Part shown: piece after piece, positions 1-64,000 of the stretch
How positions within the stretch are numbered: the stretch's first letter is position 1
How the letters are laid out: the number at the start of each line of letters is the position of its first letter
Source of the DNA: Dehalococcoidia bacterium
Lineage (GTDB): Bacteria > Chloroflexota > Dehalococcoidia > Lucifugimonadales > Australimonadaceae
Direction: 5' to 3'
Assembly: GCA_965248455.1 (NCBI GenBank)
Contig: OZ252105.1
Location: forward strand, 2,603,193 to 2,667,192
DNA length: 64,000 nt
Notes under the pieces: model-generated
Database searches by the model: none
What the model saw: only the letters and a program-made list of their open reading frames with translations
What the model was told of the DNA's origin: nothing
Translations under genes and position numbers: made by a program

Positions 1-59
1 AAGTTCCGAGTCCTACCTGCAAGCGGCGGAGAATTCGTGGCAGGCCGAACGTCCGCTGG

Positions 60-1142
60 ATGAACGGTTCGCTGTCGGGGTTGTGTGAGGCCCGGGGGCA
101 ACGGTTGACCGAGAGATCCGGCAGCACTGAACAGGGCGGCGGCAACGTCGTCCTGGACGTGCAGAACCTGCAGACGCACCTCTTCACCAAGTGGGGGGTG
201 ACGCGCGCCGTCGACGGCGTGAGTTTCCACATCCGCGAAGGCGAGACGCTCGGACTCGTCGGCGAGTCCGGCTCCGGCAAGAGTATGACCGCGCTCTCGC
301 TGCTGCGCCTGCTGCCGGAGGCCGCGCGTATCGTCGGCGGGCGCATCCTGCTCGACGGCGACGACATCGTGAGCATGCGGATGTCGGATGTCCGGCAGAT
401 GCGGGGGCGCAAGATATCCATGATTCTGCAGGACCCGCAGACCGCACTGAACCCGGTGTTCACCGTTGGCAACCAGCTCATTGAGTCCATCGCGGCGCAT
501 GGCGGCCGGAACGGCGGGCGCAGGAGCCGCCAGTCCGTCAGGAACCGGGCGATGGAGGTGCTGCGCATGATGCGCGTCGCCGCCCCGGAACGCCGCCTCT
601 CCGACTTCCCGCACCAGATGAGCGGCGGCATGAAGCAGCGCGTCGTCGGCGGTATCGCCATCGAGAGCCAGCCTCGACTGCTCATCGCCGATGAGCCGAC
701 CACTGCGCTGGACGTGACGATACAGGCCCAGTATCTCAACCTGCTCAAGGAGATACAGCGCGAGACGGGCGTCGCCATCCTGTTCATCACGCACGACTTG
801 GGCGTCGTGGCGCGCATGTGCGACCGGGTCGCAGTGATGTACGCGGGCCGCATCGTGGAGCAGGGCGGCATCCACGAGATATTCGACAATCCGTCGCACC
901 CCTATACGCAGGCGTTGCTCGGCTCCATCCCCCGCATGGAGGAGCGTGTCGACCGGCTCACCGCGATAGATGGGCAGCCGCCCGCGCTCTTCGCGTTGCC
1001 GCAGGGCTGCCGGTTCGCCGTGCGCTGCCCGCACGCCTACGACCGGTGCAACGAGTCGTATCCGGCGGAGTTCACCGGCTCCGGGGGACACACCGCCGCC
1101 TGTTGGCTGCTGGAGGAAAAGTGGAAGCGGACGTCCTGGTAA
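60..1142 (+). CDS. Oligopeptide/dipeptide ABC transporter ATP-binding subunit (OppD/DppD-like)
   Basis: Walker A GESGSGKS, signature MSGGMKQRV, Walker B LLIADEPTTALD, C-terminal GCRFAVRC oligo_HPY motif. The true start may be the TTG near 105. Confidence 0.93.
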   Translation: MNGSLSGLCEARGQRLTERSGSTEQGGGNVVLDVQNLQTHLFTKWGVTRAVDGVSFHIREGETLGLVGESGSGKSMTALSLLRLLPEAARIVGGRILLDGDDIVSMRMSDVRQMRGRKISMILQDPQTALNPVFTVGNQLIESIAAHGGRNGGRRSRQSVRNRAMEVLRMMRVAAPERRLSDFPHQMSGGMKQRVVGGIAIESQPRLLIADEPTTALDVTIQAQYLNLLKEIQRETGVAILFITHDLGVVARMCDRVAVMYAGRIVEQGGIHEIFDNPSHPYTQALLGSIPRMEERVDRLTAIDGQPPALFALPQGCRFAVRCPHAYDRCNESYPAEFTGSGGHTAACWLLEEKWKRTSW

Positions 1143-2092
1143 AAGCTGAGAACCTGCAGAAACACTTCCCCGTGACCGAGGGGCTGGTGCTGATGAGGAC
1201 GGTGGGGTGGGTGCGTGCCGTGGACGGCATCAACTTCGAGGTGCGGCGTGGCCAGACGCTCGCACTCGTGGGCGAGTCCGGCTGCGGCAAAACGACGACC
1301 GCCAAGCTCGTGCTGCGCCTCGAACAGCCGACGGGCGGCAGTATCTCCATGGAGGGGCAGGATATCCATGCGCTGAGCGGGCAGGAGCTGCGGCAGTTCC
1401 GCATGCAGGTACAGGCAGTCTTCCAAGACCCATGGAGTTCGCTTAGCCCGCGGATGCGCGTGCGGGACATCATCGCGGAGCCGCTGGTAGTCAATAAGAA
1501 AGTGAGCGCGCGCGAGGCGCGCGAGCGCGTGCTGGCGCTGCTGGACGACGTGGGTCTGCGCCCGGAGCAGGCCGACCTCTTCCCGCACGAGTTCAGCGGC
1601 GGACAGCGGCAGCGCATCGCGATGGCCAGCGCCCTGAGCGTGGAGCCGTCGCTGATCGTACTCGACGAGCCGGTGTCCGCTCTGGACGTGTCCGTGCAGG
1701 CGCAGATCATGAACCTGTTGCGCGACCTGCAGGTGCAGCACAACGTCAGTTACCTGATGGTGTCGCACAACCTTGCGACCGTCCGCTACCTCGCGCATGA
1801 GGTTGCTGTCATGTACCTCGGCGAGATTGTCGAGCGGGCGGAGACGGACGACCTGTATGAGACGCCGCTGCACCCGTACACGCAGGCACTCTTCTCGGCT
1901 GCGCTCCCGGCGCATCCGGCGCTCCAGCGCGACGAGATCATCCTGCAGGGCGAGGTGCCGAGTCCCCTCAACCCGCCGTCCGGCTGCCGCTTCCACCCGC
2001 GGTGCCCGTTCGCCAAGGAAGTATGCGCGGAGGTCGTGCCGGAGTGGAAAGAGGAGAAGCCCGGCCACTTTGTTGCGTGCCACCTGTATTAG
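1121..2092 (+). CDS. Oligopeptide/dipeptide ABC transporter ATP-binding subunit (OppF/DppF-like)
   Basis: GTG at 1121 after GGAGG; GESGCGKT, FSGGQRQR, LDEPVSALD, GCRFHPRC. Confidence 0.93.
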   Translation: MEADVLVKAENLQKHFPVTEGLVLMRTVGWVRAVDGINFEVRRGQTLALVGESGCGKTTTAKLVLRLEQPTGGSISMEGQDIHALSGQELRQFRMQVQAVFQDPWSSLSPRMRVRDIIAEPLVVNKKVSAREARERVLALLDDVGLRPEQADLFPHEFSGGQRQRIAMASALSVEPSLIVLDEPVSALDVSVQAQIMNLLRDLQVQHNVSYLMVSHNLATVRYLAHEVAVMYLGEIVERAETDDLYETPLHPYTQALFSAALPAHPALQRDEIILQGEVPSPLNPPSGCRFHPRCPFAKEVCAEVVPEWKEEKPGHFVACHLY

Positions 2093-2197
2093 CACTCGGT
2101 GGCAGCGCCCCGAGCGCGCCGTTGACCGCCGGACGCCGCGCTCCTACACTCCGCTTGTCCTTCAGGAATGCAGTGCCAGGCCGAGGAGGTGTGCGCT

Positions 2198-2303
2198 ATG
2201 TTGACGAGGGAAGAGAAGAACTGCTCTGCCGTACGGGCCCCAGCGACCCCGCAGGCGACCTGCTCCGGCGCTACTGGCAGCCGGTCGCGCTGGCCGAGGC
2301 AGT
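2198..2303 (+). pseudogene. N-terminal relic of a Rieske oxygenase (phthalate dioxygenase/LigXa-like)
   Basis: GAGGAGG then ATG: MLTREE / frameshift / ELLCRTGPSDPAGDLLRRYWQPVALAE, which matches the N-terminus of the intact paralog at 41880-43181. Confidence 0.75.
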
Positions 2304-2708
2304 GCGCCGGGACATGTGGTGGTGCAGACGTACCTGCCGGAGCACTACGCGGTGCAGGCCGCCGCCGACCAGAACTACGAGCGTTTCTACGCTGAGGAGA
2401 TGGAGTACCGCCGCGCGCAGAGCAACCCGCCCCTGAGCAAGCTGGCGCGCCTGCCGTACCGCAACTCAGATCCCAAGGCCGGAGCCGTGGAGGCAGCGCG
2501 CTTTGCAGGCGTACTCCGCCGCGTCGTCAGCGAATGGGATATGACAGACGTGTATATCATCGGCCCTGCGCCGTCCTACCCGCACCGGGTGCGGAATGCG
2601 TGGCGCTGGCAGATCATCGTGCGCGCCCCGGAGCCGCGAGCGCTGCTAGACAAGGTGGACGTTCCGCCCGCATGGCACGTCGATATCGACCCCGTCAGCA
2701 TGGTGTAG
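2304..2708 (+). pseudogene. priA: C-terminal fragment of primosomal protein N' (PriA)
   Basis: PGHVVVQTYLPEHYAVQAA..YERFYAEEMEYRR..PP, IIGPAP..RVRNAWRWQIIV, WHVDIDP. The helicase and Zn domains are absent. Confidence 0.82.
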
Positions 2709-2745
2709 CGAAGCCAAAGCGCATAATGCGTTCGAGGTAAATAGC

Positions 2746-3100
2746 GTGAACGAGTTCCCTTTAGGGCTGTACGACCAACTTATCGACCGGTTGCTCAACG
2801 CAAGGCTTGAGGTGCTGAGAGAGCATCGTCTCAGGGCAGACATACGAGAGGTCGACGCTGCGGAGATTCCTGACCGAGTCGGAGAGGTGATTGGGCGATG
2901 GGTACGGGACACGGTGGCAGGCGTGGACATCGAAAACCGCGCTGATGCTGCAGCCAAATTATCGATAGCCGTCCTTGAGACCATGAGCTCAATCGGGGCG
3001 GAGCGGCAGCTACTCTCTCCCCTGAGGCGACTGACGGCGGTGGAGCCCGTCTCTCCTACCGGCGACGCGATGAAGATGGCGCAGCCGCTTACTCCCTCAA
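2746..3100 (+). pseudogene. N-terminus of a probable DUF3427/PLD-helicase protein, truncated by IS5
   Basis: LGLYDQLID...VDAAEIPDRVG resembles the N-termini of DUF3427 helicases (recalled). The ORF runs into the IS terminal repeat at 3101. Confidence 0.55.
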
Positions 3101-4300
3101 GAGACCTTTGCATAACCCTCTTGCCGGTTTGATAATTTGCAGAGGCAAAGAGTAGGGAGGGTGGCCATGCATAGTCCCTTGGGTGAACAGTCGTTCGTTG
3201 ACGTGCTTCTGCCGGAGCGGGTTGGCCGAAACGAGAAGCTGGAGCGCGTCGACGCAGTGGTTGACTGGAAGAAACTTGCCAAGCTGGTCAACGGCATCTA
3301 CGCGGCCCCGTCAGGCCGTCCGAGCTACCCACCGGTGGTGATGGTCAAGATCATGGTGCTTCAGCAGTGGTACGACGCTTCCGACGAAGCGATAGAGGAA
3401 GCATTGTGGGACCGCATCTCGTTCAAGCGGTTCGTGGGGCTGGGCATCGAGGACGATGTCCCCGACCACTCGACGATCAGCCGCTTCCGGAAGGAAGTCA
3501 CCGATCGGAGTCTTGGCCCCCGCCTGTTCAAGGAGTTGGCTCGTCAGTTCGATAAGCGGGGGTTGTTCGTCAAACAAGGCACGCTGTTGGACGCGACGAT
3601 AGTGGAGGCGCAAGCGCGGCGGCCATCGTCGCGGGAGCAGCCAGGAGCAAGGAGTGAGACCGACCCCGACGCGGCCTGGACGCGCAAAGGGGGCAAATCG
3701 CACTTCGGTTACAAGGCGCATATCGGGCTGGATGCGGGTTCGGGGCTGATACGGGAGGCAGTGTTTACCCCTGCGAACGTGAACGATACGGAGGTGGCGG
3801 ACGAGTTGGTGAGTGGGGATGAGCTGTCGGTGTATGCAGACAAGGCGTATATGTCGAAAGAGCGGAGCGCACGGCTCAAGTCCATGCGGATCAAGGATCG
3901 AATCATGCGTCGAGGAGACAAGCATCGCCCGGAGCTGCCGTATTGGGAGCGGCGCCGAAACAAGCTGATATCGCGGTTGCGCTCACCAGTCGAGAAGGTG
4001 TTCGGGACACTGAAGCGGTCATACGGCTATACGAGTGTGCGGTACATGGGTTTGGAACGGAACACGACAGAACTGTTCTTCAAGTGCATGGCCTACAACC
4101 TGCGGCGTGCGGCGAGTTTGCTGACCTGCGACCAGGGGCGGAGTGTGCCTGTCAGCAGTTAGTTGCCCCGTTGTGTCCCAGCAGCGGGGTAAAAACGGGG
4201 GCGCAGAAGAGGTTGAACGAACCTGCTACAAGCCCGCTCATCCCCGTTCCCAGCCCCTGATTTCGTAAGACGGCCCTCCGGGGAGTTACGCAAAGGTCTC
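3101..4300 (+). mobile_element. IS5-family insertion sequence (1200 bp)
   Basis: Terminal inverted repeats GAGACCTTTGCATAAC / GTTACGCAAAGGTCTC. No target duplication. Confidence 0.92.
3167..4162 (+). CDS. IS5-family DDE transposase
   Basis: GRPSYP, VPDHSTISRFR, LLDATIVEA, HFGYKAH, YADKAY, RSPVEKVFGTLKR. Confidence 0.95.
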   Translation: MHSPLGEQSFVDVLLPERVGRNEKLERVDAVVDWKKLAKLVNGIYAAPSGRPSYPPVVMVKIMVLQQWYDASDEAIEEALWDRISFKRFVGLGIEDDVPDHSTISRFRKEVTDRSLGPRLFKELARQFDKRGLFVKQGTLLDATIVEAQARRPSSREQPGARSETDPDAAWTRKGGKSHFGYKAHIGLDAGSGLIREAVFTPANVNDTEVADELVSGDELSVYADKAYMSKERSARLKSMRIKDRIMRRGDKHRPELPYWERRRNKLISRLRSPVEKVFGTLKRSYGYTSVRYMGLERNTTELFFKCMAYNLRRAASLLTCDQGRSVPVSS

Positions 4301-4615
4301 GTATGGGAGAGGAACCACGGGGTCGTGGTCGATGCCGTGGGAGAGCTCCCACGCTCGCCTGCCAGCGATTCCGAACTGGTCAATGAGGGACTCTGGCGTC
4401 ATGGCCGCGACATCGCCCATCGTGTGCAGGCCGAAGCGGTGCATCCGCCCACGCACCTCGGGATCGAGCGGGAGCAGGTCAACCCAATGAGGCGCGAGAA
4501 AGGTGGCCGCGTCGGGCGGGACGTGCGCCACACCCGGCGCATCGCTGGTCCAGGCTGCGACAAAGGCGGGGAACTTGGCGTCTCTGATTCCGATGCGGGG
4601 CCTCAGGTAGCTAGT

Positions 4616-5659
4616 TGTAGTTCCCATAGAGGTTGTTGACAAGTGAGAGGCCCCGCTGTTGCTGTTGTGTGAACGAAACCCAGCAGTAACAGGAGGCCCC
4701 TCATGACCCATCGTAACGCACGCTTGACCCCCGTGACCCGCGCCGAGTTGGTCGAACAGGTGTTGTCCGGCTGGCCCCAAGCCGAAGTAGCCCGCTTGTT
4801 CCGCGTCTCCCGCGCGACCGTCACCAAGTGGGTGCGGCGGTTCCGTGAAGGTGGGCCAGACGCGCTCCTCGACCGCTCCAGCCGTCCCCTGCGCAGCCCC
4901 CGCCAAACCGATCAGCTGCAGGAAGCAGCCATCTGCACTGCACGACGCATGCTTGCCTGGGGGCCGCACCGCATCGGGTGGAGGTTGGGCATCGCCCGCT
5001 CCACCGTCTACGCCGTCCTGCGCCGCGCCGGACTCCATCGCCTCGCGTGGCTCCATCGCACCACCCGGGAGATCGTTCGCTACGAGCATGCCCGCCCCGG
5101 CGCGCTGGTTCACCTCGACATCAAGAAACTCGGCCGCATCCCGCAGGGTGGCGGCAAGCGCATCCTGCCCGGCTTCGCGGAGACCCACAGTGGTCCTCAG
5201 CGCGGCCCCCGCCTCGGTTTCGACTTCCTCCACGTGGCCGTGGATGACCACTCCCGCTATGCCTACGTCGAGGCCCTGCCGGACGAACGCGGCCCGACTG
5301 CTGCCGCCTTCCTTGTCCGGGCACTTGCCCACTTCGAGCGCCAGAGCATCGCCGTCGAGCGCATCCTGACCGACAACGGCGCCTGCTACGTGAGCCGCAT
5401 CTTCACCGACACGGCGGCGGCCAGGAATATACGGTTGAAGCGCACGCGGCCTTTCCGGCCTCAGACCAACGGCAAGGCGGAGGCGTTCAACAAGATCATG
5501 CAGGCCGAGTGGGCCTACCAGCGACCGTACTACTCCAATGATGAACGGCTCAACGCGCTGCCTGGGTTCCTCGCGTATTACAATCACCGGCGTCCACACG
5601 GCGGCATCGGCGGGGCTACTCCCGCCTCCCGGCTGTAAACAACGTCCCTGGGAACTACA
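4616..5659 (+). mobile_element. IS481-family insertion sequence (1044 bp)
   Basis: Ends TGTAGTTCCCA...TGGGAACTACA; flanked by GCTAGT/GCTAGG (NCTAGN-type target duplication). Confidence 0.93.
4703..5638 (+). CDS. IS481-family transposase
   Basis: MTHRNARLTP, HLDIKKLGRI, VDDHSR, LTDNG, PQTNGKAE, YNHRRPHGGIGG. Confidence 0.95.
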   Translation: MTHRNARLTPVTRAELVEQVLSGWPQAEVARLFRVSRATVTKWVRRFREGGPDALLDRSSRPLRSPRQTDQLQEAAICTARRMLAWGPHRIGWRLGIARSTVYAVLRRAGLHRLAWLHRTTREIVRYEHARPGALVHLDIKKLGRIPQGGGKRILPGFAETHSGPQRGPRLGFDFLHVAVDDHSRYAYVEALPDERGPTAAAFLVRALAHFERQSIAVERILTDNGACYVSRIFTDTAAARNIRLKRTRPFRPQTNGKAEAFNKIMQAEWAYQRPYYSNDERLNALPGFLAYYNHRRPHGGIGGATPASRL

Positions 5660-6096
5660 GCTAGGCAGTGACTGGAAGAGCGCGTAGACCACTCGATCCT
5701 CGCCGCCGTGCAAGCGCTCAAGTCCATCCAGGCGGACGTAGGCGGTGCCAAGGCCCGCGCTCTCCACGCGGTCGCTGACGCCCTGCAGAACGGTGAGCAC
5801 GTGGCGGAACGCCCGTTTGTACGACGGCTCATCGGCTTCGAGGACGACTGCCCCGGCATTACGGGAGAGCGCCTCCTCCAGGGGCATGCCCGCCGTCCAC
5901 TCCAACGCAGGCAGGGAAGCGGTCGGCTACCAGCGCCCTCCGCGAGCGATCGGCGATGACGACCGGGCTGTTCCTCAGATGGGGCTGCCGTTGCAGTTCG
6001 ACCTTGGCCCTGAGATGAGTGATCAGCACACAGGCGACTCGCAAAGCCTCTCCCACAGAGTTGCTATCCAGCAAGGGGACTGGTAGAGAGCACGAT

Positions 6097-6114
6097 AAAG
6101 AACATATGTTCTTT
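6097..6114. promoter_or_regulatory. LexA (SOS) box upstream of the ImuB-like gene
   Basis: Perfect 18-bp palindrome AAAGAACATATGTTCTTT in GAAC-N4-GTTC format, ~55 bp upstream of the Y-family gene start. Confidence 0.85.
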
Positions 6115-6134
6115 TTTCAATCAGACCCGATGGG

Positions 6135-6353
6135 GCACGCGGCCTTTCCGGCCTCAGACCAACGGCAAGGCGAGAGGCGTTCAACAAGATCATGCAGGCC
6201 GAGTGGGCGTACCAGCGACCGTACTACTCCAACCGCGAGCGGCTCAACGCGTTGCCTGGGTTCCTCGCGTATTACAATCACCTGCGTCCACACGGCAACA
6301 TTGGCGGGACCACTCCTTCCTCACGCCTGTAAACAACGTCCCTGGGAACTACA
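6135..6353 (+). mobile_element. Truncated 3' end of a second, slightly diverged IS481 copy
   Basis: Near-identical to ~5440-5659, including the right end AAACAACGTCCCTGGGAACTACA. Confidence 0.88.
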
Positions 6354-6463
6354 CCGGCGGCAGGCGTGAGACGGTCAACGAAGGCGGGGTGCAGGAACGC
6401 CTCTTCCCCAGCCCTCCGCCGGCGGCGAGGCAGTAGAATCGCAGGGAGAGGAGTTGCGGAGGA

Positions 6464-7684
6464 ATGGGGATTCACGCCAGGCAGTTCGATCCCGACGACC
6501 GCGGGCCGCTGGACGGTCTGCGAGTGCTCGACATGTCGCGACTTGTGGCCGGGAACATGCTGACCCTCCAGCTCGGGGACTTCGGCGCTGAGGTTGTCAA
6601 GATCGAGGCGCTGCCGAACGGCGACCCGTTGCGAGCTTGGGGCGACAGCTTCGTCCAGACGCACTGGAAGACGTACTGCCGGAACAAGAAGAGCGTGTCG
6701 GTCAATCTGCGGGAGGCCGACGGGCGGGCGCTCGTGCGGTGGCTGGCCAGGGACGCAGACGTGCTCGTCGAGAACTTCATCCCCGGCCGGTTGGAGGAGA
6801 TGGGGCTGGCGCCGGAGGTCCTGCACGCGGACAACCCCGGCCTGGTTGTCGTGCGCGTTTCAGGGTTCGGCCAGACGGGGCCATACAGGGAGCGGCCGGG
6901 GTTTGGCACGCTGGTGGAGGCCATGTCCGGGTTCGCGGAACGGAACGGCTTCCCCGACCGCGAGCCTGTCCTGCCTCCGATGGCGCTGGCGGACATGACG
7001 GCGGGCCTGTACGGCGCAATGGCCGTGCTGGTTGCGCTGCGCGAGCGTGAGGTGAAGGACGGCGCGGGGCAGGTGATCGACCTCTCGCTCCTCGAACCCA
7101 TCTTCTCCATCCTGGGCGCCGACGCGGCTGGCTACCGGATCGACGGTAGCGTAAAGCAACGCGTGGGCAGCGCCTCGAACACGGCGTCCCCCCGAAACGT
7201 CTACGCCACGAAGGACGGCAAGTGGGTGGCCCTGTCGGCGTCCATCCAGTCGATGGCGGAGCGCGTGTTCAGAGTAGTAGGGAGGGAGGACGCAATCGGC
7301 GACCCCCGCTTTCGGAACAACGCCCAGCGGGTGCGGCACCGGGATGAGGTCGACGCCATCGTCGGGGGCTGGATGGCCGAGCGCAGACTGGACGAGGCGC
7401 TTGCCGAGCTCAATGGCGCGGGCGTGACCGCCGGGCCCGTCTACGACATCGCCCAGTTCCTCGACGACCCCCACGTTATCGAGCGCGAGGTGGTGGTCGA
7501 CCTGCCGGACGAGGACGTGGGGACAGTCCCGGCGCACAACATCCTGCCCCGGCTTTCGCGGACGCCGGGGACTTTCCGCTACCCCGCGCCTAAGCTGGGG
7601 CAGCACAACGACGAAATCCTCGGCGGCGCGGGCGTCTCCACCGAAGAGTTGGCCAATCTGCGAGCGCGAGGTGTGATTGGATGA
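6464..7684 (+). CDS. Family III CoA-transferase (CaiB/BaiF)
   Basis: PLDGLRVLDMSRLVAG, GAEVVKIE, RNKKSV, DVLVENFIPG, SGFGQTGPY, APKLGQHN. Confidence 0.95.
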   Translation: MGIHARQFDPDDRGPLDGLRVLDMSRLVAGNMLTLQLGDFGAEVVKIEALPNGDPLRAWGDSFVQTHWKTYCRNKKSVSVNLREADGRALVRWLARDADVLVENFIPGRLEEMGLAPEVLHADNPGLVVVRVSGFGQTGPYRERPGFGTLVEAMSGFAERNGFPDREPVLPPMALADMTAGLYGAMAVLVALREREVKDGAGQVIDLSLLEPIFSILGADAAGYRIDGSVKQRVGSASNTASPRNVYATKDGKWVALSASIQSMAERVFRVVGREDAIGDPRFRNNAQRVRHRDEVDAIVGGWMAERRLDEALAELNGAGVTAGPVYDIAQFLDDPHVIEREVVVDLPDEDVGTVPAHNILPRLSRTPGTFRYPAPKLGQHNDEILGGAGVSTEELANLRARGVIG

Positions 7685-8571
7685 CCGACGAACGAAAGCT
7701 CCCGGTGTGGCGGTCGCTGCTGTACGTGCCGGCTAACGTCGAACGCTACCTCGCCAAGGCCCATGAGCGGGGCGCCGACGGCATCATCCTTGACCTGGAG
7801 GACTCGGTCCCGCTCGCGGAGAAGGCGTCGGCGCGGGCGGGCGTGCAGGCGGCCGCAGAGCGCGTCGGCCGGCCGGGCGCGGACGTTCTGGTGCGCGTCA
7901 ATCAGCCCTTGCGGCTCGCCGTGCGGGACATCGAGGCCAGCGTATCCCCTGCGGTCGACGCCCTCGTCCTGCCGAAAGTCGCCGGTCCTGACCACGTCAG
8001 GCTGCTCGACGAGATGGTGTCGGACCTGGAAGCGGAGCGCGGGATGGTGGCGGGTGCGACAGCGTTCCTGGCGATGGTCGAGACGCCGGAGGCCTTCTTC
8101 CAGATCGGCGAAATCGCGAAAGCGAGCGAGCGCATCGCGGCCATCACCATCGGCGCGGAGGACCTGGCATCGTCGCTGGGGATGCAGCCGGACGCCGAGA
8201 CGCTGCTCTACCCGAAGACCCAGTCCGTGTACGCGGCGAAGGCGGCGGGGGTGATGGCGCTGGGCATCTTCGGCACCGTCGCTGACTACCAGGACCTGGA
8301 CGCCGTGCGGGAGGTGGCGCTCAAGGCGAGGCGCTTCGGACTGGAGGGCGCATCGTGCATCCACCCGAGCGTCGTGCCCGTGCTCAACGAAGCGTTCAGT
8401 CCCGGCGAGGAGGAAATCGCACTCGCCAGACGCATCATCGAGGCGAATGCCGAGACGGAGAAGACCGGCCGTGGCTCCTTCCAGCTCGACGGCAAGATGA
8501 TCGACGTGCCGGTGGTGCGGCGCGCCCGGCGCCTCCTCGCGCGCCACGAAGCAATCGCCTCGCGGGGATGA
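7681..8571 (+). CDS. CitE/HpcH-family CoA-ester lyase
   Basis: RSLLYVP, ILDLEDSV, MVETP, GAEDL, CIHP, LDGKMIDVP; ATGA overlap with the CoA-transferase. Confidence 0.92.
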   Translation: MTDERKLPVWRSLLYVPANVERYLAKAHERGADGIILDLEDSVPLAEKASARAGVQAAAERVGRPGADVLVRVNQPLRLAVRDIEASVSPAVDALVLPKVAGPDHVRLLDEMVSDLEAERGMVAGATAFLAMVETPEAFFQIGEIAKASERIAAITIGAEDLASSLGMQPDAETLLYPKTQSVYAAKAAGVMALGIFGTVADYQDLDAVREVALKARRFGLEGASCIHPSVVPVLNEAFSPGEEEIALARRIIEANAETEKTGRGSFQLDGKMIDVPVVRRARRLLARHEAIASRG

Positions 8572-8821
8572 CCCGTGGCGAGGGCACGCGCCCCGCGCGA
8601 GCGCCTGGGGGATTCCACCGGGTGCTCCGAGAACCCAGTCTTCTGCATTATTCGGCTACGGCACTCGATCCACCACCCAAGAGTATCGGAACGTTTTGTC
8701 GCTATTGCGTCTCACCCATGAGGAGAACCGCTAAGCCCCTTCTTTCGTCTGCGGGAAGGGGGCATTTGTGCCTTGACCCCGATTGCGATAGGCTCGCGCC
8801 ATCTCACATTGGAGGCGCGCT

Positions 8822-9976
8822 ATGGTTATGAAAGGCACCGACATGAAAGTCGCCGAGGCCCCCACCGGCGACCTCGAAGACTTCCGAGTCCCCGACTCCT
8901 ACGAGGAATGGCTGGAGAGCGAGGGGGTGATGGTCCACAAGACCTTCTACATCCCCAACTGGCACGAGCTCGAGGTCGGTCCGTGGGAGCGCAAGGGCGG
9001 CGATGGCGCGGTCGTCCACATCGACAACGCTCTCTTGCCCAACGACCTGCACGTGGTCGACATCAGGCCCGGCGGCAAGTCCGAGCCCGAGCATCACATG
9101 TACGAGATCAACTTCTACATAGTGTCGGGCCGCGGCGCGACGACCATCTGGATGAACGAGGACAGCAAGCAAACCTTCGAATGGAAGACGGGCTCCCTCT
9201 TCACCATCCCGCTGAACGCCTGGTATCAGCACTTCAACGGCTCCGGCGACGAGAAGGTGCGCTACATGGCGACAACCAACGCCCCGCCGATGATGCGCCT
9301 GTTCCGCGACAGGGACTTCATGTTCAACAATGACTTCATGTTCCGCTCCCGCTACTCCGACGACGAGTCCTACTTCAGCGGCAACGGCACGCTCTACAAC
9401 AAGCGCATCTGGGAGACGAACTTCATCCCCAACGCGCCGGACATGGCGCTCTATGGCTGGAAGGAGCGCGGGGCGGGCGGCATCAACGCCATGCTGCAGA
9501 TGGGCAAGAACGACATGGGAAACCACATCTCCGAGTTCCCCATCGGCACCTACAAGAAGGCTCACCGGCATGGGCCGGGCGCGCACCTCTTCCTCCTCAG
9601 CGGCGACTCCGGCTTCTCCCTCCTCTGGACCAAGCCCGACCGCTCCGACATGATGAAGTGCGACTGGCAGTTGGGCACCGTCGTCATCATCCCCGGCGAG
9701 GGCACCTACCACCAGCACTTCAATTCCGGCACGAAGCGCGCCCGCTACATGGCCCTGCGCGACGGTAGAGGCGGCTTCATCGCGCCTAACACCGTCGCGG
9801 GCGGCGATGTCAGCATCAAGGACGGCGGCATGCAGGTCGAGTACGAGGATGAGGATCGCGATATCCACGAGATCTTCGAGGCCGAGCTCGCCAAGAACGG
9901 CGCCCAGTGCAACATGAAGGCGTTCATCCCTTACTGCACCGGCGTCGCAGGTATCACCGACGAGCGAAAGACGTAG
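8822..9976 (+). CDS. Bicupin protein (gentisate-dioxygenase-like fold)
   Basis: Two cupin motifs: HHMYE...PLNAWYQHFN and KAHRHGP...YHQHFN. Confidence 0.8.
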   Translation: MVMKGTDMKVAEAPTGDLEDFRVPDSYEEWLESEGVMVHKTFYIPNWHELEVGPWERKGGDGAVVHIDNALLPNDLHVVDIRPGGKSEPEHHMYEINFYIVSGRGATTIWMNEDSKQTFEWKTGSLFTIPLNAWYQHFNGSGDEKVRYMATTNAPPMMRLFRDRDFMFNNDFMFRSRYSDDESYFSGNGTLYNKRIWETNFIPNAPDMALYGWKERGAGGINAMLQMGKNDMGNHISEFPIGTYKKAHRHGPGAHLFLLSGDSGFSLLWTKPDRSDMMKCDWQLGTVVIIPGEGTYHQHFNSGTKRARYMALRDGRGGFIAPNTVAGGDVSIKDGGMQVEYEDEDRDIHEIFEAELAKNGAQCNMKAFIPYCTGVAGITDERKT

Positions 9977-10057
9977 AGAAGACCTAGGGGGTGTTCCTCC
10001 TGTCTAAAGGATCGTGGAGGGGAGAATTCAACTCCCCTCCTCAACCAGGGGAGGACT

Positions 10058-10086
10058 GAAGGGGGCGCAGGCGCGCCCTCTACGAG
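10058..10086. repeat. REP-like element (second copy at 36367-36395)
   Basis: GAAGGGG(G/T)CGCAGGCGCGCCCTCTACGAG, 28/29 identical; the minus strand reads GTAG followed by a GC hairpin. Confidence 0.65.
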
Positions 10087-10129
10087 GCGCAGCGTCGGTA
10101 ATGAGGGGCAAAGGCTAACGCTTTGCGCC

Positions 10130-12521
10130 TCACCGCGACGCTCTGGCGGACGTTCCATAGTAGCGGCGGTTGATAATCTCCTCAGCGACGGCCGCGTCCT
10201 CCGGCGCTGCGCTGTCCACAAAGGCTGCCTTGAGGTAGCACACGCCTCCGTCGAAGCCGATACATCCTTCGGTGGGCACGAATCCCCATGTACGCAGGTA
10301 CAGGTCGGAGAATCCTCGACGGAATGATTCCTTTCCGAGGTTATTGTACAGGTCCACAAACATGCCGCTGCCCATATCATAGTTGCATCCGTCGTATTCG
10401 AAGCCGCCATCTTGTAGAAGAGCTCGCACTAAATCGTATATGGTATTGAAATGCGCGCATGACAGCGAGACATAACCAGGCACATTGCCAGAAGCCAAGT
10501 ATGTCATGAACTCCGCTCCTCCTTCATCAATCCAGCGAAAGGTTGCTGCCCAATATGCGTGTGCTACCTCGTGTGCAACGGTGAGCGAATCGCTTAGCCT
10601 AGGATCGACAGTTACAAACGCCGCTCTGCCTCCGCTGCCAGGCCGACCGGTGGGGTAATCATGGATAAGAACAGTAGCATGTTTCTGTGGGAACGGCTGA
10701 CCCATGAATTCTTCGGTTGCACGCACGTCCTTCTCGAAGATATCCATCGTGCGGGATACGGACACGCCAAGGCGCACGTCCCGATGGGGCTCCAGTCCGG
10801 CAGGCCAAATAACTGGCAAGGCGACCTCGCCAGCAAGAGGAAGAGTGATCAGCCGCTCTGCTTTCTGCGTCTCGCCGGATTCCAGTATAGCGCTGAGTAG
10901 ATCAGGGCGGTCTCTCAGTCTGCCATCATTTTGCAGCAGTAGTTTCGCTGAGAGCAAGAGTGCGGCTTCCGAAGGCCCGATATCGCTCATGAATGGCTTG
11001 TCCGGGATAGTTGACACATATTCATGGTGCCAGGGGTAGCCTTCGTTGGTTTTGAGATTTCTTCCCGTAATCACCAACTGTTCGAAAGTGTCTACGGCGG
11101 ACGATTCATATACAGTGAGGCCGTCCACCGCCTATTGTTGGCGGACTACACTCTGAAATATGTCGGGGCCCAGGTTTGTGAGTTTCCAGAGAGACAAGAT
11201 GCCTGCGTTCTCGGAGGGAGACACCCCATCCCGAACCCAGGGCAGACTCTCCAATGCGCCGGAGGACTCTGGGTCCCGCACTCGCAGATCGGCAAGGGCC
11301 ACGTTGCCCAAGCTCTCGTCGGTAATCCCGTCTTTCACTGCGGGGTCGGACAAGAGTTGTCGTAACGGCGTTTCTCCGTCTGTGTAATTTTTCCCCGCAT
11401 CCGACGTTTCCCAAAAAATATCCAATATATCTTCATCATCGGGTTCGAGCGTTTGCAGGAATGGCATCCCAAGTATTTCGGCCATGCCGTCGTCACTTTT
11501 TATCGCGATATGTCTGACCTTCGTCGCTATGCTGTGGATTGAGCCTTCGATAGTGCTGAGCGAGCCGGTCAGCCAATGCTCACTCTGGATTTGTTGGTCA
11601 TGCATCCACGCCAATCTCAGCAATGCGTGCAGCGATTCGGGCGAACTGTCCGCCGTTTCAATTAACCAATAGAGTGAATAATGGTGCAAGGGCGCTCTTG
11701 ACACTTGAATATCATCTGCGCTTAGCGCGGCTTCGCGCATCGCATCTTGTACCCACGGGATCGTTTGGGTCATCGCTGCGGCCTCAGGGTGCTCATATTC
11801 CAGCACCAGCAGCAGAACGACTGCTCTATCGATCTCCGTGATGCCGTCTTCGAGTAGCGGGTGCGACAGCAATTCATCCACGTCGCCCACGTCGGGGTCA
11901 GTCAATCGCGCCAGGGCGTCCAGGGTGTCGCCATCCTCTCCATCCCCCTGGTCGACCGCCAGGAAAGGCATCGCCAGTAGCCGCAAGGCTAACGCCTCAT
12001 CGCACAGGGCCAAAGTTATATAAGGCCGGAGCGCGCCGGAATAATAATTGAATCTCTGTGTGTACGCTTCGAATGCCGCAGGCGCATACGCCGCAAACTC
12101 ACGCATTCTCAGCCCCAAGGACTCATGCCACTCCGCAATAACTGCTTCCTGTTCTGGTGTGATTGGCTGGGCCGCTGCCTGCTCGCATTGGCGTTTGGGC
12201 GTAGGCGTTGGTGTAGGCGTAGGGGTCGGCTCCGGCGTAGGCGTAGGGGTCGGCTCCGGCGTGGGCGTAGGGGTCGGCTCCGGCGTGGGCGTAGGGGTCG
12301 GCTCCGGCGTGGGCGTAGGGGTCGGCGTGGGCGTAGGGGTCGGCGTAGGTGGGGGGGGGCGTCGCAGTAGGGGTAGGCGTGGGCATAGGAGTTGGCGATG
12401 CGGTGGATGCGGGGGCCGGCGTGGCCGTGGGCCCGTGGATAGGCGTCGCTTGGGCGCAGGCGACGAAGGCGAGGAGCGTCAGGGCGAGGAGGGCGATCGT
12501 TCGCAAGAGGCGTTGCTCCAT
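10130..12521 (-). pseudogene. Lipoprotein with Pro-Thr linker, helical repeats and C-terminal gluzincin (M1-like) peptidase; two lesions
   Basis: Lipoprotein-type signal ending FVAC; frameshift at G9 (12351-12359); the PT repeat frame continues into ORF 11132-12118; in-frame TAG at 11132-11134; then AHEVAHAYW...WIDEGGAEF. Confidence 0.78.
12222..12345. repeat. 24-bp tandem repeat encoding (TPTPEPTP)n
   Basis: GGGGTCGGCTCCGGCGT(A/G)GGCGTA units repeated about four times plus partial units. Confidence 0.85.
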
Positions 12522-12653
12522 CTGGGATGGTCAAGAGTGTCTCACACGGAGCCGGTTAGATGCACGGAACCGGGCGAGGCGACGGGCCTCCACTGCTACT
12601 GGCCGGAAGAACTGCCCTAATGTTCTGAAGAGCCCACCGAACTGGACAAAATC

Positions 12654-12667
12654 AAGAACCTTCATTC
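12654..12667. other. Left attachment junction of the integrative element
   Basis: AAGAACCTTCATTC, 13/14 identical to 35525-35538; the inner arm completes the attP symmetry. Confidence 0.75.
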
Positions 12668-13158
12668 GACGGACTCAATAACAACGGAAAACTCAGGTAC
12701 TCGTGGGCGGTCGATTTGGGTCCATTCAAGCCAGGTTGGTAAAGCGGGCTCATAAATGGGTGTGTCACGTCGTTTCCGATGAACTGTTCGATTCCTCTCA
12801 GGTGGGCCTACGTGTACTGAATTGCGAACTTTTCGATTGGCCGTCGCCTTATGACTAACCGACGAGAGTTCTGCATTACATGTGCGTCTCCTAGGGGGGG
12901 TGGCGCAGCACACGGGCGATCCGCTATCACCCCCAGCCGCGCCCATCATCGTCCTTGCTCGCCCGTCCTCCACCGCGTCGTCGTCCTTCCCAACCGTGAC
13001 CTCCTCGAAAGGGTCAGCCCGTAGCGCCTCGCCGAACATCCCAGCGGCCGCGGGCCACCTGCCAGAGTCGAAGAGTTCTCCTGCCTGGTACAGAGGAATG
13101 ACGGCGGTGGCGAAGCTGGAGATGTCATTCAAGACGGATGCGACAGTAGCTTCCTCTC

Positions 13159-16100
13159 CTATCTCCGGCTACGTCGCACCACAATTATGAGAACGACTCC
13201 AGCGACTACCCCAATCACTACTACGACAATAGCCCACCAGGGGAATCCTTCGTCCCCGCCGTCCGCCTCGGACGGCGCTGGCTCAGCCGTGGGTGTAGGC
13301 GTAGGCTCCGCCGTGGGTGCAGGCGTAGGCTCCGCCGTGGGTGCAGGCGTAGGCTCCGCCGTGGGTGCAGGCGTAGGCTCCGCCGTGGGTGCAGGCGCTG
13401 GCTCCGCCGTGGGTGCAGGCGTAGGCTCCGCCGTGGGTGCAGGCGTAGGAGTAGGTGGGGGCGGCGCTTCTTCAGTCTCGCCTCTGCCTGATTCCGACCA
13501 AGGGCTGACTCCCTCGGCGTTGATAGCCCGCACCTGCACCTCGTAGCCGGTCTCAGGCTTAAGATCGCTCAGGGTCATGGATATGCCGGTGCCGCCGTAC
13601 CCGACGTCTTTGAACTCCCCGTCAGCTTCACGGTATTGCAAGTCGTAATCCGTGATCTCCGGTCCCTGGTTATCGGGCGCCGTCCAGTTTACTGCCAGGG
13701 TAGAGTGGCTGGTGGCCTTGAGGTCGGGGGCTGCTGGACGTGCCGGTGGCTCATCAACGTTCTCAACGCTGATGGTAACTATGATCCCATCGACACCCCC
13801 TCGGCGGTCCCGGGCGCTCACCCGCACCGAGTATTCGTTCTTGACCTCGTAGTCCAACGCTGTCTTGGTGGTGAGCTGCCCTGTGCTAGGGTCCACGTCG
13901 AAGGAGGCTCGATCCATTCCCCACAGCCAGTACTCCAGCCGGTCATTATCCGAGTCCCTGGCGTTCACTGGGTCCCCCACAGCCATGCCCACTTCTGCGT
14001 CCTCCGGGACGGTGCGGGTGGTGTTGAGGCCCTCGTTGAACCTAGGCGAGCGGTTGGCAGGTTCGTCGTCCACCGCAGTGACGGTGACGTTGACCGTACC
14101 GGTGTCCGTACCTCCGTTCCCGTCCGACGCCACGTAGGTGAACGAGTCGGACCCGTGGAAGCTGGAGTTGGGGGTGTAGGTGACGGTGGTCCCGGCGCCT
14201 GTGATCGCGACGCTCCCGTTGCTTGGTGTGCTCACCTCGATGACGCTGAGGCTGTCACCGTCCACGTCCGAGTCGTTGTCCAACACACTAATGACGATGG
14301 CCGTGTCCTCGGCAGTCGTGGAGGCGTCATCCACCGCCACTGGCGGGCCGTTGGCTTGAGGGACGGCTTCCCCTTCTGCCTGGGGCCCTGGGCTGCGGAG
14401 GTTCACCGCGCGGACCTGGAAGTCATATACTAGGCCATTAAATAGGTTTTCCACCGTGTGCTCGGTGGGAAGTTGGCCTTCGATTTCGAGGATGGACTCC
14501 CAGTCATGGATGTCCAGCACGTGGGCCGAGCCGGCCCCCACCAAAGCGGTGTGAGCGGCAGTGTCCACCGCTACGGAATACCCGAACCAATCGCCCGCCT
14601 CGCCGTCTTCGTGGGTCAGCTTTTTCTTCTGGCTCCATTCACCGTTGGAATCCCTGGTGAAGACGTAAGCCGAACCTGAAGCAGAGCCGTTGTCGTCGTC
14701 CCCGTACGCACCAACCACCACGGTATCAACGTCCACCGCCACCGAATACCCGAAGTAGTCGAGAGCATCGCCATCGTCTGCAGTCAGCTTTTCCCCACCG
14801 TCCCACACGCCTCCCGAATCTCTGGTGAAGACATAGGCCGCACCGGCATCCAGAAGGTACAAGGGTGAATGAGGGTCAATGGGGTCGTGCTGATACGCTC
14901 CCACCACGACGGTGGCAACTTCCACCTCGGCATCACTAACCTCCACGGTATCAACGTCCACCGCTACGGAATACCCGAAGTTATCCTGCGCCTCGCCGTC
15001 GGAGGCGGTCAGCTTGTCGGTCTCATTCCCGTCGGCCCAGGCACCGGAGGGCTTCACGAACACGTAGCCCGAGCCCGAGTCAATGCCTTTGTCATCGTCC
15101 CCGGACGCCCCGATCACAGCGGTTTTGCCGTCCAATGCTACGGAAACCCCGAACCAGTCGTCATCGGCGCCGTCGGAGGCGGTCAACTTGGCCGTCTCAG
15201 TGTCTTCCATGGGGTTCCAGTCGGCCCAGCTGCCACTGCTGTTGGGTTTGGTGAATATGTAGGCCGAACCAGAATCTTCTGAGTCGTTTTCCTCGTCGTC
15301 GTCCTGGTACGCTCCTACTAGGACGGTGTCACCGTCCACCGCCACGGAATACCCGAAGTAGTCGAGGGCCGCGCCGTCGGAAGCCGTGAGCTTGGCGGTC
15401 TCAGTACTGGTGGCCCAGCCCCCTGTGGGCTTCACGAATACGTAGACCGAGCCTGAATCAGCGCCGGCGCCGTCGTTCCCAGGCGCCCCAACCACGACAG
15501 TATCACCGTCCACCGCCACGGAAATCCCGAAGTTGTCGTAGGCCGCGCCATCGAAGGCGGTCAGCTTGGCCGCCTGGGTCCACACACCCTCAACTCTGCT
15601 GAAGACGTATACCGCGCCAGAATCAACGCCATTGTCGTCATCCTGGTACGCCCCGATAACCGCGATGTCACCGTCCACCGACACCGCATACCCGAACTTG
15701 TCGCCCCCCACGCCGTCCAGCTTGCTGGTCTTCAGCAGGTGCAATACCTCGTATCTGAGTATGGTCTCTTTTGTCTCAACGTGTGTGTAAGCCCATTTCA
15801 GCTTCACCTCACCATTGCCCTCCTCTGGGGGCTCCAAGGCCGGGCGAACTAGTTGAGGCGGCAGAGGCTTGGCGTCGATCGCCGCCGAGGCAGGGCCAAC
15901 GCCGGTTGCGTTCTCCGCCGAGATTTGGAACGTGTACGTGGTGCCGTTGGTGAGGCCGGTAATGGTGTATGTGGTGGCGTCGGCACTGATGTTGGTTGAG
16001 TTCGCGACTCCGTCGATGCTGTAATGGTATTTATCGATCGAAGCGTCGTCGGGGTCGCCCCAACTCAGACGCACCTCTTCGTGGCCCGGCTCCGCCGCGA

Positions 16101-19100
16101 GATTCAACGGCGAGTCTGGTAGCGTACCCGCCGGTGTCGCGGTGACGTCCGAGGCATCGCCGTATGGCTGAAGAGCCTGGTTGTCCACCGCGCGGATATG
16201 GAACGTGTACTCGGTGTCGTTGGTCAGACTGGTAACTGTGTAACCGATGGTGTTCGCGACGCTGTAGTCGATGTCTTCGACGTCGATGTCGATGAAGCTA
16301 GTGCCGCCGTCGGTGCTGTACTGGTATTTATCGATCGAAGAGTCGCTGGGGTCGGCCCACTCCAGCTTCACCTGGGTGTCGCCCGCGGTTGCGGAGAGGT
16401 CCGGCGCGGCCGGTGTCGCACTTGCGGGCGTGGCATCTTTTGTGACCGAAGGACCCTCTCCGATTACGTTCACCGCCCGCACCGCAAACGTGTACGTGGT
16501 GAGGTTGGTCAGGCCGAGCACCGTGTAATTGTCGGTGCTCGGCCCGCTGTCGGGAATATTCGTGAAGGTCGTGCCGCCGTCGGTGTTGTACTCGTACTTC
16601 GTGATAGGGGCGATAGTGGCGTCAGCGGTGGCCGCAGTCCAGCTCAACGTCACCTGGCCGTCACCCGCCTGTGCGCTCAGGACGGGCGCGACCGGCTTCC
16701 CCAACGGAGTGGCGCTGGCTCCGTCCGAGGCGGGGCCTGCGCCGCTTCGGTTCAGCGCCCGGATTTGGTACGCGTACTCTGTTCCGTTGGTCAGGCTGGT
16801 CACTGTGTGATTTGTGGTCTGATGATCGCTGAGGCCAATGTCCATCCAATCGGGTATGCCCAACACATGGACCGAACCAGCATCCATGCCAGTTGCGATG
16901 TCGTCACTGTACGCCCCAACCAGTGCGAGATCACCGCGTTGATCATCCAGGTCCACTGCCACTGACCATCCGAACCTATCGTTGGCCGCGCCGTTAGGAG
17001 CGGTGAGCTTGAGCGTCTCAAAGGTGCCGGCCCAGCCGAGGGCAGGCTTGGTGAAAACATACGCCGAACCGGAATTGCGGCCGTTGTCGTCGTCTTGCCA
17101 CGACCCAACTACGACGGTATCACCCTCCACCGCAACCGACACTCCAAAGTTATCCCCTGCTGCCGCGTCGGAGGGGGTGAGTTTGGCCTTCTCGCCCCAC
17201 ACTCCCGTTTGCCTGGTGAAGACGTAGGCCGCACCGGAACCGGCGCCGGTAATGGGGTCGCTGTGCTGACTTGCTCCGATCACCGCAGTGTCGCCGTCCA
17301 GAGCTACGGAAAACCCGAAGTAGCCGCTCGGCTGGCGGTCGGAGGCGGTCAGCTTGGCAGTCTCATTTCCGTCGGTCCAGCCTCCGGAAGGCTTGTCAAA
17401 TACGTAGGCTGAACCGCTTCCTAACTCACCACGGACAGTGTCGTCCCCGTACGCCCCTACCAATACAGTGTCGCCGTCCACCGCTAACGAGTACCCGAGA
17501 TAGGCGAGCTGCAAGCTTGTGGAGGCGGTGAGCTTGGCCGCTTGGCTCCACACACCGGTACCCGAATCCTTGGTGAACACATAGGCCGCACCGGCGCCCA
17601 AACGGCCCCCGGCATCATAGAGGCGCGATCCAATCGCCAGCGTGTTGCCGTCCAAAGCTACGGAACCTCCGAAGAAGGCGTACGCCTTGGGGAAAGTGGC
17701 GGTCAGCCTGGCCGCCTGGCTCCAAACGCCGCTTGTCCTGGTGAATACATAGGCCGCACCGGAATTAACAAGGGTAGCACCGCCGTCGTACGCGTGGGCT
17801 CCAACCACTACGATGTCTCCCTCCACCGCAACGGACCAACCAAACTGGTCGCCGTCATTTTCGCCGTCCAGCTTGGCCTGCTGGGTCCAGTCACCGTTGG
17901 AATCCCTGGTGAATATGTATACCGAACCCTTCCTGTTGTTTGCCCGGTCCGCCCCAACCACGGCGGTATTGCCGTCGATTGCTACGGAAATCCCGAAATG
18001 GTCGCTGGCCGTGCCGTCGAAGGCGGCGAGAAAGTCTTCCGGGATCACCTCCGATATTTGGTACCCGGTTATCGTCGAGTTGCCGGGGTTATCCCAGCTC
18101 AGCGTCACTCGGGTGTCGCCAGCCACCGCTCCGAACCCGGTCGGCTTGCCTGGCTTGTCAATCCGGGGCGTAGCGCTGGCCCTGTTCGAGGCTGGGCCGG
18201 CGCCGGTCTCGTTTACTGCGCGGATCTGGAATGAATACCCTGTGTAGTTGGTCAAGCCGGTTACCGTGTGGGTCGTGGGCGTGGCGTTGCTTCCGGTGAT
18301 TTTGGACCATTCCGGGGGGTCGGACTGCGACAGCTGGTACTCGCCGATCGTGGGGTTGCCCGGATCATCCCAGGAAAGGATAACCTGGCCGTCACCCGGC
18401 GCGGCCGAGAGCCTCGGGGCTGCCGGTACCATCAGGGCAGTCACCGTGGATGGCATGCCATTGCCGAAATTGTTCACCGCGCGCACTGCCAACGTGTGCG
18501 TGACTCCGTTGTCCAGGCCGGTGACGGTGTATGCAGTGGTGTCCGCTTGGCTACCTGGGATGTCGCTGAAGGTCGCGCCGCCGCTGTTGCCCATCCCGCC
18601 GCCGTTAATGATGTAGTCGGCGCTGTACTGGTATTTCGTGATTGTATCGTCGCCGGGATTGGTCCAGGAAAGCGTAACCCGACCGTCGCCCGGCGTGGCC
18701 GATAGGATCACGGGGGCAGCTGGCACGGGCATGGGCACGCCGGTCACAGTTGATGCCGGACCGTTGCCGGAAGCGTTCACCGCACGCATGGCAAATGTGT
18801 GCTTGATGTTGTTGGTCAGGCCGGTTACCGTCTGGCTCCTGATCGCGGCGGCGGTATCGGGGATTTTGGCCCAGCCCGATGTCCCGATGACGTAGGCAGA
18901 GCCGGCATCGGAGACATCGTTGCCGGTGTCGTCGTCGTCGTCATTGGCGTCGTTCCTGGGCGCAGCCACCAATGCAGTGTCACCGTCCAGCGCCAGCGCG
19001 ATTCCGAACCGGTCGCCCGTCGCGGCGTTGGAGGCGGTGAGCTTGACCGTGCCAGTAGTGTCGGTCCAGCCGTTCGTGGGTTTGATGAATACGTAGATCG

Positions 19101-22100
19101 AACCGGAATCCTCGCCGTCGTCGTCGTTCTGGTGAGCCCCCACCACGATGGTGTCGCCGTACACTGCAACGGACCGACCGAACTGGTCGGTATGGGCGGC
19201 GTCTGTCGCGGTGAGCTTGGCCGTCTCGGTGCCTGCACTGTTGGTCCAGCCGTTGTCAGGTCTGGTGAATACATAGGCCGAACCGGTGCTGACCTCGGTG
19301 CCCCCAACCGTGTTCCGGTCTCCGGACGCGCCAACCACCACGGTGCTCCCGTTCACGGCTACGGAACGACCGAAGTTGTCGTTGGCGGCCCGGTCGGACG
19401 CCCTGAGCTGCACGGTTTCAGTCGTCGTGGCCCAGGCGGCGCCCCCAGACTTGACGAACACGTATACCAAACCGGAATCGGTGATGCTGTTGCCGTCCTT
19501 ACCGTACGCCCCGACTGCGATGGTATCGTCGTCGACCGCTACAGAGATCCCGAACTCGTCGCCCGTCGCGGCGTCGGTGGCGGTAAGATTGGCCGCCTGG
19601 CTCCACACACCGGAGTTCTTGGTGAAGACGTATGCCGATCCTGACCTGGCCACGCCGCCTGAAACCTCAATTTGGTCTCTGGGCGCACCGACCACGATGG
19701 TGTCACCGTACAACGCCACGGGGGCTCCGAACAGGTCGTCCGCCTCGCCGCCTGTAGCCGTGAGCTTCGTCTCGGTAATAGTGGAGGTCCAGTTGTCATC
19801 TGCCGGCTTGCTGAACACGTAGATTGCGCCCTTGTCGAGGTCGTCCCCGCGGGCCCCAACCACGACGTTGTCGCCATCCACCGCCACGGAGATTCCGAAC
19901 TCGTCACCATCCGCGCCATCGGAGGCGGTCAGCTTGGCCTGCTGGCTCCACGCACCGTTGGAATCCTTGATGTAGACGTAGGCCGCGCCGGGCCTGCTAA
20001 CGTCCAGACTGGTGTCGGGATCCGTATAGGTGGGTTGGAAGGCGCCGACCACGGCCGTATTGCCGTCCACCGCCACCGAAACTCCGAACCTGTCGTTTTT
20101 CGCGCCATCGTCGGCGGTCAGCCCGCTCTCCTCAGCGAGCTGCATTAGCTGGTACTCGGTTATGGTCGTATTCCCGGGGTCATCCCAGCTAAGCGCAGCC
20201 ATGCCGTCGCCCGGCATGGCCGTGAGGTTGGCCGGGGCTGCCGGTATCATCAAAACGGTCACGCTGGATTCATCGCCCTCGCCGGAAATGTTCTTCGCGC
20301 GCACTGCCAACGTATGCGTCGTGCCGTTGGACAGGCCAGTAACGGTGTATGCGATGGTGTCCTTGTCGCTGCCAGGAATGTCAATGAAGGTCGTACCACC
20401 GTCGGTGCTGTACTGGTACTTCTCAATTGTGTCGTTGCTGGGGTCGCCCCAGGAGAGGGTAACCTCGCCGTCGCCCGGTGTAGCTGAGAGGTTCGCCGGT
20501 GCACCGGGGACGGGCGGAGGGACATTATTAATACTGATCTTTAATGCATTTGATGAGGAAAACCAATTCGCGCCCGAGCGATAGTACCGGAAATCGTTCA
20601 TCGTCCACCCGGTGGCCGTGCCGGAATCCAGAGCGTCGGATGCCGTAGTTCTCAATAGGGGTGTAGTTCCGGTGCCGCTAAAAGTCAGGTGTACGAAGTA
20701 GAAGGTGTTTGCACTCAGCTGGGCGTCTTCGGCGGTGAACCGCACGAATCCCGGCTCTATGGTGCCCGGGTTGGTCAAGGTGTGCACCACGGTGCCCGGT
20801 TCGGCATCATTGTTCGGACTCCGCACCGACACCGTTAGGTCTTCACTATCTGTAGCACTTTGAAAGTGCACGTCGATACTTCCCAAGACGTAGCCTGTCC
20901 CATTCGTGCCCGTACGGAAGCCCTGAGCTTGGTCGCTAGACAAGTCGGCATCGACACCAACACTGGTGTCGGTAGGTTGGCCGATGTTGCTCACGTACAG
21001 GGGCACGGGCGGGAGGAGCGGCATGGCGGTCACGGTGGCCGCCTGGCCGTTGACCGAAGCGTTTACCGCCCTCACTGCCAAGGTATACTCCCTGCCGTTG
21101 GACAGGCCAGTCACGGTGTACGCGGTGGTGGTGGCGCCGCTGCCGGTGATGTCGGTGAAACTCGTGCCGCCGTCGGTGCTGTACTGGTATTTCGTGATTA
21201 AGTTGTTGCCCGGATCGTCCCAGTTAAGCGCAATCTGGCCGGCGCCCACGCCCACAGTGGCCGTGAGGTTCGTCGGAGCGGCTAGTATCGTCGTGACGGT
21301 GACGTCGTTCGAGTTTGCGGTATCGCCGTCCTCGTCCACCGCCCGTATCCGGAAGGTGTAAGTTTTGCCGTTGGTCAGGCCGGTCACCGTGTATCCGGTG
21401 GTATTGGCCTCGCCGTATCCGCTATTGGGGATCGTGGTCCACTCTCCGAAGCTGCCGCCGGCCTCCTTTTGCCGGTACTTATAGCCCGAGATGGTGGAGT
21501 CGTTCGGGTCGTCCCAGTACAGCGTCACTTCGCCAACGCCCGCCGTGGCGGTCAGATTGGCCGGCGTGGCCGCTGGAGATTGCTGCGGCTTGGCGTGCTT
21601 GCTCCCAGAGGCAGGGCCGGGGCCGCCACTGTCCACCGGCCGGACCCAGAAGGTGTACTCCACATCGTTGTCCAGGCCGGTTACCGTGTGGGATGTGGTC
21701 CCCGGTCCACTTCCGGTGATGGCGGTCCATGTGGGGATGCTGAACACGTAAGCCGCGCCAGTCTCGCTTTCGTCCCCGGGCGCCCCCACGATGACTCTTC
21801 CTCCGCCCGCCGCTACGGAATCTCCGAAGTTATCGTCCGCTGTGCCGTCGGGAGCAGTCAGCTTGACCGTCTCGGTGGCGGTTACCCAGCCCCCGCTGGG
21901 CTTGGTGAACAGGTAAACCGAACCGGAGTCACTGCCGTTGTCGTCATTCCCGTAGGCCCCAACTACCACATTGTCGCCGTCGACCTCTACCGACCACCCG
22001 AAGTGATCGTCTGCAGCGGCGTCGGAGGCGGTCAACTTGGCGGTCAACGCAGACTTATCGGTGGATGAGAGGCCGCTCCAGGCGCCCCAACCGCCGCTCG

Positions 22101-23160
22101 GCTTGGTGAACACGTACACCGAGCCGGAATTGGTGCCGCCGTCGTCGTCCTGCCAGGCCCCTACCACAACAAAGTCGCCGTCTACCGCTACCCATCGACC
22201 GAAGCTATCGGCATTCGCGCGGTCGGAGGCGGTGAGCCTGACGGCGCTCCATATGCCCAGGGCATCCTTGGTAAACACGTAAGCCGCGCCCGAGGAAGAA
22301 TCTTCCCCCGGTGACCCTATAACAACGGTGTTGCCGTCCACCGCCACTGAACTGCCGAAAATGGTGCCGGCCCCGGCGTTGGCGCCGGCGCTCCATATGG
22401 CCGTGGCCGCCGGGCCCCAAACTCCGGAGCTATCCTTGGTGTACAGGTAAGCCTTACCGGCAAGAGCGTCACTGCCGATCAGGGCTCCCGGGGCCCCCAC
22501 GACGGCGATGCCGGTGTCCAACGCCACGGAACGTCCGAAAAGGTCATTTCCAAATTGGCCGGTCTTCGTGAACTCGGTGGCCAATGAGCCGGTCAGGCTA
22601 CTCTTGGAGGCTATGGTAATCTCACCGGGATCAGTGTTGTTGTTTTGGTGGTATGACGGGGCTCCAGCCATGACCGTACTGCCGGCCACCGCTACGGAAC
22701 TTCCGAGCCGGCCTTCGACCTGCGGGTTACTTACCGCCAGGAACTCATCGTAGCTCCACCCCCCGGAACCTCTGCTGAAGGTGTGCCCCCATCCGCCGTT
22801 AGTAATGGAGACACTCTGGTTGTCCAGAGATTCTTGTAAGGGGGCTCCAACCACCGCCGTGTTCCCGGCAATCCCCACGGAATCTCCGAACCTGTCGCCT
22901 GCCTCGATGGCGCCTGTAACAGTACTGGGAACGACCAGCTTGTCGATTGTCACCTGCAATACCTGGTAGCCCGTGATCGTAGTGTCGTTGGGGTCATTCC
23001 ACGTTAACGTCACCTGGGTATCACCCGCGGTCGCGGCGAACCCGGACGGCGCAACGGCCGCGTTGGCCGGCGCTGTAATGACGATCAGCAGCACGGCAAC
23101 GGCGAGAAGCGCGCCGATGATTGTCAGCCGCGGAAAGGTAGTTATATGGACTGCCCTCAT
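13159..23160 (-). CDS. Giant membrane-anchored surface protein (3333 aa): 13 FN3, four 7-bladed FG-GAP propellers, Ig/cadherin-like domains, Pro-Thr linker, C-terminal TM
   Basis: Signal-like N-terminus from ATG 23160; 28 FGxSVAxDG repeats; VTLxWxDP...TVTGLxNG..Y.F.VRAVN FN3 motifs; PVAVDD..TAED and LDYE motifs; FPWWAIVVVVIGVVAGVVLIIVVRRSRR. Confidence 0.93.
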   Translation of the reverse strand: MRAVHITTFPRLTIIGALLAVAVLLIVITAPANAAVAPSGFAATAGDTQVTLTWNDPNDTTITGYQVLQVTIDKLVVPSTVTGAIEAGDRFGDSVGIAGNTAVVGAPLQESLDNQSVSITNGGWGHTFSRGSGGWSYDEFLAVSNPQVEGRLGSSVAVAGSTVMAGAPSYHQNNNTDPGEITIASKSSLTGSLATEFTKTGQFGNDLFGRSVALDTGIAVVGAPGALIGSDALAGKAYLYTKDSSGVWGPAATAIWSAGANAGAGTIFGSSVAVDGNTVVIGSPGEDSSSGAAYVFTKDALGIWSAVRLTASDRANADSFGRWVAVDGDFVVVGAWQDDDGGTNSGSVYVFTKPSGGWGAWSGLSSTDKSALTAKLTASDAAADDHFGWSVEVDGDNVVVGAYGNDDNGSDSGSVYLFTKPSGGWVTATETVKLTAPDGTADDNFGDSVAAGGGRVIVGAPGDESETGAAYVFSIPTWTAITGSGPGTTSHTVTGLDNDVEYTFWVRPVDSGGPGPASGSKHAKPQQSPAATPANLTATAGVGEVTLYWDDPNDSTISGYKYRQKEAGGSFGEWTTIPNSGYGEANTTGYTVTGLTNGKTYTFRIRAVDEDGDTANSNDVTVTTILAAPTNLTATVGVGAGQIALNWDDPGNNLITKYQYSTDGGTSFTDITGSGATTTAYTVTGLSNGREYTLAVRAVNASVNGQAATVTAMPLLPPVPLYVSNIGQPTDTSVGVDADLSSDQAQGFRTGTNGTGYVLGSIDVHFQSATDSEDLTVSVRSPNNDAEPGTVVHTLTNPGTIEPGFVRFTAEDAQLSANTFYFVHLTFSGTGTTPLLRTTASDALDSGTATGWTMNDFRYYRSGANWFSSSNALKISINNVPPPVPGAPANLSATPGDGEVTLSWGDPSNDTIEKYQYSTDGGTTFIDIPGSDKDTIAYTVTGLSNGTTHTLAVRAKNISGEGDESSVTVLMIPAAPANLTAMPGDGMAALSWDDPGNTTITEYQLMQLAEESGLTADDGAKNDRFGVSVAVDGNTAVVGAFQPTYTDPDTSLDVSRPGAAYVYIKDSNGAWSQQAKLTASDGADGDEFGISVAVDGDNVVVGARGDDLDKGAIYVFSKPADDNWTSTITETKLTATGGEADDLFGAPVALYGDTIVVGAPRDQIEVSGGVARSGSAYVFTKNSGVWSQAANLTATDAATGDEFGISVAVDDDTIAVGAYGKDGNSITDSGLVYVFVKSGGAAWATTTETVQLRASDRAANDNFGRSVAVNGSTVVVGASGDRNTVGGTEVSTGSAYVFTRPDNGWTNSAGTETAKLTATDAAHTDQFGRSVAVYGDTIVVGAHQNDDDGEDSGSIYVFIKPTNGWTDTTGTVKLTASNAATGDRFGIALALDGDTALVAAPRNDANDDDDDTGNDVSDAGSAYVIGTSGWAKIPDTAAAIRSQTVTGLTNNIKHTFAMRAVNASGNGPASTVTGVPMPVPAAPVILSATPGDGRVTLSWTNPGDDTITKYQYSADYIINGGGMGNSGGATFSDIPGSQADTTAYTVTGLDNGVTHTLAVRAVNNFGNGMPSTVTALMVPAAPRLSAAPGDGQVILSWDDPGNPTIGEYQLSQSDPPEWSKITGSNATPTTHTVTGLTNYTGYSFQIRAVNETGAGPASNRASATPRIDKPGKPTGFGAVAGDTRVTLSWDNPGNSTITGYQISEVIPEDFLAAFDGTASDHFGISVAIDGNTAVVGADRANNRKGSVYIFTRDSNGDWTQQAKLDGENDGDQFGWSVAVEGDIVVVGAHAYDGGATLVNSGAAYVFTRTSGVWSQAARLTATFPKAYAFFGGSVALDGNTLAIGSRLYDAGGRLGAGAAYVFTKDSGTGVWSQAAKLTASTSLQLAYLGYSLAVDGDTVLVGAYGDDTVRGELGSGSAYVFDKPSGGWTDGNETAKLTASDRQPSGYFGFSVALDGDTAVIGASQHSDPITGAGSGAAYVFTRQTGVWGEKAKLTPSDAAAGDNFGVSVAVEGDTVVVGSWQDDDNGRNSGSAYVFTKPALGWAGTFETLKLTAPNGAANDRFGWSVAVDLDDQRGDLALVGAYSDDIATGMDAGSVHVLGIPDWMDIGLSDHQTTNHTVTSLTNGTEYAYQIRALNRSGAGPASDGASATPLGKPVAPVLSAQAGDGQVTLSWTAATADATIAPITKYEYNTDGGTTFTNIPDSGPSTDNYTVLGLTNLTTYTFAVRAVNVIGEGPSVTKDATPASATPAAPDLSATAGDTQVKLEWADPSDSSIDKYQYSTDGGTSFIDIDVEDIDYSVANTIGYTVTSLTNDTEYTFHIRAVDNQALQPYGDASDVTATPAGTLPDSPLNLAAEPGHEEVRLSWGDPDDASIDKYHYSIDGVANSTNISADATTYTITGLTNGTTYTFQISAENATGVGPASAAIDAKPLPPQLVRPALEPPEEGNGEVKLKWAYTHVETKETILRYEVLHLLKTSKLDGVGGDKFGYAVSVDGDIAVIGAYQDDDNGVDSGAVYVFSRVEGVWTQAAKLTAFDGAAYDNFGISVAVDGDTVVVGAPGNDGAGADSGSVYVFVKPTGGWATSTETAKLTASDGAALDYFGYSVAVDGDTVLVGAYQDDDEENDSEDSGSAYIFTKPNSSGSWADWNPMEDTETAKLTASDGADDDWFGVSVALDGKTAVIGASGDDDKGIDSGSGYVFVKPSGAWADGNETDKLTASDGEAQDNFGYSVAVDVDTVEVSDAEVEVATVVVGAYQHDPIDPHSPLYLLDAGAAYVFTRDSGGVWDGGEKLTADDGDALDYFGYSVAVDVDTVVVGAYGDDDNGSASGSAYVFTRDSNGEWSQKKKLTHEDGEAGDWFGYSVAVDTAAHTALVGAGSAHVLDIHDWESILEIEGQLPTEHTVENLFNGLVYDFQVRAVNLRSPGPQAEGEAVPQANGPPVAVDDASTTAEDTAIVISVLDNDSDVDGDSLSVIEVSTPSNGSVAITGAGTTVTYTPNSSFHGSDSFTYVASDGNGGTDTGTVNVTVTAVDDEPANRSPRFNEGLNTTRTVPEDAEVGMAVGDPVNARDSDNDRLEYWLWGMDRASFDVDPSTGQLTTKTALDYEVKNEYSVRVSARDRRGGVDGIIVTISVENVDEPPARPAAPDLKATSHSTLAVNWTAPDNQGPEITDYDLQYREADGEFKDVGYGGTGISMTLSDLKPETGYEVQVRAINAEGVSPWSESGRGETEEAPPPPTPTPAPTAEPTPAPTAEPAPAPTAEPTPAPTAEPTPAPTAEPTPAPTAEPTPTPTAEPAPSEADGGDEGFPWWAIVVVVIGVVAGVVLIIVVRRSRR
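13275..13448. repeat. 24-bp tandem repeat encoding (APTAEPTP)n stalk
   Basis: GGCTCCGCCGTGGGTGCAGGCGTA repeated about seven times. Confidence 0.88.
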
Positions 23161-23430
23161 ATAACGTCCTGCTCGTCGGCATCGGATGCGGTTAGCTTGG
23201 CCGACAAGGTCCACCTACCGAATTCCGAACCCCTGATAAACACGCCAGCCGTACCGGAATCGTCGCCCCGGTACGGTGCTATCACCGCGGTATCTCCGTC
23301 CACCGCTACGGTATACTCGGATTTATTATGCTGAGTTGGGAAGTCGGCCGTCAGCTTTGCACACTTCGCGAGCTTCCATAGCTGGTAGTTGGTTATGTAT
23401 GGCGAGTCGGCGGTAGGATCGTAACAACTC
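23157..23430 (-). pseudogene. Degenerate FN3/FG-GAP fragment directly upstream of the giant gene
   Basis: ITNYQL..AKLTAD..YTVAVDGDTAVIAPYRGDDSG..W.LSAKLTASDA; its stop overlaps the giant gene ATG (ATGA). Confidence 0.6.
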
Positions 23431-23817
23431 GGCCTCGGCTGGGTGTAGAGCGCCTCCGTGGACAGACCGATCCGCGGGCCCGGAACCTTATCTGGGGTTT
23501 TAACTCTCGCGAATGTGATCATTGGCACAGTAGGCCGGAAGACCATGCCCAGATTCAACAGAGTGGACAGCACCAGCGGCAGGGGTTGAGCTGCCACTGG
23601 CTCCAGTGTGTAGAAGCCGTACAGGTCCATGCCAGTTGTGCCGGTAAAGATCAACGTCACGTTCAGCATGAGCAGCAGGCCACCCAACCATGGCGCGGGC
23701 TTATCGCTACCACCCGGTCCGGCCCTAGTAGACCTGCCTCCACCCTGGCGGTCCTCTGTGGGAGCCGATATCCAAAACTCTGATGACTTTTGAACCCCAT
23801 CCCCGCCAGACGACGCC

Positions 23818-25041
23818 TCATAGCACCCTCCACCAGGGCGCAGCAAGCACATCCGGTGCCAGCCATTCCAGGGTATTGCCAGCGTGGAGCAACAGGCCTG
23901 CCCTGGCCCTATCGCCATACTCGGCCCGGAAGGTGCGCAGATGGGCTACGTCTCGGAGACGCGGCCGCTCCGTCGCCTTGACTTCGATGGGCAGCAGCCG
24001 ATCCCCAGCCTCAATCACGAAGTCTACCTCCTCGCCGATGGCCGTGCACCAGTAGAGGACCTCAGCCCGGTCGAGCCGAGCGTCCCGCCAGGCCAGCAGA
24101 TCGTGAAGCACCAGGTTCTCCAGATGTGCCCCTCGGGGCTCCTCCTCCTGGGTGAGATGCAACGCCACCCCGGTGTCGCCCCAGTAGAGCTTGGGAGATT
24201 TGATCAGCCGCTTGGTGCGGTTCACCGCGTAGGCGGGGAGCCGGACGAGGAGATACGACGTTTCCAGCAGGTTGAGGTAGCGGCTCACCGTCGGCTGAGG
24301 CAGCGCCACGTCACGGCCAAGCTCCGCCTGGTTGACAAGGTTGCCCATGCGGAGGCAGGCGGCCCGCATCAGCCTGCGAAAGTCTGGCAATGCCGAGATG
24401 GAAGAGAGGTCCTGGAGGTCCCGTTCCAGATAGGTGCGCACGTAGCCGTCAAACCAGACGGCCCTGTCCTGAGCGGCCTTGAGGTGGATGGCCGGTAGCG
24501 GGAAGCCACCGCGAAGCGCCAGCGCCCGCCAGTCCTCCGGCTGGTCAGGTTGGGCAGCCACCAGGGCGAGCCATTCCTCGTCGCGGGTCTTCAGCAGCTC
24601 CTCCCAGATGCCCCCACGTCCGAGACCCAGCTGCTCTCGCCGGGTCATCGGCCAGAGGGTCAGATAGCTGGCCCGGCCAGCAAGGGACTCGGAGACCTGT
24701 CGCATCAATAGCAGATTGGCCGAACCGGTGATGAGGAACTTCCCCGGCTGGCGCTGCTGGTCTATGGCCCGCTTCACCGCATGCAGAAGGTCCGGCTCTC
24801 GCTGCACCTCATCGAGAGTCACCTGCTGGCTGCCCCCCAGGAGCGCCTCGGGATCGCGGCGGGCTGCATCTACCACGTCGAGGTCGTCCAGGGAGAGGAA
24901 GCGCCGTCCGCCCGGCATAAGCTCCTGGGCTAGGGTGCTCTTCCCCGTCTGACGGGCTCCGGTCACCACCACCGCAGGCATGACCCGGAGACGGTCCTGA
25001 AGGCTTGGCCCAACGAGGCGGGGGAGTGTAGCGTCCATCAT
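23818..25041 (-). CDS. AAA+ ATPase with DUF4143 C-terminal domain
   Basis: GARQTGKST, LDEVQR, LITGSA, ESLAGR, KSPKLYWGDTG, EVDFVIE..PIEVK. Confidence 0.9.
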   Translation of the reverse strand: MMDATLPRLVGPSLQDRLRVMPAVVVTGARQTGKSTLAQELMPGGRRFLSLDDLDVVDAARRDPEALLGGSQQVTLDEVQREPDLLHAVKRAIDQQRQPGKFLITGSANLLLMRQVSESLAGRASYLTLWPMTRREQLGLGRGGIWEELLKTRDEEWLALVAAQPDQPEDWRALALRGGFPLPAIHLKAAQDRAVWFDGYVRTYLERDLQDLSSISALPDFRRLMRAACLRMGNLVNQAELGRDVALPQPTVSRYLNLLETSYLLVRLPAYAVNRTKRLIKSPKLYWGDTGVALHLTQEEEPRGAHLENLVLHDLLAWRDARLDRAEVLYWCTAIGEEVDFVIEAGDRLLPIEVKATERPRLRDVAHLRTFRAEYGDRARAGLLLHAGNTLEWLAPDVLAAPWWRVL

Positions 25042-25277
25042 GAGTACAATGATAGTCATTCACGGTATATTTTGCAATGGTGAGGCACCTTCCACAGTTT
25101 TCCTTGGGTTTATCCAGCCGCAGCGTCAGACAGCTGAGGAAACGGTGGTTGGCATCGGACACATGAAGGGGACCTCGATTTGGTCTCTTCCCGTGCTCCG
25201 TATTCGTCATAGACCGAAGCGTTTCTGCCGACCACGTACTCTGATGGACAACAAAAAAAGACCTCACATATGGATAG

Positions 25278-25320
25278 GCAGGGGCAGCTATCGTCCTCAA
25301 ACGGTAGCTGCCCCTGTTTT
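25278..25320. terminator. Intrinsic terminator-like hairpin downstream of the helicase operon
   Basis: CAGGGGCAGCTA...TAGCTGCCCCTG followed by TTTT, with an A-tract on the other side. Confidence 0.6.
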
Positions 25321-25403
25321 GTACAAGTCAGCGCCCTGTGCCGACCATCTCCTCCTCTCTCTGTTGCTGTCTTAGCTTCGTCGCCACCTTAGCGGCGCCC
25401 CCT

Positions 25404-27695
25404 TCAGGACACCGTTTGAGCCTCTCTTTCCTCCTCCCGGCTCAGCGCCCACTCGAACATGGAGAGGGTCGCGGGCTTCGGCTTCCCGTTCCTTCTGGCC
25501 GGCTTCTGCGGCTCCTCGGCCATGAACTCGGCCCAGGAGAACATCGACTGCTGGGTCTCTTCCACCACGTCAGCATGACCGTTGGCCGCCTCTACGGCGA
25601 CGTGGCTCGCGCCGTTCCGGAGCACTTCGACGAGCACCGTCTCCGGTTCCACCTCCACCGCGTGCCACTCCTCGTCCACCAGCAGCTCCTCGGAGACGGC
25701 CTCGGCGTTTCGCGCCTGGGCGAAGGCATCCTCCACCGACTCTCCTTCTTCTTCCTCCTCTCCGTTCACGATCTTCCTTGCCAACGCCAGCATGATGTCG
25801 TCCCCGTCGTCGCCGTAGGCCGCCAGTCCGTCCTCGGGCAACTCACCCTCCACCGCCAGGGAGCTTTGGAGCTTTTGGGCCACCAATTTGAGGGCATCCG
25901 CCTGGAGGGTGCCCCGGTAGGCCATGAAGATGACCTTCACGGGCCGGGTCTGACCGATGCGCCAGGAGCGGCGCGACGCCTGCCGCATGGTATAGACGCT
26001 GTAATCCGTTTCCGCCCAAACAATCGTTGGGAAGTCGATCAGGTCGAGGCCGGTCTGCACCAACCGGGGATGGCAGATGAGGACGTCGATGCCCTCCTTG
26101 ACCTTCTGCTCCACCCACGCCTCTCTGCGGTCCGGGACCACGGCGTCGGCCTTCATCACCGCCGCCCGGAATCCGTGGCGGGTGAGGATGTCCTTGATCC
26201 TGCCCGTGATGTCCCGCGTCCCGGTGTGGGTGACGTAGACCAGCACCCTCCGGCCCTCAAGCCTCTCCGCCGCCACCAGGTCTAAGAGCGCCTTCTCCTT
26301 TGGATAGAGCTTCTCCTCGGAGAGCGGCGGCACCGCCACCAGCACGTCGTCCGACTCCGGGTCGAAGACGGTCTCGCCCCGTGTGCAGCCGTCGGGATAG
26401 GCCAGCAGCGATTGAAGGTAGGTGGAGAGGAGCTTCCGTGACCCCTTGGCCAGCGCATCCGCGAGGGCGGCCCGCAGCTTGTCGTACAGCGTGCCGTAGG
26501 CTCCCCGCTGGGTGTACCCGTAGCTGTCGGGCTCGGAGTCCATCGACGAGAGGAGAATCTGCTCCTCGTAGGAAGGCAGCCCCGACGCCACGTCGGAGAG
26601 TCTGAGGAACACCGAGTTGCCGATGAGGTGGAACAACGCGGCTGGGGCGAGCCCCGGCCGTTCTCGCACCACCTTGCGGTAGCGCCTGCGCCGGCTGAAC
26701 CGTCCATCCTCCACCGACTCGTCGTCGTCCTTGCCGATGGTGTGCTCCTCGAAGCCGTACCGTTGTATCCACCTTCCCTCCTCGGAGCGCCCGAACTCCG
26801 TCCTGATGGCCGGGCTGAACCGGTACGGCAAGTGGAACAAAGTGCTCGAATACCCTCCAGTTAGGGTTCCTGTCAGGGTGAGGGAGCGGCCGCAGGAGTC
26901 GGCGAGGACGCCCGCTGCGATGCCCTGGGCGGAGCCTCTTCCTTTGTATTCGTGCACCTCGTCTGTTACGAGGAGCTCGAAGAACCCCTTCATCCGCTTC
27001 TTGATGTAGTCGGCGAGTGGATATCGCTTCGGCCCCTTGGGGTCGGCCTGCCAGAGGGCGGAGCCGCACCCGGCGCAGGTCCGCCGCTTGCGCCCCATCT
27101 CCTCGGCGGTGAGGGGCACACCGTCCTTGTCCACGATCTGGGTGGCGCAGAGGGGGCAGCAGGGGACCCGGAAGGGCTCCCCCGTCTCCTCGTCTCGGAC
27201 GAGCCCACCCCTGGATGTGGCCAACCGCTCGATGTAGGCCGCGTGCCAGCGGTAGGAGAGCTTCGCCCTCTCCCTCGACATGATGGCGAAGAGGGGGCCT
27301 GGGCCGGTGGAGAGGCGCAGCTTCTCCAGGTCGGTGATGGAGGCGACGATGGCGACGCGGGCCTTGGGCACCGTCTGCTCCACCTCACGCTTCCACTTCC
27401 GGGTCAGGTGAGGGGGTGTGAGTACGAGCACCCGCTGGAAACCCGCAGCGTAGGCTGCAGATGCGCCGATGAAGGTCTTGCCGGTGCCCATCTCCCCCAC
27501 GACGTTGGTGCCCTGGTGGGCCGCAAGGGAGAGGGTGACGCCCCGTATGGCGTCGGCCTGGGCTCCCAGGGGGGAGCGGAGCAGTTGGGGCAGGCCGTGG
27601 CCGTTCTGGGAGGGCCGGTAGAGGGGCGGGTAGGACTCCACCACCCGTTGGGCTATTGCATCTCGGTACTTGTCGATGAACTGGGCGAGGTCCAT
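25404..27695 (-). CDS. SF2 (SNF2-like) helicase with Zn-ribbon insert
   Basis: GEMGTGKT, DEVH, LTGT, VQTGLDL, QASRRSWRIGQ; CPLC/CAGC. Confidence 0.88.
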   Translation of the reverse strand: MDLAQFIDKYRDAIAQRVVESYPPLYRPSQNGHGLPQLLRSPLGAQADAIRGVTLSLAAHQGTNVVGEMGTGKTFIGASAAYAAGFQRVLVLTPPHLTRKWKREVEQTVPKARVAIVASITDLEKLRLSTGPGPLFAIMSRERAKLSYRWHAAYIERLATSRGGLVRDEETGEPFRVPCCPLCATQIVDKDGVPLTAEEMGRKRRTCAGCGSALWQADPKGPKRYPLADYIKKRMKGFFELLVTDEVHEYKGRGSAQGIAAGVLADSCGRSLTLTGTLTGGYSSTLFHLPYRFSPAIRTEFGRSEEGRWIQRYGFEEHTIGKDDDESVEDGRFSRRRRYRKVVRERPGLAPAALFHLIGNSVFLRLSDVASGLPSYEEQILLSSMDSEPDSYGYTQRGAYGTLYDKLRAALADALAKGSRKLLSTYLQSLLAYPDGCTRGETVFDPESDDVLVAVPPLSEEKLYPKEKALLDLVAAERLEGRRVLVYVTHTGTRDITGRIKDILTRHGFRAAVMKADAVVPDRREAWVEQKVKEGIDVLICHPRLVQTGLDLIDFPTIVWAETDYSVYTMRQASRRSWRIGQTRPVKVIFMAYRGTLQADALKLVAQKLQSSLAVEGELPEDGLAAYGDDGDDIMLALARKIVNGEEEEEGESVEDAFAQARNAEAVSEELLVDEEWHAVEVEPETVLVEVLRNGASHVAVEAANGHADVVEETQQSMFSWAEFMAEEPQKPARRNGKPKPATLSMFEWALSREEEREAQTVS

Positions 27696-27819
27696 TGGTT
27701 TTCTCCTTCCTTCTATAGAGGTATCGCTTCTGGCTGCTTCGGTCCTGATAAAGGGCGAGGCCCCGTGGTCCTGGAAAGAACCAGCGGGGCCTCGTGATGC
27801 GGCCCTGGGGTGGAGTCGG

Positions 27820-28857
27820 CTATGCGGCGATGTCGGTGATTACGCCGTCCCCGAGGTCCAGGGCGACGACGGTGGTGCGGAGCTTCTCCCGGTAGGTCTC
27901 CTTGTCCGGGGTCTCCTCCACCAGGACCAGCTCCTTGGTGGTCTTCCCCTTGACCAGAATGCGCCGACCGTCCGCTTCGAGCTGGAGGTTGTCCAGGAAC
28001 CCGGCGGCGATGAGCATCGCCATGTGTCCCCGACGCAACGGCATCAGGGGGCGGGTCCTCTGGTCCTTGCTGGGCCAGAGGGTATCCGTTACTTCGGCGC
28101 TGGCCCACAGGCCGGAGCGCCGGGCCTCCTGCGCCGCCGCCACGGGGTCGACGGTGCGGGTGGCGAACAGGATGTCCCCCGCATCCGAGGTGATGGCGGT
28201 GTAGATGGGGTAGCCTTGGGGAGACAGCGTCTCCGGCTCTCCCTCGGCCCAGGCCAGCACCTGCCCCTGCACCTCCTCGTCGAGACGGGGCTCCGCCATC
28301 CGGTAGCCCATGACCACCACCTGGTCGAAGGCTTCCCTTTCGGGGTGCGGGAAGGCCCAGCACCTCAATCTATAGTAATAGGAGGCGAGGTACTTGGCCG
28401 AGACCGCAAGACGCTGGCGGGGCACGATGAACACCAGGAGCCCGCCATCGTTCAGGTAGCGGGTCGAGTGGGTCAGGAAGGCGTGCTCCGTCCGCTTGCT
28501 TTCCGGGTCATGGTCGTATGGCGGGTTGAGCAGGCAGATGCCGAACGCCTGGTTGCCTATGGAGGTCTGGAACAGGTCCGCCGCCAGGGTGCGGTGCAGC
28601 CGGGATGCGGCCTCCTCAGCCCGGTCGGTATGCAGCTCCACCCCGTAGGTCTCTATGGGCATGGTGTTGTCCTGGGTAAGCCGCTCTCCCAGCTGGGCCA
28701 CCGCCTCCCCCACTCCGCAGCAGGGGTCGAGGATGCGGAGGACCTCCCGGTTGCGGTAGTAGTAGCCCGCAGGCGCCCGTATCAGCGTGGCGATGAAGTC
28801 CACCACCTTCTCCGGCGTCGGGTAAACCCCCCCTTTGGCCTGTGCTGCCAGTCTCAT
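27820..28857 (-). CDS. SAM-dependent amino-DNA methyltransferase (DUF6094-like)
   Basis: YPTP, ILDPCCGVG, YGVEL, LNPPY. Confidence 0.85.
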   Translation of the reverse strand: MRLAAQAKGGVYPTPEKVVDFIATLIRAPAGYYYRNREVLRILDPCCGVGEAVAQLGERLTQDNTMPIETYGVELHTDRAEEAASRLHRTLAADLFQTSIGNQAFGICLLNPPYDHDPESKRTEHAFLTHSTRYLNDGGLLVFIVPRQRLAVSAKYLASYYYRLRCWAFPHPEREAFDQVVVMGYRMAEPRLDEEVQGQVLAWAEGEPETLSPQGYPIYTAITSDAGDILFATRTVDPVAAAQEARRSGLWASAEVTDTLWPSKDQRTRPLMPLRRGHMAMLIAAGFLDNLQLEADGRRILVKGKTTKELVLVEETPDKETYREKLRTTVVALDLGDGVITDIAA

Positions 28858-29117
28858 GATGTCTCTCCTTCCTCATGGTCGGTCGATGTTGATGGGCCGA
28901 ACTTGCAGGGTTCGGGGCTGCAGAAGTAGCAGTCCCTCCTCGCCCTGGGTGGCGGGACGTAGTCCTCGGCGGACAGGGCCTGGAATATCACCTGCACGCC
29001 GCAGGAGTTGCAGTGGTAGATCTCTCCCGTATGGACATCCCTGTCCGGCTCCTCTATCTGGGCGAACCGCTCCTCGCAGTGGGGGCAGGTGAAGTAGATG
29101 GTCTGGGTCGTGGTCAT
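28854..29117 (-). CDS. Small Zn-ribbon protein
   Basis: CPHC...CNSC plus CYFC; RBS present; ATGA overlap with the methyltransferase. Confidence 0.7.
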   Translation of the reverse strand: MTTTQTIYFTCPHCEERFAQIEEPDRDVHTGEIYHCNSCGVQVIFQALSAEDYVPPPRARRDCYFCSPEPCKFGPSTSTDHEEGETS

Positions 29118-29146
29118 GGCTTATCTCCTCTCATTGGCCGCAGCCT

Positions 29147-29545
29147 TCAGGCAGCGAGCCGGTTATCTGACTTGATACCCACCACCTCTCCGGTGGCGAG
29201 ACTACGCTGGTAGCAGAGCGCCTGGCTGGTGCCCGCAGCCTCTGCACACGCGGTACAAAAAGCGGTGACGATCTCGGTGTGTTTCGCCACCGTCACTCGT
29301 CTGACCAGCACCGAGCCGTTGTCTGTGCTGGTGTGTCGGTAGAGCATCACCCTGGGGTCGCGCCTCTCTGCCTCAGTCGCAGGCCGATAGAAGTGAGGTT
29401 GCGCGGACGTGCACAGGTGCGTCGTGTGATCGTGCTTACAGAAACGGCAGGTCGTTCCGTCCGGCGAGAAGCGCTGCCAGGCTTTGAAATTCCGCTCCTG
29501 CCTGCGTTTGTTTGTGCGTTTGGCAATTGTCAGCGTCTTATCCAT
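29147..29545 (-). CDS. Cys/His-rich hypothetical protein
   Basis: GGAGG RBS; CRFCKHDHTTH...CTAC...CYQ. Confidence 0.65.
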   Translation of the reverse strand: MDKTLTIAKRTNKRRQERNFKAWQRFSPDGTTCRFCKHDHTTHLCTSAQPHFYRPATEAERRDPRVMLYRHTSTDNGSVLVRRVTVAKHTEIVTAFCTACAEAAGTSQALCYQRSLATGEVVGIKSDNRLAA

Positions 29546-30197
29546 ACCCTCCTCCGTTCACTGCTGCCACGATGGACTCTTCCTCTCCGGGTAGGGTCAG
29601 CGTCCCAGAAGCCACCGCCTCCGAGAGGTCCTCCTTGAGGGATTCGGGGTTGGGGTTGCAGCGGTAGGCGACCACTCCCGCCGATTGGAGTTGGGTGGTC
29701 TCCTCCTTCTGAAGGCCCCGCCGCCACAGCCAGTCCGCCCAGGAGGGATGCAGGGGAAGCGGGCTCTTCTTGTCCAGGAAGCGGTAGTGGAGCCTGGGGG
29801 CCTCGTCTTCCGTCTGGGCCAGGAGGAGGAAGGTGTCGTGTTCGGAGGCGTACTGGGCCATTTTCGTGTAGACCAACGCGTGCCAGCCACCACTCACCGG
29901 CAGCTTGGCTATCTTGGTCGTCCACGTGCCGACGGTTCCGTAGGGGATGCCGCAGCGCTGGTAGGAGCCACTAAGCGCCATCCCATCCGCGCCCTGGATG
30001 AGGTGGGCGACGTCGGGCGGTTGCTTGAGCAGGGATGCCCAGATCGCCTTCAGCGCCGTCTGGGAGCCGACCATCGAGACGAACCAGAGGCCGTCGGTCG
30101 CCTCGTCGCGGGCGAAGGCGTCGGCGGTGGCCGAGAAACCCCCGGCGTTGATGGTGTACAGGGCTTCGGGGTCGAGTGTGTGTTCGGTTGCAAGCAT
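29538..30197 (-). CDS. Hypothetical protein of the ICE-like operon
   Basis: AAGGAG RBS before ATG 30197; operonic overlap with the downstream gene. Confidence 0.7.
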   Translation of the reverse strand: MLATEHTLDPEALYTINAGGFSATADAFARDEATDGLWFVSMVGSQTALKAIWASLLKQPPDVAHLIQGADGMALSGSYQRCGIPYGTVGTWTTKIAKLPVSGGWHALVYTKMAQYASEHDTFLLLAQTEDEAPRLHYRFLDKKSPLPLHPSWADWLWRRGLQKEETTQLQSAGVVAYRCNPNPESLKEDLSEAVASGTLTLPGEEESIVAAVNGGGYG

Positions 30198-30302
30198 GGG
30201 TATGTCTCCTTTCGGTAATTGGAATGCTGATGCGCGGAGGTGTGGTGACTCCGTGGGGGCCGGCAAGGGTCGTTGCTGGGCTGCCTGGGTTTTCCTATAG
30301 GA

Positions 30303-30806
30303 TTAGAGGGCGGTGATGAGGCCGCGCTCCTTGAGGCTGACCGCCTTGTCCCCGCCGATGACCAGGTGGTCCAGTAGCTCGATTCCCAGGAGCTTGCCCG
30401 CCTCGATCAGCTTCTTGGTCAGGGCCACGTCAGCCGGGCTCGGTTCGGGGTCGTTCGAGGGATGGTTGTGGATCACGATGATCTTGGGCACCGCCTCCAT
30501 GACAGCGGGCCGGAACACCTCTGCCGGTCTGACGGCGATGGAGCTCACGTCCCCCTGGTAGATCACCCGCTGGCCCACGATCCGGGTCTTTGTGTCCAGC
30601 AGGAGGACCCGGAACTGCTCCTGGGCGAGGTGGGCCATCTCCGGGGCTAGCAGCAGCCGCACCGCCTCGGGCGAATAGACCGCCGGAGGGTCGGCGGGGC
30701 GCGGTGGATGGGTCTCCACCCCGTAGCGCACGGCCAGCTCCCCCAGGATGCTGACGTTGCGCCGGAGGGTCTCTAGCAGTGTGTCGTTGTGCTGTGCATT
30801 GGTCAT
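30303..30806 (-). CDS. radC: RadC-like JAB-domain protein
   Basis: QEQFRVLLLD, RPAEVFRPA, HNHPSNDPEPSPAD, LLDHLVIG. Confidence 0.9.
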   Translation of the reverse strand: MTNAQHNDTLLETLRRNVSILGELAVRYGVETHPPRPADPPAVYSPEAVRLLLAPEMAHLAQEQFRVLLLDTKTRIVGQRVIYQGDVSSIAVRPAEVFRPAVMEAVPKIIVIHNHPSNDPEPSPADVALTKKLIEAGKLLGIELLDHLVIGGDKAVSLKERGLITAL

Positions 30807-30914
30807 AGGAACCTCTCCTAGATGTGGATGGTCTGAAACGAGAAGCGGGGCCGCCCCGAAAATGGGAGCGGCCCCGTGCTGCGCCTGCTGGCAGGCGGCC
30901 GTATCACGATTGGG

Positions 30915-31310
30915 CTAGAAGGGTGACTTGGCCTTCACCGGCTCCTCGGCGCTGGCAACTGCGGACTCTTCCTCGGAGCTACCCCCGTTGCGGGAGTCGA
31001 GGAATACCACCTCGGAGGCGTGAATCTCGGTGCGGTGCCTGCGCTGTCCGTCCTCGGTCTCGTAGCTGTTCTGGACCAGCTTGCCGGAAACGTACAGCCG
31101 GTCCCCTTTGGCGACATACTGGTTCACCGCTTCGGCCAGGCCGGACCAGCAGGTGATACTGTGCCAGTCCGTGCTCGTCTCTCCGTTCTGGCGGTGTCGG
31201 TCGGTGGCCAGCCGTAGCTGGGTGATGGCGGTGCCGCTCTGGGTGTATTTCATTTCGGGGTCTGCTCCGACCCTTCCCAGTAGCTCTACCTTGTTGATTG
31301 TGCGTGCCAT
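30915..31310 (-). CDS. ssb: Single-stranded DNA-binding protein
   Basis: INKVELLGRVGADPE, TDWH, KGDRLYVSGKL, acidic tail ending PF. Confidence 0.93.
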   Translation of the reverse strand: MARTINKVELLGRVGADPEMKYTQSGTAITQLRLATDRHRQNGETSTDWHSITCWSGLAEAVNQYVAKGDRLYVSGKLVQNSYETEDGQRRHRTEIHASEVVFLDSRNGGSSEEESAVASAEEPVKAKSPF

Positions 31311-31435
31311 GTCGTTTCTCCTTTGTGTGTGTAGTAGTGCGGCGTTGCCGCACTCGAATGGAAATGCAGCGCCGCTCCCTTCGGAGGGGAACGGCCTTGT
31401 CCATGCGCTCCGGCTACGGAGCGTCTAGCTGCTCT

Positions 31436-31777
31436 CTACGTCCTCGGGCTCGGCTCCGCTTCAGCGAACAGCCTGTCGGGGTCCAGGGGCGCTACCGCGC
31501 TTCTCAGCCAACTCAGCCCGTCCCTTCTGACGCTGCCGTGCATCTCAGGGTCGTCGAGGGCCTGGACGTAGTGCAGCGCGGCGTTCACCACGTTGGCGTG
31601 GGCTCCGTTGTTGCAGAACACCCTCTGGGAGGCGCCCGCCATCATCTCCATGCTCGTGAGGCGCTCTACGCGGTTGGCGAGCCGGGTCTGGACCGAGGCA
31701 AGCTCGTTGGCGAGCCTTGCGATCTCCCGTGTCGCGGGCGGCATCCGCCGCAGGGTCTTGGGCGCGTATCTACTCAT
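31436..31777 (-). CDS. Hypothetical protein (coiled-coil N-half)
   Basis: GGGAGG RBS; bracketed by a 26-bp repeat. Confidence 0.65.
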   Translation of the reverse strand: MSRYAPKTLRRMPPATREIARLANELASVQTRLANRVERLTSMEMMAGASQRVFCNNGAHANVVNAALHYVQALDDPEMHGSVRRDGLSWLRSAVAPLDPDRLFAEAEPSPRT

Positions 31778-31875
31778 CTTTTCCTCCCTTCTCCTGTAGT
31801 GACAGGAATGCTGGATTCGGCAGGGTCACTCCCCCCTGAGGAATGCCACCGTTCAGCGCTCCGAGTAGGGAGCGT

Positions 31876-32934
31876 CTAGCTCACCCGCACGTACTGGGAG
31901 ACGGCCTCCGTCACGATGTCGGCGCGGGTGTCCGGGTCCAGCAGAGCGTTCAGCTTGCGGTAGTCGACCGAGAAGCGCCGGGTCTTGACCAGGCTCACCG
32001 CCCGGCCCTCGACGCTTGCTTTGGTCATCCCCCGCTGCCGCATCCACGCCTTGAGGGTGTCCAGCGCCCGGCGTTTCGCCTGCTCCGGCTCCCTCAAGGC
32101 TTCCTGCGCTTCCAGGTATGCCCGCACCGCAGCCCGAACTTCCTCGATGCTCACCTCCGTTCCTTCGTTCTCAGACGCCTCGCCCGTGTCTCCTTCAACC
32201 TCGGCTGTGCCGGGCTTGCAGGTGTTCAGGAAGGGGCAGGTCCGGCACTGCCAGCTACCGGCCCGGAAGTCCCGCTCCGGCAACTCGTCGGGGTTCTGCC
32301 CGTGGGCACCGTAGTGGTCGGCCAAATCACCGAGCCGGAAGCTGACGGCTTCCATCGCGTCCTCCACCCGCTCGGCGGGAATCGTTTCGGTGTCCCACTG
32401 GCGGCTGCCGGTGTCCATCGTGGCTATCACCACGTCGCGGGCTTCGCCGTACTTCCCGTAGGTGTAAAGGGAAGCCTGGGCCACCGACTCCGGGTGACTC
32501 CGCTCGGCCCCCAATGTCTGCCACCGCTTGTAGGCGTCCGGCCCCCTGGTCTTGACTTCGACGATCACCTCCGGCCCTCCGAAGAAGGGGAGGACGGCGG
32601 TGGCGTCGGGGTGTCCGGTGACGCGCAGGTTGGGGGCGATGAGGACCGTCACCTCCCTGGGGCTGTTGGGGTCCACCGGGATCACGTCCCAGCTCGCCCG
32701 CTCCATCGCCCGGAGCACCACCTGCTCCAGGGCCTGCCCCACCTCCATGACGGTCAGGGACTCGTCGGTCGGTGGGTTTGTGGGCTGCTGTTCAGTGGCG
32801 GCGTACCACAGGGCGCGGCGGCAGCTGCTGGCGGCGGATGCCCGCACCACCAGCGCCCCGTCTCCGTCGAAGTAGGCCGACGGTCGCGAGTAAACGTCCG
32901 CCCGGTCTCCGGTGGGGTCTTCGTTCTGGTTCAT
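31876..32934 (-). CDS. PD-(D/E)XK nuclease (Cas4/RecB-like exonuclease)
   Basis: RASAASSCRRALWY, GHPD, IVEVKT, QASLY, CRTCPFLNTC. Confidence 0.8.
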   Translation of the reverse strand: MNQNEDPTGDRADVYSRPSAYFDGDGALVVRASAASSCRRALWYAATEQQPTNPPTDESLTVMEVGQALEQVVLRAMERASWDVIPVDPNSPREVTVLIAPNLRVTGHPDATAVLPFFGGPEVIVEVKTRGPDAYKRWQTLGAERSHPESVAQASLYTYGKYGEARDVVIATMDTGSRQWDTETIPAERVEDAMEAVSFRLGDLADHYGAHGQNPDELPERDFRAGSWQCRTCPFLNTCKPGTAEVEGDTGEASENEGTEVSIEEVRAAVRAYLEAQEALREPEQAKRRALDTLKAWMRQRGMTKASVEGRAVSLVKTRRFSVDYRKLNALLDPDTRADIVTEAVSQYVRVS

Positions 32935-33437
32935 GGTCTGTCCTCCTTCGTTCCTATAGATGAGAAGCGGGACCGCCTCCGTGGAGACAGCCCCGCTAGT
33001 TGAGCAACCATCGGTTGTGTGCGCCGCTCATGCGGCGCTTTGGATTCGGATTCCTCTATCCCCTCTTTCGCCCTCTCTTCTCGCTCCTTCAGATGGAGCT
33101 TGAGGATCTGGGAGATGCCATCTGCGAGGCCCAGCACCCACACGCTCGACCCATCGCTCAACTGATTGGCGAAGGGCTGCATCTCAGCTATGCCCTGGCA
33201 CTGGTCCACGATCTCGGCGACGGGCGTGCCACGGCGCAGGTGAAGGGAGATGAGTCGGCAGGCCAGCTCTGTTACGCCAGAGGCGAAGGAGCCGGCCTTG
33301 CCTATCTGCCCAAAGACCTCGAAGGGCTCGCCCTCCTTGTCCAGGGACACCGTGACGTACAGGTTGCCATGCTCGGTATGGAGCTTGGTCGTGCTGCTAG
33401 GCAGCGTCCGGGGCCTGGGCCGTGTCGCCGGGGTCAT
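32931..33437 (-). CDS. Stand-alone TSCPD-like domain (class II ribonucleotide reductase C-terminal part)
   Basis: RPRPRTL..T.KLHTEHGNLYVTV..PFEVFGQIGKAG..RLISLHLRRG..IVDQCQGI..LADGIS. Confidence 0.75.
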   Translation of the reverse strand: MTPATRPRPRTLPSSTTKLHTEHGNLYVTVSLDKEGEPFEVFGQIGKAGSFASGVTELACRLISLHLRRGTPVAEIVDQCQGIAEMQPFANQLSDGSSVWVLGLADGISQILKLHLKEREERAKEGIEESESKAPHERRTQPMVAQLAGLSPRRRSRFSSIGTKEDRP

Positions 33438-33754
33438 GGCCCCTCCCCCTTCTCAAGGAGATAAGGAAGCGCTGGGGCGTAACGGTCGAAGAATTTGGCG
33501 ACCTTGAGGGCACACTCCCGGTCCCTCTCGTCGCCGATGCCCAGCAGCGTCTGGACAATGACCTCTTCGCAGTCCTCTTCGGCGTAGGCCGGGGTCAGCA
33601 GCGTCTCTTGGACGGCAGGGGGAAGGGAGTCCCACCGCTCCCGGCTCAGCTTCAGCCCGCCGTGGCTGGCCGTTTCGATCCGCACCACGCCCTCGGCCAG
33701 CGCTACGACGTCCTGGGGAGGTCCCCACGGGGTATACATAGTGTTCACTTTCAT
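33434..33754 (-). CDS. Small conserved mobile-element protein (DUF7007-like)
   Basis: TPWG..Q..AEGV..TASHGGLKLS...EEDCE motif (recalled family). Confidence 0.65.
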   Translation of the reverse strand: MKVNTMYTPWGPPQDVVALAEGVVRIETASHGGLKLSRERWDSLPPAVQETLLTPAYAEEDCEEVIVQTLLGIGDERDRECALKVAKFFDRYAPALPYLLEKGEGP

Positions 33755-33844
33755 GTCGTCTTCCTTTCTGTCCTGTAGATGAAAACGGGGCTGCCCCGGT
33801 GTGGAGACAGCCCCGTTACGTGGGCTCGCTATGGCGCGTTGGGC

Positions 33845-34033
33845 TCATGCCGCTTCCACCACCTCTGCTTCCCGCGTCTGCTGGAGCTTCCGGGTCGCCC
33901 CTTGCACCAGCGGCGTCAGCTCCGATGCCGATACCGCCTCAAGGTCCCTGCCCGTCTTGCCCTTGACCGCAGCCCGCACCTGCTTCTCGTCGAACCCCTG
34001 CATCGCCCCCAGGTCGATCAGCGTCGCCCGCAG
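33845..34033 (-). pseudogene. Orphan 3' end of a gene whose 5' part was deleted
   Basis: LRATLIDLGAMQGFDEKQVRAAVKGKTGRDLEAVSASELTPLVQGATRKLQQTREAEVVEAA* with no proper start; abuts the truncated integrase. Confidence 0.55.
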
Positions 34034-34053
34034 CGGCGGAGCAAAGGAGTCGG

Positions 34054-35541
34054 CTGCGCTACTGCGAGAGCAACGGACTCACTATCAACGCCCGCTACCA
34101 CGAGGTGGGCCGGGGCTGGTCGAAGAAGCGTCCGGAATTTCAGCGGATGCTGGCCGACGCCAGGAAGGGACGCTTCGATACCATCGTCTGCTGGAAGTCC
34201 GACCGCCTCAGCAGGGGGATGTACCCCGCCGCCGCCCTCATGGAGGTCGTCGAGGCCCACCAGATTCGGCTGGAAGCCGTCATGGACGTCATCGACGTGA
34301 AGACCTTCGGCCTCATGGCGGCCATCGGCAAGATCGAGTTGGACAACTTCCGGGAGCGGTCCACTATGGGCAAGCGGGGGACGGCCAAGCAGGGACGGGT
34401 GCCCACCGGCGGCCTCCCCTACGGATACCGCATCGGGGACGACGGCAGGCCCGGGGTGATTGAGGAGCAGGCCGAAGTTGTGCGCCGCATCTTCCACATG
34501 TACATCGACGAGGGGATGGGGTCCTACTCCATTGCCGTGCGGCTGACCGACGAGGGGACCCCCACCCAGACCGGCAAGCTGCTGTGGCTTCAGTCCCGCG
34601 TGCACCACATCCTGGGTAATGCCACTTACGCGGGTACCTGGGTCTATGGCAAGTACCGCCACGTCTCCACTGAAGACGGTATGAAGGTCTACGACCAGCC
34701 GAGGGAGACCTGGATTGAGATCCCGATGCCGCAAATCATCGACGACGAGACCTGGGAGCGGGCGCAAGCGCTGAAGAAGCAGCGGAGCAGGAGGGCCAAG
34801 AGGAACACGAATGTGCTCTACCTGTTGCAGCACCTTCTGAAATGCGGCGAGTGCGGCCACAACTTCCATGCAAGATGCACCCGGAGCACCACCAACGTTC
34901 GCAACGGCAAGAAGTACCGCTACGACCTTCCCACTCCCAACCGATACTACATGTGCAACGGAATGCAGAGTATGCGCCTGCGCTGCCGAGAGCGTCCCTA
35001 CATCCGGGCTGAGCGATTGGAGGAGTCGATATGGAGCGAGGTGAAGCGGATAATCCAGAACCCCGACCTGATCGTCGCCGGTATCGACACCCTCGATTCT
35101 CCAGAGGGCGGCGGATTGGAGGAGGAGGTCGCCCAAGCCGAGCGAGACCTGCGGAGCATCCAGATGGAAGAGGACCGCGCCATCAGGCTGTTCGTGTCGG
35201 GGAAGATCGCCGAGGCCCAGCTCGACATTCAGCGCAAATTCATCACCGAGCGACTTGAGAGCGCCAGGGCGAAGTTGGACGATTACCATGCTCAGGAGGT
35301 GGGCGGAGCTGAGAAGCGGCGGCTGATGGAGGCTGTCCTAGCCTGGGCGAGGAACGTCGGCCAGGGCATTGACGACCTGACCCCCGAGCAGCGCAAGGAG
35401 ATTCTCCAGATGGTTTTGGAGCAGGTCGTCATCGACAGGGACAACAACGTGGACATCACGCTGGCTATACCCATCGACGATGAGTCTCCTGACCCTGAGC
35501 CTGAGTCCGTGTCAATTGCGTCCAAAGAACCTTCGTTCTAA
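34054..35541 (+). pseudogene. Large serine recombinase, 5'-truncated (catalytic YxRxS missing)
   Basis: RYCESNGL..RPEFQRML..DRLSR; PYGY; recombinase domain; CGECG..YYMC Zn ribbon; coiled coil. The in-frame upstream sequence to the stop at 33964 has no YxRVS. Confidence 0.85.
35525..35538. other. Right attachment junction, overlapping the last codons of the integrase
   Basis: AAGAACCTTCGTTC; the integrase stop TAA follows immediately. Confidence 0.75.
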
Positions 35542-35606
35542 GGTTTAGGCTGGTGGTGTACAAAGCGGGCGTGCGCGCGCTGGCGCTGGTCAGGGAATAG
35601 CCCTTC

Positions 35607-36155
35607 TCAGACGGGGAGCTGGTCGGCGTCCGGGGCTGCAACGACGCCGAACGCGGTGTTAATCGCCGAGATGTATTGGTACTGGCCGACGGTGGCAGCG
35701 AGCTCGACGAGCCATCGGACGCCTTTGCGGCCCTCCAGCGCGTCGAAGAGGTCTTGCTCGACCTTGTTGTTCTGCAGGAGTTGCCGTACGAACTCGATGA
35801 TGTCGCGCTCGTCCTCTTCGAGGCCACTGGTGTCCTGCCTGTGCCTGACGGCTTCGATGGCCTCTTCCCGCATGTCGGCGGCGCGTCCGGCTCTCACGTG
35901 CGCGGCCCACTCGTAGGTCGCGTCCTTCTCCCTCGCGACGGCGATGATGGCCAGTTCGCGCTCGACCGAGCTAAGCGTCGAGCCCAGCCTGACCTGCGCG
36001 CCGGCCTCCATGACTTTCTGGGCGAGGCCGGGGCTGTGCATGAGGACGGCGAAAGGCCCGCGCACCCCGTGAAGCGTTTCGACGATTGCGTCGAACTCAG
36101 CGTGTCGGTCATCGGGAATCTGGGCCTTGTCGGTAATCATCTCGATGCGTGGCAT
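35607..36155 (-). CDS. Carboxymuconolactone decarboxylase/AhpD-like family protein
   Basis: GPFAVLMHSP, RELAII, YEWAAH. Confidence 0.82.
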   Translation of the reverse strand: MPRIEMITDKAQIPDDRHAEFDAIVETLHGVRGPFAVLMHSPGLAQKVMEAGAQVRLGSTLSSVERELAIIAVAREKDATYEWAAHVRAGRAADMREEAIEAVRHRQDTSGLEEDERDIIEFVRQLLQNNKVEQDLFDALEGRKGVRWLVELAATVGQYQYISAINTAFGVVAAPDADQLPV

Positions 36156-36388
36156 GACTTCTCCTAGCGGCATCAACGCCCAATCCGTTCGGGAGTGTTT
36201 CTCGGCTATTGTACTGTTTCCTACCCCACCGAACTGGACTCGAACTCAGGTGGCACGTTGTCAACTGCCCCTTCCCTCCTAGAGCGCCCGATCCACCGTC
36301 CATGAGTGCCGGCACGTTTTGTTGCTATTGCGTCCTGCGATGAGGATTGAGGAGGGGCGGGCTGGGGAAGGGGTCGCAGGCGCGCCCT

Positions 36389-37384
36389 CTACGAGAACCG
36401 CTCGCTGTACACGCTCCGGGCGTTGCCTTCGTAGATGGCGCCCTTGTCCTCGTCCGACAGGAACTCGATGCCGTCGATGAGGGGCTTGGTGTTGTCGTAC
36501 CACTCGCCGGTGCGCGGATTGTCGGCCGAGCCTGCGCCCGGACGCTCGGTGCCGAACAGGCAGCGATCCGTCCCCACTATCTTGAACAGCAGCTCCAGGG
36601 ACTCCGCGTTGTAGAGGCAGGTGTCGTAGTAGAGGTTCTTCACGTGGCGGTCGAACGTCTCCTCCCCGTTCGCGCCGCGGAGCCGGGCCCGCCAGCGCCC
36701 TATCTGGTAGGGGATCGAGCCGCCGCCGTGGCTCATGATAATTTTGAGCCCCGGGAAGTCGTCGAACACCGTGGACTTGGCAAGCGACAGGATGGCGATG
36801 CTCTCCTCCGTGATGAAGTGGTTGTGGAACGACTCGCGCAGGTCCTTGCAGCTTGCCGGATGAATCAGCGCCGGTATGTCCTCCTTCACCATCTTCTCGT
36901 AGAGCGGATACCAGTACTCCTCGCCCATCGTCGGCGTGGTGTGCTGCCCCTCGCTCGGATCCGGATTGATCATGATGCCGATGAACCCCAGGTCATTGAT
37001 GCAGCGGTCGATCTCCTCGAACGTGTCGGTCACGGGCGCCCCGTCGCACTGCGGCAGGCCCGCGACGCCCCTGAACCGGTCAGGCTCGTTCTGCACCGCC
37101 AGCGCAATCGCGTCGTTGTTCGCCTCGCAGAACCAGTGCACGATCTTGTCCGGTTTCTCCGAGTGCATCAGCGAGAACGGGCGCGGAGACAGGAAGGCCA
37201 TGTCCGTCCCCACGTCGTCCAACAGCTCGGAATGCCGCTTGCCCGCATTCCGCCAACTGGCCACGGTCTCCGCCGTAACGCCTGGGTGTCCCTTGCCGTG
37301 GAACCCGCGTCCATTGATGAGGAACGCCTGGTACTGACCGATCTGCGACCCCGTAACCAGATGCTGGTGCGCGTCGATAATCAT
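36389..37384 (-). CDS. Amidohydrolase-2, LigY-like meta-cleavage compound hydrolase
   Basis: MIIDAHQH, LSPRPF.LMHSEKP..VHWFCE, NPDP, WYPLYEK, HFITEE, SHGGG.IPYQ, CLFGTERPG.GS; resembles Sphingobium LigY as recalled. Confidence 0.8.
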   Translation of the reverse strand: MIIDAHQHLVTGSQIGQYQAFLINGRGFHGKGHPGVTAETVASWRNAGKRHSELLDDVGTDMAFLSPRPFSLMHSEKPDKIVHWFCEANNDAIALAVQNEPDRFRGVAGLPQCDGAPVTDTFEEIDRCINDLGFIGIMINPDPSEGQHTTPTMGEEYWYPLYEKMVKEDIPALIHPASCKDLRESFHNHFITEESIAILSLAKSTVFDDFPGLKIIMSHGGGSIPYQIGRWRARLRGANGEETFDRHVKNLYYDTCLYNAESLELLFKIVGTDRCLFGTERPGAGSADNPRTGEWYDNTKPLIDGIEFLSDEDKGAIYEGNARSVYSERFS

Positions 37385-37684
37385 CCCCGTCTCCTCTGCT
37401 GCATAGTGGCCGCATTATCCCCCAAACGCGCCCCGGCGCAACCTGCCCCCAAACGACCGCAACCCCGCCGGACGCAGATGGCCCACGAGAAGATGGCGTT
37501 GAATCGCTGCGCCCACGTCTTGGACAGCTCGCCTCCCACCGGGCCTGCCACGGTGGGGAAGTGGTGTTGCGCCGAGCGGACTTACAGATTGCGTCCGCGT
37601 GCGGGGATGACAACTGGGCTGAAGATGATTAGGATTCGTACCCTAGAAGATAGGTGAGGTTCGCATTCGCTAAGGAGGGCAGCC

Positions 37685-39085
37685 ATGGTGGCCATCATTC
37701 GTGCACGCGGAGACCGCTCTATCCGCGATTACATTGACCCTGAGCGCGGTACGGTAAGCCGGGAGCTCTACGTCAACCCGGACATCTTCGACCAGGAGAT
37801 GGAGCAGATATTCCAGCGGTGCTGGCTGTTCCTCGGCCATGAGAGCCAACTCCCCAATCCGGGCGACTTCGTGATCAGCCGCATGGGCACCGAAGAGGTG
37901 ATCCTCGTGCGGGACCGGAAAGACCTCCAGATCCGTGCCTTCCTCAACTCCTGCAGGCACCGTGGGATGAAGGTCGTCCGGTACGACCAGGGCAACGCCC
38001 TCATCTTCACCTGCCCCTACCACGCTTGGACCTACGACACCGCTGGGTGCCTCGTGGGCGCAGGCTTCCAGTACTCCCCGGAGGCGTACGCGGGAGAACT
38101 CCCGAAACACGAGTGGGGCCTCGCCCAGGTGGCGCAGTTCAAGAACTTCTACGGCTCCCTCTGGGCGACCTGGGATCCGAAAGCTCCCTCGTTCGAGGAG
38201 TACCTTGGCCCGTTCACTGAGAGCCTCCGCCACTGCCTCCAATCGAGCGACGGCGTAGATGGAGGGCTGGACATGTTCCCGCCGTTCCAGAGGCACCGCC
38301 TCCCCACGAATTGGAAGGTGCCCGGCTTCACCTCCGTCACCGACCTGACCCACACGGCGATGACCCACCGTTCCGCCGCCGCCGCAGGTCTGCACCAGGA
38401 CCGCGGGACGCTCGGCGGACGGAACCGGGAGCGGAAAGCGGCCCCATTCCCCATGAACAAGTACGCCATCGGCGACCACAACCTGGGCCACGGCGGCATG
38501 TGCACGCTCTACCACCAACCAGGAGTTCCCGAGTACGAACCCGAGTGGTATGAGGAGGGCGTCGACGACTACTTCCGCGAAACTCGCGACCGCAAGGCCA
38601 CGTTGTTAGCGGAAAAGATCATGGCGCCCCACGGCTGGGGCGGCGGCCACTTCGCCATCTTCCCCTGCGTCATGGTGGACAGCTGGCGGCTGCGCTGGTG
38701 GAACCCGCACGCCCCCGGCGTCGTGGAGCGGTGGACGTTGTCCGGAGTGGATAAGACTGCGCCGAAGCACGTCAGGGACGCCGTGCGCCACTACTCGGAG
38801 CGCTTCAACGGTCCGGTCGGCTTCTTCGAGTCGGACGACATGGAGAACTGGAACTACGTCTACCCGGCCAGCCAGGGCGCGAGGGCGAAGAAACTCGACT
38901 ACTTCTTCGCCAACGGACTCAAGCGCGGGGAATACAACGACCGGATGCCGGGTGTCGTCTTCAACGGTTCCTACACGGAAGAGGCCCAGCGCGCCCGCTT
39001 CAGTCGGTGGCTTGCCTTCATGGAAGCCGCCAGCTGGGACGATCTCTACCCTGTCAACAAGCAGGCAGACCACCGCATCTGGTAG
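37685..39085 (+). CDS. Ring-hydroxylating Rieske oxygenase alpha subunit
   Basis: NSCRHRG...CPYHAW; D..H....H iron ligands; ESDDMENW. Confidence 0.92.
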   Translation: MVAIIRARGDRSIRDYIDPERGTVSRELYVNPDIFDQEMEQIFQRCWLFLGHESQLPNPGDFVISRMGTEEVILVRDRKDLQIRAFLNSCRHRGMKVVRYDQGNALIFTCPYHAWTYDTAGCLVGAGFQYSPEAYAGELPKHEWGLAQVAQFKNFYGSLWATWDPKAPSFEEYLGPFTESLRHCLQSSDGVDGGLDMFPPFQRHRLPTNWKVPGFTSVTDLTHTAMTHRSAAAAGLHQDRGTLGGRNRERKAAPFPMNKYAIGDHNLGHGGMCTLYHQPGVPEYEPEWYEEGVDDYFRETRDRKATLLAEKIMAPHGWGGGHFAIFPCVMVDSWRLRWWNPHAPGVVERWTLSGVDKTAPKHVRDAVRHYSERFNGPVGFFESDDMENWNYVYPASQGARAKKLDYFFANGLKRGEYNDRMPGVVFNGSYTEEAQRARFSRWLAFMEAASWDDLYPVNKQADHRIW

Positions 39086-39094
39086 AGGAGAACC

Positions 39095-39325
39095 GTGACA
39101 GAATCGAAGAAGTACGTCCTGAGCGGCCCAAACGGGGCTGACGTGTTCCGCAACCTACCGGAAGGGACGAAGGTCACCACCATATACGGGGCCGCCGGGG
39201 AGATTACGGCGAACCCGCGCGATGGCGCATATGTGCTCGTGCGGTTCTCGGAGCACCAGAATCCGGCCCTGGTGGGCGAGGAGGAGTACGTCTTCTTCAA
39301 CGAGGTCCGTGAGGCCACGGAGTAG
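39095..39325 (+). CDS. Small hypothetical protein between the alpha and beta subunits
   Basis: GAGGAG RBS plus GTG; operonic position. Confidence 0.7.
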   Translation: MTESKKYVLSGPNGADVFRNLPEGTKVTTIYGAAGEITANPRDGAYVLVRFSEHQNPALVGEEEYVFFNEVREATE

Positions 39326-39400
39326 GGCAGCAGAGCGGACGTTCTGTGAGCGCCGTCGTGCGGGCGTACGGCGGTGCTCGTTCATCTGAGGAGGAGAGCG

Positions 39401-39946
39401 ATGGTTGAGATTTCGAGCGCACTCCAGCAGACGTTGGCAGGAGTGGTTCTTCAGCACGAGGTGGAACAGTTCTTGTACAGAGAGGCGCGCCTGCTCGACG
39501 AGCGGAGGCACGAAGAGTGGCTCGACCTGCTGGCCGAAGACCTCCATTACTGGATGCCCATGCGCCGCAATATCAAGTTCGGCGACTGGGACATGGAATT
39601 TACCGATGTCGACACCGAGATTAATTGGTTCGACGAGGAGAAAGACATCCTTGCCGGACGTATCCGGCAGCTGAAGACGGGCATCCACTGGCCCGAAGAG
39701 CCGGTCTCCCGGTTCGAGCATCTCATCTCCAACGTGGAGGTCGTGGGAGCAGAGGGGGACGAGGTAAGAGTCAACAGCAAGTTCTTCTGCTACCAGAACC
39801 GCCTTCAGGACGAGGTGAACCATTTCGTGGGAAGGCGGGAGGATCTGCTGCGGCGGAACCCGGATACCAGATTCAAGCTCGTGAGGCGAAAGATCATCCT
39901 GGCCCAGAGCGTCATGCTCCCCAAGGTGCTCAACACGTTCCTCTAG
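39401..39946 (+). CDS. Ring-hydroxylating oxygenase beta subunit
   Basis: VEQFLYREARLLD...WLDL...YWMP, WPEEP.SR..HLISNV, GRREDLLR. Confidence 0.93.
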   Translation: MVEISSALQQTLAGVVLQHEVEQFLYREARLLDERRHEEWLDLLAEDLHYWMPMRRNIKFGDWDMEFTDVDTEINWFDEEKDILAGRIRQLKTGIHWPEEPVSRFEHLISNVEVVGAEGDEVRVNSKFFCYQNRLQDEVNHFVGRREDLLRRNPDTRFKLVRRKIILAQSVMLPKVLNTFL

Positions 39947-40066
39947 CGGGGAATCTCAGGGTGAGGGTAGTGGGGGTGTTTCCCCAAGCGTTTTGAGCGG
40001 GAGGTGGGAAGAACCACCTCCGTCAGGCACGGTGACGCAGAAGTCTCCTGGCAAGGAGAGACGACC

Positions 40067-40411
40067 ATGGTCGCAAGGATAGAGTGGAGAACCAAAGGCA
40101 AAGGCGACGACGCACTGCTGTACGTCGGTGAGTTCGGCGAGGACAGCAACACCGTGTTGCGGACGTGGGGCGCCGACTCTGCCCTGCTGACGGATTTCCT
40201 GAACGACATGGAGACTCTGGACACGGTGGTTGTCCGCTTGGAGGTCGATGCGGATCAGCGCGACCCTGAGCAGTGGGGCAAACTCGTGCTCTCGCGCGGG
40301 CGGGGCGGCGAAGTGCTGCACGTCGACCCTGAACCGTACTGGGACGGCATCTACTACTGGTTCCGCTCCCGCGGCATCGACCCGCACAAGTGGCGCGGGA
40401 AAGCCCGGTAA
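40067..40411 (+). CDS. Hypothetical protein
   Basis: AAGGAG RBS before ATG 40067; typical codon usage. Confidence 0.65.
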   Translation: MVARIEWRTKGKGDDALLYVGEFGEDSNTVLRTWGADSALLTDFLNDMETLDTVVVRLEVDADQRDPEQWGKLVLSRGRGGEVLHVDPEPYWDGIYYWFRSRGIDPHKWRGKAR

Positions 40412-40545
40412 GCAAGGGCGCGGGGCGCCTTGGCATTGGCCCCCCTTCGGATCACCTCCAACCTCGGTTATGCAATCGCCCTCCCCCGGATACGGGTAGA
40501 GGGCGATTGCGAGTCGTCTCACAGTCGGCGCACCGCTTGCGCGGC

Positions 40546-41676
40546 TTAGACTCTGGCGGGAGATTCCACCTTGTAGAACCGGGCGCAGTTGTCCCACAGG
40601 ATCTTGCGCTTGTCGGAATCAGGGATGTCGAGCTCCATGAACGCGTCGACGGCCTCGGGGTAGCGGGAGTCGCCGTGCGGGTAGTCCGTCGAGAAGACGA
40701 TCTGGTCGCTGCCGATGTAGTCGAGGGCGTACTTCGCCGGTATCTCGTCGGGCTCGATGGAGACCCAGCACTGACGCTTGAACAGCTCAGTCGGGGATAC
40801 CGTCAACTCCGGCATGTAGGCATCGAGCTCGCGCTCGTGCGCCTCCTCCACCCGCCACAGCAGCCACGGCAGCCACGCGCAGTTGGCCTCGAGGAAGGCC
40901 ACCCGCAGATCCGGGTGACGCTCCAGGATGCCTCCGCCGATGAAACTGCCCATGCCCATCATCTGCTCGAATGGCTGAGCGTACACACGCCGTAACATGA
41001 AATTGTCGAAATGCTCCGCCGCCTGCTGGGAGAGTGAGCCTGAGGCCTCGTGGAAACCGATGGGAACATCGAGCTCGCTCAGGACATCCCACAGCGGCTC
41101 GAAGTACGGGTCGTGCCAGTTCTTGCCCGTGACGACGTTGGAGCGGACGAAGACGGCCTTGAAGCCCAGCTCCTGCACCGAACGCCTCACCTCGGCGACG
41201 GCGTCGTTGATGTCAAAGACGGAGATCATCCCCGCGCCGAACATCCGGTTGGGGTCGAGCGCGCAGAAGTCGTACATCCAATCGTTGTAGGCGCGCGCAA
41301 TCGCCGCGGCGAAGCCCGGATCCAGGTTAGGGCGCGTCAGGACGCTCAACCCACGGCTGGGGAACATGACCGCAACGTCGATGCCTTCCATCTCCATCGC
41401 TTCCATCTGACAGGACGAGTCCCATCCGCGCTGGGAGTGATCGAGGTAGAGCACCTGGTTCTTCTCGTAGTTGTGGCCCTCGCGGTTGATGCCCCGTGCG
41501 CCACGGAAATTGTCCGGCATGTCCGGCCAGCGGACACCCAGGTCGCGCACGTTCTCCGATGTGGTGCCGATAGGCGCTGCGCTCTTGTAGCGGTCGTCTA
41601 TGTAGCGCTGCCAGAGGTCCGGCGGCTCCATGATGTGCATATCGCTATCGAATACGAGGAAGCCGTCCTTTGCCAT
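40546..41676 (-). CDS. Amidohydrolase-2 family protein
   Basis: DSDMHIMEP, RAYNDW, GFHE, FLEAN, FSTDYPH. Confidence 0.92.
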   Translation of the reverse strand: MAKDGFLVFDSDMHIMEPPDLWQRYIDDRYKSAAPIGTTSENVRDLGVRWPDMPDNFRGARGINREGHNYEKNQVLYLDHSQRGWDSSCQMEAMEMEGIDVAVMFPSRGLSVLTRPNLDPGFAAAIARAYNDWMYDFCALDPNRMFGAGMISVFDINDAVAEVRRSVQELGFKAVFVRSNVVTGKNWHDPYFEPLWDVLSELDVPIGFHEASGSLSQQAAEHFDNFMLRRVYAQPFEQMMGMGSFIGGGILERHPDLRVAFLEANCAWLPWLLWRVEEAHERELDAYMPELTVSPTELFKRQCWVSIEPDEIPAKYALDYIGSDQIVFSTDYPHGDSRYPEAVDAFMELDIPDSDKRKILWDNCARFYKVESPARV

Positions 41677-41879
41677 CGTTGTTCCTCCCGTATGGGTTTG
41701 TTCTGGGGCGCATCATACTCCGCCTCGCGGCGGCGCGCAGCATCAGTGCAACGGGGCAGTCATCACAGCCTCGACACAAGAGGACGACGCAGGGAGCAAA
41801 CGACCCGGGAAGACCCCACGAGGGGGCACACGGGCAGTTAACGTCCCTGCGCTTGAGCGACCGTCGGCGTCTCCGCCCC

Positions 41880-43181
41880 TTAGGAGCGATTGCTTGCGAT
41901 GACCTCTTCCGCGTGACCGGCCCAGGTAGAGAGCACATCCTGGATGTCTCCCTTGAGTTGGTCGCTCTCGCCGGCCTGCGCAGTGAAGTAGACCGACATC
42001 CGGCTTACCTCCTGAAGCGATGGCCAGCGTTCCAGCGGGAGTTCGATGCTGGCGTTCTTCGCGGGGTCGCGGATGACGTTTATCGGGTCGCCCCCGTCCT
42101 CCACGATCTTCATCTGATCCATGAGCTGCTTGCGGAGCATGATGACGCCCCGATCGGACTCCCCCAGCTTTTCGAGGACGCGGTCTGCGTTCGGCCCCTG
42201 GGTGATCCACGCGACGAAATCCTGATGGTTGACCAGGTCGGGAATCAGGGTGCCGTTCTGGTTGTACAGAGGCACGATGAAGTGCGGCACCTTCTCCTGC
42301 TTGGGCAGGTTCGTCCCCGGCGCGGCCTTGTAGAAGAACCAAGTGATGTGCAGCGTCGTCGTGTCGTCCACCGGCGTGCGGTACTGGAAGTTGCACTTCA
42401 CACCGTCGCCCACGAACAGAATGTTCGGGAAGAGCGCGGGGTGGCCCACCTTCCAATCGTGGTCTTCCTCTGTGGTGCCCTCGACGACCCGGCGCTTGAT
42501 GATGCCGTGCTCGAACTCGGTGAAGCCGATCTTCTTGTGGTTGCGCGGGATGATGGGGCTCAGATCCGCCTCCCCGCCGAGCGCAACAGCCTTCTCTCGC
42601 TGCTGGGCAACGCCCCAGTACCCGTGAAGCCATTCGAGATGGACAGGGTCATGGGAGTTCTCCTGGCACTGCAGCCAGTTGCACGGCAACTCAGCGATCC
42701 CGATGTCCGAGTAGCCGTTCTCGTAGGTGAAGGGCTCCCACATGGGGATGAGCGGAGCGGGAGTCGGCCCCATGTACGCCCACAGCATGCCGCCGAGTTC
42801 CTGCACAGGATAACCGGCGATCTTCACCTTCTCCTTGAAACGTCCGTCAGGGTGGACGGTCTCCTCGAAGGGCTGCTCGATGCACTGGCCGGTCTCGTCC
42901 ATCATCCAACCGTGGTACATGCAGCGCAGGCCGTGCTCCTCCGGTATGCCGTAGGAAAGATCGACGCGGCGATGGGGGCAGGCGCGTTCGATGAGTCCGA
43001 GCGTACCGGACTTGTCGCGGTAGAGGACGAGGTCCTCCCCGAGCAGGCGCACGGCCTTGGTGGGGCGCTCGTCGAGCTCGGTGGCTGCGGCGAATGGATG
43101 CCAGTAGCGGCGCATCAACTCGCCCACCGGCGTGCCGGCCCCGACCTGCGTCAGTCGTTCGTTGTCTTGTACGGAGAGCAT
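41880..43181 (-). CDS. Rieske oxygenase, LigXa/phthalate-dioxygenase-like (alpha-only type)
   Basis: GELMRRYWHP, CPHRR..CMYHGW, CNWLQCQENSHDPVHLEWLH, NHQDFVAWITQG. Confidence 0.9.
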   Translation of the reverse strand: MLSVQDNERLTQVGAGTPVGELMRRYWHPFAAATELDERPTKAVRLLGEDLVLYRDKSGTLGLIERACPHRRVDLSYGIPEEHGLRCMYHGWMMDETGQCIEQPFEETVHPDGRFKEKVKIAGYPVQELGGMLWAYMGPTPAPLIPMWEPFTYENGYSDIGIAELPCNWLQCQENSHDPVHLEWLHGYWGVAQQREKAVALGGEADLSPIIPRNHKKIGFTEFEHGIIKRRVVEGTTEEDHDWKVGHPALFPNILFVGDGVKCNFQYRTPVDDTTTLHITWFFYKAAPGTNLPKQEKVPHFIVPLYNQNGTLIPDLVNHQDFVAWITQGPNADRVLEKLGESDRGVIMLRKQLMDQMKIVEDGGDPINVIRDPAKNASIELPLERWPSLQEVSRMSVYFTAQAGESDQLKGDIQDVLSTWAGHAEEVIASNRS

Positions 43182-43371
43182 AAGGCAATCCTCCCTGGAA
43201 CCTGTTGGCCGCATTGTAGCACTACGCCCATGCTGCTCAACTACATGGATGCGGGGTAGGGGAAGGGATGGACATCCGGCGACGGATGGCGGCCGACCCT
43301 ACTCGACGTTAGATTAGCGTACCCGACCATGGAGACGTGCCTGCGGCATTGTGAGCGCGCAGCAGGAAGAC

Positions 43372-43525
43372 TTACCGGACGTAGCCATCGGGCAGACCGG
43401 TCACCGTCGCACTGGAACCGGCGAAGGAGATGCTGATGCCGTTCACTGGCCCCTCAGCCGACAACTCCGCCCAACTGTTGTCCATCAAGAACCGTACCTC
43501 GTATGACTCTACGTCAGGCTGGTAT
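43372..43525 (-). pseudogene. Possible FN3-like surface-protein relic
   Basis: SYEVRF..W.EL..GISISFAGSSATVTGLP; short and isolated. Confidence 0.35.
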
Positions 43526-43674
43526 TTCCTATGGATTGCAACCTTGCAAAGTTCCATTACGGAGATATGACGAACGACGAAACATCTACGACTGCGGGCC
43601 GGAACGCGCAGCGCCTCCGGGGGTACTGGCCACCGGGTTGTAAGAGGCGTCGTTGCAAGGTAGGGGCAGGCGTC

Positions 43675-45303
43675 TTACGTGAACGTTCCGAAGACGCCGC
43701 GCAGGGCGGAGCAGACATCCCCCAACGTAGCGTAAGACTCGACGCACTCGATGATGGGCGGCATGAGGTTTGCGTCGGTCTGCGCGGCCTCGGAGAGGCG
43801 GTGGATGGCAGCCTCACTTGCCGAGGAGTCGCGCTCGTTCCGCACCCGTTGCAGCCGGTCGAGCTGACGCTGGGCCGCCTCCGGTGGGATGGTCTGCAGA
43901 CGTATACGCTCCTCGGCGCCGGACTCGAAAGCGTTGACGCCGACGATAACGCGCTCGCCGCTCTCCACCAGCTTCAGGTGGCGGTAGGCGGCATCCTCTA
44001 TCTCGTCGCGCTGGAAACCGGCCTCGATGGCGGCAACTGCTCCGCCCATCGCGTCTATGCGCTCGATGTAACCGGCCGCTGCCCGTTCGAGCGCAGCGGT
44101 CAGCTCCTCCACGTAGTACGATCCGCCCAGCGGATCAACCGTCTCGGCCACCCCGGACTCGTTGGCGAGCACCTGCTGCGTGCGCAGCGCGAGCGTCGCG
44201 GACTCCTCCGTCGGCAGGCCGAGCGCCTCGTCCCGCGAGTTGACGTGCAGCGACTGCGTCCCGCCGAGCACGGCGGCGAGCCCCTGAATGGTCGCGCGGA
44301 TGACGTTCACGTCGGGCTGCTGCGCCTGGAGCGTCACACCGGCGGTCTGCGTATGGAATCGCAGCATCCACGAGCGCGGATCCTTCGCCCCGAATCGGTC
44401 GCGCATGATGTGCGCCCACATTCGGCGCGCCGCTCTGAACTTCGCCGCCTCCTCGAAGAGGTTGTTGTGCGATGCGAAGAAGAACGACAACCTGCCCGCG
44501 AAATCATCCACGTTGAGGCCGGCATCCACCGCCGCCTGCACGTACGCTATGCCGTTGGCGAGCGTAAACGCGATCTCCTGCGGAGCGGTCGAGCCGGCCT
44601 CGCGCATGTGATACCCGCTGATGCTGATTGAGTTCCATCGCGGAACGTCCGAGGCGCAGAACGCGAACATGTCCGTCGCGAGGCGGAGCGACGGCCCGGG
44701 CGGGAAGATGTGCGTACCCCGCGCGATGTACTCCTTCAGCACATCGTTCTGCGTCGTGCCGCCGACCTCCCCGAACGCGACGCCCTGCTTGCGCGCCACG
44801 CTGAGGTAGAGCGCGAGCAGCATCGGCGCGGTGGAGTTGATCGTCATGGACGTGGTGATGTCGCCCAGCGGTATCCCGTCGAACAGCACCTCCATATCCG
44901 CGAGGCTGGATATGGGGACGCCCACCTTGCCTATCTCAGGACGCGCCATCTCGTGGTCGGCGTCGTAGCCGGTCTGCGTTGGCAGGTCGAACGCGACGGA
45001 GAGGCCCGTCTGCCCCTGCGACAGCAGGAAGCGGTAGCGCGCGTTGGAGTCCTCCGGCGTCGAGAAGCCTGCGTACTGGCGCATCGTCCAGAGACGTCCG
45101 CGGTACATGGAGGGCTGCACCCCTCGCGTGAACGGAAACTCCCCCGGCTGCCCCAGCGGTTCCGCATCCTGCGCGTCCGGCCCATACAGCGGCCCCACCT
45201 CCAGATCAGACTCCGTCAGGAAGGAAGGCTTCCGCTCAGGAAAGCGGCGCACTGCGGGCTGATAGGTCTCTCGCTGCCAGCGTTCGTGGTTGGCGTCGGT
45301 CAT
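43675..45303 (-). CDS. Methylmalonyl-CoA mutase family, substrate-binding (large) subunit without B12 domain
   Basis: [54 protein letters not shown]. Confidence 0.93.
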
Positions 45304-45378
45304 GGGCGTAGTGTACAGGGTGGGGGAGGGACGATGGTGTAGGATGGCGCAAGCATTGCCATCTGGAGGACTATTGCC

Positions 45379-46346
45379 GTGTTGGACGAGTTGGTGCAGA
45401 CCATTGAGGTGCTGAGGGAGCGCGTAAGCAGATATAGCAGTGATCTGAGCAAGAATGAAATCCGCACGCGTGCCGTGCTGATAGACCCGATGCTAAAGGC
45501 GCTTGGGTGGGATGTAGCTGACCCGGTGGTGGTAACAGTGGAGTATGAAGTGCCCCCGGGGCGTGCAGACTATGGACTGAGGAGAGGCTTGGACAACCCT
45601 CCAGCTATCTTAATCGAGGCCAAGAAACTCAACGAGCCATTGGATTCTCATATTGGGCAGTTGTTGAATTACGCTCTAGTGAGGGGGGTTCGCTACGGTT
45701 GCCTCACCGACGGGAATGTTTGGGAGGTCTACGATGTGTTCAATCAAGTCCCACTGGAGGAGAAAAAATACTGAGTGTGACTATCACCGATGGAAATTCA
45801 ACAAAAGTTGCGTTAGCTATGCTTGGCCTCTGGCAGCCCAGCCTAGAGGATGGCAGTTTCGTTAGACCCGTCGAACCCTTCATTGACATCGCTCCCCCGC
45901 CACCCCCACCCACGGGATGGACTCCCCTTACTGGCGATTTCCCTATCAGAGGTAAGAGTGCGGGAGCAACATTGAAGCTTGCTCCCAAGGCAATCAGGTT
46001 CCCGGATGGAGAAGAGAAGCGGATATGGGCATGGATACACGTCCTCAGGGAAACGGGGCTATGGCTGACCCATTCGTCATGGTTAACCCCTGAAAACTGC
46101 CAAATCATAAGAGATAAAGGGAACTGGTACATCTTTAATACCGAATCTAAGCATCCTAATGGAATGGCGTTCGGAGAAGCGAGTCCCTTAGGCGATACTG
46201 GCATCGTCATGGAAAAGAATTTTGGAGGAGAAGAGGCCATCGAGTGCGCTAAGCAGGTGCTCCTCCAATTCGACCAAGACCCCTCGAAGGTGCTCCTACG
46301 CCTCCGTAGTCCGCGAATAGACCCCCCCCCCCCCCCCCCGCAATGA
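45379..46346 (+). pseudogene. HsdR_N-like restriction nuclease fused to a putative DNA-recognition domain; frameshift at A6 (45763-45768)
   Basis: NE..TR..LIDP.LKALGWD..VEY..RADY..IEAK..QL..Y..LTDG..W; continues in ORF 45699-46346; lower GC than the flanks. Confidence 0.75.
46322..46339. repeat. C18 homopolymer
   Basis: Directly visible at the 3' end of the nuclease gene. Confidence 0.9.
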
Positions 46347-46358
46347 AGGAGGCCACTG

Positions 46359-46700
46359 ATGATCTACGAGATGCGCACCTACGAAGCGATGCCTGGCAAG
46401 CTGCGCCCGCTGGTACGGCGATTCGGTGAGATTACCCACGCGATGTTCCTGCAGTACGGGTTTCGCCCCGTCGGCTACTGGACAGAGGCGATAGGCGACA
46501 ACACGAAGCTCCACTACATGCTTGCCTGGGAAGACGACGCCGAGCGCGTGTCGAAGTGGGCAACGTTCATCGAGGCTCCGGAGCGCATCGCCGCGTTCGC
46601 CGAGACGGAGCGCGATGGCCTGCTTGTCGCGAGGATCACCAGCGCCATCTGGCAGATAACGGACTTCTCGCCGAACCCCGTGCAGCCTGAACTCCGTTGA
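46359..46700 (+). CDS. NIPSNAP family protein (copy 1)
   Basis: MIYEMRTY...GYWTE...YMLAWED..ER..W..F. Confidence 0.88.
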   Translation: MIYEMRTYEAMPGKLRPLVRRFGEITHAMFLQYGFRPVGYWTEAIGDNTKLHYMLAWEDDAERVSKWATFIEAPERIAAFAETERDGLLVARITSAIWQITDFSPNPVQPELR

Positions 46701-46795
46701 ACCGGACGACAACCCCTCGAACGGCGCCCTGCCTTCCGTAGCCCCAACGCGCCCATCGGGTAGAATCGCCCCACGGACGTGAGGGCCGCCAGCCT

Positions 46796-47839
46796 ATGAC
46801 AGAACGCATCGTCTCAGGAATCGTGCGCGACGAGGACAGCAGCACCGAGGGAGGGCTGCGGCCTCGCACGATCGCCGACTACATCGGTCAGGAGCGCGTC
46901 AAGGAGACGCTCACCATCTCCATGGACGCCGCCAGGCAGCGCGGCGAGCCGCTCGACCACGTGCTGCTGTACGGCCCGCCCGGCCTCGGCAAAACGACGC
47001 TCGCCACCATCATCGCGGGCGAGATGAGCGCGCCCATCCGCGTTACCGCAGGCCCCGCGATCGAACGTCCCGGCGACATGGCCTCCCTTCTCACGCAGCT
47101 CAAGGCGGGCGACCTGCTCTTCATCGACGAGATCCACCGGCTCAGCAAGGTCGTGGAAGAGATCCTCTATCCCGCCATGGAGGACTACTCCCTGTCCTGG
47201 GTGATGGGCAAAGGCCTGCAGGCGCAGAGCCTCAACCTCAAGGTCGAACCGTTCACGCTCGTTGGAGCCACGACGCGCTACTCGATGCTCAGCGCCCCGC
47301 TGCGCGACCGTTTCGGCGCGGTATACCGCCTCGATTACTACGATGTCACCGCCATGCAGGCGATCGTCAAACGCTCCGCCGGCATCATGAAACTCCCCAT
47401 AGACGACGGCGGCGTCGAGGAGATTGCAAAGCGAGCGCGCGGCACGCCCCGAGTCGCGAACCGTCTGCTGCGCCGCGTTCGCGATTTCGCGCAGGTGCGC
47501 GCCGACGGCAACGTTACGCGCAAGGTCGCATCGCAGGCGCTCGGCATCCTGGAAGTAGACGCCATCGGCCTCGACGAGGTGGACCATCGCCTTCTGCGTA
47601 CCGTCGCGGAGAAGTACAGCGGCGGCCCCGTGGGGCTCGATACGCTCGCAGCGTCGGTGGGGGAGGAGGCCGATACCATCATGGACGTCTACGAGCCCTA
47701 CCTGATGCAGCTGGGCTTCCTGAACCGCACCCCGCGAGGCAGAGTGCTGACACGCGCCGCGTACGATCATCTGGGCATTGCGCCGCCCACCCGGCTCGGC
47801 GTCAACCATCCCACCCTCTGGGACACTCCCGCTCAGTGA
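46796..47839 (+). CDS. ruvB: Holliday junction branch-migration ATPase RuvB
   Basis: [60 protein letters not shown]. Confidence 0.97.
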
Positions 47840-48477
47840 CCGCGTTGCGAGCGGCGGCCTGCGCCGTACTGCTGCTGTTGACCGCCGCCTGCGCGAACGG
47901 AACGCCTCCCGCGCCGACGCTGCCGCCCCCTACGCCTACGCCTGCGCTCGTTCCTATGCCGACTGCCGCGATTGCCCCTACGCCAACGCCAACGCTCGCT
48001 CCTACCCCAACGCCAGTGCTTCCTACGCCTACGCTCATGCCCACGCCGACTGCGACGCTTGCCCCCACGCTGACGCCGACGCCTCGTTCAAGGCTTGCCG
48101 AGGCCGAGGTGACCGTCGCGGGCGTTACGTTCATCGTCGAGGTCGTCGATACGCCGGAGGCGCGCACGACGGGCCTCAGCGGACGCGATTCGTTAGGACC
48201 CGACCGTGGCATGTGGTTCGACATGGACAGAACGGCTCCCGTAAGTTTCTGGATGCGCGGGATGGAGTTCCCCATCGACATCATCTGGGTATCGGAGAGC
48301 CTGCGGGTTACGGGAATGGTAGCGCGCGCGCCTCCCCCGGCGCTGGGCATGCTGACAGCGGACCTGCCTGTCTACTCATCAGGCGGCGATGTTCGCTACG
48401 TGCTCGAGATCAACGCGGGGCTCGCCGAGGAGTTGGGCATACGCCCAGGGGACGAGGTAACGGTCGTGCCTCGCTAG
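47836..48477 (+). CDS. DUF192-family lipoprotein with Pro-Thr linker
   Basis: LTAAC lipobox; [34 protein letters not shown]. Confidence 0.85.
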
Positions 48478-48509
48478 CTGGGATACACTACGAGAACGAG
48501 GAGGTCGCA

Positions 48510-48845
48510 ATGATCTACGAGATGCGCACCTACGAAGCGATGACCGGCAAGCTGCGCCCACTGGTGAAGCGGTTCGCCGACACGACTCACGGGATGTTCC
48601 TGAAGTACGGCTTCCGCCCCGTCGGCTACTGGACGGAGGCGATAGGCGACAACACGAAGTTCCACTACATGCTCGCCTGGGAAGACGACGCCGAGCGGCT
48701 GGCCAAGTGGGCTGCGTTCCGCGAGGACCCGGAGCGCACCGCCGCGTTCGCCGAGACGGAGCGCGACGGCCCGCTCGTCGCCAGGATCACCAACGCCATC
48801 TGGCAAGCGACCCCCTTCTCCCCCGAGCTTCCGGCAAAGTCGTAG
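48510..48845 (+). CDS. NIPSNAP family protein (copy 2)
   Basis: GAGGAGG RBS; close paralog of 46359-46700. Confidence 0.88.
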   Translation: MIYEMRTYEAMTGKLRPLVKRFADTTHGMFLKYGFRPVGYWTEAIGDNTKFHYMLAWEDDAERLAKWAAFREDPERTAAFAETERDGPLVARITNAIWQATPFSPELPAKS

Positions 48846-48870
48846 TGCGGTAGGATTAGTGATGGCGCTT

Positions 48871-48944
48871 TGCCCCGTGGTGCAGTGGTAGCACAGCAGA
48901 CTTTGGATCTGTTGACCTAGGTTCGAGTCCTAGCGGGGCAGCCA
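48871..48944 (+). tRNA. tRNA-Gln (anticodon TTG)
   Basis: Acceptor TGCCCCG/CGGGGCA, anticodon arm GCAGA-CTTTGGA-TCTGT, T-arm CTAGGTTCGAGTCCTAG, encoded CCA. Confidence 0.95.
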
Positions 48945-49044
48945 CGCAGATTGGCCTTCGCCACGGAACGGCTCCTCTGGCATGAGCCTGTAACGAAACG
49001 CGCGATTCCGTAATGCGGTCGCAATGCGGTAAGGTATCAGCGAA

Positions 49045-50457
49045 ATGAAGTGCAGACTGACATACGGATTCGGATGGCTGGCAGCGGCGATGCTGGTCGT
49101 TGTCGCGGCCTGCACGCCCGGGCCCACGCCTGCGCCCACGTCGACGCCTGACCTTGAGGCGACGATCGAACGCATAGTAATTGATGCGATCGCCACGAGA
49201 TTGCCCTCGACGCCGATGCCCACTGCGACCTCGACGCCTACCGCTATGCTCGAAGCCACCGCGACACCGACGCCAAGGCCTACCGCGACGCCGACGCCGA
49301 CGCCGCGACCGACTGCTACGGCCACGCCGACTCCTACTGCTACATCAACGCCTACGCCTACTGCCACGCCGGAGCCGACGTCGACGCCTACCCCGACACC
49401 AACGCCCACGGCGACGCCAACGCCTACCCCCACGCCCACGCCCAGGCCTACGCCTACACCGAAGTACCGCTTCAGCGGCGACTTCGGTCCGGAGAGCGGC
49501 TCGCTAACCCATAGGCGTGACAATTCCGTCGAAGCCTTCGAATCGCGTCTCTCCCTCGACTCCTTCCAGGCGGTCGCCACGTTCACGAACCCCTACGCTC
49601 GCTCAGTCGGGAGCTGGGACTACGGGTTCTCCGTTCGCCGCAGCGAGGACGGTACATTCCACGCGATCGTGATAACGAGCGATGGCCGTTGGACTCACGT
49701 ATTCCGAGAACGGTCGGGGCGCAACGTCATCCAGGATCGCGGCAGCGCCTCCAGCGTGAGGAGAAGCGAGCGGGCATCGAACGAGTTGCGCCTGGTGGTG
49801 GACGGAAGGATGGGATGGTTCTTCGTCAACGACGATTTCATCACCCGCCTCGATTTGAGCGATGGGCCCCTGTCAGGGGATGTCGCGGTCATCACCGGGC
49901 TCTATGACAGCTACGAGGTTCGCGGGCGCTCGACCGCATTCCGACGGTTCACGGTCCGCGAATCGAGGCTCGTCGCCGACGAGACCGGCGGTCTGTTCCA
50001 CGATGCTGACGGCCATATCGAGGACTTCTTCATCAACACGACCTCTAGTGATTTCATCGCGGGGGTGACGTTCACCAACCCCTACTCCCGCAGCGTTGGC
50101 TCCTGGGACTACGGCATCGGGTTCAGAGACTCGGGAGGGACCGCGTTCCATGCAGTGACCGTTTCGAGCAACGGAGAGTGGGAGTACTTCGTTCGGAGAA
50201 CGAGCACGAGGCCGATCTATCAGGAATCGGGCAGGGTAACCCTCCGTCTCGCGGCGCGCGGCCGGAACGACCTGTGGCTGATGGCCGTCGGTGACGTCGG
50301 CTTGTTCTACGTCAACGGCGACTTCGTGGCGGAACTGGACCTCAACAACGCGCCTTCAGGCGGTGACGTCTGGGTCGGCACGGGCTTCTACGGAGGCAAC
50401 GAGGTTCGCGGGAACGCCACCGAGTACGACGACTTCACCGTCTACACGCTCGACTAA
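49045..50457 (+). CDS. Lipoprotein with long Pro-Thr linker and two tandem beta-sandwich domains
   Basis: VVAAC lipobox; duplicated F.NPY.RSVGSWDYG..R...FHA....S.G.W...F.VN.DF...LDL...GDV domain. Confidence 0.85.
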   Translation: MKCRLTYGFGWLAAAMLVVVAACTPGPTPAPTSTPDLEATIERIVIDAIATRLPSTPMPTATSTPTAMLEATATPTPRPTATPTPTPRPTATATPTPTATSTPTPTATPEPTSTPTPTPTPTATPTPTPTPTPRPTPTPKYRFSGDFGPESGSLTHRRDNSVEAFESRLSLDSFQAVATFTNPYARSVGSWDYGFSVRRSEDGTFHAIVITSDGRWTHVFRERSGRNVIQDRGSASSVRRSERASNELRLVVDGRMGWFFVNDDFITRLDLSDGPLSGDVAVITGLYDSYEVRGRSTAFRRFTVRESRLVADETGGLFHDADGHIEDFFINTTSSDFIAGVTFTNPYSRSVGSWDYGIGFRDSGGTAFHAVTVSSNGEWEYFVRRTSTRPIYQESGRVTLRLAARGRNDLWLMAVGDVGLFYVNGDFVAELDLNNAPSGGDVWVGTGFYGGNEVRGNATEYDDFTVYTLD

Positions 50458-50603
50458 CCCGCGTCCCTCGCGCCCGTGCGCGCAATAAGGGCCAGCATCC
50501 AGACCAACAGACAGAGCGCTGATTATGACGCGTCGGCTGCTGCTGCGAGCTATCGACACTGTAGCGGACGGCGTAACGCCTTCTGGGCTCGGACACATCA
50601 GTA

Positions 50604-50621
50604 CTATGGTCATAACCATAG
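50604..50621. promoter_or_regulatory. Probable antitoxin operator
   Basis: Palindrome CTATGGT-CATA-ACCATAG just upstream of the Phd/YefM gene. Confidence 0.6.
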
Positions 50622-50657
50622 CGTGATAGTAGTCACGCAAGGATGCAGGAGTGCGAC

Positions 50658-50939
50658 ATGGCGACGGATAGCAGTAAAGCAGCGGGAGCCCGGACCATCA
50701 AGGCGTCGGAGTTCAAGGCCAAATGCCTCAAGCTCATGGACGAGGTAACGGAGAGCGGCGAGGAGATCATCATTACCAAGAACGGACGCCCGGTGTCACG
50801 GCTGGCGCCCTACCGGGAGATGCCGAAGAGTTGGTTCGGGCGCGACCGCGACATCATCCAGATTCCCGGCGACATCGGCGAACCCATCGACGTGGAATGG
50901 GAAGCCGAGACCGGTAAGAACCGCGACGGTCTGCTTTGA
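50658..50939 (+). CDS. Phd/YefM-family antitoxin
   Basis: IKASEFKAKCLKLMDEV..GEEIIITKNGRPVSRL. Confidence 0.9.
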   Translation: MATDSSKAAGARTIKASEFKAKCLKLMDEVTESGEEIIITKNGRPVSRLAPYREMPKSWFGRDRDIIQIPGDIGEPIDVEWEAETGKNRDGLL

Positions 50940-50995
50940 TGCTGCTCGATACGCAGGTGCTGGCATGGGACGAGGTTGGCGACAGCCAGCTCGGC
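50936..50995 (+). pseudogene. vapC: N-terminal fragment of a PIN/VapC toxin
   Basis: MLLDTQVLAW...LG overlapping the antitoxin stop; homology then breaks into an ankyrin-like tail (LLVNAGAD...EIVGLLR). Confidence 0.7.
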
Positions 50996-51214
50996 ATGGG
51001 GAAGTCCGTCTGGTTAGGGAGCGTGTATGTCTTCGGACCAGATGACCTTACTGTCATAGCGCTGCTAGTCAATGCGGGGGCTGATACCTCAGATGCCTAT
51101 CGTATCGCTTTGGAATCGGGTCTTAGTGAAGAAATAGTTGGCCTGTTGCGGTAACGTTGATGCTCTCGGTTACGTATTACGTAGCGTACTTGGAGCTATG
51201 GCATGGAATGATTC

Positions 51215-51757
51215 TCATGTTCTATTTTGAATCTCAGACTGTAGCTGTGAAGCTATTGTATCCAACTCTATGCTGGCCCTTGTGAGGATGTCATGGTATG
51301 TCTTCAAATCGAACTGTTCGTAATGCTCTATGTCCACGTCTACTAATTCGTTGGGAGGGTAGCGGAACGCTGTTGATTTATTGTCTAGCCCATTAATTAA
51401 TTTAATACATTTGTTGATTTTCTCGTTGTATGTAGTGCCTTTCGCATACGGCCTGTTGCTGAGTATAGCTTGCTCTATGGTTACCCATATCTCATCCAAA
51501 GGATGAGTTCTCTTGATAGGTAAATTCAAGCCGTACAGCTGATCCAGCAAGGAAATAATCCATTTCATGGACAACTCGATATGCATCCTATACAGGAAAA
51601 CTACTGGATACACTACTGTATCTTGGTGATGCTTGATGCAATGCTCGTACAGATGGTCTGCGGCTGTCTTGTATCCCTCCACATAACCAATCCACCCAGG
51701 ATTGGTGAAGGCACGGAAGGACACTGGAGTGTCAGGCTGAAACAGTAGTTTTGCCAT
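51215..51757 (-). CDS. Low-GC hypothetical protein, HEPN-like
   Basis: GYK.AAD...YPVVFLYR..IEL..K...THPL..IW...D..S..FRYP pattern; AT-rich; GGAGG RBS. Confidence 0.6.
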   Translation of the reverse strand: MAKLLFQPDTPVSFRAFTNPGWIGYVEGYKTAADHLYEHCIKHHQDTVVYPVVFLYRMHIELSMKWIISLLDQLYGLNLPIKRTHPLDEIWVTIEQAILSNRPYAKGTTYNEKINKCIKLINGLDNKSTAFRYPPNELVDVDIEHYEQFDLKTYHDILTRASIELDTIASQLQSEIQNRT

Positions 51758-51810
51758 GCTGCCTCCTTACCGCACCGCCACGCCGTTCACTTGGCAACGA
51801 GGCGGTCTAG

Positions 51811-53008
51811 GGATGCTCTGAACAACGCATTCACAGTGAGTTGAGTGGATAGACAGGCTCTGTCGCGGGCTTCAGTAGACGGCTGTGGCGTCGCAATCAG
51901 GGCGACATGCCCCGGGAATCTGCTCTTTGGAAGGGCGATTGCCCTCAATCGGTGATTGTGGGCGCACTGCTTTCCTCATGCCGCCGCCAGGTAGCCCTCC
52001 GCCTTGAGCAAGTTGGCCAGGCCAAACAGCACAGCCAGCCGCTGGGTGTTCTTGTACAAACCCCGGTAGCGAACTTTCGCATAGCCGAAGTGCCGCTTCA
52101 CATACAGGAACGGGTGTTCCACCTTCGCCCTCACCGACGCCTTCCTCTTCTCCCTCAACGCCTCCATGCTCTCCGGGTCCAACCCCCTGCGCAGGCTGGG
52201 CCTCATCGCCACCCGCCACTCGATCCTCATCCCTGCGTTCTCTGCTCGCTTCTCCACCCCCTGATACCCTGCATCTGCCCACACGCACTGCTCCTCTCCG
52301 TGGAGTAGCCGGTGCGCTTCGGTGAGGTCGTTCACGTTCGCCGCTGTCGTCATCACCCGGTGAACCATTCCCGTCTTCGCATCCACCCCGATGTGCGCCT
52401 TCATCCCGAAATACCACTCGTTCCCCTTCTTCGTCTGGTGCATCTCGGGGTCGCGCTCCTTCGCCTTATTCTTCGTTGACGTCGGCGCCGCAATCAGCGT
52501 TGCGTCCATGATTGTCCCCTCGCGAAGCTGGAGCCCTTGCGCTTCCAGGTGACGGTTGATCTCCTTGAACAGCTTCATACCAAGCCCATACTCCTCCAGC
52601 AGGTGGCGGAAGTGCAGGATCGTCGTCTCGTCCGGCAGTGCTTCGGACAGCCGCAATCCCACGAACCGCCTCACCGATTCGACCTCGTAGAGCAGGTCTT
52701 CCATCCCAAGGTCACTCAGGTTGTAGAACAGCTGCACGCAGTGAATGCGCAGCATCGCTGACAACGGATACGGACGCCGCCCGCGCCCCGCTGTCGGATA
52801 GTACGGACGTATCAGTTCCTCAAGCTGCTCCCACGGGATCAGCCGGTTCATGCGCTCCAGGAACACTTCACGGCGTGTCTTGCGCTTCTTGCTGTTGTAG
52901 TCGAGGTCGGCAAATGTCGGCTGGTCTGCCACGTCTCACCCCCCGCGCAATGCTCCCCCTATGGTATGTTCACTCCTCATGCGCACAAAAGGCTTGTTCA
53001 GAGCATCC
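51811..53008 (-). mobile_element. IS5-family insertion sequence with CTAG target duplication
   Basis: Inverted repeats GGATGCTCTGAACAA / TTGTTCAGAGCATCC; CTAG at 51807-51810 and 53009-53012. Confidence 0.93.
51976..52932 (-). CDS. IS5-family (IS5 subgroup) transposase
   Basis: KTRRE.FL, MLRIH, PDETTI, DATLI.AP.STKN, WYFGMKAH, RAKVEHPF. Confidence 0.95.
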   Translation of the reverse strand: MADQPTFADLDYNSKKRKTRREVFLERMNRLIPWEQLEELIRPYYPTAGRGRRPYPLSAMLRIHCVQLFYNLSDLGMEDLLYEVESVRRFVGLRLSEALPDETTILHFRHLLEEYGLGMKLFKEINRHLEAQGLQLREGTIMDATLIAAPTSTKNKAKERDPEMHQTKKGNEWYFGMKAHIGVDAKTGMVHRVMTTAANVNDLTEAHRLLHGEEQCVWADAGYQGVEKRAENAGMRIEWRVAMRPSLRRGLDPESMEALREKRKASVRAKVEHPFLYVKRHFGYAKVRYRGLYKNTQRLAVLFGLANLLKAEGYLAAA

Positions 53009-53148
53009 CTAGGCGCTGGATGTAATGTCCAGGGACGTCGTCGACACGTTCGATTGATTCGGCGCCACACTGCGACTGCTGCTCCGGGTCCAGCCGTGCC
53101 ATGCTCCATCCTATGCGAATCCTCGTACGGAGATCAGTATACGACAGG

Positions 53149-53271
53149 CACGGTGATCCGGCAGATCGCCTTATCGTAGCTACTGCCTTGGAAGGTCACC
53201 GGCTGGTGACCTCAGACCACCGCATACTGGGCTGGGCGGGCCAACTCCGCCGTCTGGACGCGAGGCAGTGA
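53149..53271 (+). pseudogene. vapC: C-terminal fragment of a PIN/VapC toxin
   Basis: HGDPADRLIVATALEGHRLVTSDHRIL...*. Confidence 0.8.
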
Positions 53272-53294
53272 GCAGGCATCCGGTAGGCCACGGC

Positions 53295-53445
53295 GGCTGA
53301 TGGCCGTAGCGACATCGGCCTGTTCTACGTCAACGGCGACTTCGTGGCGGAACTGGATCTCAGCAACGCGCCTTCAGGCGGCGATGTCTGGGCTGGCATG
53401 GGCTTTTACGGAGGCAACGACGACTTCACCGTCTACACGCTCGAC
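53295..53445 (+). pseudogene. Degenerate copy of the 3' end of the lipoprotein gene (50276-50454)
   Basis: Near-identical sequence with a 1-nt and a 27-nt deletion. Confidence 0.85.
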
Positions 53446-53472
53446 GGATTCGGGCGCCACACGGCGAGGCGG

Positions 53473-53892
53473 TCATGCGCCTAGCAACGGTAGGTGCTTC
53501 ACACGATGATACGTCAGAGCGAGCGAGATGCAGTGCTTCAGCTCGTCGACTGGTAACTCGTCAGTTTCGCCGAACACGATAGCCCTGCTGCCCTCGAACG
53601 TGAACACATTCGCATAGACCTCTTTGAACGTGTCGACCAGCGACGTGTTGCAATTGAAGTACATTCTGTACTGGTTCGGCGCCCTGTCCTTCCAGTCCAT
53701 TCTGAGCGTGCTGCCGCCCTTGGTGAGGTAGCTGGGCTCTCCCCACTTCAGGGTCTCCTCCAGCGCATCGACGCCCTCCGTCTCCGATGCCGTGTCCAGG
53801 ATGAGCTGTCGGAGACGCATCATTTTCTTGCGCATGGGCTCTGGGTAGCCGTCGAATACCCGTGCGACGGCAGGGTTCTCGATCTTGGACAT
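53473..53892 (-). CDS. DUF1801 (YdhG-like) protein
   Basis: LRQLI, EETLKWGEPSY, YFNCNT.LV.TF, LALTYH. Confidence 0.85.
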   Translation of the reverse strand: MSKIENPAVARVFDGYPEPMRKKMMRLRQLILDTASETEGVDALEETLKWGEPSYLTKGGSTLRMDWKDRAPNQYRMYFNCNTSLVDTFKEVYANVFTFEGSRAIVFGETDELPVDELKHCISLALTYHRVKHLPLLGA

Positions 53893-54326
53893 GTCCGCCC
53901 TCGCTCTCTTTTGCGCAACCTGTAGAGGCTGCGTTGCTAGAATCGCAGGTGTGACGTTGGCCCCAGCGGTTCGCGCCTGTCTTCCGACACTGCTGCTCCG
54001 CGTCCAGCCGGGCCATGCTCCATCCTAATGCGAATCCTCGTACGGAGATTAGTATGCGGCATGCCATGCCGCCCGTCAGCGCTGTTGGCACGGTAGGCGA
54101 ACTCCTAGCCTCCCCACAACCAACGACAACTGCCACTAGCGCAGTCGCGGCTCTGCCCGCTACGCTGGTTCTCTGAAGCTGCCTCACGGCAGCTTGGAGC
54201 GCGCGCCCCATACGTCGTCTCTCTCACGGCCGTGGCACTTTGACAACCGCATACGCGCCTCGACCTCGCAGATCAGGCCTCGACCATTCCCTGAGGACAG
54301 CTCGGCCCGGCCCCCTGCGTACGGAG

Positions 54327-54460
54327 GAAACGGAACGAAATGGAACAAAACGGAACAGAATTATAAGTTTCGCTGCTCCTGCTACTCCTGAAGCCCGCCC
54401 ACCCATCGCTCCGTATCTACCGATTGAAATGAGCGGAAATGAGCGGAAATGAGCGGAAAT
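54327..54460. repeat. Two clusters of 10-bp tandem repeats
   Basis: (RAAAYGGAAC)x3 at 54327-54356 and (GAAATGAGCG)x3.5 at 54426-54460. Confidence 0.8.
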
Positions 54461-54539
54461 TAAAAGTTTGCCACTCCTAGGCATTCCTGAGGGCGGCGCC
54501 AAAAGTGCAAGTAGCGACAGAGATGGGCGGCAGCGGGCG

Positions 54540-55310
54540 CTAGAACGGGATGAGCGTCGTGCCAAGGGCGATGTCGCTCATGAGCGCTGCGCCGAGAGCG
54601 AGGCTCGCTCCGCCAGCGACGCCCGCTACCGTCCGGTTCAGCCCCTGCGCGTTGCCCGTAAGCGCGAACGGCACGCCAAGGACGATCGTGATCATCGCCA
54701 TGGAGACGACCGTGCCCAAGCCGAACAGAACGAGGAAACCGACGCCTGACCATAGCGTATCGATCTGAGGCAGCAGCACCAGCATCACCGCCGCGCTCCC
54801 CGCCAGCCCATGAACGACCCCGATGCCGTAGGACTTGGCTCGGAACGTTGGCCTCCCCATCCGCCGGAGTCCCCAGGCGTTCCGCTTCTTCGGCGCCTTG
54901 CGCGGCTCATTCTCCTCATGGTGCGTCGAGTGGACGTGGATGTGCGCCTGACCGCCATGCTGATGGCTGTGGACATGCAAGCGGCCCTTCCGCAGGTTGT
55001 AGAACACCTGCGCCCCGATCAGCACGAGCATGATGCCAACCAGGAACTCCAGCGTCGGCGCCATCCCGGCGTACCAGTTCAGGACAGCCTCCTTGAGCAG
55101 CAGGATGACCACGCCCAGGATGAGCAGAGGCGTCGTGTGGCCAAGCCCCCACGACATCCCGACCCAGACGCCGCGCCACGCGTTCGTGTGCTCGGCAGCG
55201 ATCGCCGAGACGGCCACGACGTGGTCAGCGTCCGTTGCGTGCTTCAGCCCCAACAGGAAACCGAACGCCAGCGGCGCCCACGCGCCGGATAACGTCGAGA
55301 ACTCGAACAT
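54540..55310 (-). CDS. Nickel/cobalt transporter (UreH/NiCoT-like)
   Basis: GLKHATDADH, WGLGHT, His-rich loop, GVVHGLAGS. Confidence 0.85.
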   Translation of the reverse strand: MFEFSTLSGAWAPLAFGFLLGLKHATDADHVVAVSAIAAEHTNAWRGVWVGMSWGLGHTTPLLILGVVILLLKEAVLNWYAGMAPTLEFLVGIMLVLIGAQVFYNLRKGRLHVHSHQHGGQAHIHVHSTHHEENEPRKAPKKRNAWGLRRMGRPTFRAKSYGIGVVHGLAGSAAVMLVLLPQIDTLWSGVGFLVLFGLGTVVSMAMITIVLGVPFALTGNAQGLNRTVAGVAGGASLALGAALMSDIALGTTLIPF

Positions 55311-55354
55311 CCCCAGGCTCCTTCGTCAATTCCCTTTGCGCCCGAGAACCTGCG

Positions 55355-55837
55355 CTAATGGCGATGGTCCTGCGCATGGGTGTGTGTATGCCCGCTGTGC
55401 GAGTGCGCCTCATCTCCCCGGCACCCCTCGCAGAGGCCGCTCATCGTGAAATGCTCCGTATGAAGCTCGAAACCCGCGCCGCGCAGCAGCGTCGCCCGCA
55501 ACTCGTCGAGGTACAGAGGCTCCAGATGGAACGTCGTTCCGCAGTGCTCGCAGACCATGTGGCCATGCTGGTGGCCGGGCGCCGCGTACTCGTACCGGCT
55601 GATGCCGCCCACGGACACTTCGTTGATCAGATGGAGTCGGCTCAACAGCCCAACCGTGCGGTAGACCGTCGCAGTGTCGATCTGCGGATACGCCTCGTGC
55701 AGTCTCGCGGCGATCTGCTCCACCGTCACGTGGCCCTGCAGCTCCCGGATAGTGTCCATCACCACCACTCGCTGCGTGGTGAGGCGGCGTCCGGTAGCGC
55801 GTATCGAATCGGCGGAGCTTGCGTCGTCCTGCGTCAT
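55355..55837 (-). CDS. Fur-family metalloregulator
   Basis: RLTTQR, ATVYRT, HGHMVCEHCG, GLCEGC, His-rich tail. Confidence 0.92.
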   Translation of the reverse strand: MTQDDASSADSIRATGRRLTTQRVVVMDTIRELQGHVTVEQIAARLHEAYPQIDTATVYRTVGLLSRLHLINEVSVGGISRYEYAAPGHQHGHMVCEHCGTTFHLEPLYLDELRATLLRGAGFELHTEHFTMSGLCEGCRGDEAHSHSGHTHTHAQDHRH

Positions 55838-55842
55838 AACTC

Positions 55843-55866
55843 GTTCTTGCGAAGATTCGCAAGAAC
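55843..55866. promoter_or_regulatory. Probable operator of the Fur-family regulator
   Basis: GTTCTTGCGAA-GA-TTCGCAAGAAC, an 11-2-11 palindrome 5 bp upstream of the ATG. Confidence 0.7.
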
Positions 55867-55931
55867 CATAACACCGCGAAAAGCTCGAGGCAATTGCACC
55901 GCCACGTTACCGGTTGAAGTTTCCCCAGCGC

Positions 55932-56999
55932 CTAGAACCCGTAGAAGCGCTTGGTGTTCTCGTAGAGGACGGCGTGCTTCTGTTCATCGGTCAGCTCGTC
56001 GCTCTCCAGCGTCTCCTCGATCTCGTGCATCGCACCTGCAAGGTCTACCTCGTGCGGGTAGTCAGACGAGTACGCGAACGGCTCGATCCCGATGCGTGAG
56101 GCGACGTACGGCAGGCTCACGTCGTTGCCCTCGCAGCCGATGAGCACATCGCCGCTCGTGAGGTACTCGTCGAACGGACGTTGTGCCACCTTCCCGAAGA
56201 ACTCGTCGTCGCGCACTGCACGGTCGAGGACAGGGACGAGCCAGCCGGGCCCGCCTTCCAGGAACGCGAGCTTCATGCCGGGGAACCTGTCGAGCACGCC
56301 GTGATAGACCAGCGCGACCAGCGCATACATCAGCGGAACGGGGTGGTGGAGCACATGCGACCCGATGAAATCGGTGAACGTGTCGATGCCGATGCCCTTG
56401 TTGGAGCCGCCGTGCAGCGCGAGCACGCACCCAAGGTCGGCAGCCTCCTTGTAGACCGGCCAGTAGTACTCGTGCGCCAGGTTCAGGGGCAGCCCGGTGG
56501 TGGGGAGCATCGCGCCCGGCATGCCCAGGTCCAGCACGATGCGGCGCAACTCAGCGGCTGCTTCGCTGGGGCTCTGCATAGGAATCAGACCGACGGGGTG
56601 TATGCGCGCGTCGACCTTCATATAGCGGTCGGCCACGTAGTCGTTGTAGCCGTGGCAGAGGCGGGTGGCGTACTCCGGCGTCTGGATGAAGCCGACGGCA
56701 AGTCCCCGCGTCGGGAAGATGACCGTCTGCTCGATACCCGTCTTGTCGAGGAACGCAGACCAGTCCTCGCCGGAGCCGGTGCGCTCCTCGCTGGCCATCT
56801 GCCGGGGCCCGCCGAAGCGTCCTCCCTCGCCTTTGAAGAAGTTGTGGATCCCATCAAGGGTGGGGAAGGGGCCATCCTGCGCGGGCACCTGACCGGTCGC
56901 CACAGCGCGTATCGAGTCGTCCACATAGGTGCCTAACTCGCTATTCGATTCGAGGAGATGTCCATCGGAGTCCATGAGCCGAACCTGAGAGATGTTCAT
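55932..56999 (-). CDS. Amidohydrolase-2 family protein
   Basis: DSDGHLLE, GYNDY, LHGG, FLEGG, YSSDYPHE. Confidence 0.9.
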   Translation of the reverse strand: MNISQVRLMDSDGHLLESNSELGTYVDDSIRAVATGQVPAQDGPFPTLDGIHNFFKGEGGRFGGPRQMASEERTGSGEDWSAFLDKTGIEQTVIFPTRGLAVGFIQTPEYATRLCHGYNDYVADRYMKVDARIHPVGLIPMQSPSEAAAELRRIVLDLGMPGAMLPTTGLPLNLAHEYYWPVYKEAADLGCVLALHGGSNKGIGIDTFTDFIGSHVLHHPVPLMYALVALVYHGVLDRFPGMKLAFLEGGPGWLVPVLDRAVRDDEFFGKVAQRPFDEYLTSGDVLIGCEGNDVSLPYVASRIGIEPFAYSSDYPHEVDLAGAMHEIEETLESDELTDEQKHAVLYENTKRFYGF

Positions 57000-57201
57000 C
57001 GCGCCCTCCCGCCTCGTTTTGCTTGATGTGGGGATGCTACCACCGAGCAAGCGTCCGGTGCACGCACAAGGACGGAACACAGGCCGATATTCCTTGACAC
57101 GATGGCCTCGTAAGGCTACATTCCGCACTCGTATGGTCGGTGCTAGACTATGGTGCAGAAACGCTTGCCCACGCAGAGAAGGGTTGAGCGATGAGGAGGA
57201 T

Positions 57202-58311
57202 ATGATGGCGAATCTTGAAGTCGTAATCGATGGCGATGGACATATATTCGAGGATGCTGAGGGCCTGCGTCGCCACCTGAAGAGCCCGATGAAGGACGCG
57301 AATATCCCGAGGCTGATGGGCATCTTCCCGCAGTTGGATCATCTGCACCACTCACTCGCCCAGAACCCTGAGGACTCGTTCGGCTTGAGCAAGGGCGTTT
57401 TCAAGGATCCCGGTGTTGGCGGCTGGGGCGCGTTCATGGATACGGCGGGCATCGAGGCCGCTGTCCTCTATCCGACCGCCGGCCTCTCCTACGGCAAGAT
57501 CATCGATCACGATTTCGTGATCAACGCGTGCCAGGCCTACAACGATTGGATCACTGATGCGTACTCGCAGAAGGACAGCCGCCTGCACCCCGTGGCGCTG
57601 ATTCCAATGCAGGAGCCGGACGCCGCAGTGGAAGAGCTCCGTCGCGCCGTGAAGGACCTCGGCATGTGTGGCGCGATGCTTCCCTCGACGGGGTTGATGA
57701 CGCACCTTGGCGCGAAGACGTACTGGCCGGTCTATGCAGAGGCGGAGCGTCTGGGCGTACCGCTTGCGGTGCACGGCGGCGCGCATCACGACCTCGGCAT
57801 GAACACGATGAACGTGTTCGCTGCCACGCACGCCATCGGCCATCCGGTGGGGATTATGATCGGCTTGGCAGGGATGCTGTTCAACGGCGTTTTCGAGCGC
57901 TTCCCTGGGTTGCGCGTCGGCTTCCTGGAAGGCGGCGTCGGCTGGTTCCTCATGGCGCTGGAGCGGTTCAACGGCTCCTACGGAGCGTTTACTCCGTTCG
58001 ACCCGCGCGGCGAACTGCTGAAGCTGCCTGACGGCATGGACGTGGGCGACTACATGTTGTCGCTCTGCCGGCAGGGCAGGATCCGCGTCGGCGTGGAGGG
58101 CGACGAGCCCTCGCTGTCGTACGCGGTGCACGTAGCAGGGCCGGAGGCGTTCATCTTCTCGTCCGACTTCCCGCACGAGGTGAACCTCGGCAGCATACGC
58201 CACGAGATTGAAGAGTTGATCGAAATCGACGAACTGTCTCCGGAGGAGAAGGAAGCGATCCTCTGGAAGAATTCGATGGAGTTTTACAACCTGGCCGGTG
58301 TTGCCGTGTAA
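57202..58311 (+). CDS. Amidohydrolase-2 family protein (divergent paralog)
   Basis: DGDGHIFE, AYNDW, VHGG, FLEGG, FSSDFPHE. Confidence 0.9.
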   Translation: MMANLEVVIDGDGHIFEDAEGLRRHLKSPMKDANIPRLMGIFPQLDHLHHSLAQNPEDSFGLSKGVFKDPGVGGWGAFMDTAGIEAAVLYPTAGLSYGKIIDHDFVINACQAYNDWITDAYSQKDSRLHPVALIPMQEPDAAVEELRRAVKDLGMCGAMLPSTGLMTHLGAKTYWPVYAEAERLGVPLAVHGGAHHDLGMNTMNVFAATHAIGHPVGIMIGLAGMLFNGVFERFPGLRVGFLEGGVGWFLMALERFNGSYGAFTPFDPRGELLKLPDGMDVGDYMLSLCRQGRIRVGVEGDEPSLSYAVHVAGPEAFIFSSDFPHEVNLGSIRHEIEELIEIDELSPEEKEAILWKNSMEFYNLAGVAV

Positions 58312-58365
58312 GGCGGCCCCCAGGCGTCCCGGATACAACGTCAGAAAAACCAGGGAGGAAGAACG

Positions 58366-59460
58366 ATGAAGTTGCAGAGATACTTTGGGGCGATGGCCGT
58401 GCTGATTGCGCTGGGCCTGTTCGCCGCAGCGTGCGGGTCTGACCCGACAGCCACGCCGACAGCGGTTCCGGCCACGCCTACGCCGACGGCCATGATGGAG
58501 GAAGCCGAGCCCGTGGAGTTGGAGCTCATCGACGCGTTCCCAACAGTGTTGGACATATCCAAGGGCATACAGTTCTTCCTCGATGAAGTAGCTAGGCTCT
58601 CCAACGGCAACGTGACGATCACCCGTGTCGGCGGGCCGGAGGTCACGCACTCGCTCGAACAGTTCGCACCAACGCGCGACGGCGTGTACGACGCAATCGC
58701 GACGGTGGGCGCGTATCACACAGACCACACCAAGCTCGGACTCGGCGAGAACGTCGCGGCGAACTACACGCGTATTGCTGACAACTACACGCCGCGTGTC
58801 CAGTGTGGCTTGTTCGACACACTCGAGGCGATCTACGCGCCGCTGGGTGTCCAGTACGTCGGCTCAATAGCGGGCGGCTGGGGCGCGCGCCTGTGGACGG
58901 TAGACCCGATACGGACCCTCGAGGATCTCGACGGTGTGCACCTGCGCGCTGCGACGATCTACCAGCCGTTCCTCCACGCTTTCGGAGCAACCACTGCCCC
59001 GTTGCAGTTCTCCGAGATATACCCGGCGCTCGAGAAGGGCGTCATCAAGGGTCTGTACTGGGGCGGCGCTGGTGCGCTGTCCGGCAAGTGGGACGAAGTG
59101 GTCAACTACCAGTACCCCGACTCTCTCGCGGGCGGCGGGGGTATATCCATCATGGTGAATCAGGCCAAATGGGACGGGATGACCGAGAAGCAACAGCAGT
59201 ACGTTCGTGATGCGGTCGAGGCTGGGTCACATTTCCAGACGGAACACATGAACGCGGTGGAAGAGAACGAAGTTGCAACGCTCGTAGAGCGCGGCATCGA
59301 GAAGATCGAATGGCCGGCCGAGATGTCAGCGACGTGGGCTAACGACCATTACAACAAGATTATCGATGACTTCATCATCGCGCCCGATCCTGTCCTGGGG
59401 CCCCGGTTTGCTGAAGCGATTCGGTGCGTGAACGACATCGTTCTGCCGGATCGTCAGTAG
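58366..59460 (+). CDS. dctP: TRAP transporter substrate-binding lipoprotein
   Basis: FAAAC lipobox; IRTLEDLDG..LR, SEIYPALEKGVI; upstream of dctQ/dctM. Confidence 0.85.
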   Translation: MKLQRYFGAMAVLIALGLFAAACGSDPTATPTAVPATPTPTAMMEEAEPVELELIDAFPTVLDISKGIQFFLDEVARLSNGNVTITRVGGPEVTHSLEQFAPTRDGVYDAIATVGAYHTDHTKLGLGENVAANYTRIADNYTPRVQCGLFDTLEAIYAPLGVQYVGSIAGGWGARLWTVDPIRTLEDLDGVHLRAATIYQPFLHAFGATTAPLQFSEIYPALEKGVIKGLYWGGAGALSGKWDEVVNYQYPDSLAGGGGISIMVNQAKWDGMTEKQQQYVRDAVEAGSHFQTEHMNAVEENEVATLVERGIEKIEWPAEMSATWANDHYNKIIDDFIIAPDPVLGPRFAEAIRCVNDIVLPDRQ

Positions 59461-59539
59461 CAGAGAACACGACATGGGGCTGCCGATCAGGCAGCCCCAT
59501 GCGGTACTTGATCAGATGGACAGTGACGACGGAGAAACT

Positions 59540-60183
59540 ATGACCGATGAATCGAACATGAGCGAGGCTTCTCAGGACTCCTCCTATGGAGGGAAACGCT
59601 CGTTCCCCGTCGTCATCCGCGATCTGTTTCTGGACGTCTCCGCGGAGCAACGGCGAGCCCGTGCGGGTAACCCGCTTGCAACGCGCATCCTGGACTGGGT
59701 CATAGATGTCTCGGCTTTCGCGGGAGCGGTGATTGTGCTGTACGTAGCGGGGACCATCGGCCTCAACGTGCTGATGCGGTATGTTTCTCCTCCCCGCTGG
59801 TCTGGGCACTGCCCACGACAGAATTCAGCCTCCTGTACCTCACCTTCCTGGCTGCGCCGGTCGTGCTCCGCAGGGAAGGCCATGTGCGGATGTCTGCAAT
59901 CACGGAACAGTTGGGGGAATCGCCCCGGCTGTGGCTCTACGTCATCGGCTCGTTCATCAGCTCAGTTGTCTGCGGCATCCTGACGTGGCAGACATTCGAG
60001 AAGACGTTTGAGGAAGTTCAATCGGGGGCGGTGCTTCTGTCGGGGATCGAGGTGCCGCGTGCGTTGGTAACGTGGGTGATTCCCTACGGGTTCACGCTGC
60101 TCGGTCTCCAGTTCCTGCGTATGGGCATCACCGCATTCCGTACCAGGCATTATGGGAAGACGACCGAGGAGGCTGGCGTCTAG
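59540..60183 (+). pseudogene. dctQ: TRAP small permease, frameshifted at T3 (59784-59786)
   Basis: NVLMRY / -1 nt / SSPLVW..E..LL..TFL....LRREGHV...PYGF; one extra T restores the frame. Confidence 0.8.
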
Positions 60184-60192
60184 CGCCAGGAC

Positions 60193-61518
60193 ATGGAAAT
60201 CTTCGGTCTGGAATTCCCATGGTGGCTTACGCTCATCACCTTTTTCACACTGCTGCTCGCGCTGATGGCGACGGGAATGCCGGTGGCCATCGCCTTCGCG
60301 CTGCTGAACATCGCGGGGCTGTTCCTGGTGAAGGGGACGACGGGGCTGCTGCTGCTTCCCGGCAGCGTCTATAGATCGGTTGCGACATTCAACCTGCTCG
60401 CCATCCCGATGTTCTTCCTGCTGGGGGAGGTGCTCTTTCAGTCTCGCGTCATCGGGCTGACGATCGACGTGATGGACAGATGGATAGGCCGCGTACGCGC
60501 GCGTCTGCTGTTCACGTCACTCGGCGCCGGTACGCTTCTCGCGACGCTCAGCGGCGCCGGCATGGCCGACACGGCGCTGTTGGGTACGACGCTCTACCCG
60601 GAGATGGAGAAGCGCGGTTACGAACGGCGCATCTCGCTCGGCACGCTCATGTCATCCGGTCTGCTGGCGGCCATCATTCCGCCCAGCGCGCTCGCGGTGC
60701 TTGTCGGCAGTCTGGCGGAGGTGTCGATTGCGCGCCTGCTGATCGCGGGGTTCGTCCCCGGCCTCATGATGGCGACGGTGTATGCCATCTATATCTGGGT
60801 GCGCGTGCGGTTGAACCCGAACCTTGCGCCGCCGTACGTCGCCGAGTCGGTCAGTTGGTCGTTGCGTTTGAGGGGCGTCGCTGAGATAAGCCCCCTCGGC
60901 ATCATCGTGCTCATGGTGATGGGATTCATCATCTTCGGGGTAACGACGCCGAGCGAGGCGGCTGCAACGGGAGCCATCGGTGCCTTTATCGTCGCGGCTC
61001 TCTACCGGCGCCTCACGTTCAAAGTGCTCAAAGACTCCCTTTACGGCACTCTCTATATCGGCGGCATGATCTTTCTCATCATCACCGGGGCAGTTGCTCT
61101 GGGGCAGTTGCTGGCGCTCACGGGCGCGACACGCGATTTCCTCGACTTCATCGTTGAGTTGGGGCTGTCGGCTATCCTGCTGGTGATTATCGTGCAGCTG
61201 GCGGTGCTGGTGCTTGGATTATTCATCGACCAGCTGTCTATCATGCTGGTGGCGATTCCGGTGCTCGTGCCGATTCTGGGCCCGCTTGGCATCGACCCCC
61301 TCTGGTTCTGGGTGCTCTTCCTGATGAACATCTCGATTGGGGCGATCACACCGCCGTTCGGCATGATGCTCTTCGCTCTGAAGGGGGTGGTTCCGCAGGC
61401 CTCGATGACTGATCTCTACCGCGCGAGCATTCCGTTCGTGCTGCTCGACATCGTCGCTGTAGGCCTCGTCATTGCGTTCCCCGAGATAGCGACGTGGCTT
61501 CCGGGCCTGGTGGTATAG
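60193..61518 (+). CDS. dctM: TRAP large permease
   Basis: LLAIPMF, IIPPS, TPSEAA, ITPPFG, FPEIATWLP. Confidence 0.93.
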   Translation: MEIFGLEFPWWLTLITFFTLLLALMATGMPVAIAFALLNIAGLFLVKGTTGLLLLPGSVYRSVATFNLLAIPMFFLLGEVLFQSRVIGLTIDVMDRWIGRVRARLLFTSLGAGTLLATLSGAGMADTALLGTTLYPEMEKRGYERRISLGTLMSSGLLAAIIPPSALAVLVGSLAEVSIARLLIAGFVPGLMMATVYAIYIWVRVRLNPNLAPPYVAESVSWSLRLRGVAEISPLGIIVLMVMGFIIFGVTTPSEAAATGAIGAFIVAALYRRLTFKVLKDSLYGTLYIGGMIFLIITGAVALGQLLALTGATRDFLDFIVELGLSAILLVIIVQLAVLVLGLFIDQLSIMLVAIPVLVPILGPLGIDPLWFWVLFLMNISIGAITPPFGMMLFALKGVVPQASMTDLYRASIPFVLLDIVAVGLVIAFPEIATWLPGLVV

Positions 61519-61541
61519 CCGCGTCGCCCTGCGGCTAGTGC

Positions 61542-62513
61542 ATGTCTCCTGAACTTACCGGCGCACTCATAGCGCTACTGATTCCCCTCTGCTTCGGAAC
61601 CGGCTCGGTGCTCGTTCGTGTCGGGCTCGTTGAAATTCCGTCCAACACCGGCAATTTCATCTCCTTGGTGAGCGGCTGGATCGTCATGGTGACGGTTGCT
61701 CTGGTGCTCTTCCCCGGCGACCTGGTCGGTGTGACGGTTGCCGGGTTCGCAGGGCTAGCCTTGATAGGCTTCATCAATTTCCCTATCGGTCGGTTCCTGA
61801 ACTTCATGAGCATCCAGCGGCTCGGCGTGGTGCGGGCGAATCCCATCCTCGCGGCGTCCCCCATCATCTCCGCATTCGAAGGCGTCGTCTTCCTCGGCGA
61901 AGATATCAACTGGGTCGTGGGCTTGGGGACAGTGCTCGCCGTAGCGGGCGTCATCATCGTCGTAACGGGTGAAGTGACGGCGCGGGGAGGGGCATCGGTG
62001 GGAGCGCCTCCCCCGAGCGCCCCGAACGCTAAACCGGCCACGGGCGTCAGAGGATGGCTCACCAGCCGTCCTAAACTCATCGGCTACTTCGCAGCGGTAG
62101 GCGGGGCGCTAGCCTACGGCACGGTGCCTGCGCTCGGCCGCGTGGCCGTGACGGAGATCGCTGCCCCGCTGGCCGCCGCCGTCTACACCACATTGTTCGG
62201 ATTCCTCATCATGGGAGCGTTCGTGGTGAAGAGACTTCCGGGCGACCTCCGCAGAGCGTCCCGCCGCTCTACCTTGTTCGTGGCTCTGGGCGGCTTATCG
62301 ATGGCGATGGGCGTCTCGATGCTGTACCTGGCGTTGAGCAAAGCCCCGGTCGTCGTAGTCTCGCCGATGTTCGCGCTCACCTCATTAGTGGGGCTCATAC
62401 TGGCGCACTTCTTCCTGCGACGCCTCGAGCGCATCACCCTGCTGCTCATCGTCGGCACGGTACTGGTCGTCATGGGGGTCGCCGCTGTGATAGTGGGCGT
62501 GGAAGTGCAGTGA
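61542..62513 (+). CDS. EamA/DMT-family transporter
   Basis: Two 5-TM repeats; FLGE; LE.IT motifs. Confidence 0.85.
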   Translation: MSPELTGALIALLIPLCFGTGSVLVRVGLVEIPSNTGNFISLVSGWIVMVTVALVLFPGDLVGVTVAGFAGLALIGFINFPIGRFLNFMSIQRLGVVRANPILAASPIISAFEGVVFLGEDINWVVGLGTVLAVAGVIIVVTGEVTARGGASVGAPPPSAPNAKPATGVRGWLTSRPKLIGYFAAVGGALAYGTVPALGRVAVTEIAAPLAAAVYTTLFGFLIMGAFVVKRLPGDLRRASRRSTLFVALGGLSMAMGVSMLYLALSKAPVVVVSPMFALTSLVGLILAHFFLRRLERITLLLIVGTVLVVMGVAAVIVGVEVQ

Positions 62514-62602
62514 CCCATCGAGCCCGTCGGTGACGTTTCGCACCGCGGCAAGGCTTGTGGTAGCCTCACGCTCGTCGTACTGGGGGCAACTGGAGGCACT
62601 CG

Positions 62603-62900
62603 ATGAGGACGCGGGCAGTGAGCAGACGCACCCCAGGGATCGAGGGGCTGGGAAGGGTCAATGGCAACCCCAAGTACGCAGCGAATCTGGGCACAGAGAA
62701 CTGTCTGTGGGGCAGGGTGCTGCGCAGTCCATACGCCCGCGCACGCATCGTCCGCATAGATACGTCAGCCGTTGAGCGTGTGCCCGGCGTCCGAGCCGTT
62801 CTGACCGGCGCAGAGCATCCTCACTACATCGGACGCATCATGCCAGACCTGCCAGCGCTTGCCATCGGCAGGGTACGCTTTATCGGGGAGCGCGTCGCCG
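62603..62900 (+). pseudogene. N-terminal relic of a xanthine dehydrogenase-family Mo-binding subunit
   Basis: G..KY..L...LWGRVLRSPYARARI..IDTS...PGVRAVLTG...VRFIGERVAA, then homology stops. Confidence 0.78.
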
Positions 62901-62972
62901 CCGACCCCGCCGATGCTACGGCGCACATCTATCAGATGCTGCACAGCGATGCGGCAGAGGAAGGAGGCCAGC

Positions 62973-63818
62973 GTGGCTAATGGAGTTCTGGATGGCAAAA
63001 CGGTCATCGTCACCGGGGCAGGCTCGCCCATCGGCATGGGACGGCAGATGTCGTTCGCGCTGGTCGCGGCGGGCGCGAACGTTGCGATGATGGATATAGA
63101 CGGAGACGCGCTCGAAGCCAGCGCCAACGATGCGCGTGAGATAGGCGGGGACGACAAGGTTCTCCCGATCGTCGGCGACGTAACCAGCTACGCGGATGCG
63201 CAGCGCGTCGTGCAGGCCACGCTCGACCGGTTCGGTTCCCTGCACGTGCTGGTCAACAACGCTGGCACGAATCAGCGGAACGTGGGCATGAGCAACGCGA
63301 GCACCGAACGGTGGTGGGAGATCAACCCCGACGGGTGGAGCCGCGTCGTTGCGGTGAACTTCAGCGGGCCGTTCTTCATGGCGCACGCGGCAGTGGGGCA
63401 CATGATGGCGCAGGGCTGGGGTCGCATCATAGGCGTAACGACCAGCCTCGACACTATGATTCGCGCCAACATCACTCCGTACGGACCATCCAAGGCGGGC
63501 CACGAGGCGCTCATGGCTGCGATGGCGGCCGAATTGGAAGGCACCGGCGTTACTGCGAACGTATTGGTACCCGGGGGGCCGGTGAACACGAACCTGCTGG
63601 CACAGGACACGGATTTCGACCGTGCCAAGCTGATCCAGCCGGATGTGATGCGCGTGCCGGCGGTGTGGCTCGCATCGGACGCTTCATCCGGGGTCAACGG
63701 ACGCCGGTTCATCGCGTACAACTGGGATGAGTCGCTGCCGATAGAAGAGCGGTTGGAGAAAGCAGGCGCGCCCGTGGCGTGGCCTCAACTGGGCGGGCGC
63801 CCGATCCGCCCAGCATAG
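62973..63818 (+). CDS. Short-chain dehydrogenase/reductase
   Basis: AAGGAGG plus GTG; VTGAGSPIGMG, LVNNAG, YGPSK. Confidence 0.92.
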   Translation: MANGVLDGKTVIVTGAGSPIGMGRQMSFALVAAGANVAMMDIDGDALEASANDAREIGGDDKVLPIVGDVTSYADAQRVVQATLDRFGSLHVLVNNAGTNQRNVGMSNASTERWWEINPDGWSRVVAVNFSGPFFMAHAAVGHMMAQGWGRIIGVTTSLDTMIRANITPYGPSKAGHEALMAAMAAELEGTGVTANVLVPGGPVNTNLLAQDTDFDRAKLIQPDVMRVPAVWLASDASSGVNGRRFIAYNWDESLPIEERLEKAGAPVAWPQLGGRPIRPA

Positions 63819-63864
63819 AAAGCGGTATCAGCACAGAGAAGCGGGTTCGAAGAAGGAGGCCAGC

Positions 63865-64000
63865 GTGGCTAGCAGAGTTCTGGACGGCAAGACGATTATC
63901 GTTACCGGGGCAGGCTCGTCCATCGGTATGGGACGGGAGATGTCACTCGCGCTGGTCGCGGCGGGAGCGAACGTTGCGATGATGGACATAGACGGAGGCG
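63865..64000 (+). CDS. Second SDR paralog (runs off the window)
   Basis: Same RBS context; VLDGKTIIVTGAGSSIGMG. Confidence 0.85.
   Translation, partial: MASRVLDGKTIIVTGAGSSIGMGREMSLALVAAGANVAMMDIDGG

Follow-up and report, generated by a model that had tools for sequence, protein, structure and literature searches.

A probably decayed integrative element bounded by large-serine-recombinase attachment junctions in a Dehalococcoidia genome

Introduction

Large serine recombinases (LSRs) of the phiC31 and Bxb1 type catalyse a conservative reaction between an attP of ~50 bp, which forms an imperfect inverted repeat around a short crossover, and a distinct attB. Computational surveys have further described multi-targeting LSRs, with one clade being found across many genomic locations that have a degenerate target in common. 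In integrative conjugative elements with serine recombinases, e.g. those of the Tn5397 type, the recombinase gene lies at one end and is accompanied by a DNA-processing and transfer module, with variable cargo at the far end. The genus Dehalococcoides belongs to the class Dehalococcoidia. Its ssrA genomic islands carry the serine integrase DsiB and are described as mobilisable and not conjugative (PMC3146451). In the literature on integrative and conjugative elements and serine recombinases, the term 'Dehalococcoidia' appears in none of the matches listed.

Here, we analyse a 64,000-nt stretch of a Dehalococcoidia genome (GCA_965248455.1, contig OZ252105.1, positions 2,603,193-2,667,192), termed the window. 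Positions 12664-35531 of the window very probably represent the remnant of an integrative element of conjugative type that an LSR, encoded at its right end, integrated into one of the dispersed copies of a ~60-bp target motif. This reading is directly supported by both junctions and the identified target, by P and P' arms that are conserved family-wide while the B and B' flanks vary, and by collinearity with an intact 42 kb relative. Elements of this kind have been described before, and the 22.9 kb stretch is an immobilised, decayed copy of one.

Results

The initial annotation had pointed to the repeat AAGAACCTTC(A/G)TTC, of which the window holds exactly two copies (12654-12667 and 35525-35538), and had proposed that exact att sites can be rebuilt from it. 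By itself, the 14-bp repeat is at chance level: the 300 bp around the recombinase stop codon yielded eight direct matches at 13/14 elsewhere in the window (five distinct places), compared to an average of 23 for random 300-bp anchors (n = 60). Such matches at 13/14 are to be expected by chance and would fit a fortuitous repeat, with 12654 and 35538 not being element ends at all. This reading is contradicted by an intact paralogous site, 62 attR junctions and nine further attL junctions, and we regard it as practically eliminated. The paralogous site, located in the same genome (G000:C1:~675020-674975, minus strand), is uninterrupted, distinct from attP, and matches the predicted 36-nt empty site at 35/36 positions and the 72-nt rebuilt site at 70/72, vs. 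39-48/72 for four other motif copies. The proposal of rebuildable sites was thereby borne out, as was that of a dyad around a central TT: the inner arms form inverted repeats at 13/18 positions by hand count and 16/26 by script, a value reached by 0.32% (0.0032) of 20000 random genome pairs, each scored at the best of nine centres. In the rebuilt attP, the ~50 bp on both sides of the crossover form an imperfect inverted repeat.

At attL, the B arm (12632..12660, plus strand), i.e. the left half of the target motif, is identical to the paralogous site at 31/32 positions and is followed by a TTC (12661..12663, plus strand) that must contain the crossover, and by the P' arm with the conserved left element end (12664..12736, plus strand), delimited from attL junctions in relatives. 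At attR, the P arm (35506..35531, plus strand) falls within the last codons of the recombinase gene and is conserved in 62 distinct junctions; the TTC (35532..35534, plus strand), which likewise must contain the crossover according to the family comparison of arms, precedes the B' arm (35535..35561, plus strand), the right half of the motif, which matches the paralogous site at 40/40 positions and fits the family B' consensus. Homology of the window to the paralogous locus starts exactly at 35525 on the right (97.9% over 810 bp) and stops at 12663 on the left. The left homology spans 32 bp as compared to 810 bp on the right, implying that the two motif flanks have different histories. A search of the 21 other genomes belonging to the genus did not recover the exact empty site, and none was found at the window's own locus.

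To place these junctions in their family, 82 loci were examined, comprising 80 genome-contig loci, locus L077 and the window. They gave 62 distinct attR junctions, every one of which contained the P arm. Beyond this arm, at the recombinase 3' end, the right junctions diverge into a semi-conserved target half-site: information falls from 1.38 bit per position in the P arm to 0.86, 0.69 and 0.34 over three successive 10-nt blocks and to 0.09 beyond position +31, indicating that each element sits at a different place with a similar half-site. On the left, nine further attL junctions from five other genomes have P' in common for ~85 nt (the inner arm 12664-12736 in the window), and eight of the nine possess the B arm. 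Window positions 12634-12736 are 88% identical to attL of one relative (G041:C9), and positions 12633-12713 are 95% identical to another contig of the same genome (G041:C5). TCCGT, CAATTG-like and GTC blocks are kept family-wide in both P (62 junctions) and P' (10 junctions). Taken together, both window junctions are confirmed as true LSR att junctions. Since variation is P-specific at position -2 and B-specific at -1, and the base following CTTC is constant in attL and variable in attR, the exchange is confined to TTC. This allows TT as the exchange dinucleotide, and strands would probably be exchanged in TT (or TC).

The family integrates at many different copies of the target motif, and further intact copies are present in G000, G010, G016, G021 and G213. 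The motif begins with GCCCACC, resembling a tRNA 3' end; in this genome it adjoins tRNA-Val, and in G016, tRNA-Glu. A tRNA as the general target was nevertheless rejected because none is present at the nine occupied sites in other genomes (0/9). Rfam searches of the window (gathering threshold) and of the intact motif (E up to 10) returned tRNA-Gln only and no match for the motif; when three copies of the motif were folded, z-scores for the two strands ranged from -1.5 to +0.7, which does not argue for a terminator or structured RNA. The sole match of a simple terminator scan was a hairpin neighbouring the motif. A second 'Recombinase' match near the paralogous site proved unrelated, being 25% identical, devoid of a Resolvase domain and situated among housekeeping genes.

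The recombinase gene at the right end (34059..35541, plus strand) is missing the initial 41 codons and with them the catalytic serine, as judged by a domain scan and by its relatives. Its product contains a Recombinase domain (PF07508, 82.5 bits) followed by a zinc ribbon (PF13408, Zn_ribbon_recom, 44.4 bits), both above cut-off. The Resolvase profile (PF00239) is matched only from profile position 18 (when reading upstream through the frame) or 44, and the window copy has no complete N-terminal resolvase catalytic domain with its nucleophilic serine. The first 41 codons, including the YARVS motif, are present in the recombinases of G041:C9 and L077. Judged by its sequence, the window recombinase is a broken member of the large serine recombinases, whose relatives have the catalytic domain. 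No other Resolvase-domain match was found in the genome, the broken LSR being the single one; given this and the missing catalytic N-terminus, the element cannot move now. Recombinases 57-63% identical within the genus (G003, G020, G021, G009) were considered as members of the same family and rejected; they represent a sister type of element that differs at the 3' end, and the ends of these sister-type elements could not be located.

The crossover lies three codons upstream of the recombinase stop codon, and the reading frame is open across attP for 22-39 codons in 9/10 attL junctions, such that the frame would run on through the P' arm in an excised circle. Counts of variable columns by codon position (12/14/15) gave no signal of coding constraint on this tail. 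It appears doubtful, if conceivable, that the gene is built across attP so that integration swaps a C-terminal tail of ~25-35 residues, present only in the circle, as a switch between an integrating and a resident enzyme, and that the motif, of at least 60 nt, is a dedicated multi-copy landing pad spreading with the elements through Dehalococcoidia.

What the element may once have contained is suggested by a 42 kb intact relative (G041:C9), which is collinear with the window and bounded by attL at ~5029-5131 and attR at ~47216. Its positions 17501-25523 correspond to window 25392-33451 (75%) and 45734-47220 to window 34059-35545 (92%); positions 26551-45733 (19.2 kb) are missing from the window. 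Comparison with this relative places the junction of the internal deletion at 34055..34058, directly adjoining the 3' remnant of a Rad52/22-family gene (33845..34054, minus strand), of which window 33897-34054 aligns to 26393-26550 inside the relative's Rad52 gene. The missing part holds, in the relative, the 5' part of Rad52, a CHC2/Toprim primase and the LSR start with YARVS. This part further encodes a relaxase-like protein (Replic_Relax, 28.5 bits; cut-off 25.3) and a coupling-protein-like protein of 1000 aa (TrwB_AAD_bind, 24.8 bits; cut-off 20.5). In the window, no relaxase was found among the ORFs scanned and a type IV coupling protein is absent. Matches to a mating apparatus occur in relatives only and below Pfam cut-offs (TrbL/VirB6, 22.3-25.0 bits vs. 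25.9; PrgI, 17.6-17.8 bits vs. 27).

The element would accordingly have carried a 19.2 kb module encoding relaxase-like and coupling-protein-like products, a primase and regulators, and a later deletion from the Rad52-family gene to LSR codon 41 would have removed this module together with the catalytic serine. That deletion would also have fixed the element and its cargo, a giant FG-GAP/fn3 surface protein and an AAA_14 ATPase, in place. In three metagenome contigs, homology to the window begins at 34059-34061, and a 303-nt contig in public run X8 departs from the window at 34060, which may hint weakly at relatives without the deletion. Public-run rows labelled sponge metagenome accounted for small shares only, and no habitat is claimed from them.

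Between the att junctions lie a cargo slot and a conserved backbone, the genes listed here being on the minus strand. The slot encodes a giant surface protein of 3351 aa (13159..23214) with 27 FG-GAP_2 and 10 fn3 repeats plus cadherin-like and Big_9 domains; a 253-aa FG-GAP ORF overlapping the start of the giant gene (23157..23918), which may be the shifted N-terminal part of the same protein; and an AAA_14/DUF4143 ATPase (23818..25059), homologues of which are found in relatives, but apart from the element backbone. The backbone, by domain scan and comparison with relatives, opens with a ResIII/Helicase_C helicase (25404..27695) and continues with a DUF6094/N6-type DNA methyltransferase (27820..28857), a RadC-like JAB protein (30303..30806), a single-strand binding protein (30915..31310), a Cas4-domain/RecE-like exonuclease (31876..32934), and a TSCPD-domain protein (32931-33437) with a DUF7007 protein (33434-33754; together 32931..33754). 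The initial annotation had the adhesin, the AAA ATPase and the DNA-processing operon arrive as one element. All three do lie between attL and attR of one family. However, the adhesin and AAA_14 genes occupy the variable cargo slot and were inside the element in no relative examined, so that joint arrival is plausible only.

The element is nested in a larger island, the origin of which is separate. At all five sister-species loci fetched (5/5), a cupin gene is directly followed by the amidohydrolase gene, and homology to the window ends on the left at 9976 and resumes at 36371-36384; over the sister-species comparisons as a whole, the left limit falls at 9976-10041. Relative to sister species, the block 10087-36375 (26.3 kb) is extra and flanked by a 20-bp direct repeat, the left copy of which (10067..10086) matches the right one at 28/29 positions over 10058-10086. 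By sister-species comparison, the right copy (36376..36395) is native, forming the 3' end of the amidohydrolase gene (36389-37384), and weaker similarity extends further out beyond the exact 20 bp. Synteny therefore breaks at 9976/10086 and 36376 and not at the att sites, where the initial annotation would have had it break; this discrepancy arises because the element is nested in the 26.3 kb island with its own repeat. To the left of the element, in the outer island, lies a broken, protease-like gene (10130..12521, minus strand), split into three ORFs (10130-11128, 11132-12118 and 12123-12521), for an HExxH protein that would be secreted, given a signal peptide, and that contains a Pro/Thr linker. 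Four genomes from other families hold open frames (794-953 aa) that are intact and share 80-84% DNA identity with it; a close DNA match within the genus was not found. To the right is a second copy of a carboxymuconolactone-decarboxylase-family (CMD) gene (35607..36176, minus strand), window 35525-36334 being 97.9% identical to G000:C1:675003-674195.

These flanks bear on the order of events, and the serine-recombinase event may have preceded the arrival of the island at this locus. The chance comes close to even, while staying just short of it, that the whole block 10087-36375 arrived as a circle through a single crossover within 20 identical bp at the amidohydrolase 3' end, with serine integration having happened earlier, in a donor; this scenario is nested within our preferred reading and not exclusive of it. 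It would account for the five uninterrupted sister loci, for the exact repeat at both block ends and for a left flank gene related to those of other families, and G213 has an intact motif upstream of its version of this gene, in the same arrangement as the window. Yet the block contains no recombinase found for the 20-bp repeat, the broken LSR being the only Resolvase match; the near-identity of the CMD flank to the genome's own second locus suggests a local origin; and no donor with such an arrangement was found. Alternatively, a 3.4 kb island consisting of the broken protease-like gene, the motif and the CMD copy may have come first, with the element then integrating in place into its motif. 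This order, which we hold possible with a tilt towards doubt, agrees with motif halves (12632-12663 and 35525-35561) that make a complete target and with integration of the family at many motif copies. It is countered by the different affinities of the motif flanks, the left one being foreign and the right one resembling this genome's own sequence, and no genome was found with the small island alone.

Discussion

The remnant described here shares features with several known systems. As in the Dehalococcoides ssrA islands, an LSR lies at the element edge next to variable cargo, and the recombinase gene overlaps attP/attL with a stop codon that depends on the integration state (PMC3146451). The titles of the records holding relatives of the present LSR likewise name Dehalococcoidia, the class of Dehalococcoides. 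The ssrA islands differ in targeting the tmRNA gene (at the ssrA 3' end, a 20-bp stretch of which is repeated), whereas the target here is a dispersed motif; the tmRNA gene of this genome (591197-591548), 2 Mb away, has no motif downstream. The islands also differ in having a second, small serine recombinase, for which there is no counterpart here given a single Resolvase match in the genome, and in being described as mobilisable and not conjugative, while intact relatives of our element carry relaxase-like and coupling-protein-like genes. Like Tn5397-type elements, the family combines a serine recombinase at one end and a DNA-processing and transfer module with variable cargo at the far end; unlike in these, transfer genes are seen only in relatives, partly below family cut-offs, and are lost from the window copy. 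The att sites recall phiC31 and Bxb1 in their ~50-bp dyad attP, distinct attB and lack of target duplication beyond the shared core, but a 10-nt core and further similarity in both arms are common to attP and attB here, and attP lies inside the integrase reading frame. Finally, as with multi-targeting LSRs, one recombinase clade occupies many places sharing a degenerate target; these places, however, are copies of a natural repeat of ~60 bp or more and not loose pseudo-sites.

Serine integrases are common in phages, and Rad52, the single-strand binding protein and the RecE/Cas4-like exonuclease form a phage-like recombination module, which raises the question of a prophage instead of a conjugative or mobilisable element. 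We consider this very improbable, as no structural or packaging family was detected among ten window proteins searched against PHROGs or, using Pfam, among proteins of the G003 relative (20 proteins) and the G041 relative (21), and as the intact relative carries relaxase-like and coupling-protein-like genes.

A decayed element of conjugative type would explain the presence of a 3351-residue surface protein in a block absent from sister species, as well as the present immobility of that block. The named records with relatives are all titled as metagenome-assembled genomes of Dehalococcoidia or Chloroflexota, and these uncultivated hosts commonly harbour, in multiple copies, elements with conjugative-type genes. 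For a single LSR clade, the junctions (62 right, 10 left) constitute a precisely mapped natural site set, which combines a conserved attP with numerous natural attB variants, and thus raw material for testing the specificity of large serine recombinases.

Target site and junctions of the element

Genome self-comparison aligned window positions 35525-36334 with 675003-674195 of the source genome's own contig (97.9% identity), the homology beginning exactly at the 14-nt repeat of the element (12664-35531), a remnant left by large serine recombinase (LSR) integration. At this paralogous locus the site is uninterrupted, its left 32 nt corresponding to 12632-12663 and its right part to 35525 onward. 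The initial annotation had claimed a 22.9 kb integrative element at 12654-35538 and rebuilt its att sites from the sequence; the 36-nt empty site it predicted is present here (35/36; 70/72 for the 72-nt site rebuilt from both flanks), and the reconstruction proved right in detail. The locus is ordinary chromosome, with 2-oxoacid dehydrogenase genes, ThiI, an aldolase and a carboxymuconolactone-decarboxylase (CMD) family gene. A recombinase-like gene 10 kb from the site was unrelated to the LSR.

Within the window, the repeat occurs in two places only (12654-12667 and 35525-35538). The 300 bp around the stop codon of the recombinase match five other places of the window at 13/14 in direct orientation, fewer than random 300-bp anchors do, so the 14-nt repeat alone carries little weight. 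The inverted repeats described earlier in the inner arms are real, matching at 13/18 positions by hand count and at 16/26 by script about TT, a score reached by 0.32% of 20000 random pairs (best of nine centres); the dyad is moderately unusual.

Scanning species-representative genomes gave 378 LSR relatives, of which 80 (77-93% identical) were kept; the titles of all their records name Dehalococcoidia or Chloroflexota MAGs. An intact relative (81%) is present on one metagenome contig. The element-side P arm of attR (P-TTC-B′) lies at the gene's 3′ end in 62 of 82 loci examined; a half-site of ~27-30 nt, semi-conserved, comes next and gives way to unrelated sequence, with 1.38 bit of information in the P arm and 0.09 bit beyond +31. 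Searching five genomes with LSR relatives for the inner left arm yielded nine further left junctions (attL, B-TTC-P′), each with ~85 nt resembling window 12664-12736; upstream of eight lies the target-side B arm, with unrelated flank before it. Variation goes with P at -2, with B at -1 and with B′ at the base after CTTC (always A in attL), and the crossover is therefore confined to TTC. The TT crossover initially proposed is compatible with this confinement. Three inner-left-arm copies on one strand within 4 kb of another genome (G043:C2:375918-379797), 17-23 kb from a recombinase gene, may represent element remnants piled up in tandem.

A dispersed target motif

A profile built from five full copies of the ~60 bp target motif recovered those five plus the attL and attR halves in the source genome, and a pattern search located the motif in 4/22 genomes of the genus. 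Its left edge, GCCCACC, is tRNA-like because two copies adjoin real tRNA genes. The motif begins in the last 6 nt of tRNA-Val(GAC) at G000:C1:1745690-1745830 (source contig) and of tRNA-Glu(CTC) at a locus in another genome (L099, G016:C24), and looser versions lie downstream of tRNA-Ala(GGC) and tRNA-Ile(GAT). None of nine occupied sites in other genomes adjoins a tRNA, no Rfam family matched the motif, and no stable fold of it was found. The left part of the motif recurs in truncated form at 36224-36240, beyond the CMD gene, so that same-orientation motif pieces flank this gene on both sides in the window; locus L032 (G021:C1) carries a full motif at the corresponding position (~1400-1450). 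Another full copy and paralogues of the giant FG-GAP protein lie side by side in the source contig (G000:C1:431045-432097, 432416-432485, 436330-439612).

A truncated recombinase and an intact relative

The LSR reading frame (34105-35541, plus strand) contains Recombinase and zinc-ribbon domains; its Resolvase domain, the one Resolvase match in the 2.8 Mb genome, is matched only from profile position 44, or 18 if the frame is read upstream. The right repeat copy falls within the last five codons of the gene, and in the excised circle the frame is predicted to continue for 27 codons across attP. It stays open across attP for 22-39 codons in 9/10 left junctions, and substitutions in this tail showed no codon-position bias. 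PMC3146451 reports the same overlap of integrase gene and att site for dsiB of Dehalococcoides. Among recombinases of 62% identity, two (L037 in G020, L040 in G003) continue into the following gene with no stop codon, as open frames 1109 and 812 aa long, and in three other genomes a TGA at the 3′ end overlaps the next gene's ATG.

On a single contig of another genome (G041:C9), a complete element runs from attL near 5.0 kb to attR at 47.2 kb. Its helicase-to-TSCPD backbone is 75% identical to window 25392-33451 and its recombinase 92% identical to 34059-35545. The 19.2 kb between the two is missing from the window (deletion junction 34055-34058) and encodes the 5′ part of a Rad52 gene, a CHC2/Toprim primase, regulators, DUF3800, a TrbL-like protein scoring below the cut-off, a 1000-aa protein with a coupling-protein DNA-binding domain, a Replic_Relax protein and the recombinase's first 41 codons, including the catalytic serine. 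Homology of three metagenome contigs likewise begins at 34059-34061, and the same gap, about 17 kb, is seen in a sister type of the element within the genus. No phage structural families were seen among the 10 window proteins scanned against PHROGs. The stretch from attL to the helicase is variable cargo, comprising IS, ThiF and JAB genes in G041 and a 3351-aa FG-GAP/fn3 protein plus an AAA_14 ATPase in the window.

Genomic surroundings

The element is enclosed in a 26.3 kb block (10087-36375). In all five sister-species loci fetched for the test, 48-140 bp separate the cupin gene (8822-9976) from the amidohydrolase gene (36389-37384) that comes next, the block being absent between them; two other sister-species loci have different neighbours beside the cupin gene. 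Both ends of the block are marked by 20 bp of the amidohydrolase 3′ end, repeated exactly, part of a 28/29 direct repeat (10058-10086 and 36367-36395) for which no recombinase was found. Besides the element it holds the CMD copy and a broken gene for a secreted HExxH protein, whose nearest relatives are intact, at 80-84% DNA identity, in other families; in G213 an intact motif lies upstream of the HExxH gene.

Other repeats occur nearby and elsewhere. A AGTTGTTAC-type repeat is shared downstream of tRNA-Lys(ctt) (1122916), tRNA-Arg(cct) (2104312) and tRNA-Glu(ttc) (2689368) of the source contig and looks like the end of another tRNA-targeting island family. The source genome is rich in insertion sequences: repeated elements at 3092-4312 (with a DDE transposase), 4610-5664 and 51794-53017 have 4, about 20 and 7 further genome copies, respectively, at 93-99.9% identity. 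The second copy of a 300-nt direct repeat (46359-46658 and 48510-48809, 87-88% identity) sits directly upstream of tRNA-Gln (48871-48944), and Pro/Thr-rich linker repeats (12174-12443, 13250-13473, 47935-48081, 49213-49458) occur in several secreted proteins in and outside the element.

The element belongs to a widespread family of serine-recombinase elements and is immobilised; it adds a member to a kind of element already known.

Follow-up and report, generated by a model that had tools for sequence, protein, structure and literature searches.

When a mobile element inserts through a site that lies inside its own recombinase gene, is the C-terminus of the enzyme exchanged, and might this exchange help to set the direction of recombination? 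The choice of serine integrases between insertion and excision is under active study, and the enzymes are widely used in genome engineering. The locus that raises the question lies in a Dehalococcoidia genome of 2.80 Mb in one contig, of which we analysed a stretch of 64,000 nucleotides, positions 2,603,193–2,667,192 (the window). The open reading frame 34105..35541 on the forward strand has the C-terminus ...SIASKEPSF, with the stop codon TAA at 35539–35541, as the first-pass annotation had read the integrated gene. The product is by family a large serine recombinase (LSR). Pfam finds PF07508 Recombinase (2.9e-23), PF13408 Zn_ribbon_recom (2.1e-11) and the rear part only of Resolvase (profile positions 44–144 of 145), which rules out a tyrosine integrase, and the LSR arrangement of DBD1 (Recombinase) followed by a zinc-ribbon DBD2 with an inserted coiled coil is present. 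The features of the locus are as follows.

12632..12687, forward strand: attL, with the B arm at 12632–12660, TT at 12661–12662 and the P' arm at 12663–12687
12662..12742, forward strand: orphaned last integrase codons, ..SF then DGLNNNGKLRYSWAVDLGPFKPGW, untranslated in the integrated state
12663..35531, no strand: integrated element E1 between attL and attR, 22,871 bp with the TT counted once
13159..23214, reverse strand: FG-GAP / fibronectin-III / cadherin-like surface protein of 3351 aa, cargo (Pfam)
23818..33754, reverse strand: element genes for a DUF4143 ATPase, a helicase, a DUF6094 methyltransferase, RadC and SSB (Pfam, PHROGs)
within 23818..33754, reverse strand: further element genes for a Cas4/RecE-like exonuclease, TSCPD and DUF7007 (Pfam, PHROGs)
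33845..34003, reverse strand: what is left of a Rad52/22-family gene, its C-terminal 52 aa, which match the end of the 250-aa gene at L074:2750-3502
34059..34060, no strand: deletion junction, where 7,034 bp of the L074 element are missing (DNA alignment to L074)
34060..35541, forward strand: large serine recombinase gene that lacks its 5' part, with a 478-aa frame beginning at the GTG at 34105 (Pfam)
35507..35560, forward strand: attR, with the P arm at 35507–35531, TT at 35532–35533 and the B' arm at 35534–35560
35534..36334, no strand: host-side flank, a carboxymuconolactone-decarboxylase-family module with its CDS at 35607–36176 on the reverse strand

Ends, crossover and fate of the element

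The ends of the 22.9-kb element are real because an empty attB in the same genome joins both flanks. At about 674,990–675,025 (G000:C1) the left and right flanks stand side by side: window 12632–12667 matches there with 94% identity over 36 bp, window 35525–36334 matches with 97.9% over 810 bp, and the two matches abut. Against this empty site, the B arm is identical at 28/29 positions and the B' arm at 36/36. Both ends of the element carry the shared core AAGAACCTTC(G/A)TTC, the 14-base core recurring with one change at 12654–12667. Scanning the window for B-arm-like sites at up to 3 mismatches gave one match, with 0.01 expected, and no second site inside the element. The shared core is not a chance repeat; 12661–12662 and 35532–35533 are the ends of one insertion.

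The P arm (35507–35531) encodes ..SVSIASKEP, and the B' arm contributes ..S F and the stop. The proposal that attP lies inside the integrase gene stands, and its crossover has to be moved from the end of the repeat to the first TT, since closely related integrases diverge directly after ...CTT. Comparison of loci thus places the exchange at 35532–35533 and 12661–12662, in the last codons of the gene, and integration replaces the C-terminus of the integrase, as had been claimed, by a crossover within the reading frame. In loci with near-identical integrases (L039–L044 and L072), the sequence is common through ...AAGAA(T/C)CTT and different from the next base. Around the TT, the P and P' arms form an imperfect palindrome at 15/25 positions, a level reached by 1/20000 shuffles of the P arm. 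A palindrome centre at offset −2 ties with the TT centre; a crossover there was rejected, as the paired ends of the element in G034 carry TT on both sides and do not share the preceding dinucleotide. The second TT (35536–35537), where attB looks symmetric, is excluded by the junctions of the near-identical integrases together with the palindrome scan. The A at 12664 (G in attR) is part of P', and every other P' arm seen starts with CAT or CAC. The sites have the form expected for an LSR, short (~40–50 bp) imperfect palindromes with a central dinucleotide, attL and attR being attP/attB hybrids.

The attB is about 60 bp long here. Its right arm is kept across genomes as C, 3–4 variable bases and TGAGGTTC..TGG...TGTAG, and copies lie behind a number of tRNA genes as well as elsewhere; attB-like sequences follow tRNA-Val in the source genome, and tRNA-Met, tRNA-Ala and tRNA-Arg in relatives. 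The element is nested in a 26-kb island, and its attB arrived with the 0.8-kb carboxymuconolactone-decarboxylase module, a second copy of which lies at 674 kb (98%). The cupin gene (8822–9976) and the amidohydrolase gene (36389–37384) adjoin in G001, G017, G006 and G007, and therefore the stretch of about 10087–36374 is an insertion, bordered by a 21-bp direct repeat (10066–10086 and 36375–36395). Within the element, the 3' part of the surface-protein gene is 93–97% identical to L042 DNA, and the gene block at 23818..33754 has parts in common with the elements of L043, L058 and L074.

As alignment to its homologs shows, the window gene is a deletion pseudogene that lacks the catalytic serine. 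Window 33212–34060 corresponds to L074 2105–2965, and the window from 34059 onward corresponds to L074 from 10000 onward; by this alignment gap, 7,034 bp are missing in the window, with at most 2 nt of microhomology at the junction. DNA homology begins at 34059/34060, at YCES codons, in 13/13 compared loci. Homologs start with ..RAAIYARVSDKSQ.., and the motif ..YARVSDKSQ.., found in 18/18 aligned homologs, has no counterpart in the window. The complete catalytic Resolvase domain with its nucleophilic serine, absent from the window copy, is present in homologs such as L066 (Resolvase positions 1–144 in Pfam); a genome-wide Resolvase search gave a single match, from profile position 18, at window 34039. 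The deleted block held the integrase promoter and first ~44 codons, a PIN-domain gene, 3–4 ORFs that match no Pfam family and the initial ~200 codons of the Rad52/22 gene, which is complete in L074:2750-3502 (250 aa; Pfam Rad52_Rad22, 1.4e-29). No detached N-terminal resolvase piece was found elsewhere in the source genome, and its only other LSR-like gene (L002) is without the catalytic motif.

Because the 7-kb deletion took the promoter and the first ~44 codons including the catalytic serine, the element is fixed in place. The isoform switch that the first-pass annotation had suggested for this very locus does not operate there, the gene being without its catalytic serine. Its remark that no recombination directionality factor (RDF) is recognisable carries no weight either, because the 7-kb block beside int is deleted and RDFs are described as having no conserved sequence (PMC12286644). 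For the source genome, the finding is an ordinary one, the map of a fixed element within an island.

The recombinase family and its far-end tail

The element belongs to a family that is widespread in Dehalococcoidia, moves by an LSR and has, as judged from aligned loci, an attP that reaches into the 3' end of the LSR gene. Protein relatives numbered 1526 at E<=0.001 among 8000 candidates scored; the best 120 are 81–93% identical, and 53/120 are 543 aa long. In genome contigs, 386 of 436 pattern matches encode a relative, of which 80 loci were kept for analysis, all from Dehalococcoidia MAGs, a single genome often having several. Hardly any variation is seen in the alignment as far as ..SV(A/S)(I/V)(A/G)S(K/Q)(E/D)(P/S), and beyond this the sequences are divergent. 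Among the best 120 homologs, 71 end no more than two codons past the crossover codon, 13 continue through the B' arm as x-C-G-S-G-W-R-C.., a further 29 have longer tails of other kinds (in 16 of these a recurring WSGSS.. type, which extends into an adjacent recombinase gene), one (P0050) has the far-end tail and is called a long form here, and 6 were not classifiable. The short and the x-C-G-S-G-W forms occur because the right arm of attB has TGA (TAA here) in frame, and variants with TGC read C-G-S-G-W. The B' consensus lies 3' of the P arm in 39/80 loci and another sequence in 8, the P-arm regular expression having no match in 33. That hundreds of annotated Dehalococcoidia recombinases vary in length is thereby explained by the attB arm that each reads into.

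At the far end of the element, the integrase phase at 12668–12739 reads DGLNNNGKLRYSWAVDLGPFKPGW, 24 residues, with TAA at 12740–12742, in agreement with the earlier statement that the frame would gain 24 residues by continuing into 12662–12742. A tail of ~25 residues with the core KLRYSWAVDL is conserved in 9 long-form ORFs, the proteins P0050 and P0121–P0125 and the loci L066, L109 and L113. P0125 ends with ..FDGLNRHGKLRYSWAVDLGPFKPGRIFGQ, nearly the orphaned tail of the window, and the C-terminus of the sister subfamily L109 and L113 is ..GKLRYSCVVELDATG. The full-length form ends with N-x-x-G-K-L-R-Y-S-W-A-V-D-L.., on a proline/acid-rich linker. The P' arm and tail DNA of the window are found directly 3' of the integrase in L066, with an intact frame of 572–608 aa, and also in L114, whose gene is interrupted further upstream. 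The attL-type far end, a B arm followed by P' and tail, was seen in the window, L094, L049, L118, L120, L122, L123, L124 and L126. Whether the tail is kept in frame at far ends was a check proposed with the original observation, and its outcome is positive, in 9 long-form ORFs and at least 8 far ends.

In the five records searched, far ends could be paired with an integrase cleanly for only one element and plausibly for one more. The clean case, G034, has an intact int at 1,265,933–1,267,495 and, 30 kb upstream of it, a P' at 1,237,163; when this end pair is joined, the frame continues to ..NSNGKLRYSWAVGLGGS / ..SSAGHNSNGKLRYSWAVGLGGS. The second and less certain pair, in G035, is 54 kb apart. 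Long forms are rare (1/120 best homologs; 4/80 loci, namely L066, L109, L113 and L114), and these loci are all in large chromosomal contigs rather than in demonstrated circles. A search for the C-terminal word gave 2 proteins with the P0050 query and 4 with the L066 query. A P arm joined to P' had 0 matches in viral contigs, JGI metagenome contigs and 401 genomes of the class, a count from a narrow exact-match pattern that says little. At the level of sequence, the full gene exists only where P meets P', which is the case in a circle and at head-to-tail junctions. In L088, the copy of the sequence near 12743 follows a recombinase-like C-terminus and is out of frame by one base (frames judged by eye); this frame slip adjoins an A-run in a long-read assembly.

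Predicted docking of the tail and its possible role

The tail is attached by a proline/acid-rich linker of 25–35 residues after the last zinc-ribbon hairpin. Structure prediction was carried out with L066, which is 85% identical to the window protein. The L066 model has two long helices (105–131 and 137–186), and the AF2 model of the C-terminal half reached a pLDDT of 77.7 with a 24-row alignment. With this half as query, the top Foldseek matches were the LSR-DNA complexes 4kis, 9y66, 9dxh, 9tep and 9iu2 (E=4e-7 for 4kis_A), with complexes of SPbeta, phiC31 and Bxb1 among the matches. In the model of this half as one chain, the two strands of the tail have pLDDT 66–70 and lie between linkers at 30–38; an AF2 model of the whole protein was poor (pLDDT 53.5).

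We predicted the complex of two chains, L066 residues 296–522 and the tail 536–572, from our own shallow alignments (37 and 8 rows). It scored 0.77 (runs 0.77, 0.76 and 0.77), the best control 0.02, on a scale that is the model's own confidence and for chains that are parts of one polypeptide; the mark of 0.77 was attained by 58/80 solved complexes and by 2/110 mismatched pairs. The runs agreed in at least 82% of the contacts, with a partner pLDDT of 51–52. In the complex model, the strand L553–V559 (the KLRYSWAV core) pairs with the strand 511–517 and has contacts to 366–388, W557 and Y555 touching 374–385, and to 469–473 near the foot of the coiled coil. The tail is thereby predicted to be an extra beta strand at the junction of the zinc ribbon (DBD2) and the coiled coil (CC). 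As structures of LSR-RDF complexes have been solved, the model may partly remember the addition of a beta strand at DBD2. Verified RDFs are reported to be all predicted at the DBD2-CC junction, most of them adding a beta strand to DBD2, and C-terminal extensions of LSRs may block this RDF site (PMC12286644). The same paper cites work in which the extreme C-terminus of SprA is part of a directionality toggle.

Strand exchange at the TT in ..CCT|TCG.. detaches the last ~25 codons of the gene and leaves them 22.9 kb away, at attL. The integrated frame then enters host DNA, where the right arm of attB usually gives a stop after two codons, yielding the common 543-aa form. In the whole gene, the tail peptide would add a beta strand to the last DBD2 hairpin and touch the base of the coiled coil, a position that is the surface of RDF action. 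Since the tail is predicted to dock at this surface, the enzymes of the circular and the integrated states would differ there. A difference in directionality between the two protein forms is plausible; the tail would cover or mimic the RDF site in the product of the whole gene only. In our preferred reading, the long form would be shielded from the RDF and committed to integration, and the short form would be switchable to excision. The overall explanation, an integrated LSR element with attP across the end of the gene and a tail at a directionality-control surface, is probably correct. We put forward more tentatively, as a possibility with less than an even chance, that the tail is a state-dependent directionality peptide at the DBD2/CC junction, by which integration toggles the enzyme between RDF-blind and RDF-responsive states. 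Several recombinase subfamilies with different att arms share this tail motif, which would then be a portable control module. If true, a directionality surface covered or exposed by the wholeness of the gene would be a simple self-sensing switch.

The overlap of attP and the gene end might also be a matter of compaction, the tail being unselected read-through and its conserved block kept for a role at the DNA level, such as an accessory site or an end signal. We regard this as doubtful, and the evolution of the tail speaks to both sides. In 22 distinct copies, chosen by DNA motifs and blind to frame, pN/pS is 0.41 in the int frame, 0.60 in the antisense frame with coinciding third positions and 0.86–1.29 in the other four frames. 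In 11 close copies, it is 1.09 for the first eight codons (the P' half-site), a value without coding constraint, and 0.38 for the next 16. The int-frame values of 0.38–0.41 against at least 0.86 in four other frames argue against compaction; the antisense value in the close copies, 0.41, is nearly equal to that of the int frame and points the other way, as do the variable columns per codon position (2, 8 and 7 of 16), which do not show the usual third-position excess. In-frame stops occur in 4/22 copies. The block GGTACTCGTGGGCGGT is also present without a preceding recombinase frame, and in decayed copies with stops, and a read-through of ~25 codons is by our own estimate roughly the chance length for DNA of this composition, both consistent with compaction; McMurdie 2011 likewise offered a "trivial explanation" for the DsiB gene of Dehalococcoides (PMC3146451). 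Against it, the least variable residues R, Y, S and W are those in the predicted interface, and the most conserved block lies 34–49 bp from the centre, beyond the 52-bp palindrome and with no mirror copy on the P side by eye. Scans of 12400–13300 gave no Rfam, promoter-like or terminator-like match. The balance argues moderately, and not decisively, for a translated and useful tail under purifying selection.

A translated tail could also work in the opposite sense, as a built-in RDF mimic, the long form favouring attL x attR-type reactions such as the resolution or rearrangement of tandem arrays. A P|P' junction in a tandem array would re-create the long gene inside the chromosome, and the long forms seen at the DNA level (L066, L109, L113 and L114) are all inside chromosomal contigs. 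Of the long-form proteins, P0050 comes from a contig of 1.46 Mb and P0121 from one of 2.3 Mb. Strand addition at DBD2-CC is the predicted binding mode of most verified RDFs (PMC12286644), integrase-RDF fusions are active in excision (PMC5737554), and McMurdie 2011 raised the idea of a fragment in an adjacent island (PMC3146451). However, redirecting the coiled coil may be beyond a strand of 20 residues, and an integration-averse long form would harm a circle that needs re-insertion. We regard the mimic as unlikely. Highly improbable is a small protein of ~33 aa encoded on the opposite strand of the far-end segment (12652–12756, reverse), reading out of the element, even though the antisense frame is open over the 16 codons tested in 11/11 close copies with its pN/pS of 0.41, and the codon-position pattern would look more typical in this frame. 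Copies of the L114, L124 and L126 type have a stop directly upstream of the conserved part, and the start codon is not conserved, both judged by eye. Open antisense frames are moreover frequent in G+C-rich coding DNA.

Comparison with known systems

Integration alters the 3' side of int in phage lambda and splits int in SSV1. In the sib retroregulation of lambda, integration changes the DNA 3' of int and acts through mRNA decay; in SSV1, it splits a tyrosine integrase gene into two large parts. A degradation tag plays a role in the mycobacteriophage BPs. SSV1 and BPs had been offered as precedents for the present locus, and they are analogies only, because the enzyme here is an LSR. The BPs system is alike in having attP in a gene, with free and integrated C-termini that differ along with behaviour, and unlike in that the split gene is a repressor, its integrase being a tyrosine recombinase (PMC4557955, PMC3694055).

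Mx8 IntP and Dehalococcoides DsiB are closer, and with them the layout of att inside an integrase gene is already known; it is also what we find here, a crossover within the reading frame and C-termini that differ between the circular and integrated forms. The attP of Mx8 lies within int, and integration yields a recombinant gene whose 3' end is new and whose product has altered activity, so that IntP/IntX share with our case the change of the protein end (PMC6070905). Mx8 differs as a Myxococcus phage with a tyrosine recombinase, with other chemistry and no coiled-coil/RDF logic. The DsiB gene is said "always" to overlap the att site at its 3' end, with the stop outside the island and divergent C-termini (PMC3146451), and McMurdie 2011 (BMC Genomics 12:287) suggested that the gene might be fully functional only when circularised or beside an adjacent island (PMC3146451). 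By its published description, DsiB is like the present recombinase in bacterial class, enzyme class, size and att overlap (PMC3146451). DsiB islands are unlike it in their tmRNA gene target and 20-bp direct repeat (PMC3146451), the attB here being ~60 bp long and present at several places. Insertion at a tmRNA 3' end, the mark of ssrA islands, is not seen here, the tmRNA gene of the source genome (591,197–591,548) being far from both sites. Pfam searches of the int-adjacent ORFs of the window and L074 found Rad52/22, PIN, DUF7007, TSCPD, SSB and RadC families, and no second resolvase, ParB or Mom of the DsiB-DsiA-RecF-ParB-Mom module. The passages of the DsiB paper on this gene report neither a conserved tail, which is seen here, nor a docking site, which is predicted here (PMC3146451); it is in these two points that the present case is new. 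We found no further report of a serine integrase with attP inside its gene in main texts outside subscription journals.

If the preferred reading of a tail that shields the long form from the RDF is true, it would give a testable answer to the DsiB question of 2011 and for SCCmec-type recombinases with C-terminal extensions. The C-terminal extensions of SCCmec-type LSRs may block the RDF site (PMC12286644), and in engineered integrase-RDF fusions a partner tethered to the C-terminus changes directionality (PMC5737554). The SCCmec-type extensions are permanent (PMC12286644) and the fusions man-made (PMC5737554), whereas the extension described here depends on the integration state.

An outer island around the serine-integrase element

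A 21-bp direct repeat brackets an insertion of approximately 26.3 kb, which is missing in the relatives G001, G017, G006, and G007: there, the cupin gene directly neighbours the amidohydrolase gene. The serine-integrase element (12663-35531) is nested within this larger island. The right copy of the repeat takes in the final amidohydrolase codons.

Island features (window coordinates)
10066-10086 and 36375-36395: 21-bp direct repeat
10130-12521 (-): three-gene block of lower G+C (55-57%), between the left end of the outer island and attL
13159-23214 (-): predicted surface protein of 3351 aa, cargo within the serine-integrase element

The products of the three-gene block are one protein carrying an HExxH metalloprotease-like motif, one of 328 aa, and one that is secreted, rich in Pro/Thr, and contains DPYAHAGA repeats. 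The cargo protein combines 27 FG-GAP repeats, 10 fibronectin-III domains, and cadherin-like domains with a C-terminal membrane anchor.

Neighbouring recombinases and orphaned tails

Among the 120 closest homologs of the window integrase (best 120 of 1526), we found 16 in which a recurrent WSGSSPASPAS.. sequence past the crossover is followed by a neighbouring recombinase gene. This read-through into the adjacent gene suggests that elements with different serine recombinases are arranged in head-to-tail stacks.

Recombinase-related features
L088 (a homolog locus), 10001-13400: read-through into WSGSSPASPAS.. (proteins P0049, P0060, and similar)
L002 (own genome, G000:C1 661,643-665,620), ORF 1480-2847 (-): large-serine-recombinase-like protein of 455 aa without the catalytic-serine motif
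Window about 36283-36340 (-) and 8640-8720 (-): second orphaned integrase tail type, ..RNSNK..R(H/Y)SW(T/V)VDR.., at other junctions
Window 35534-36334 and G000:C1 674,195-674,986: 0.8-kb module of a carboxymuconolactone-decarboxylase-family gene and an attB site, two genome copies with 98% identity

The empty attB is located approximately 11 kb from the 455-aa ORF. The second tail type, which is similar to the C-terminus of sister recombinases in two further loci (L109 and L113), also occurs in G000:C1 near 2,073,152 and 1,293,871, and one of the junctions it marks falls precisely on the right boundary of the duplicated 0.8-kb module. In relatives, the carboxymuconolactone-decarboxylase-family gene of this module is found at yet another locus.

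attB-like sequences downstream of tRNA genes

An attB-like sequence of approximately 60 bp begins immediately 3' of the CCA end of various tRNA genes.

Sites
G000:C1 1,745,767-1,745,830: after tRNA gene Val-GAC, own genome
Relatives (loci L022, L025, L026, and L029 listed): after tRNA genes Met-CAT, Ala-TGC, and Arg-CCT

The tRNA genes preceding this conserved sequence are unrelated to one another, and the sequence is found at tRNA-less sites as well.
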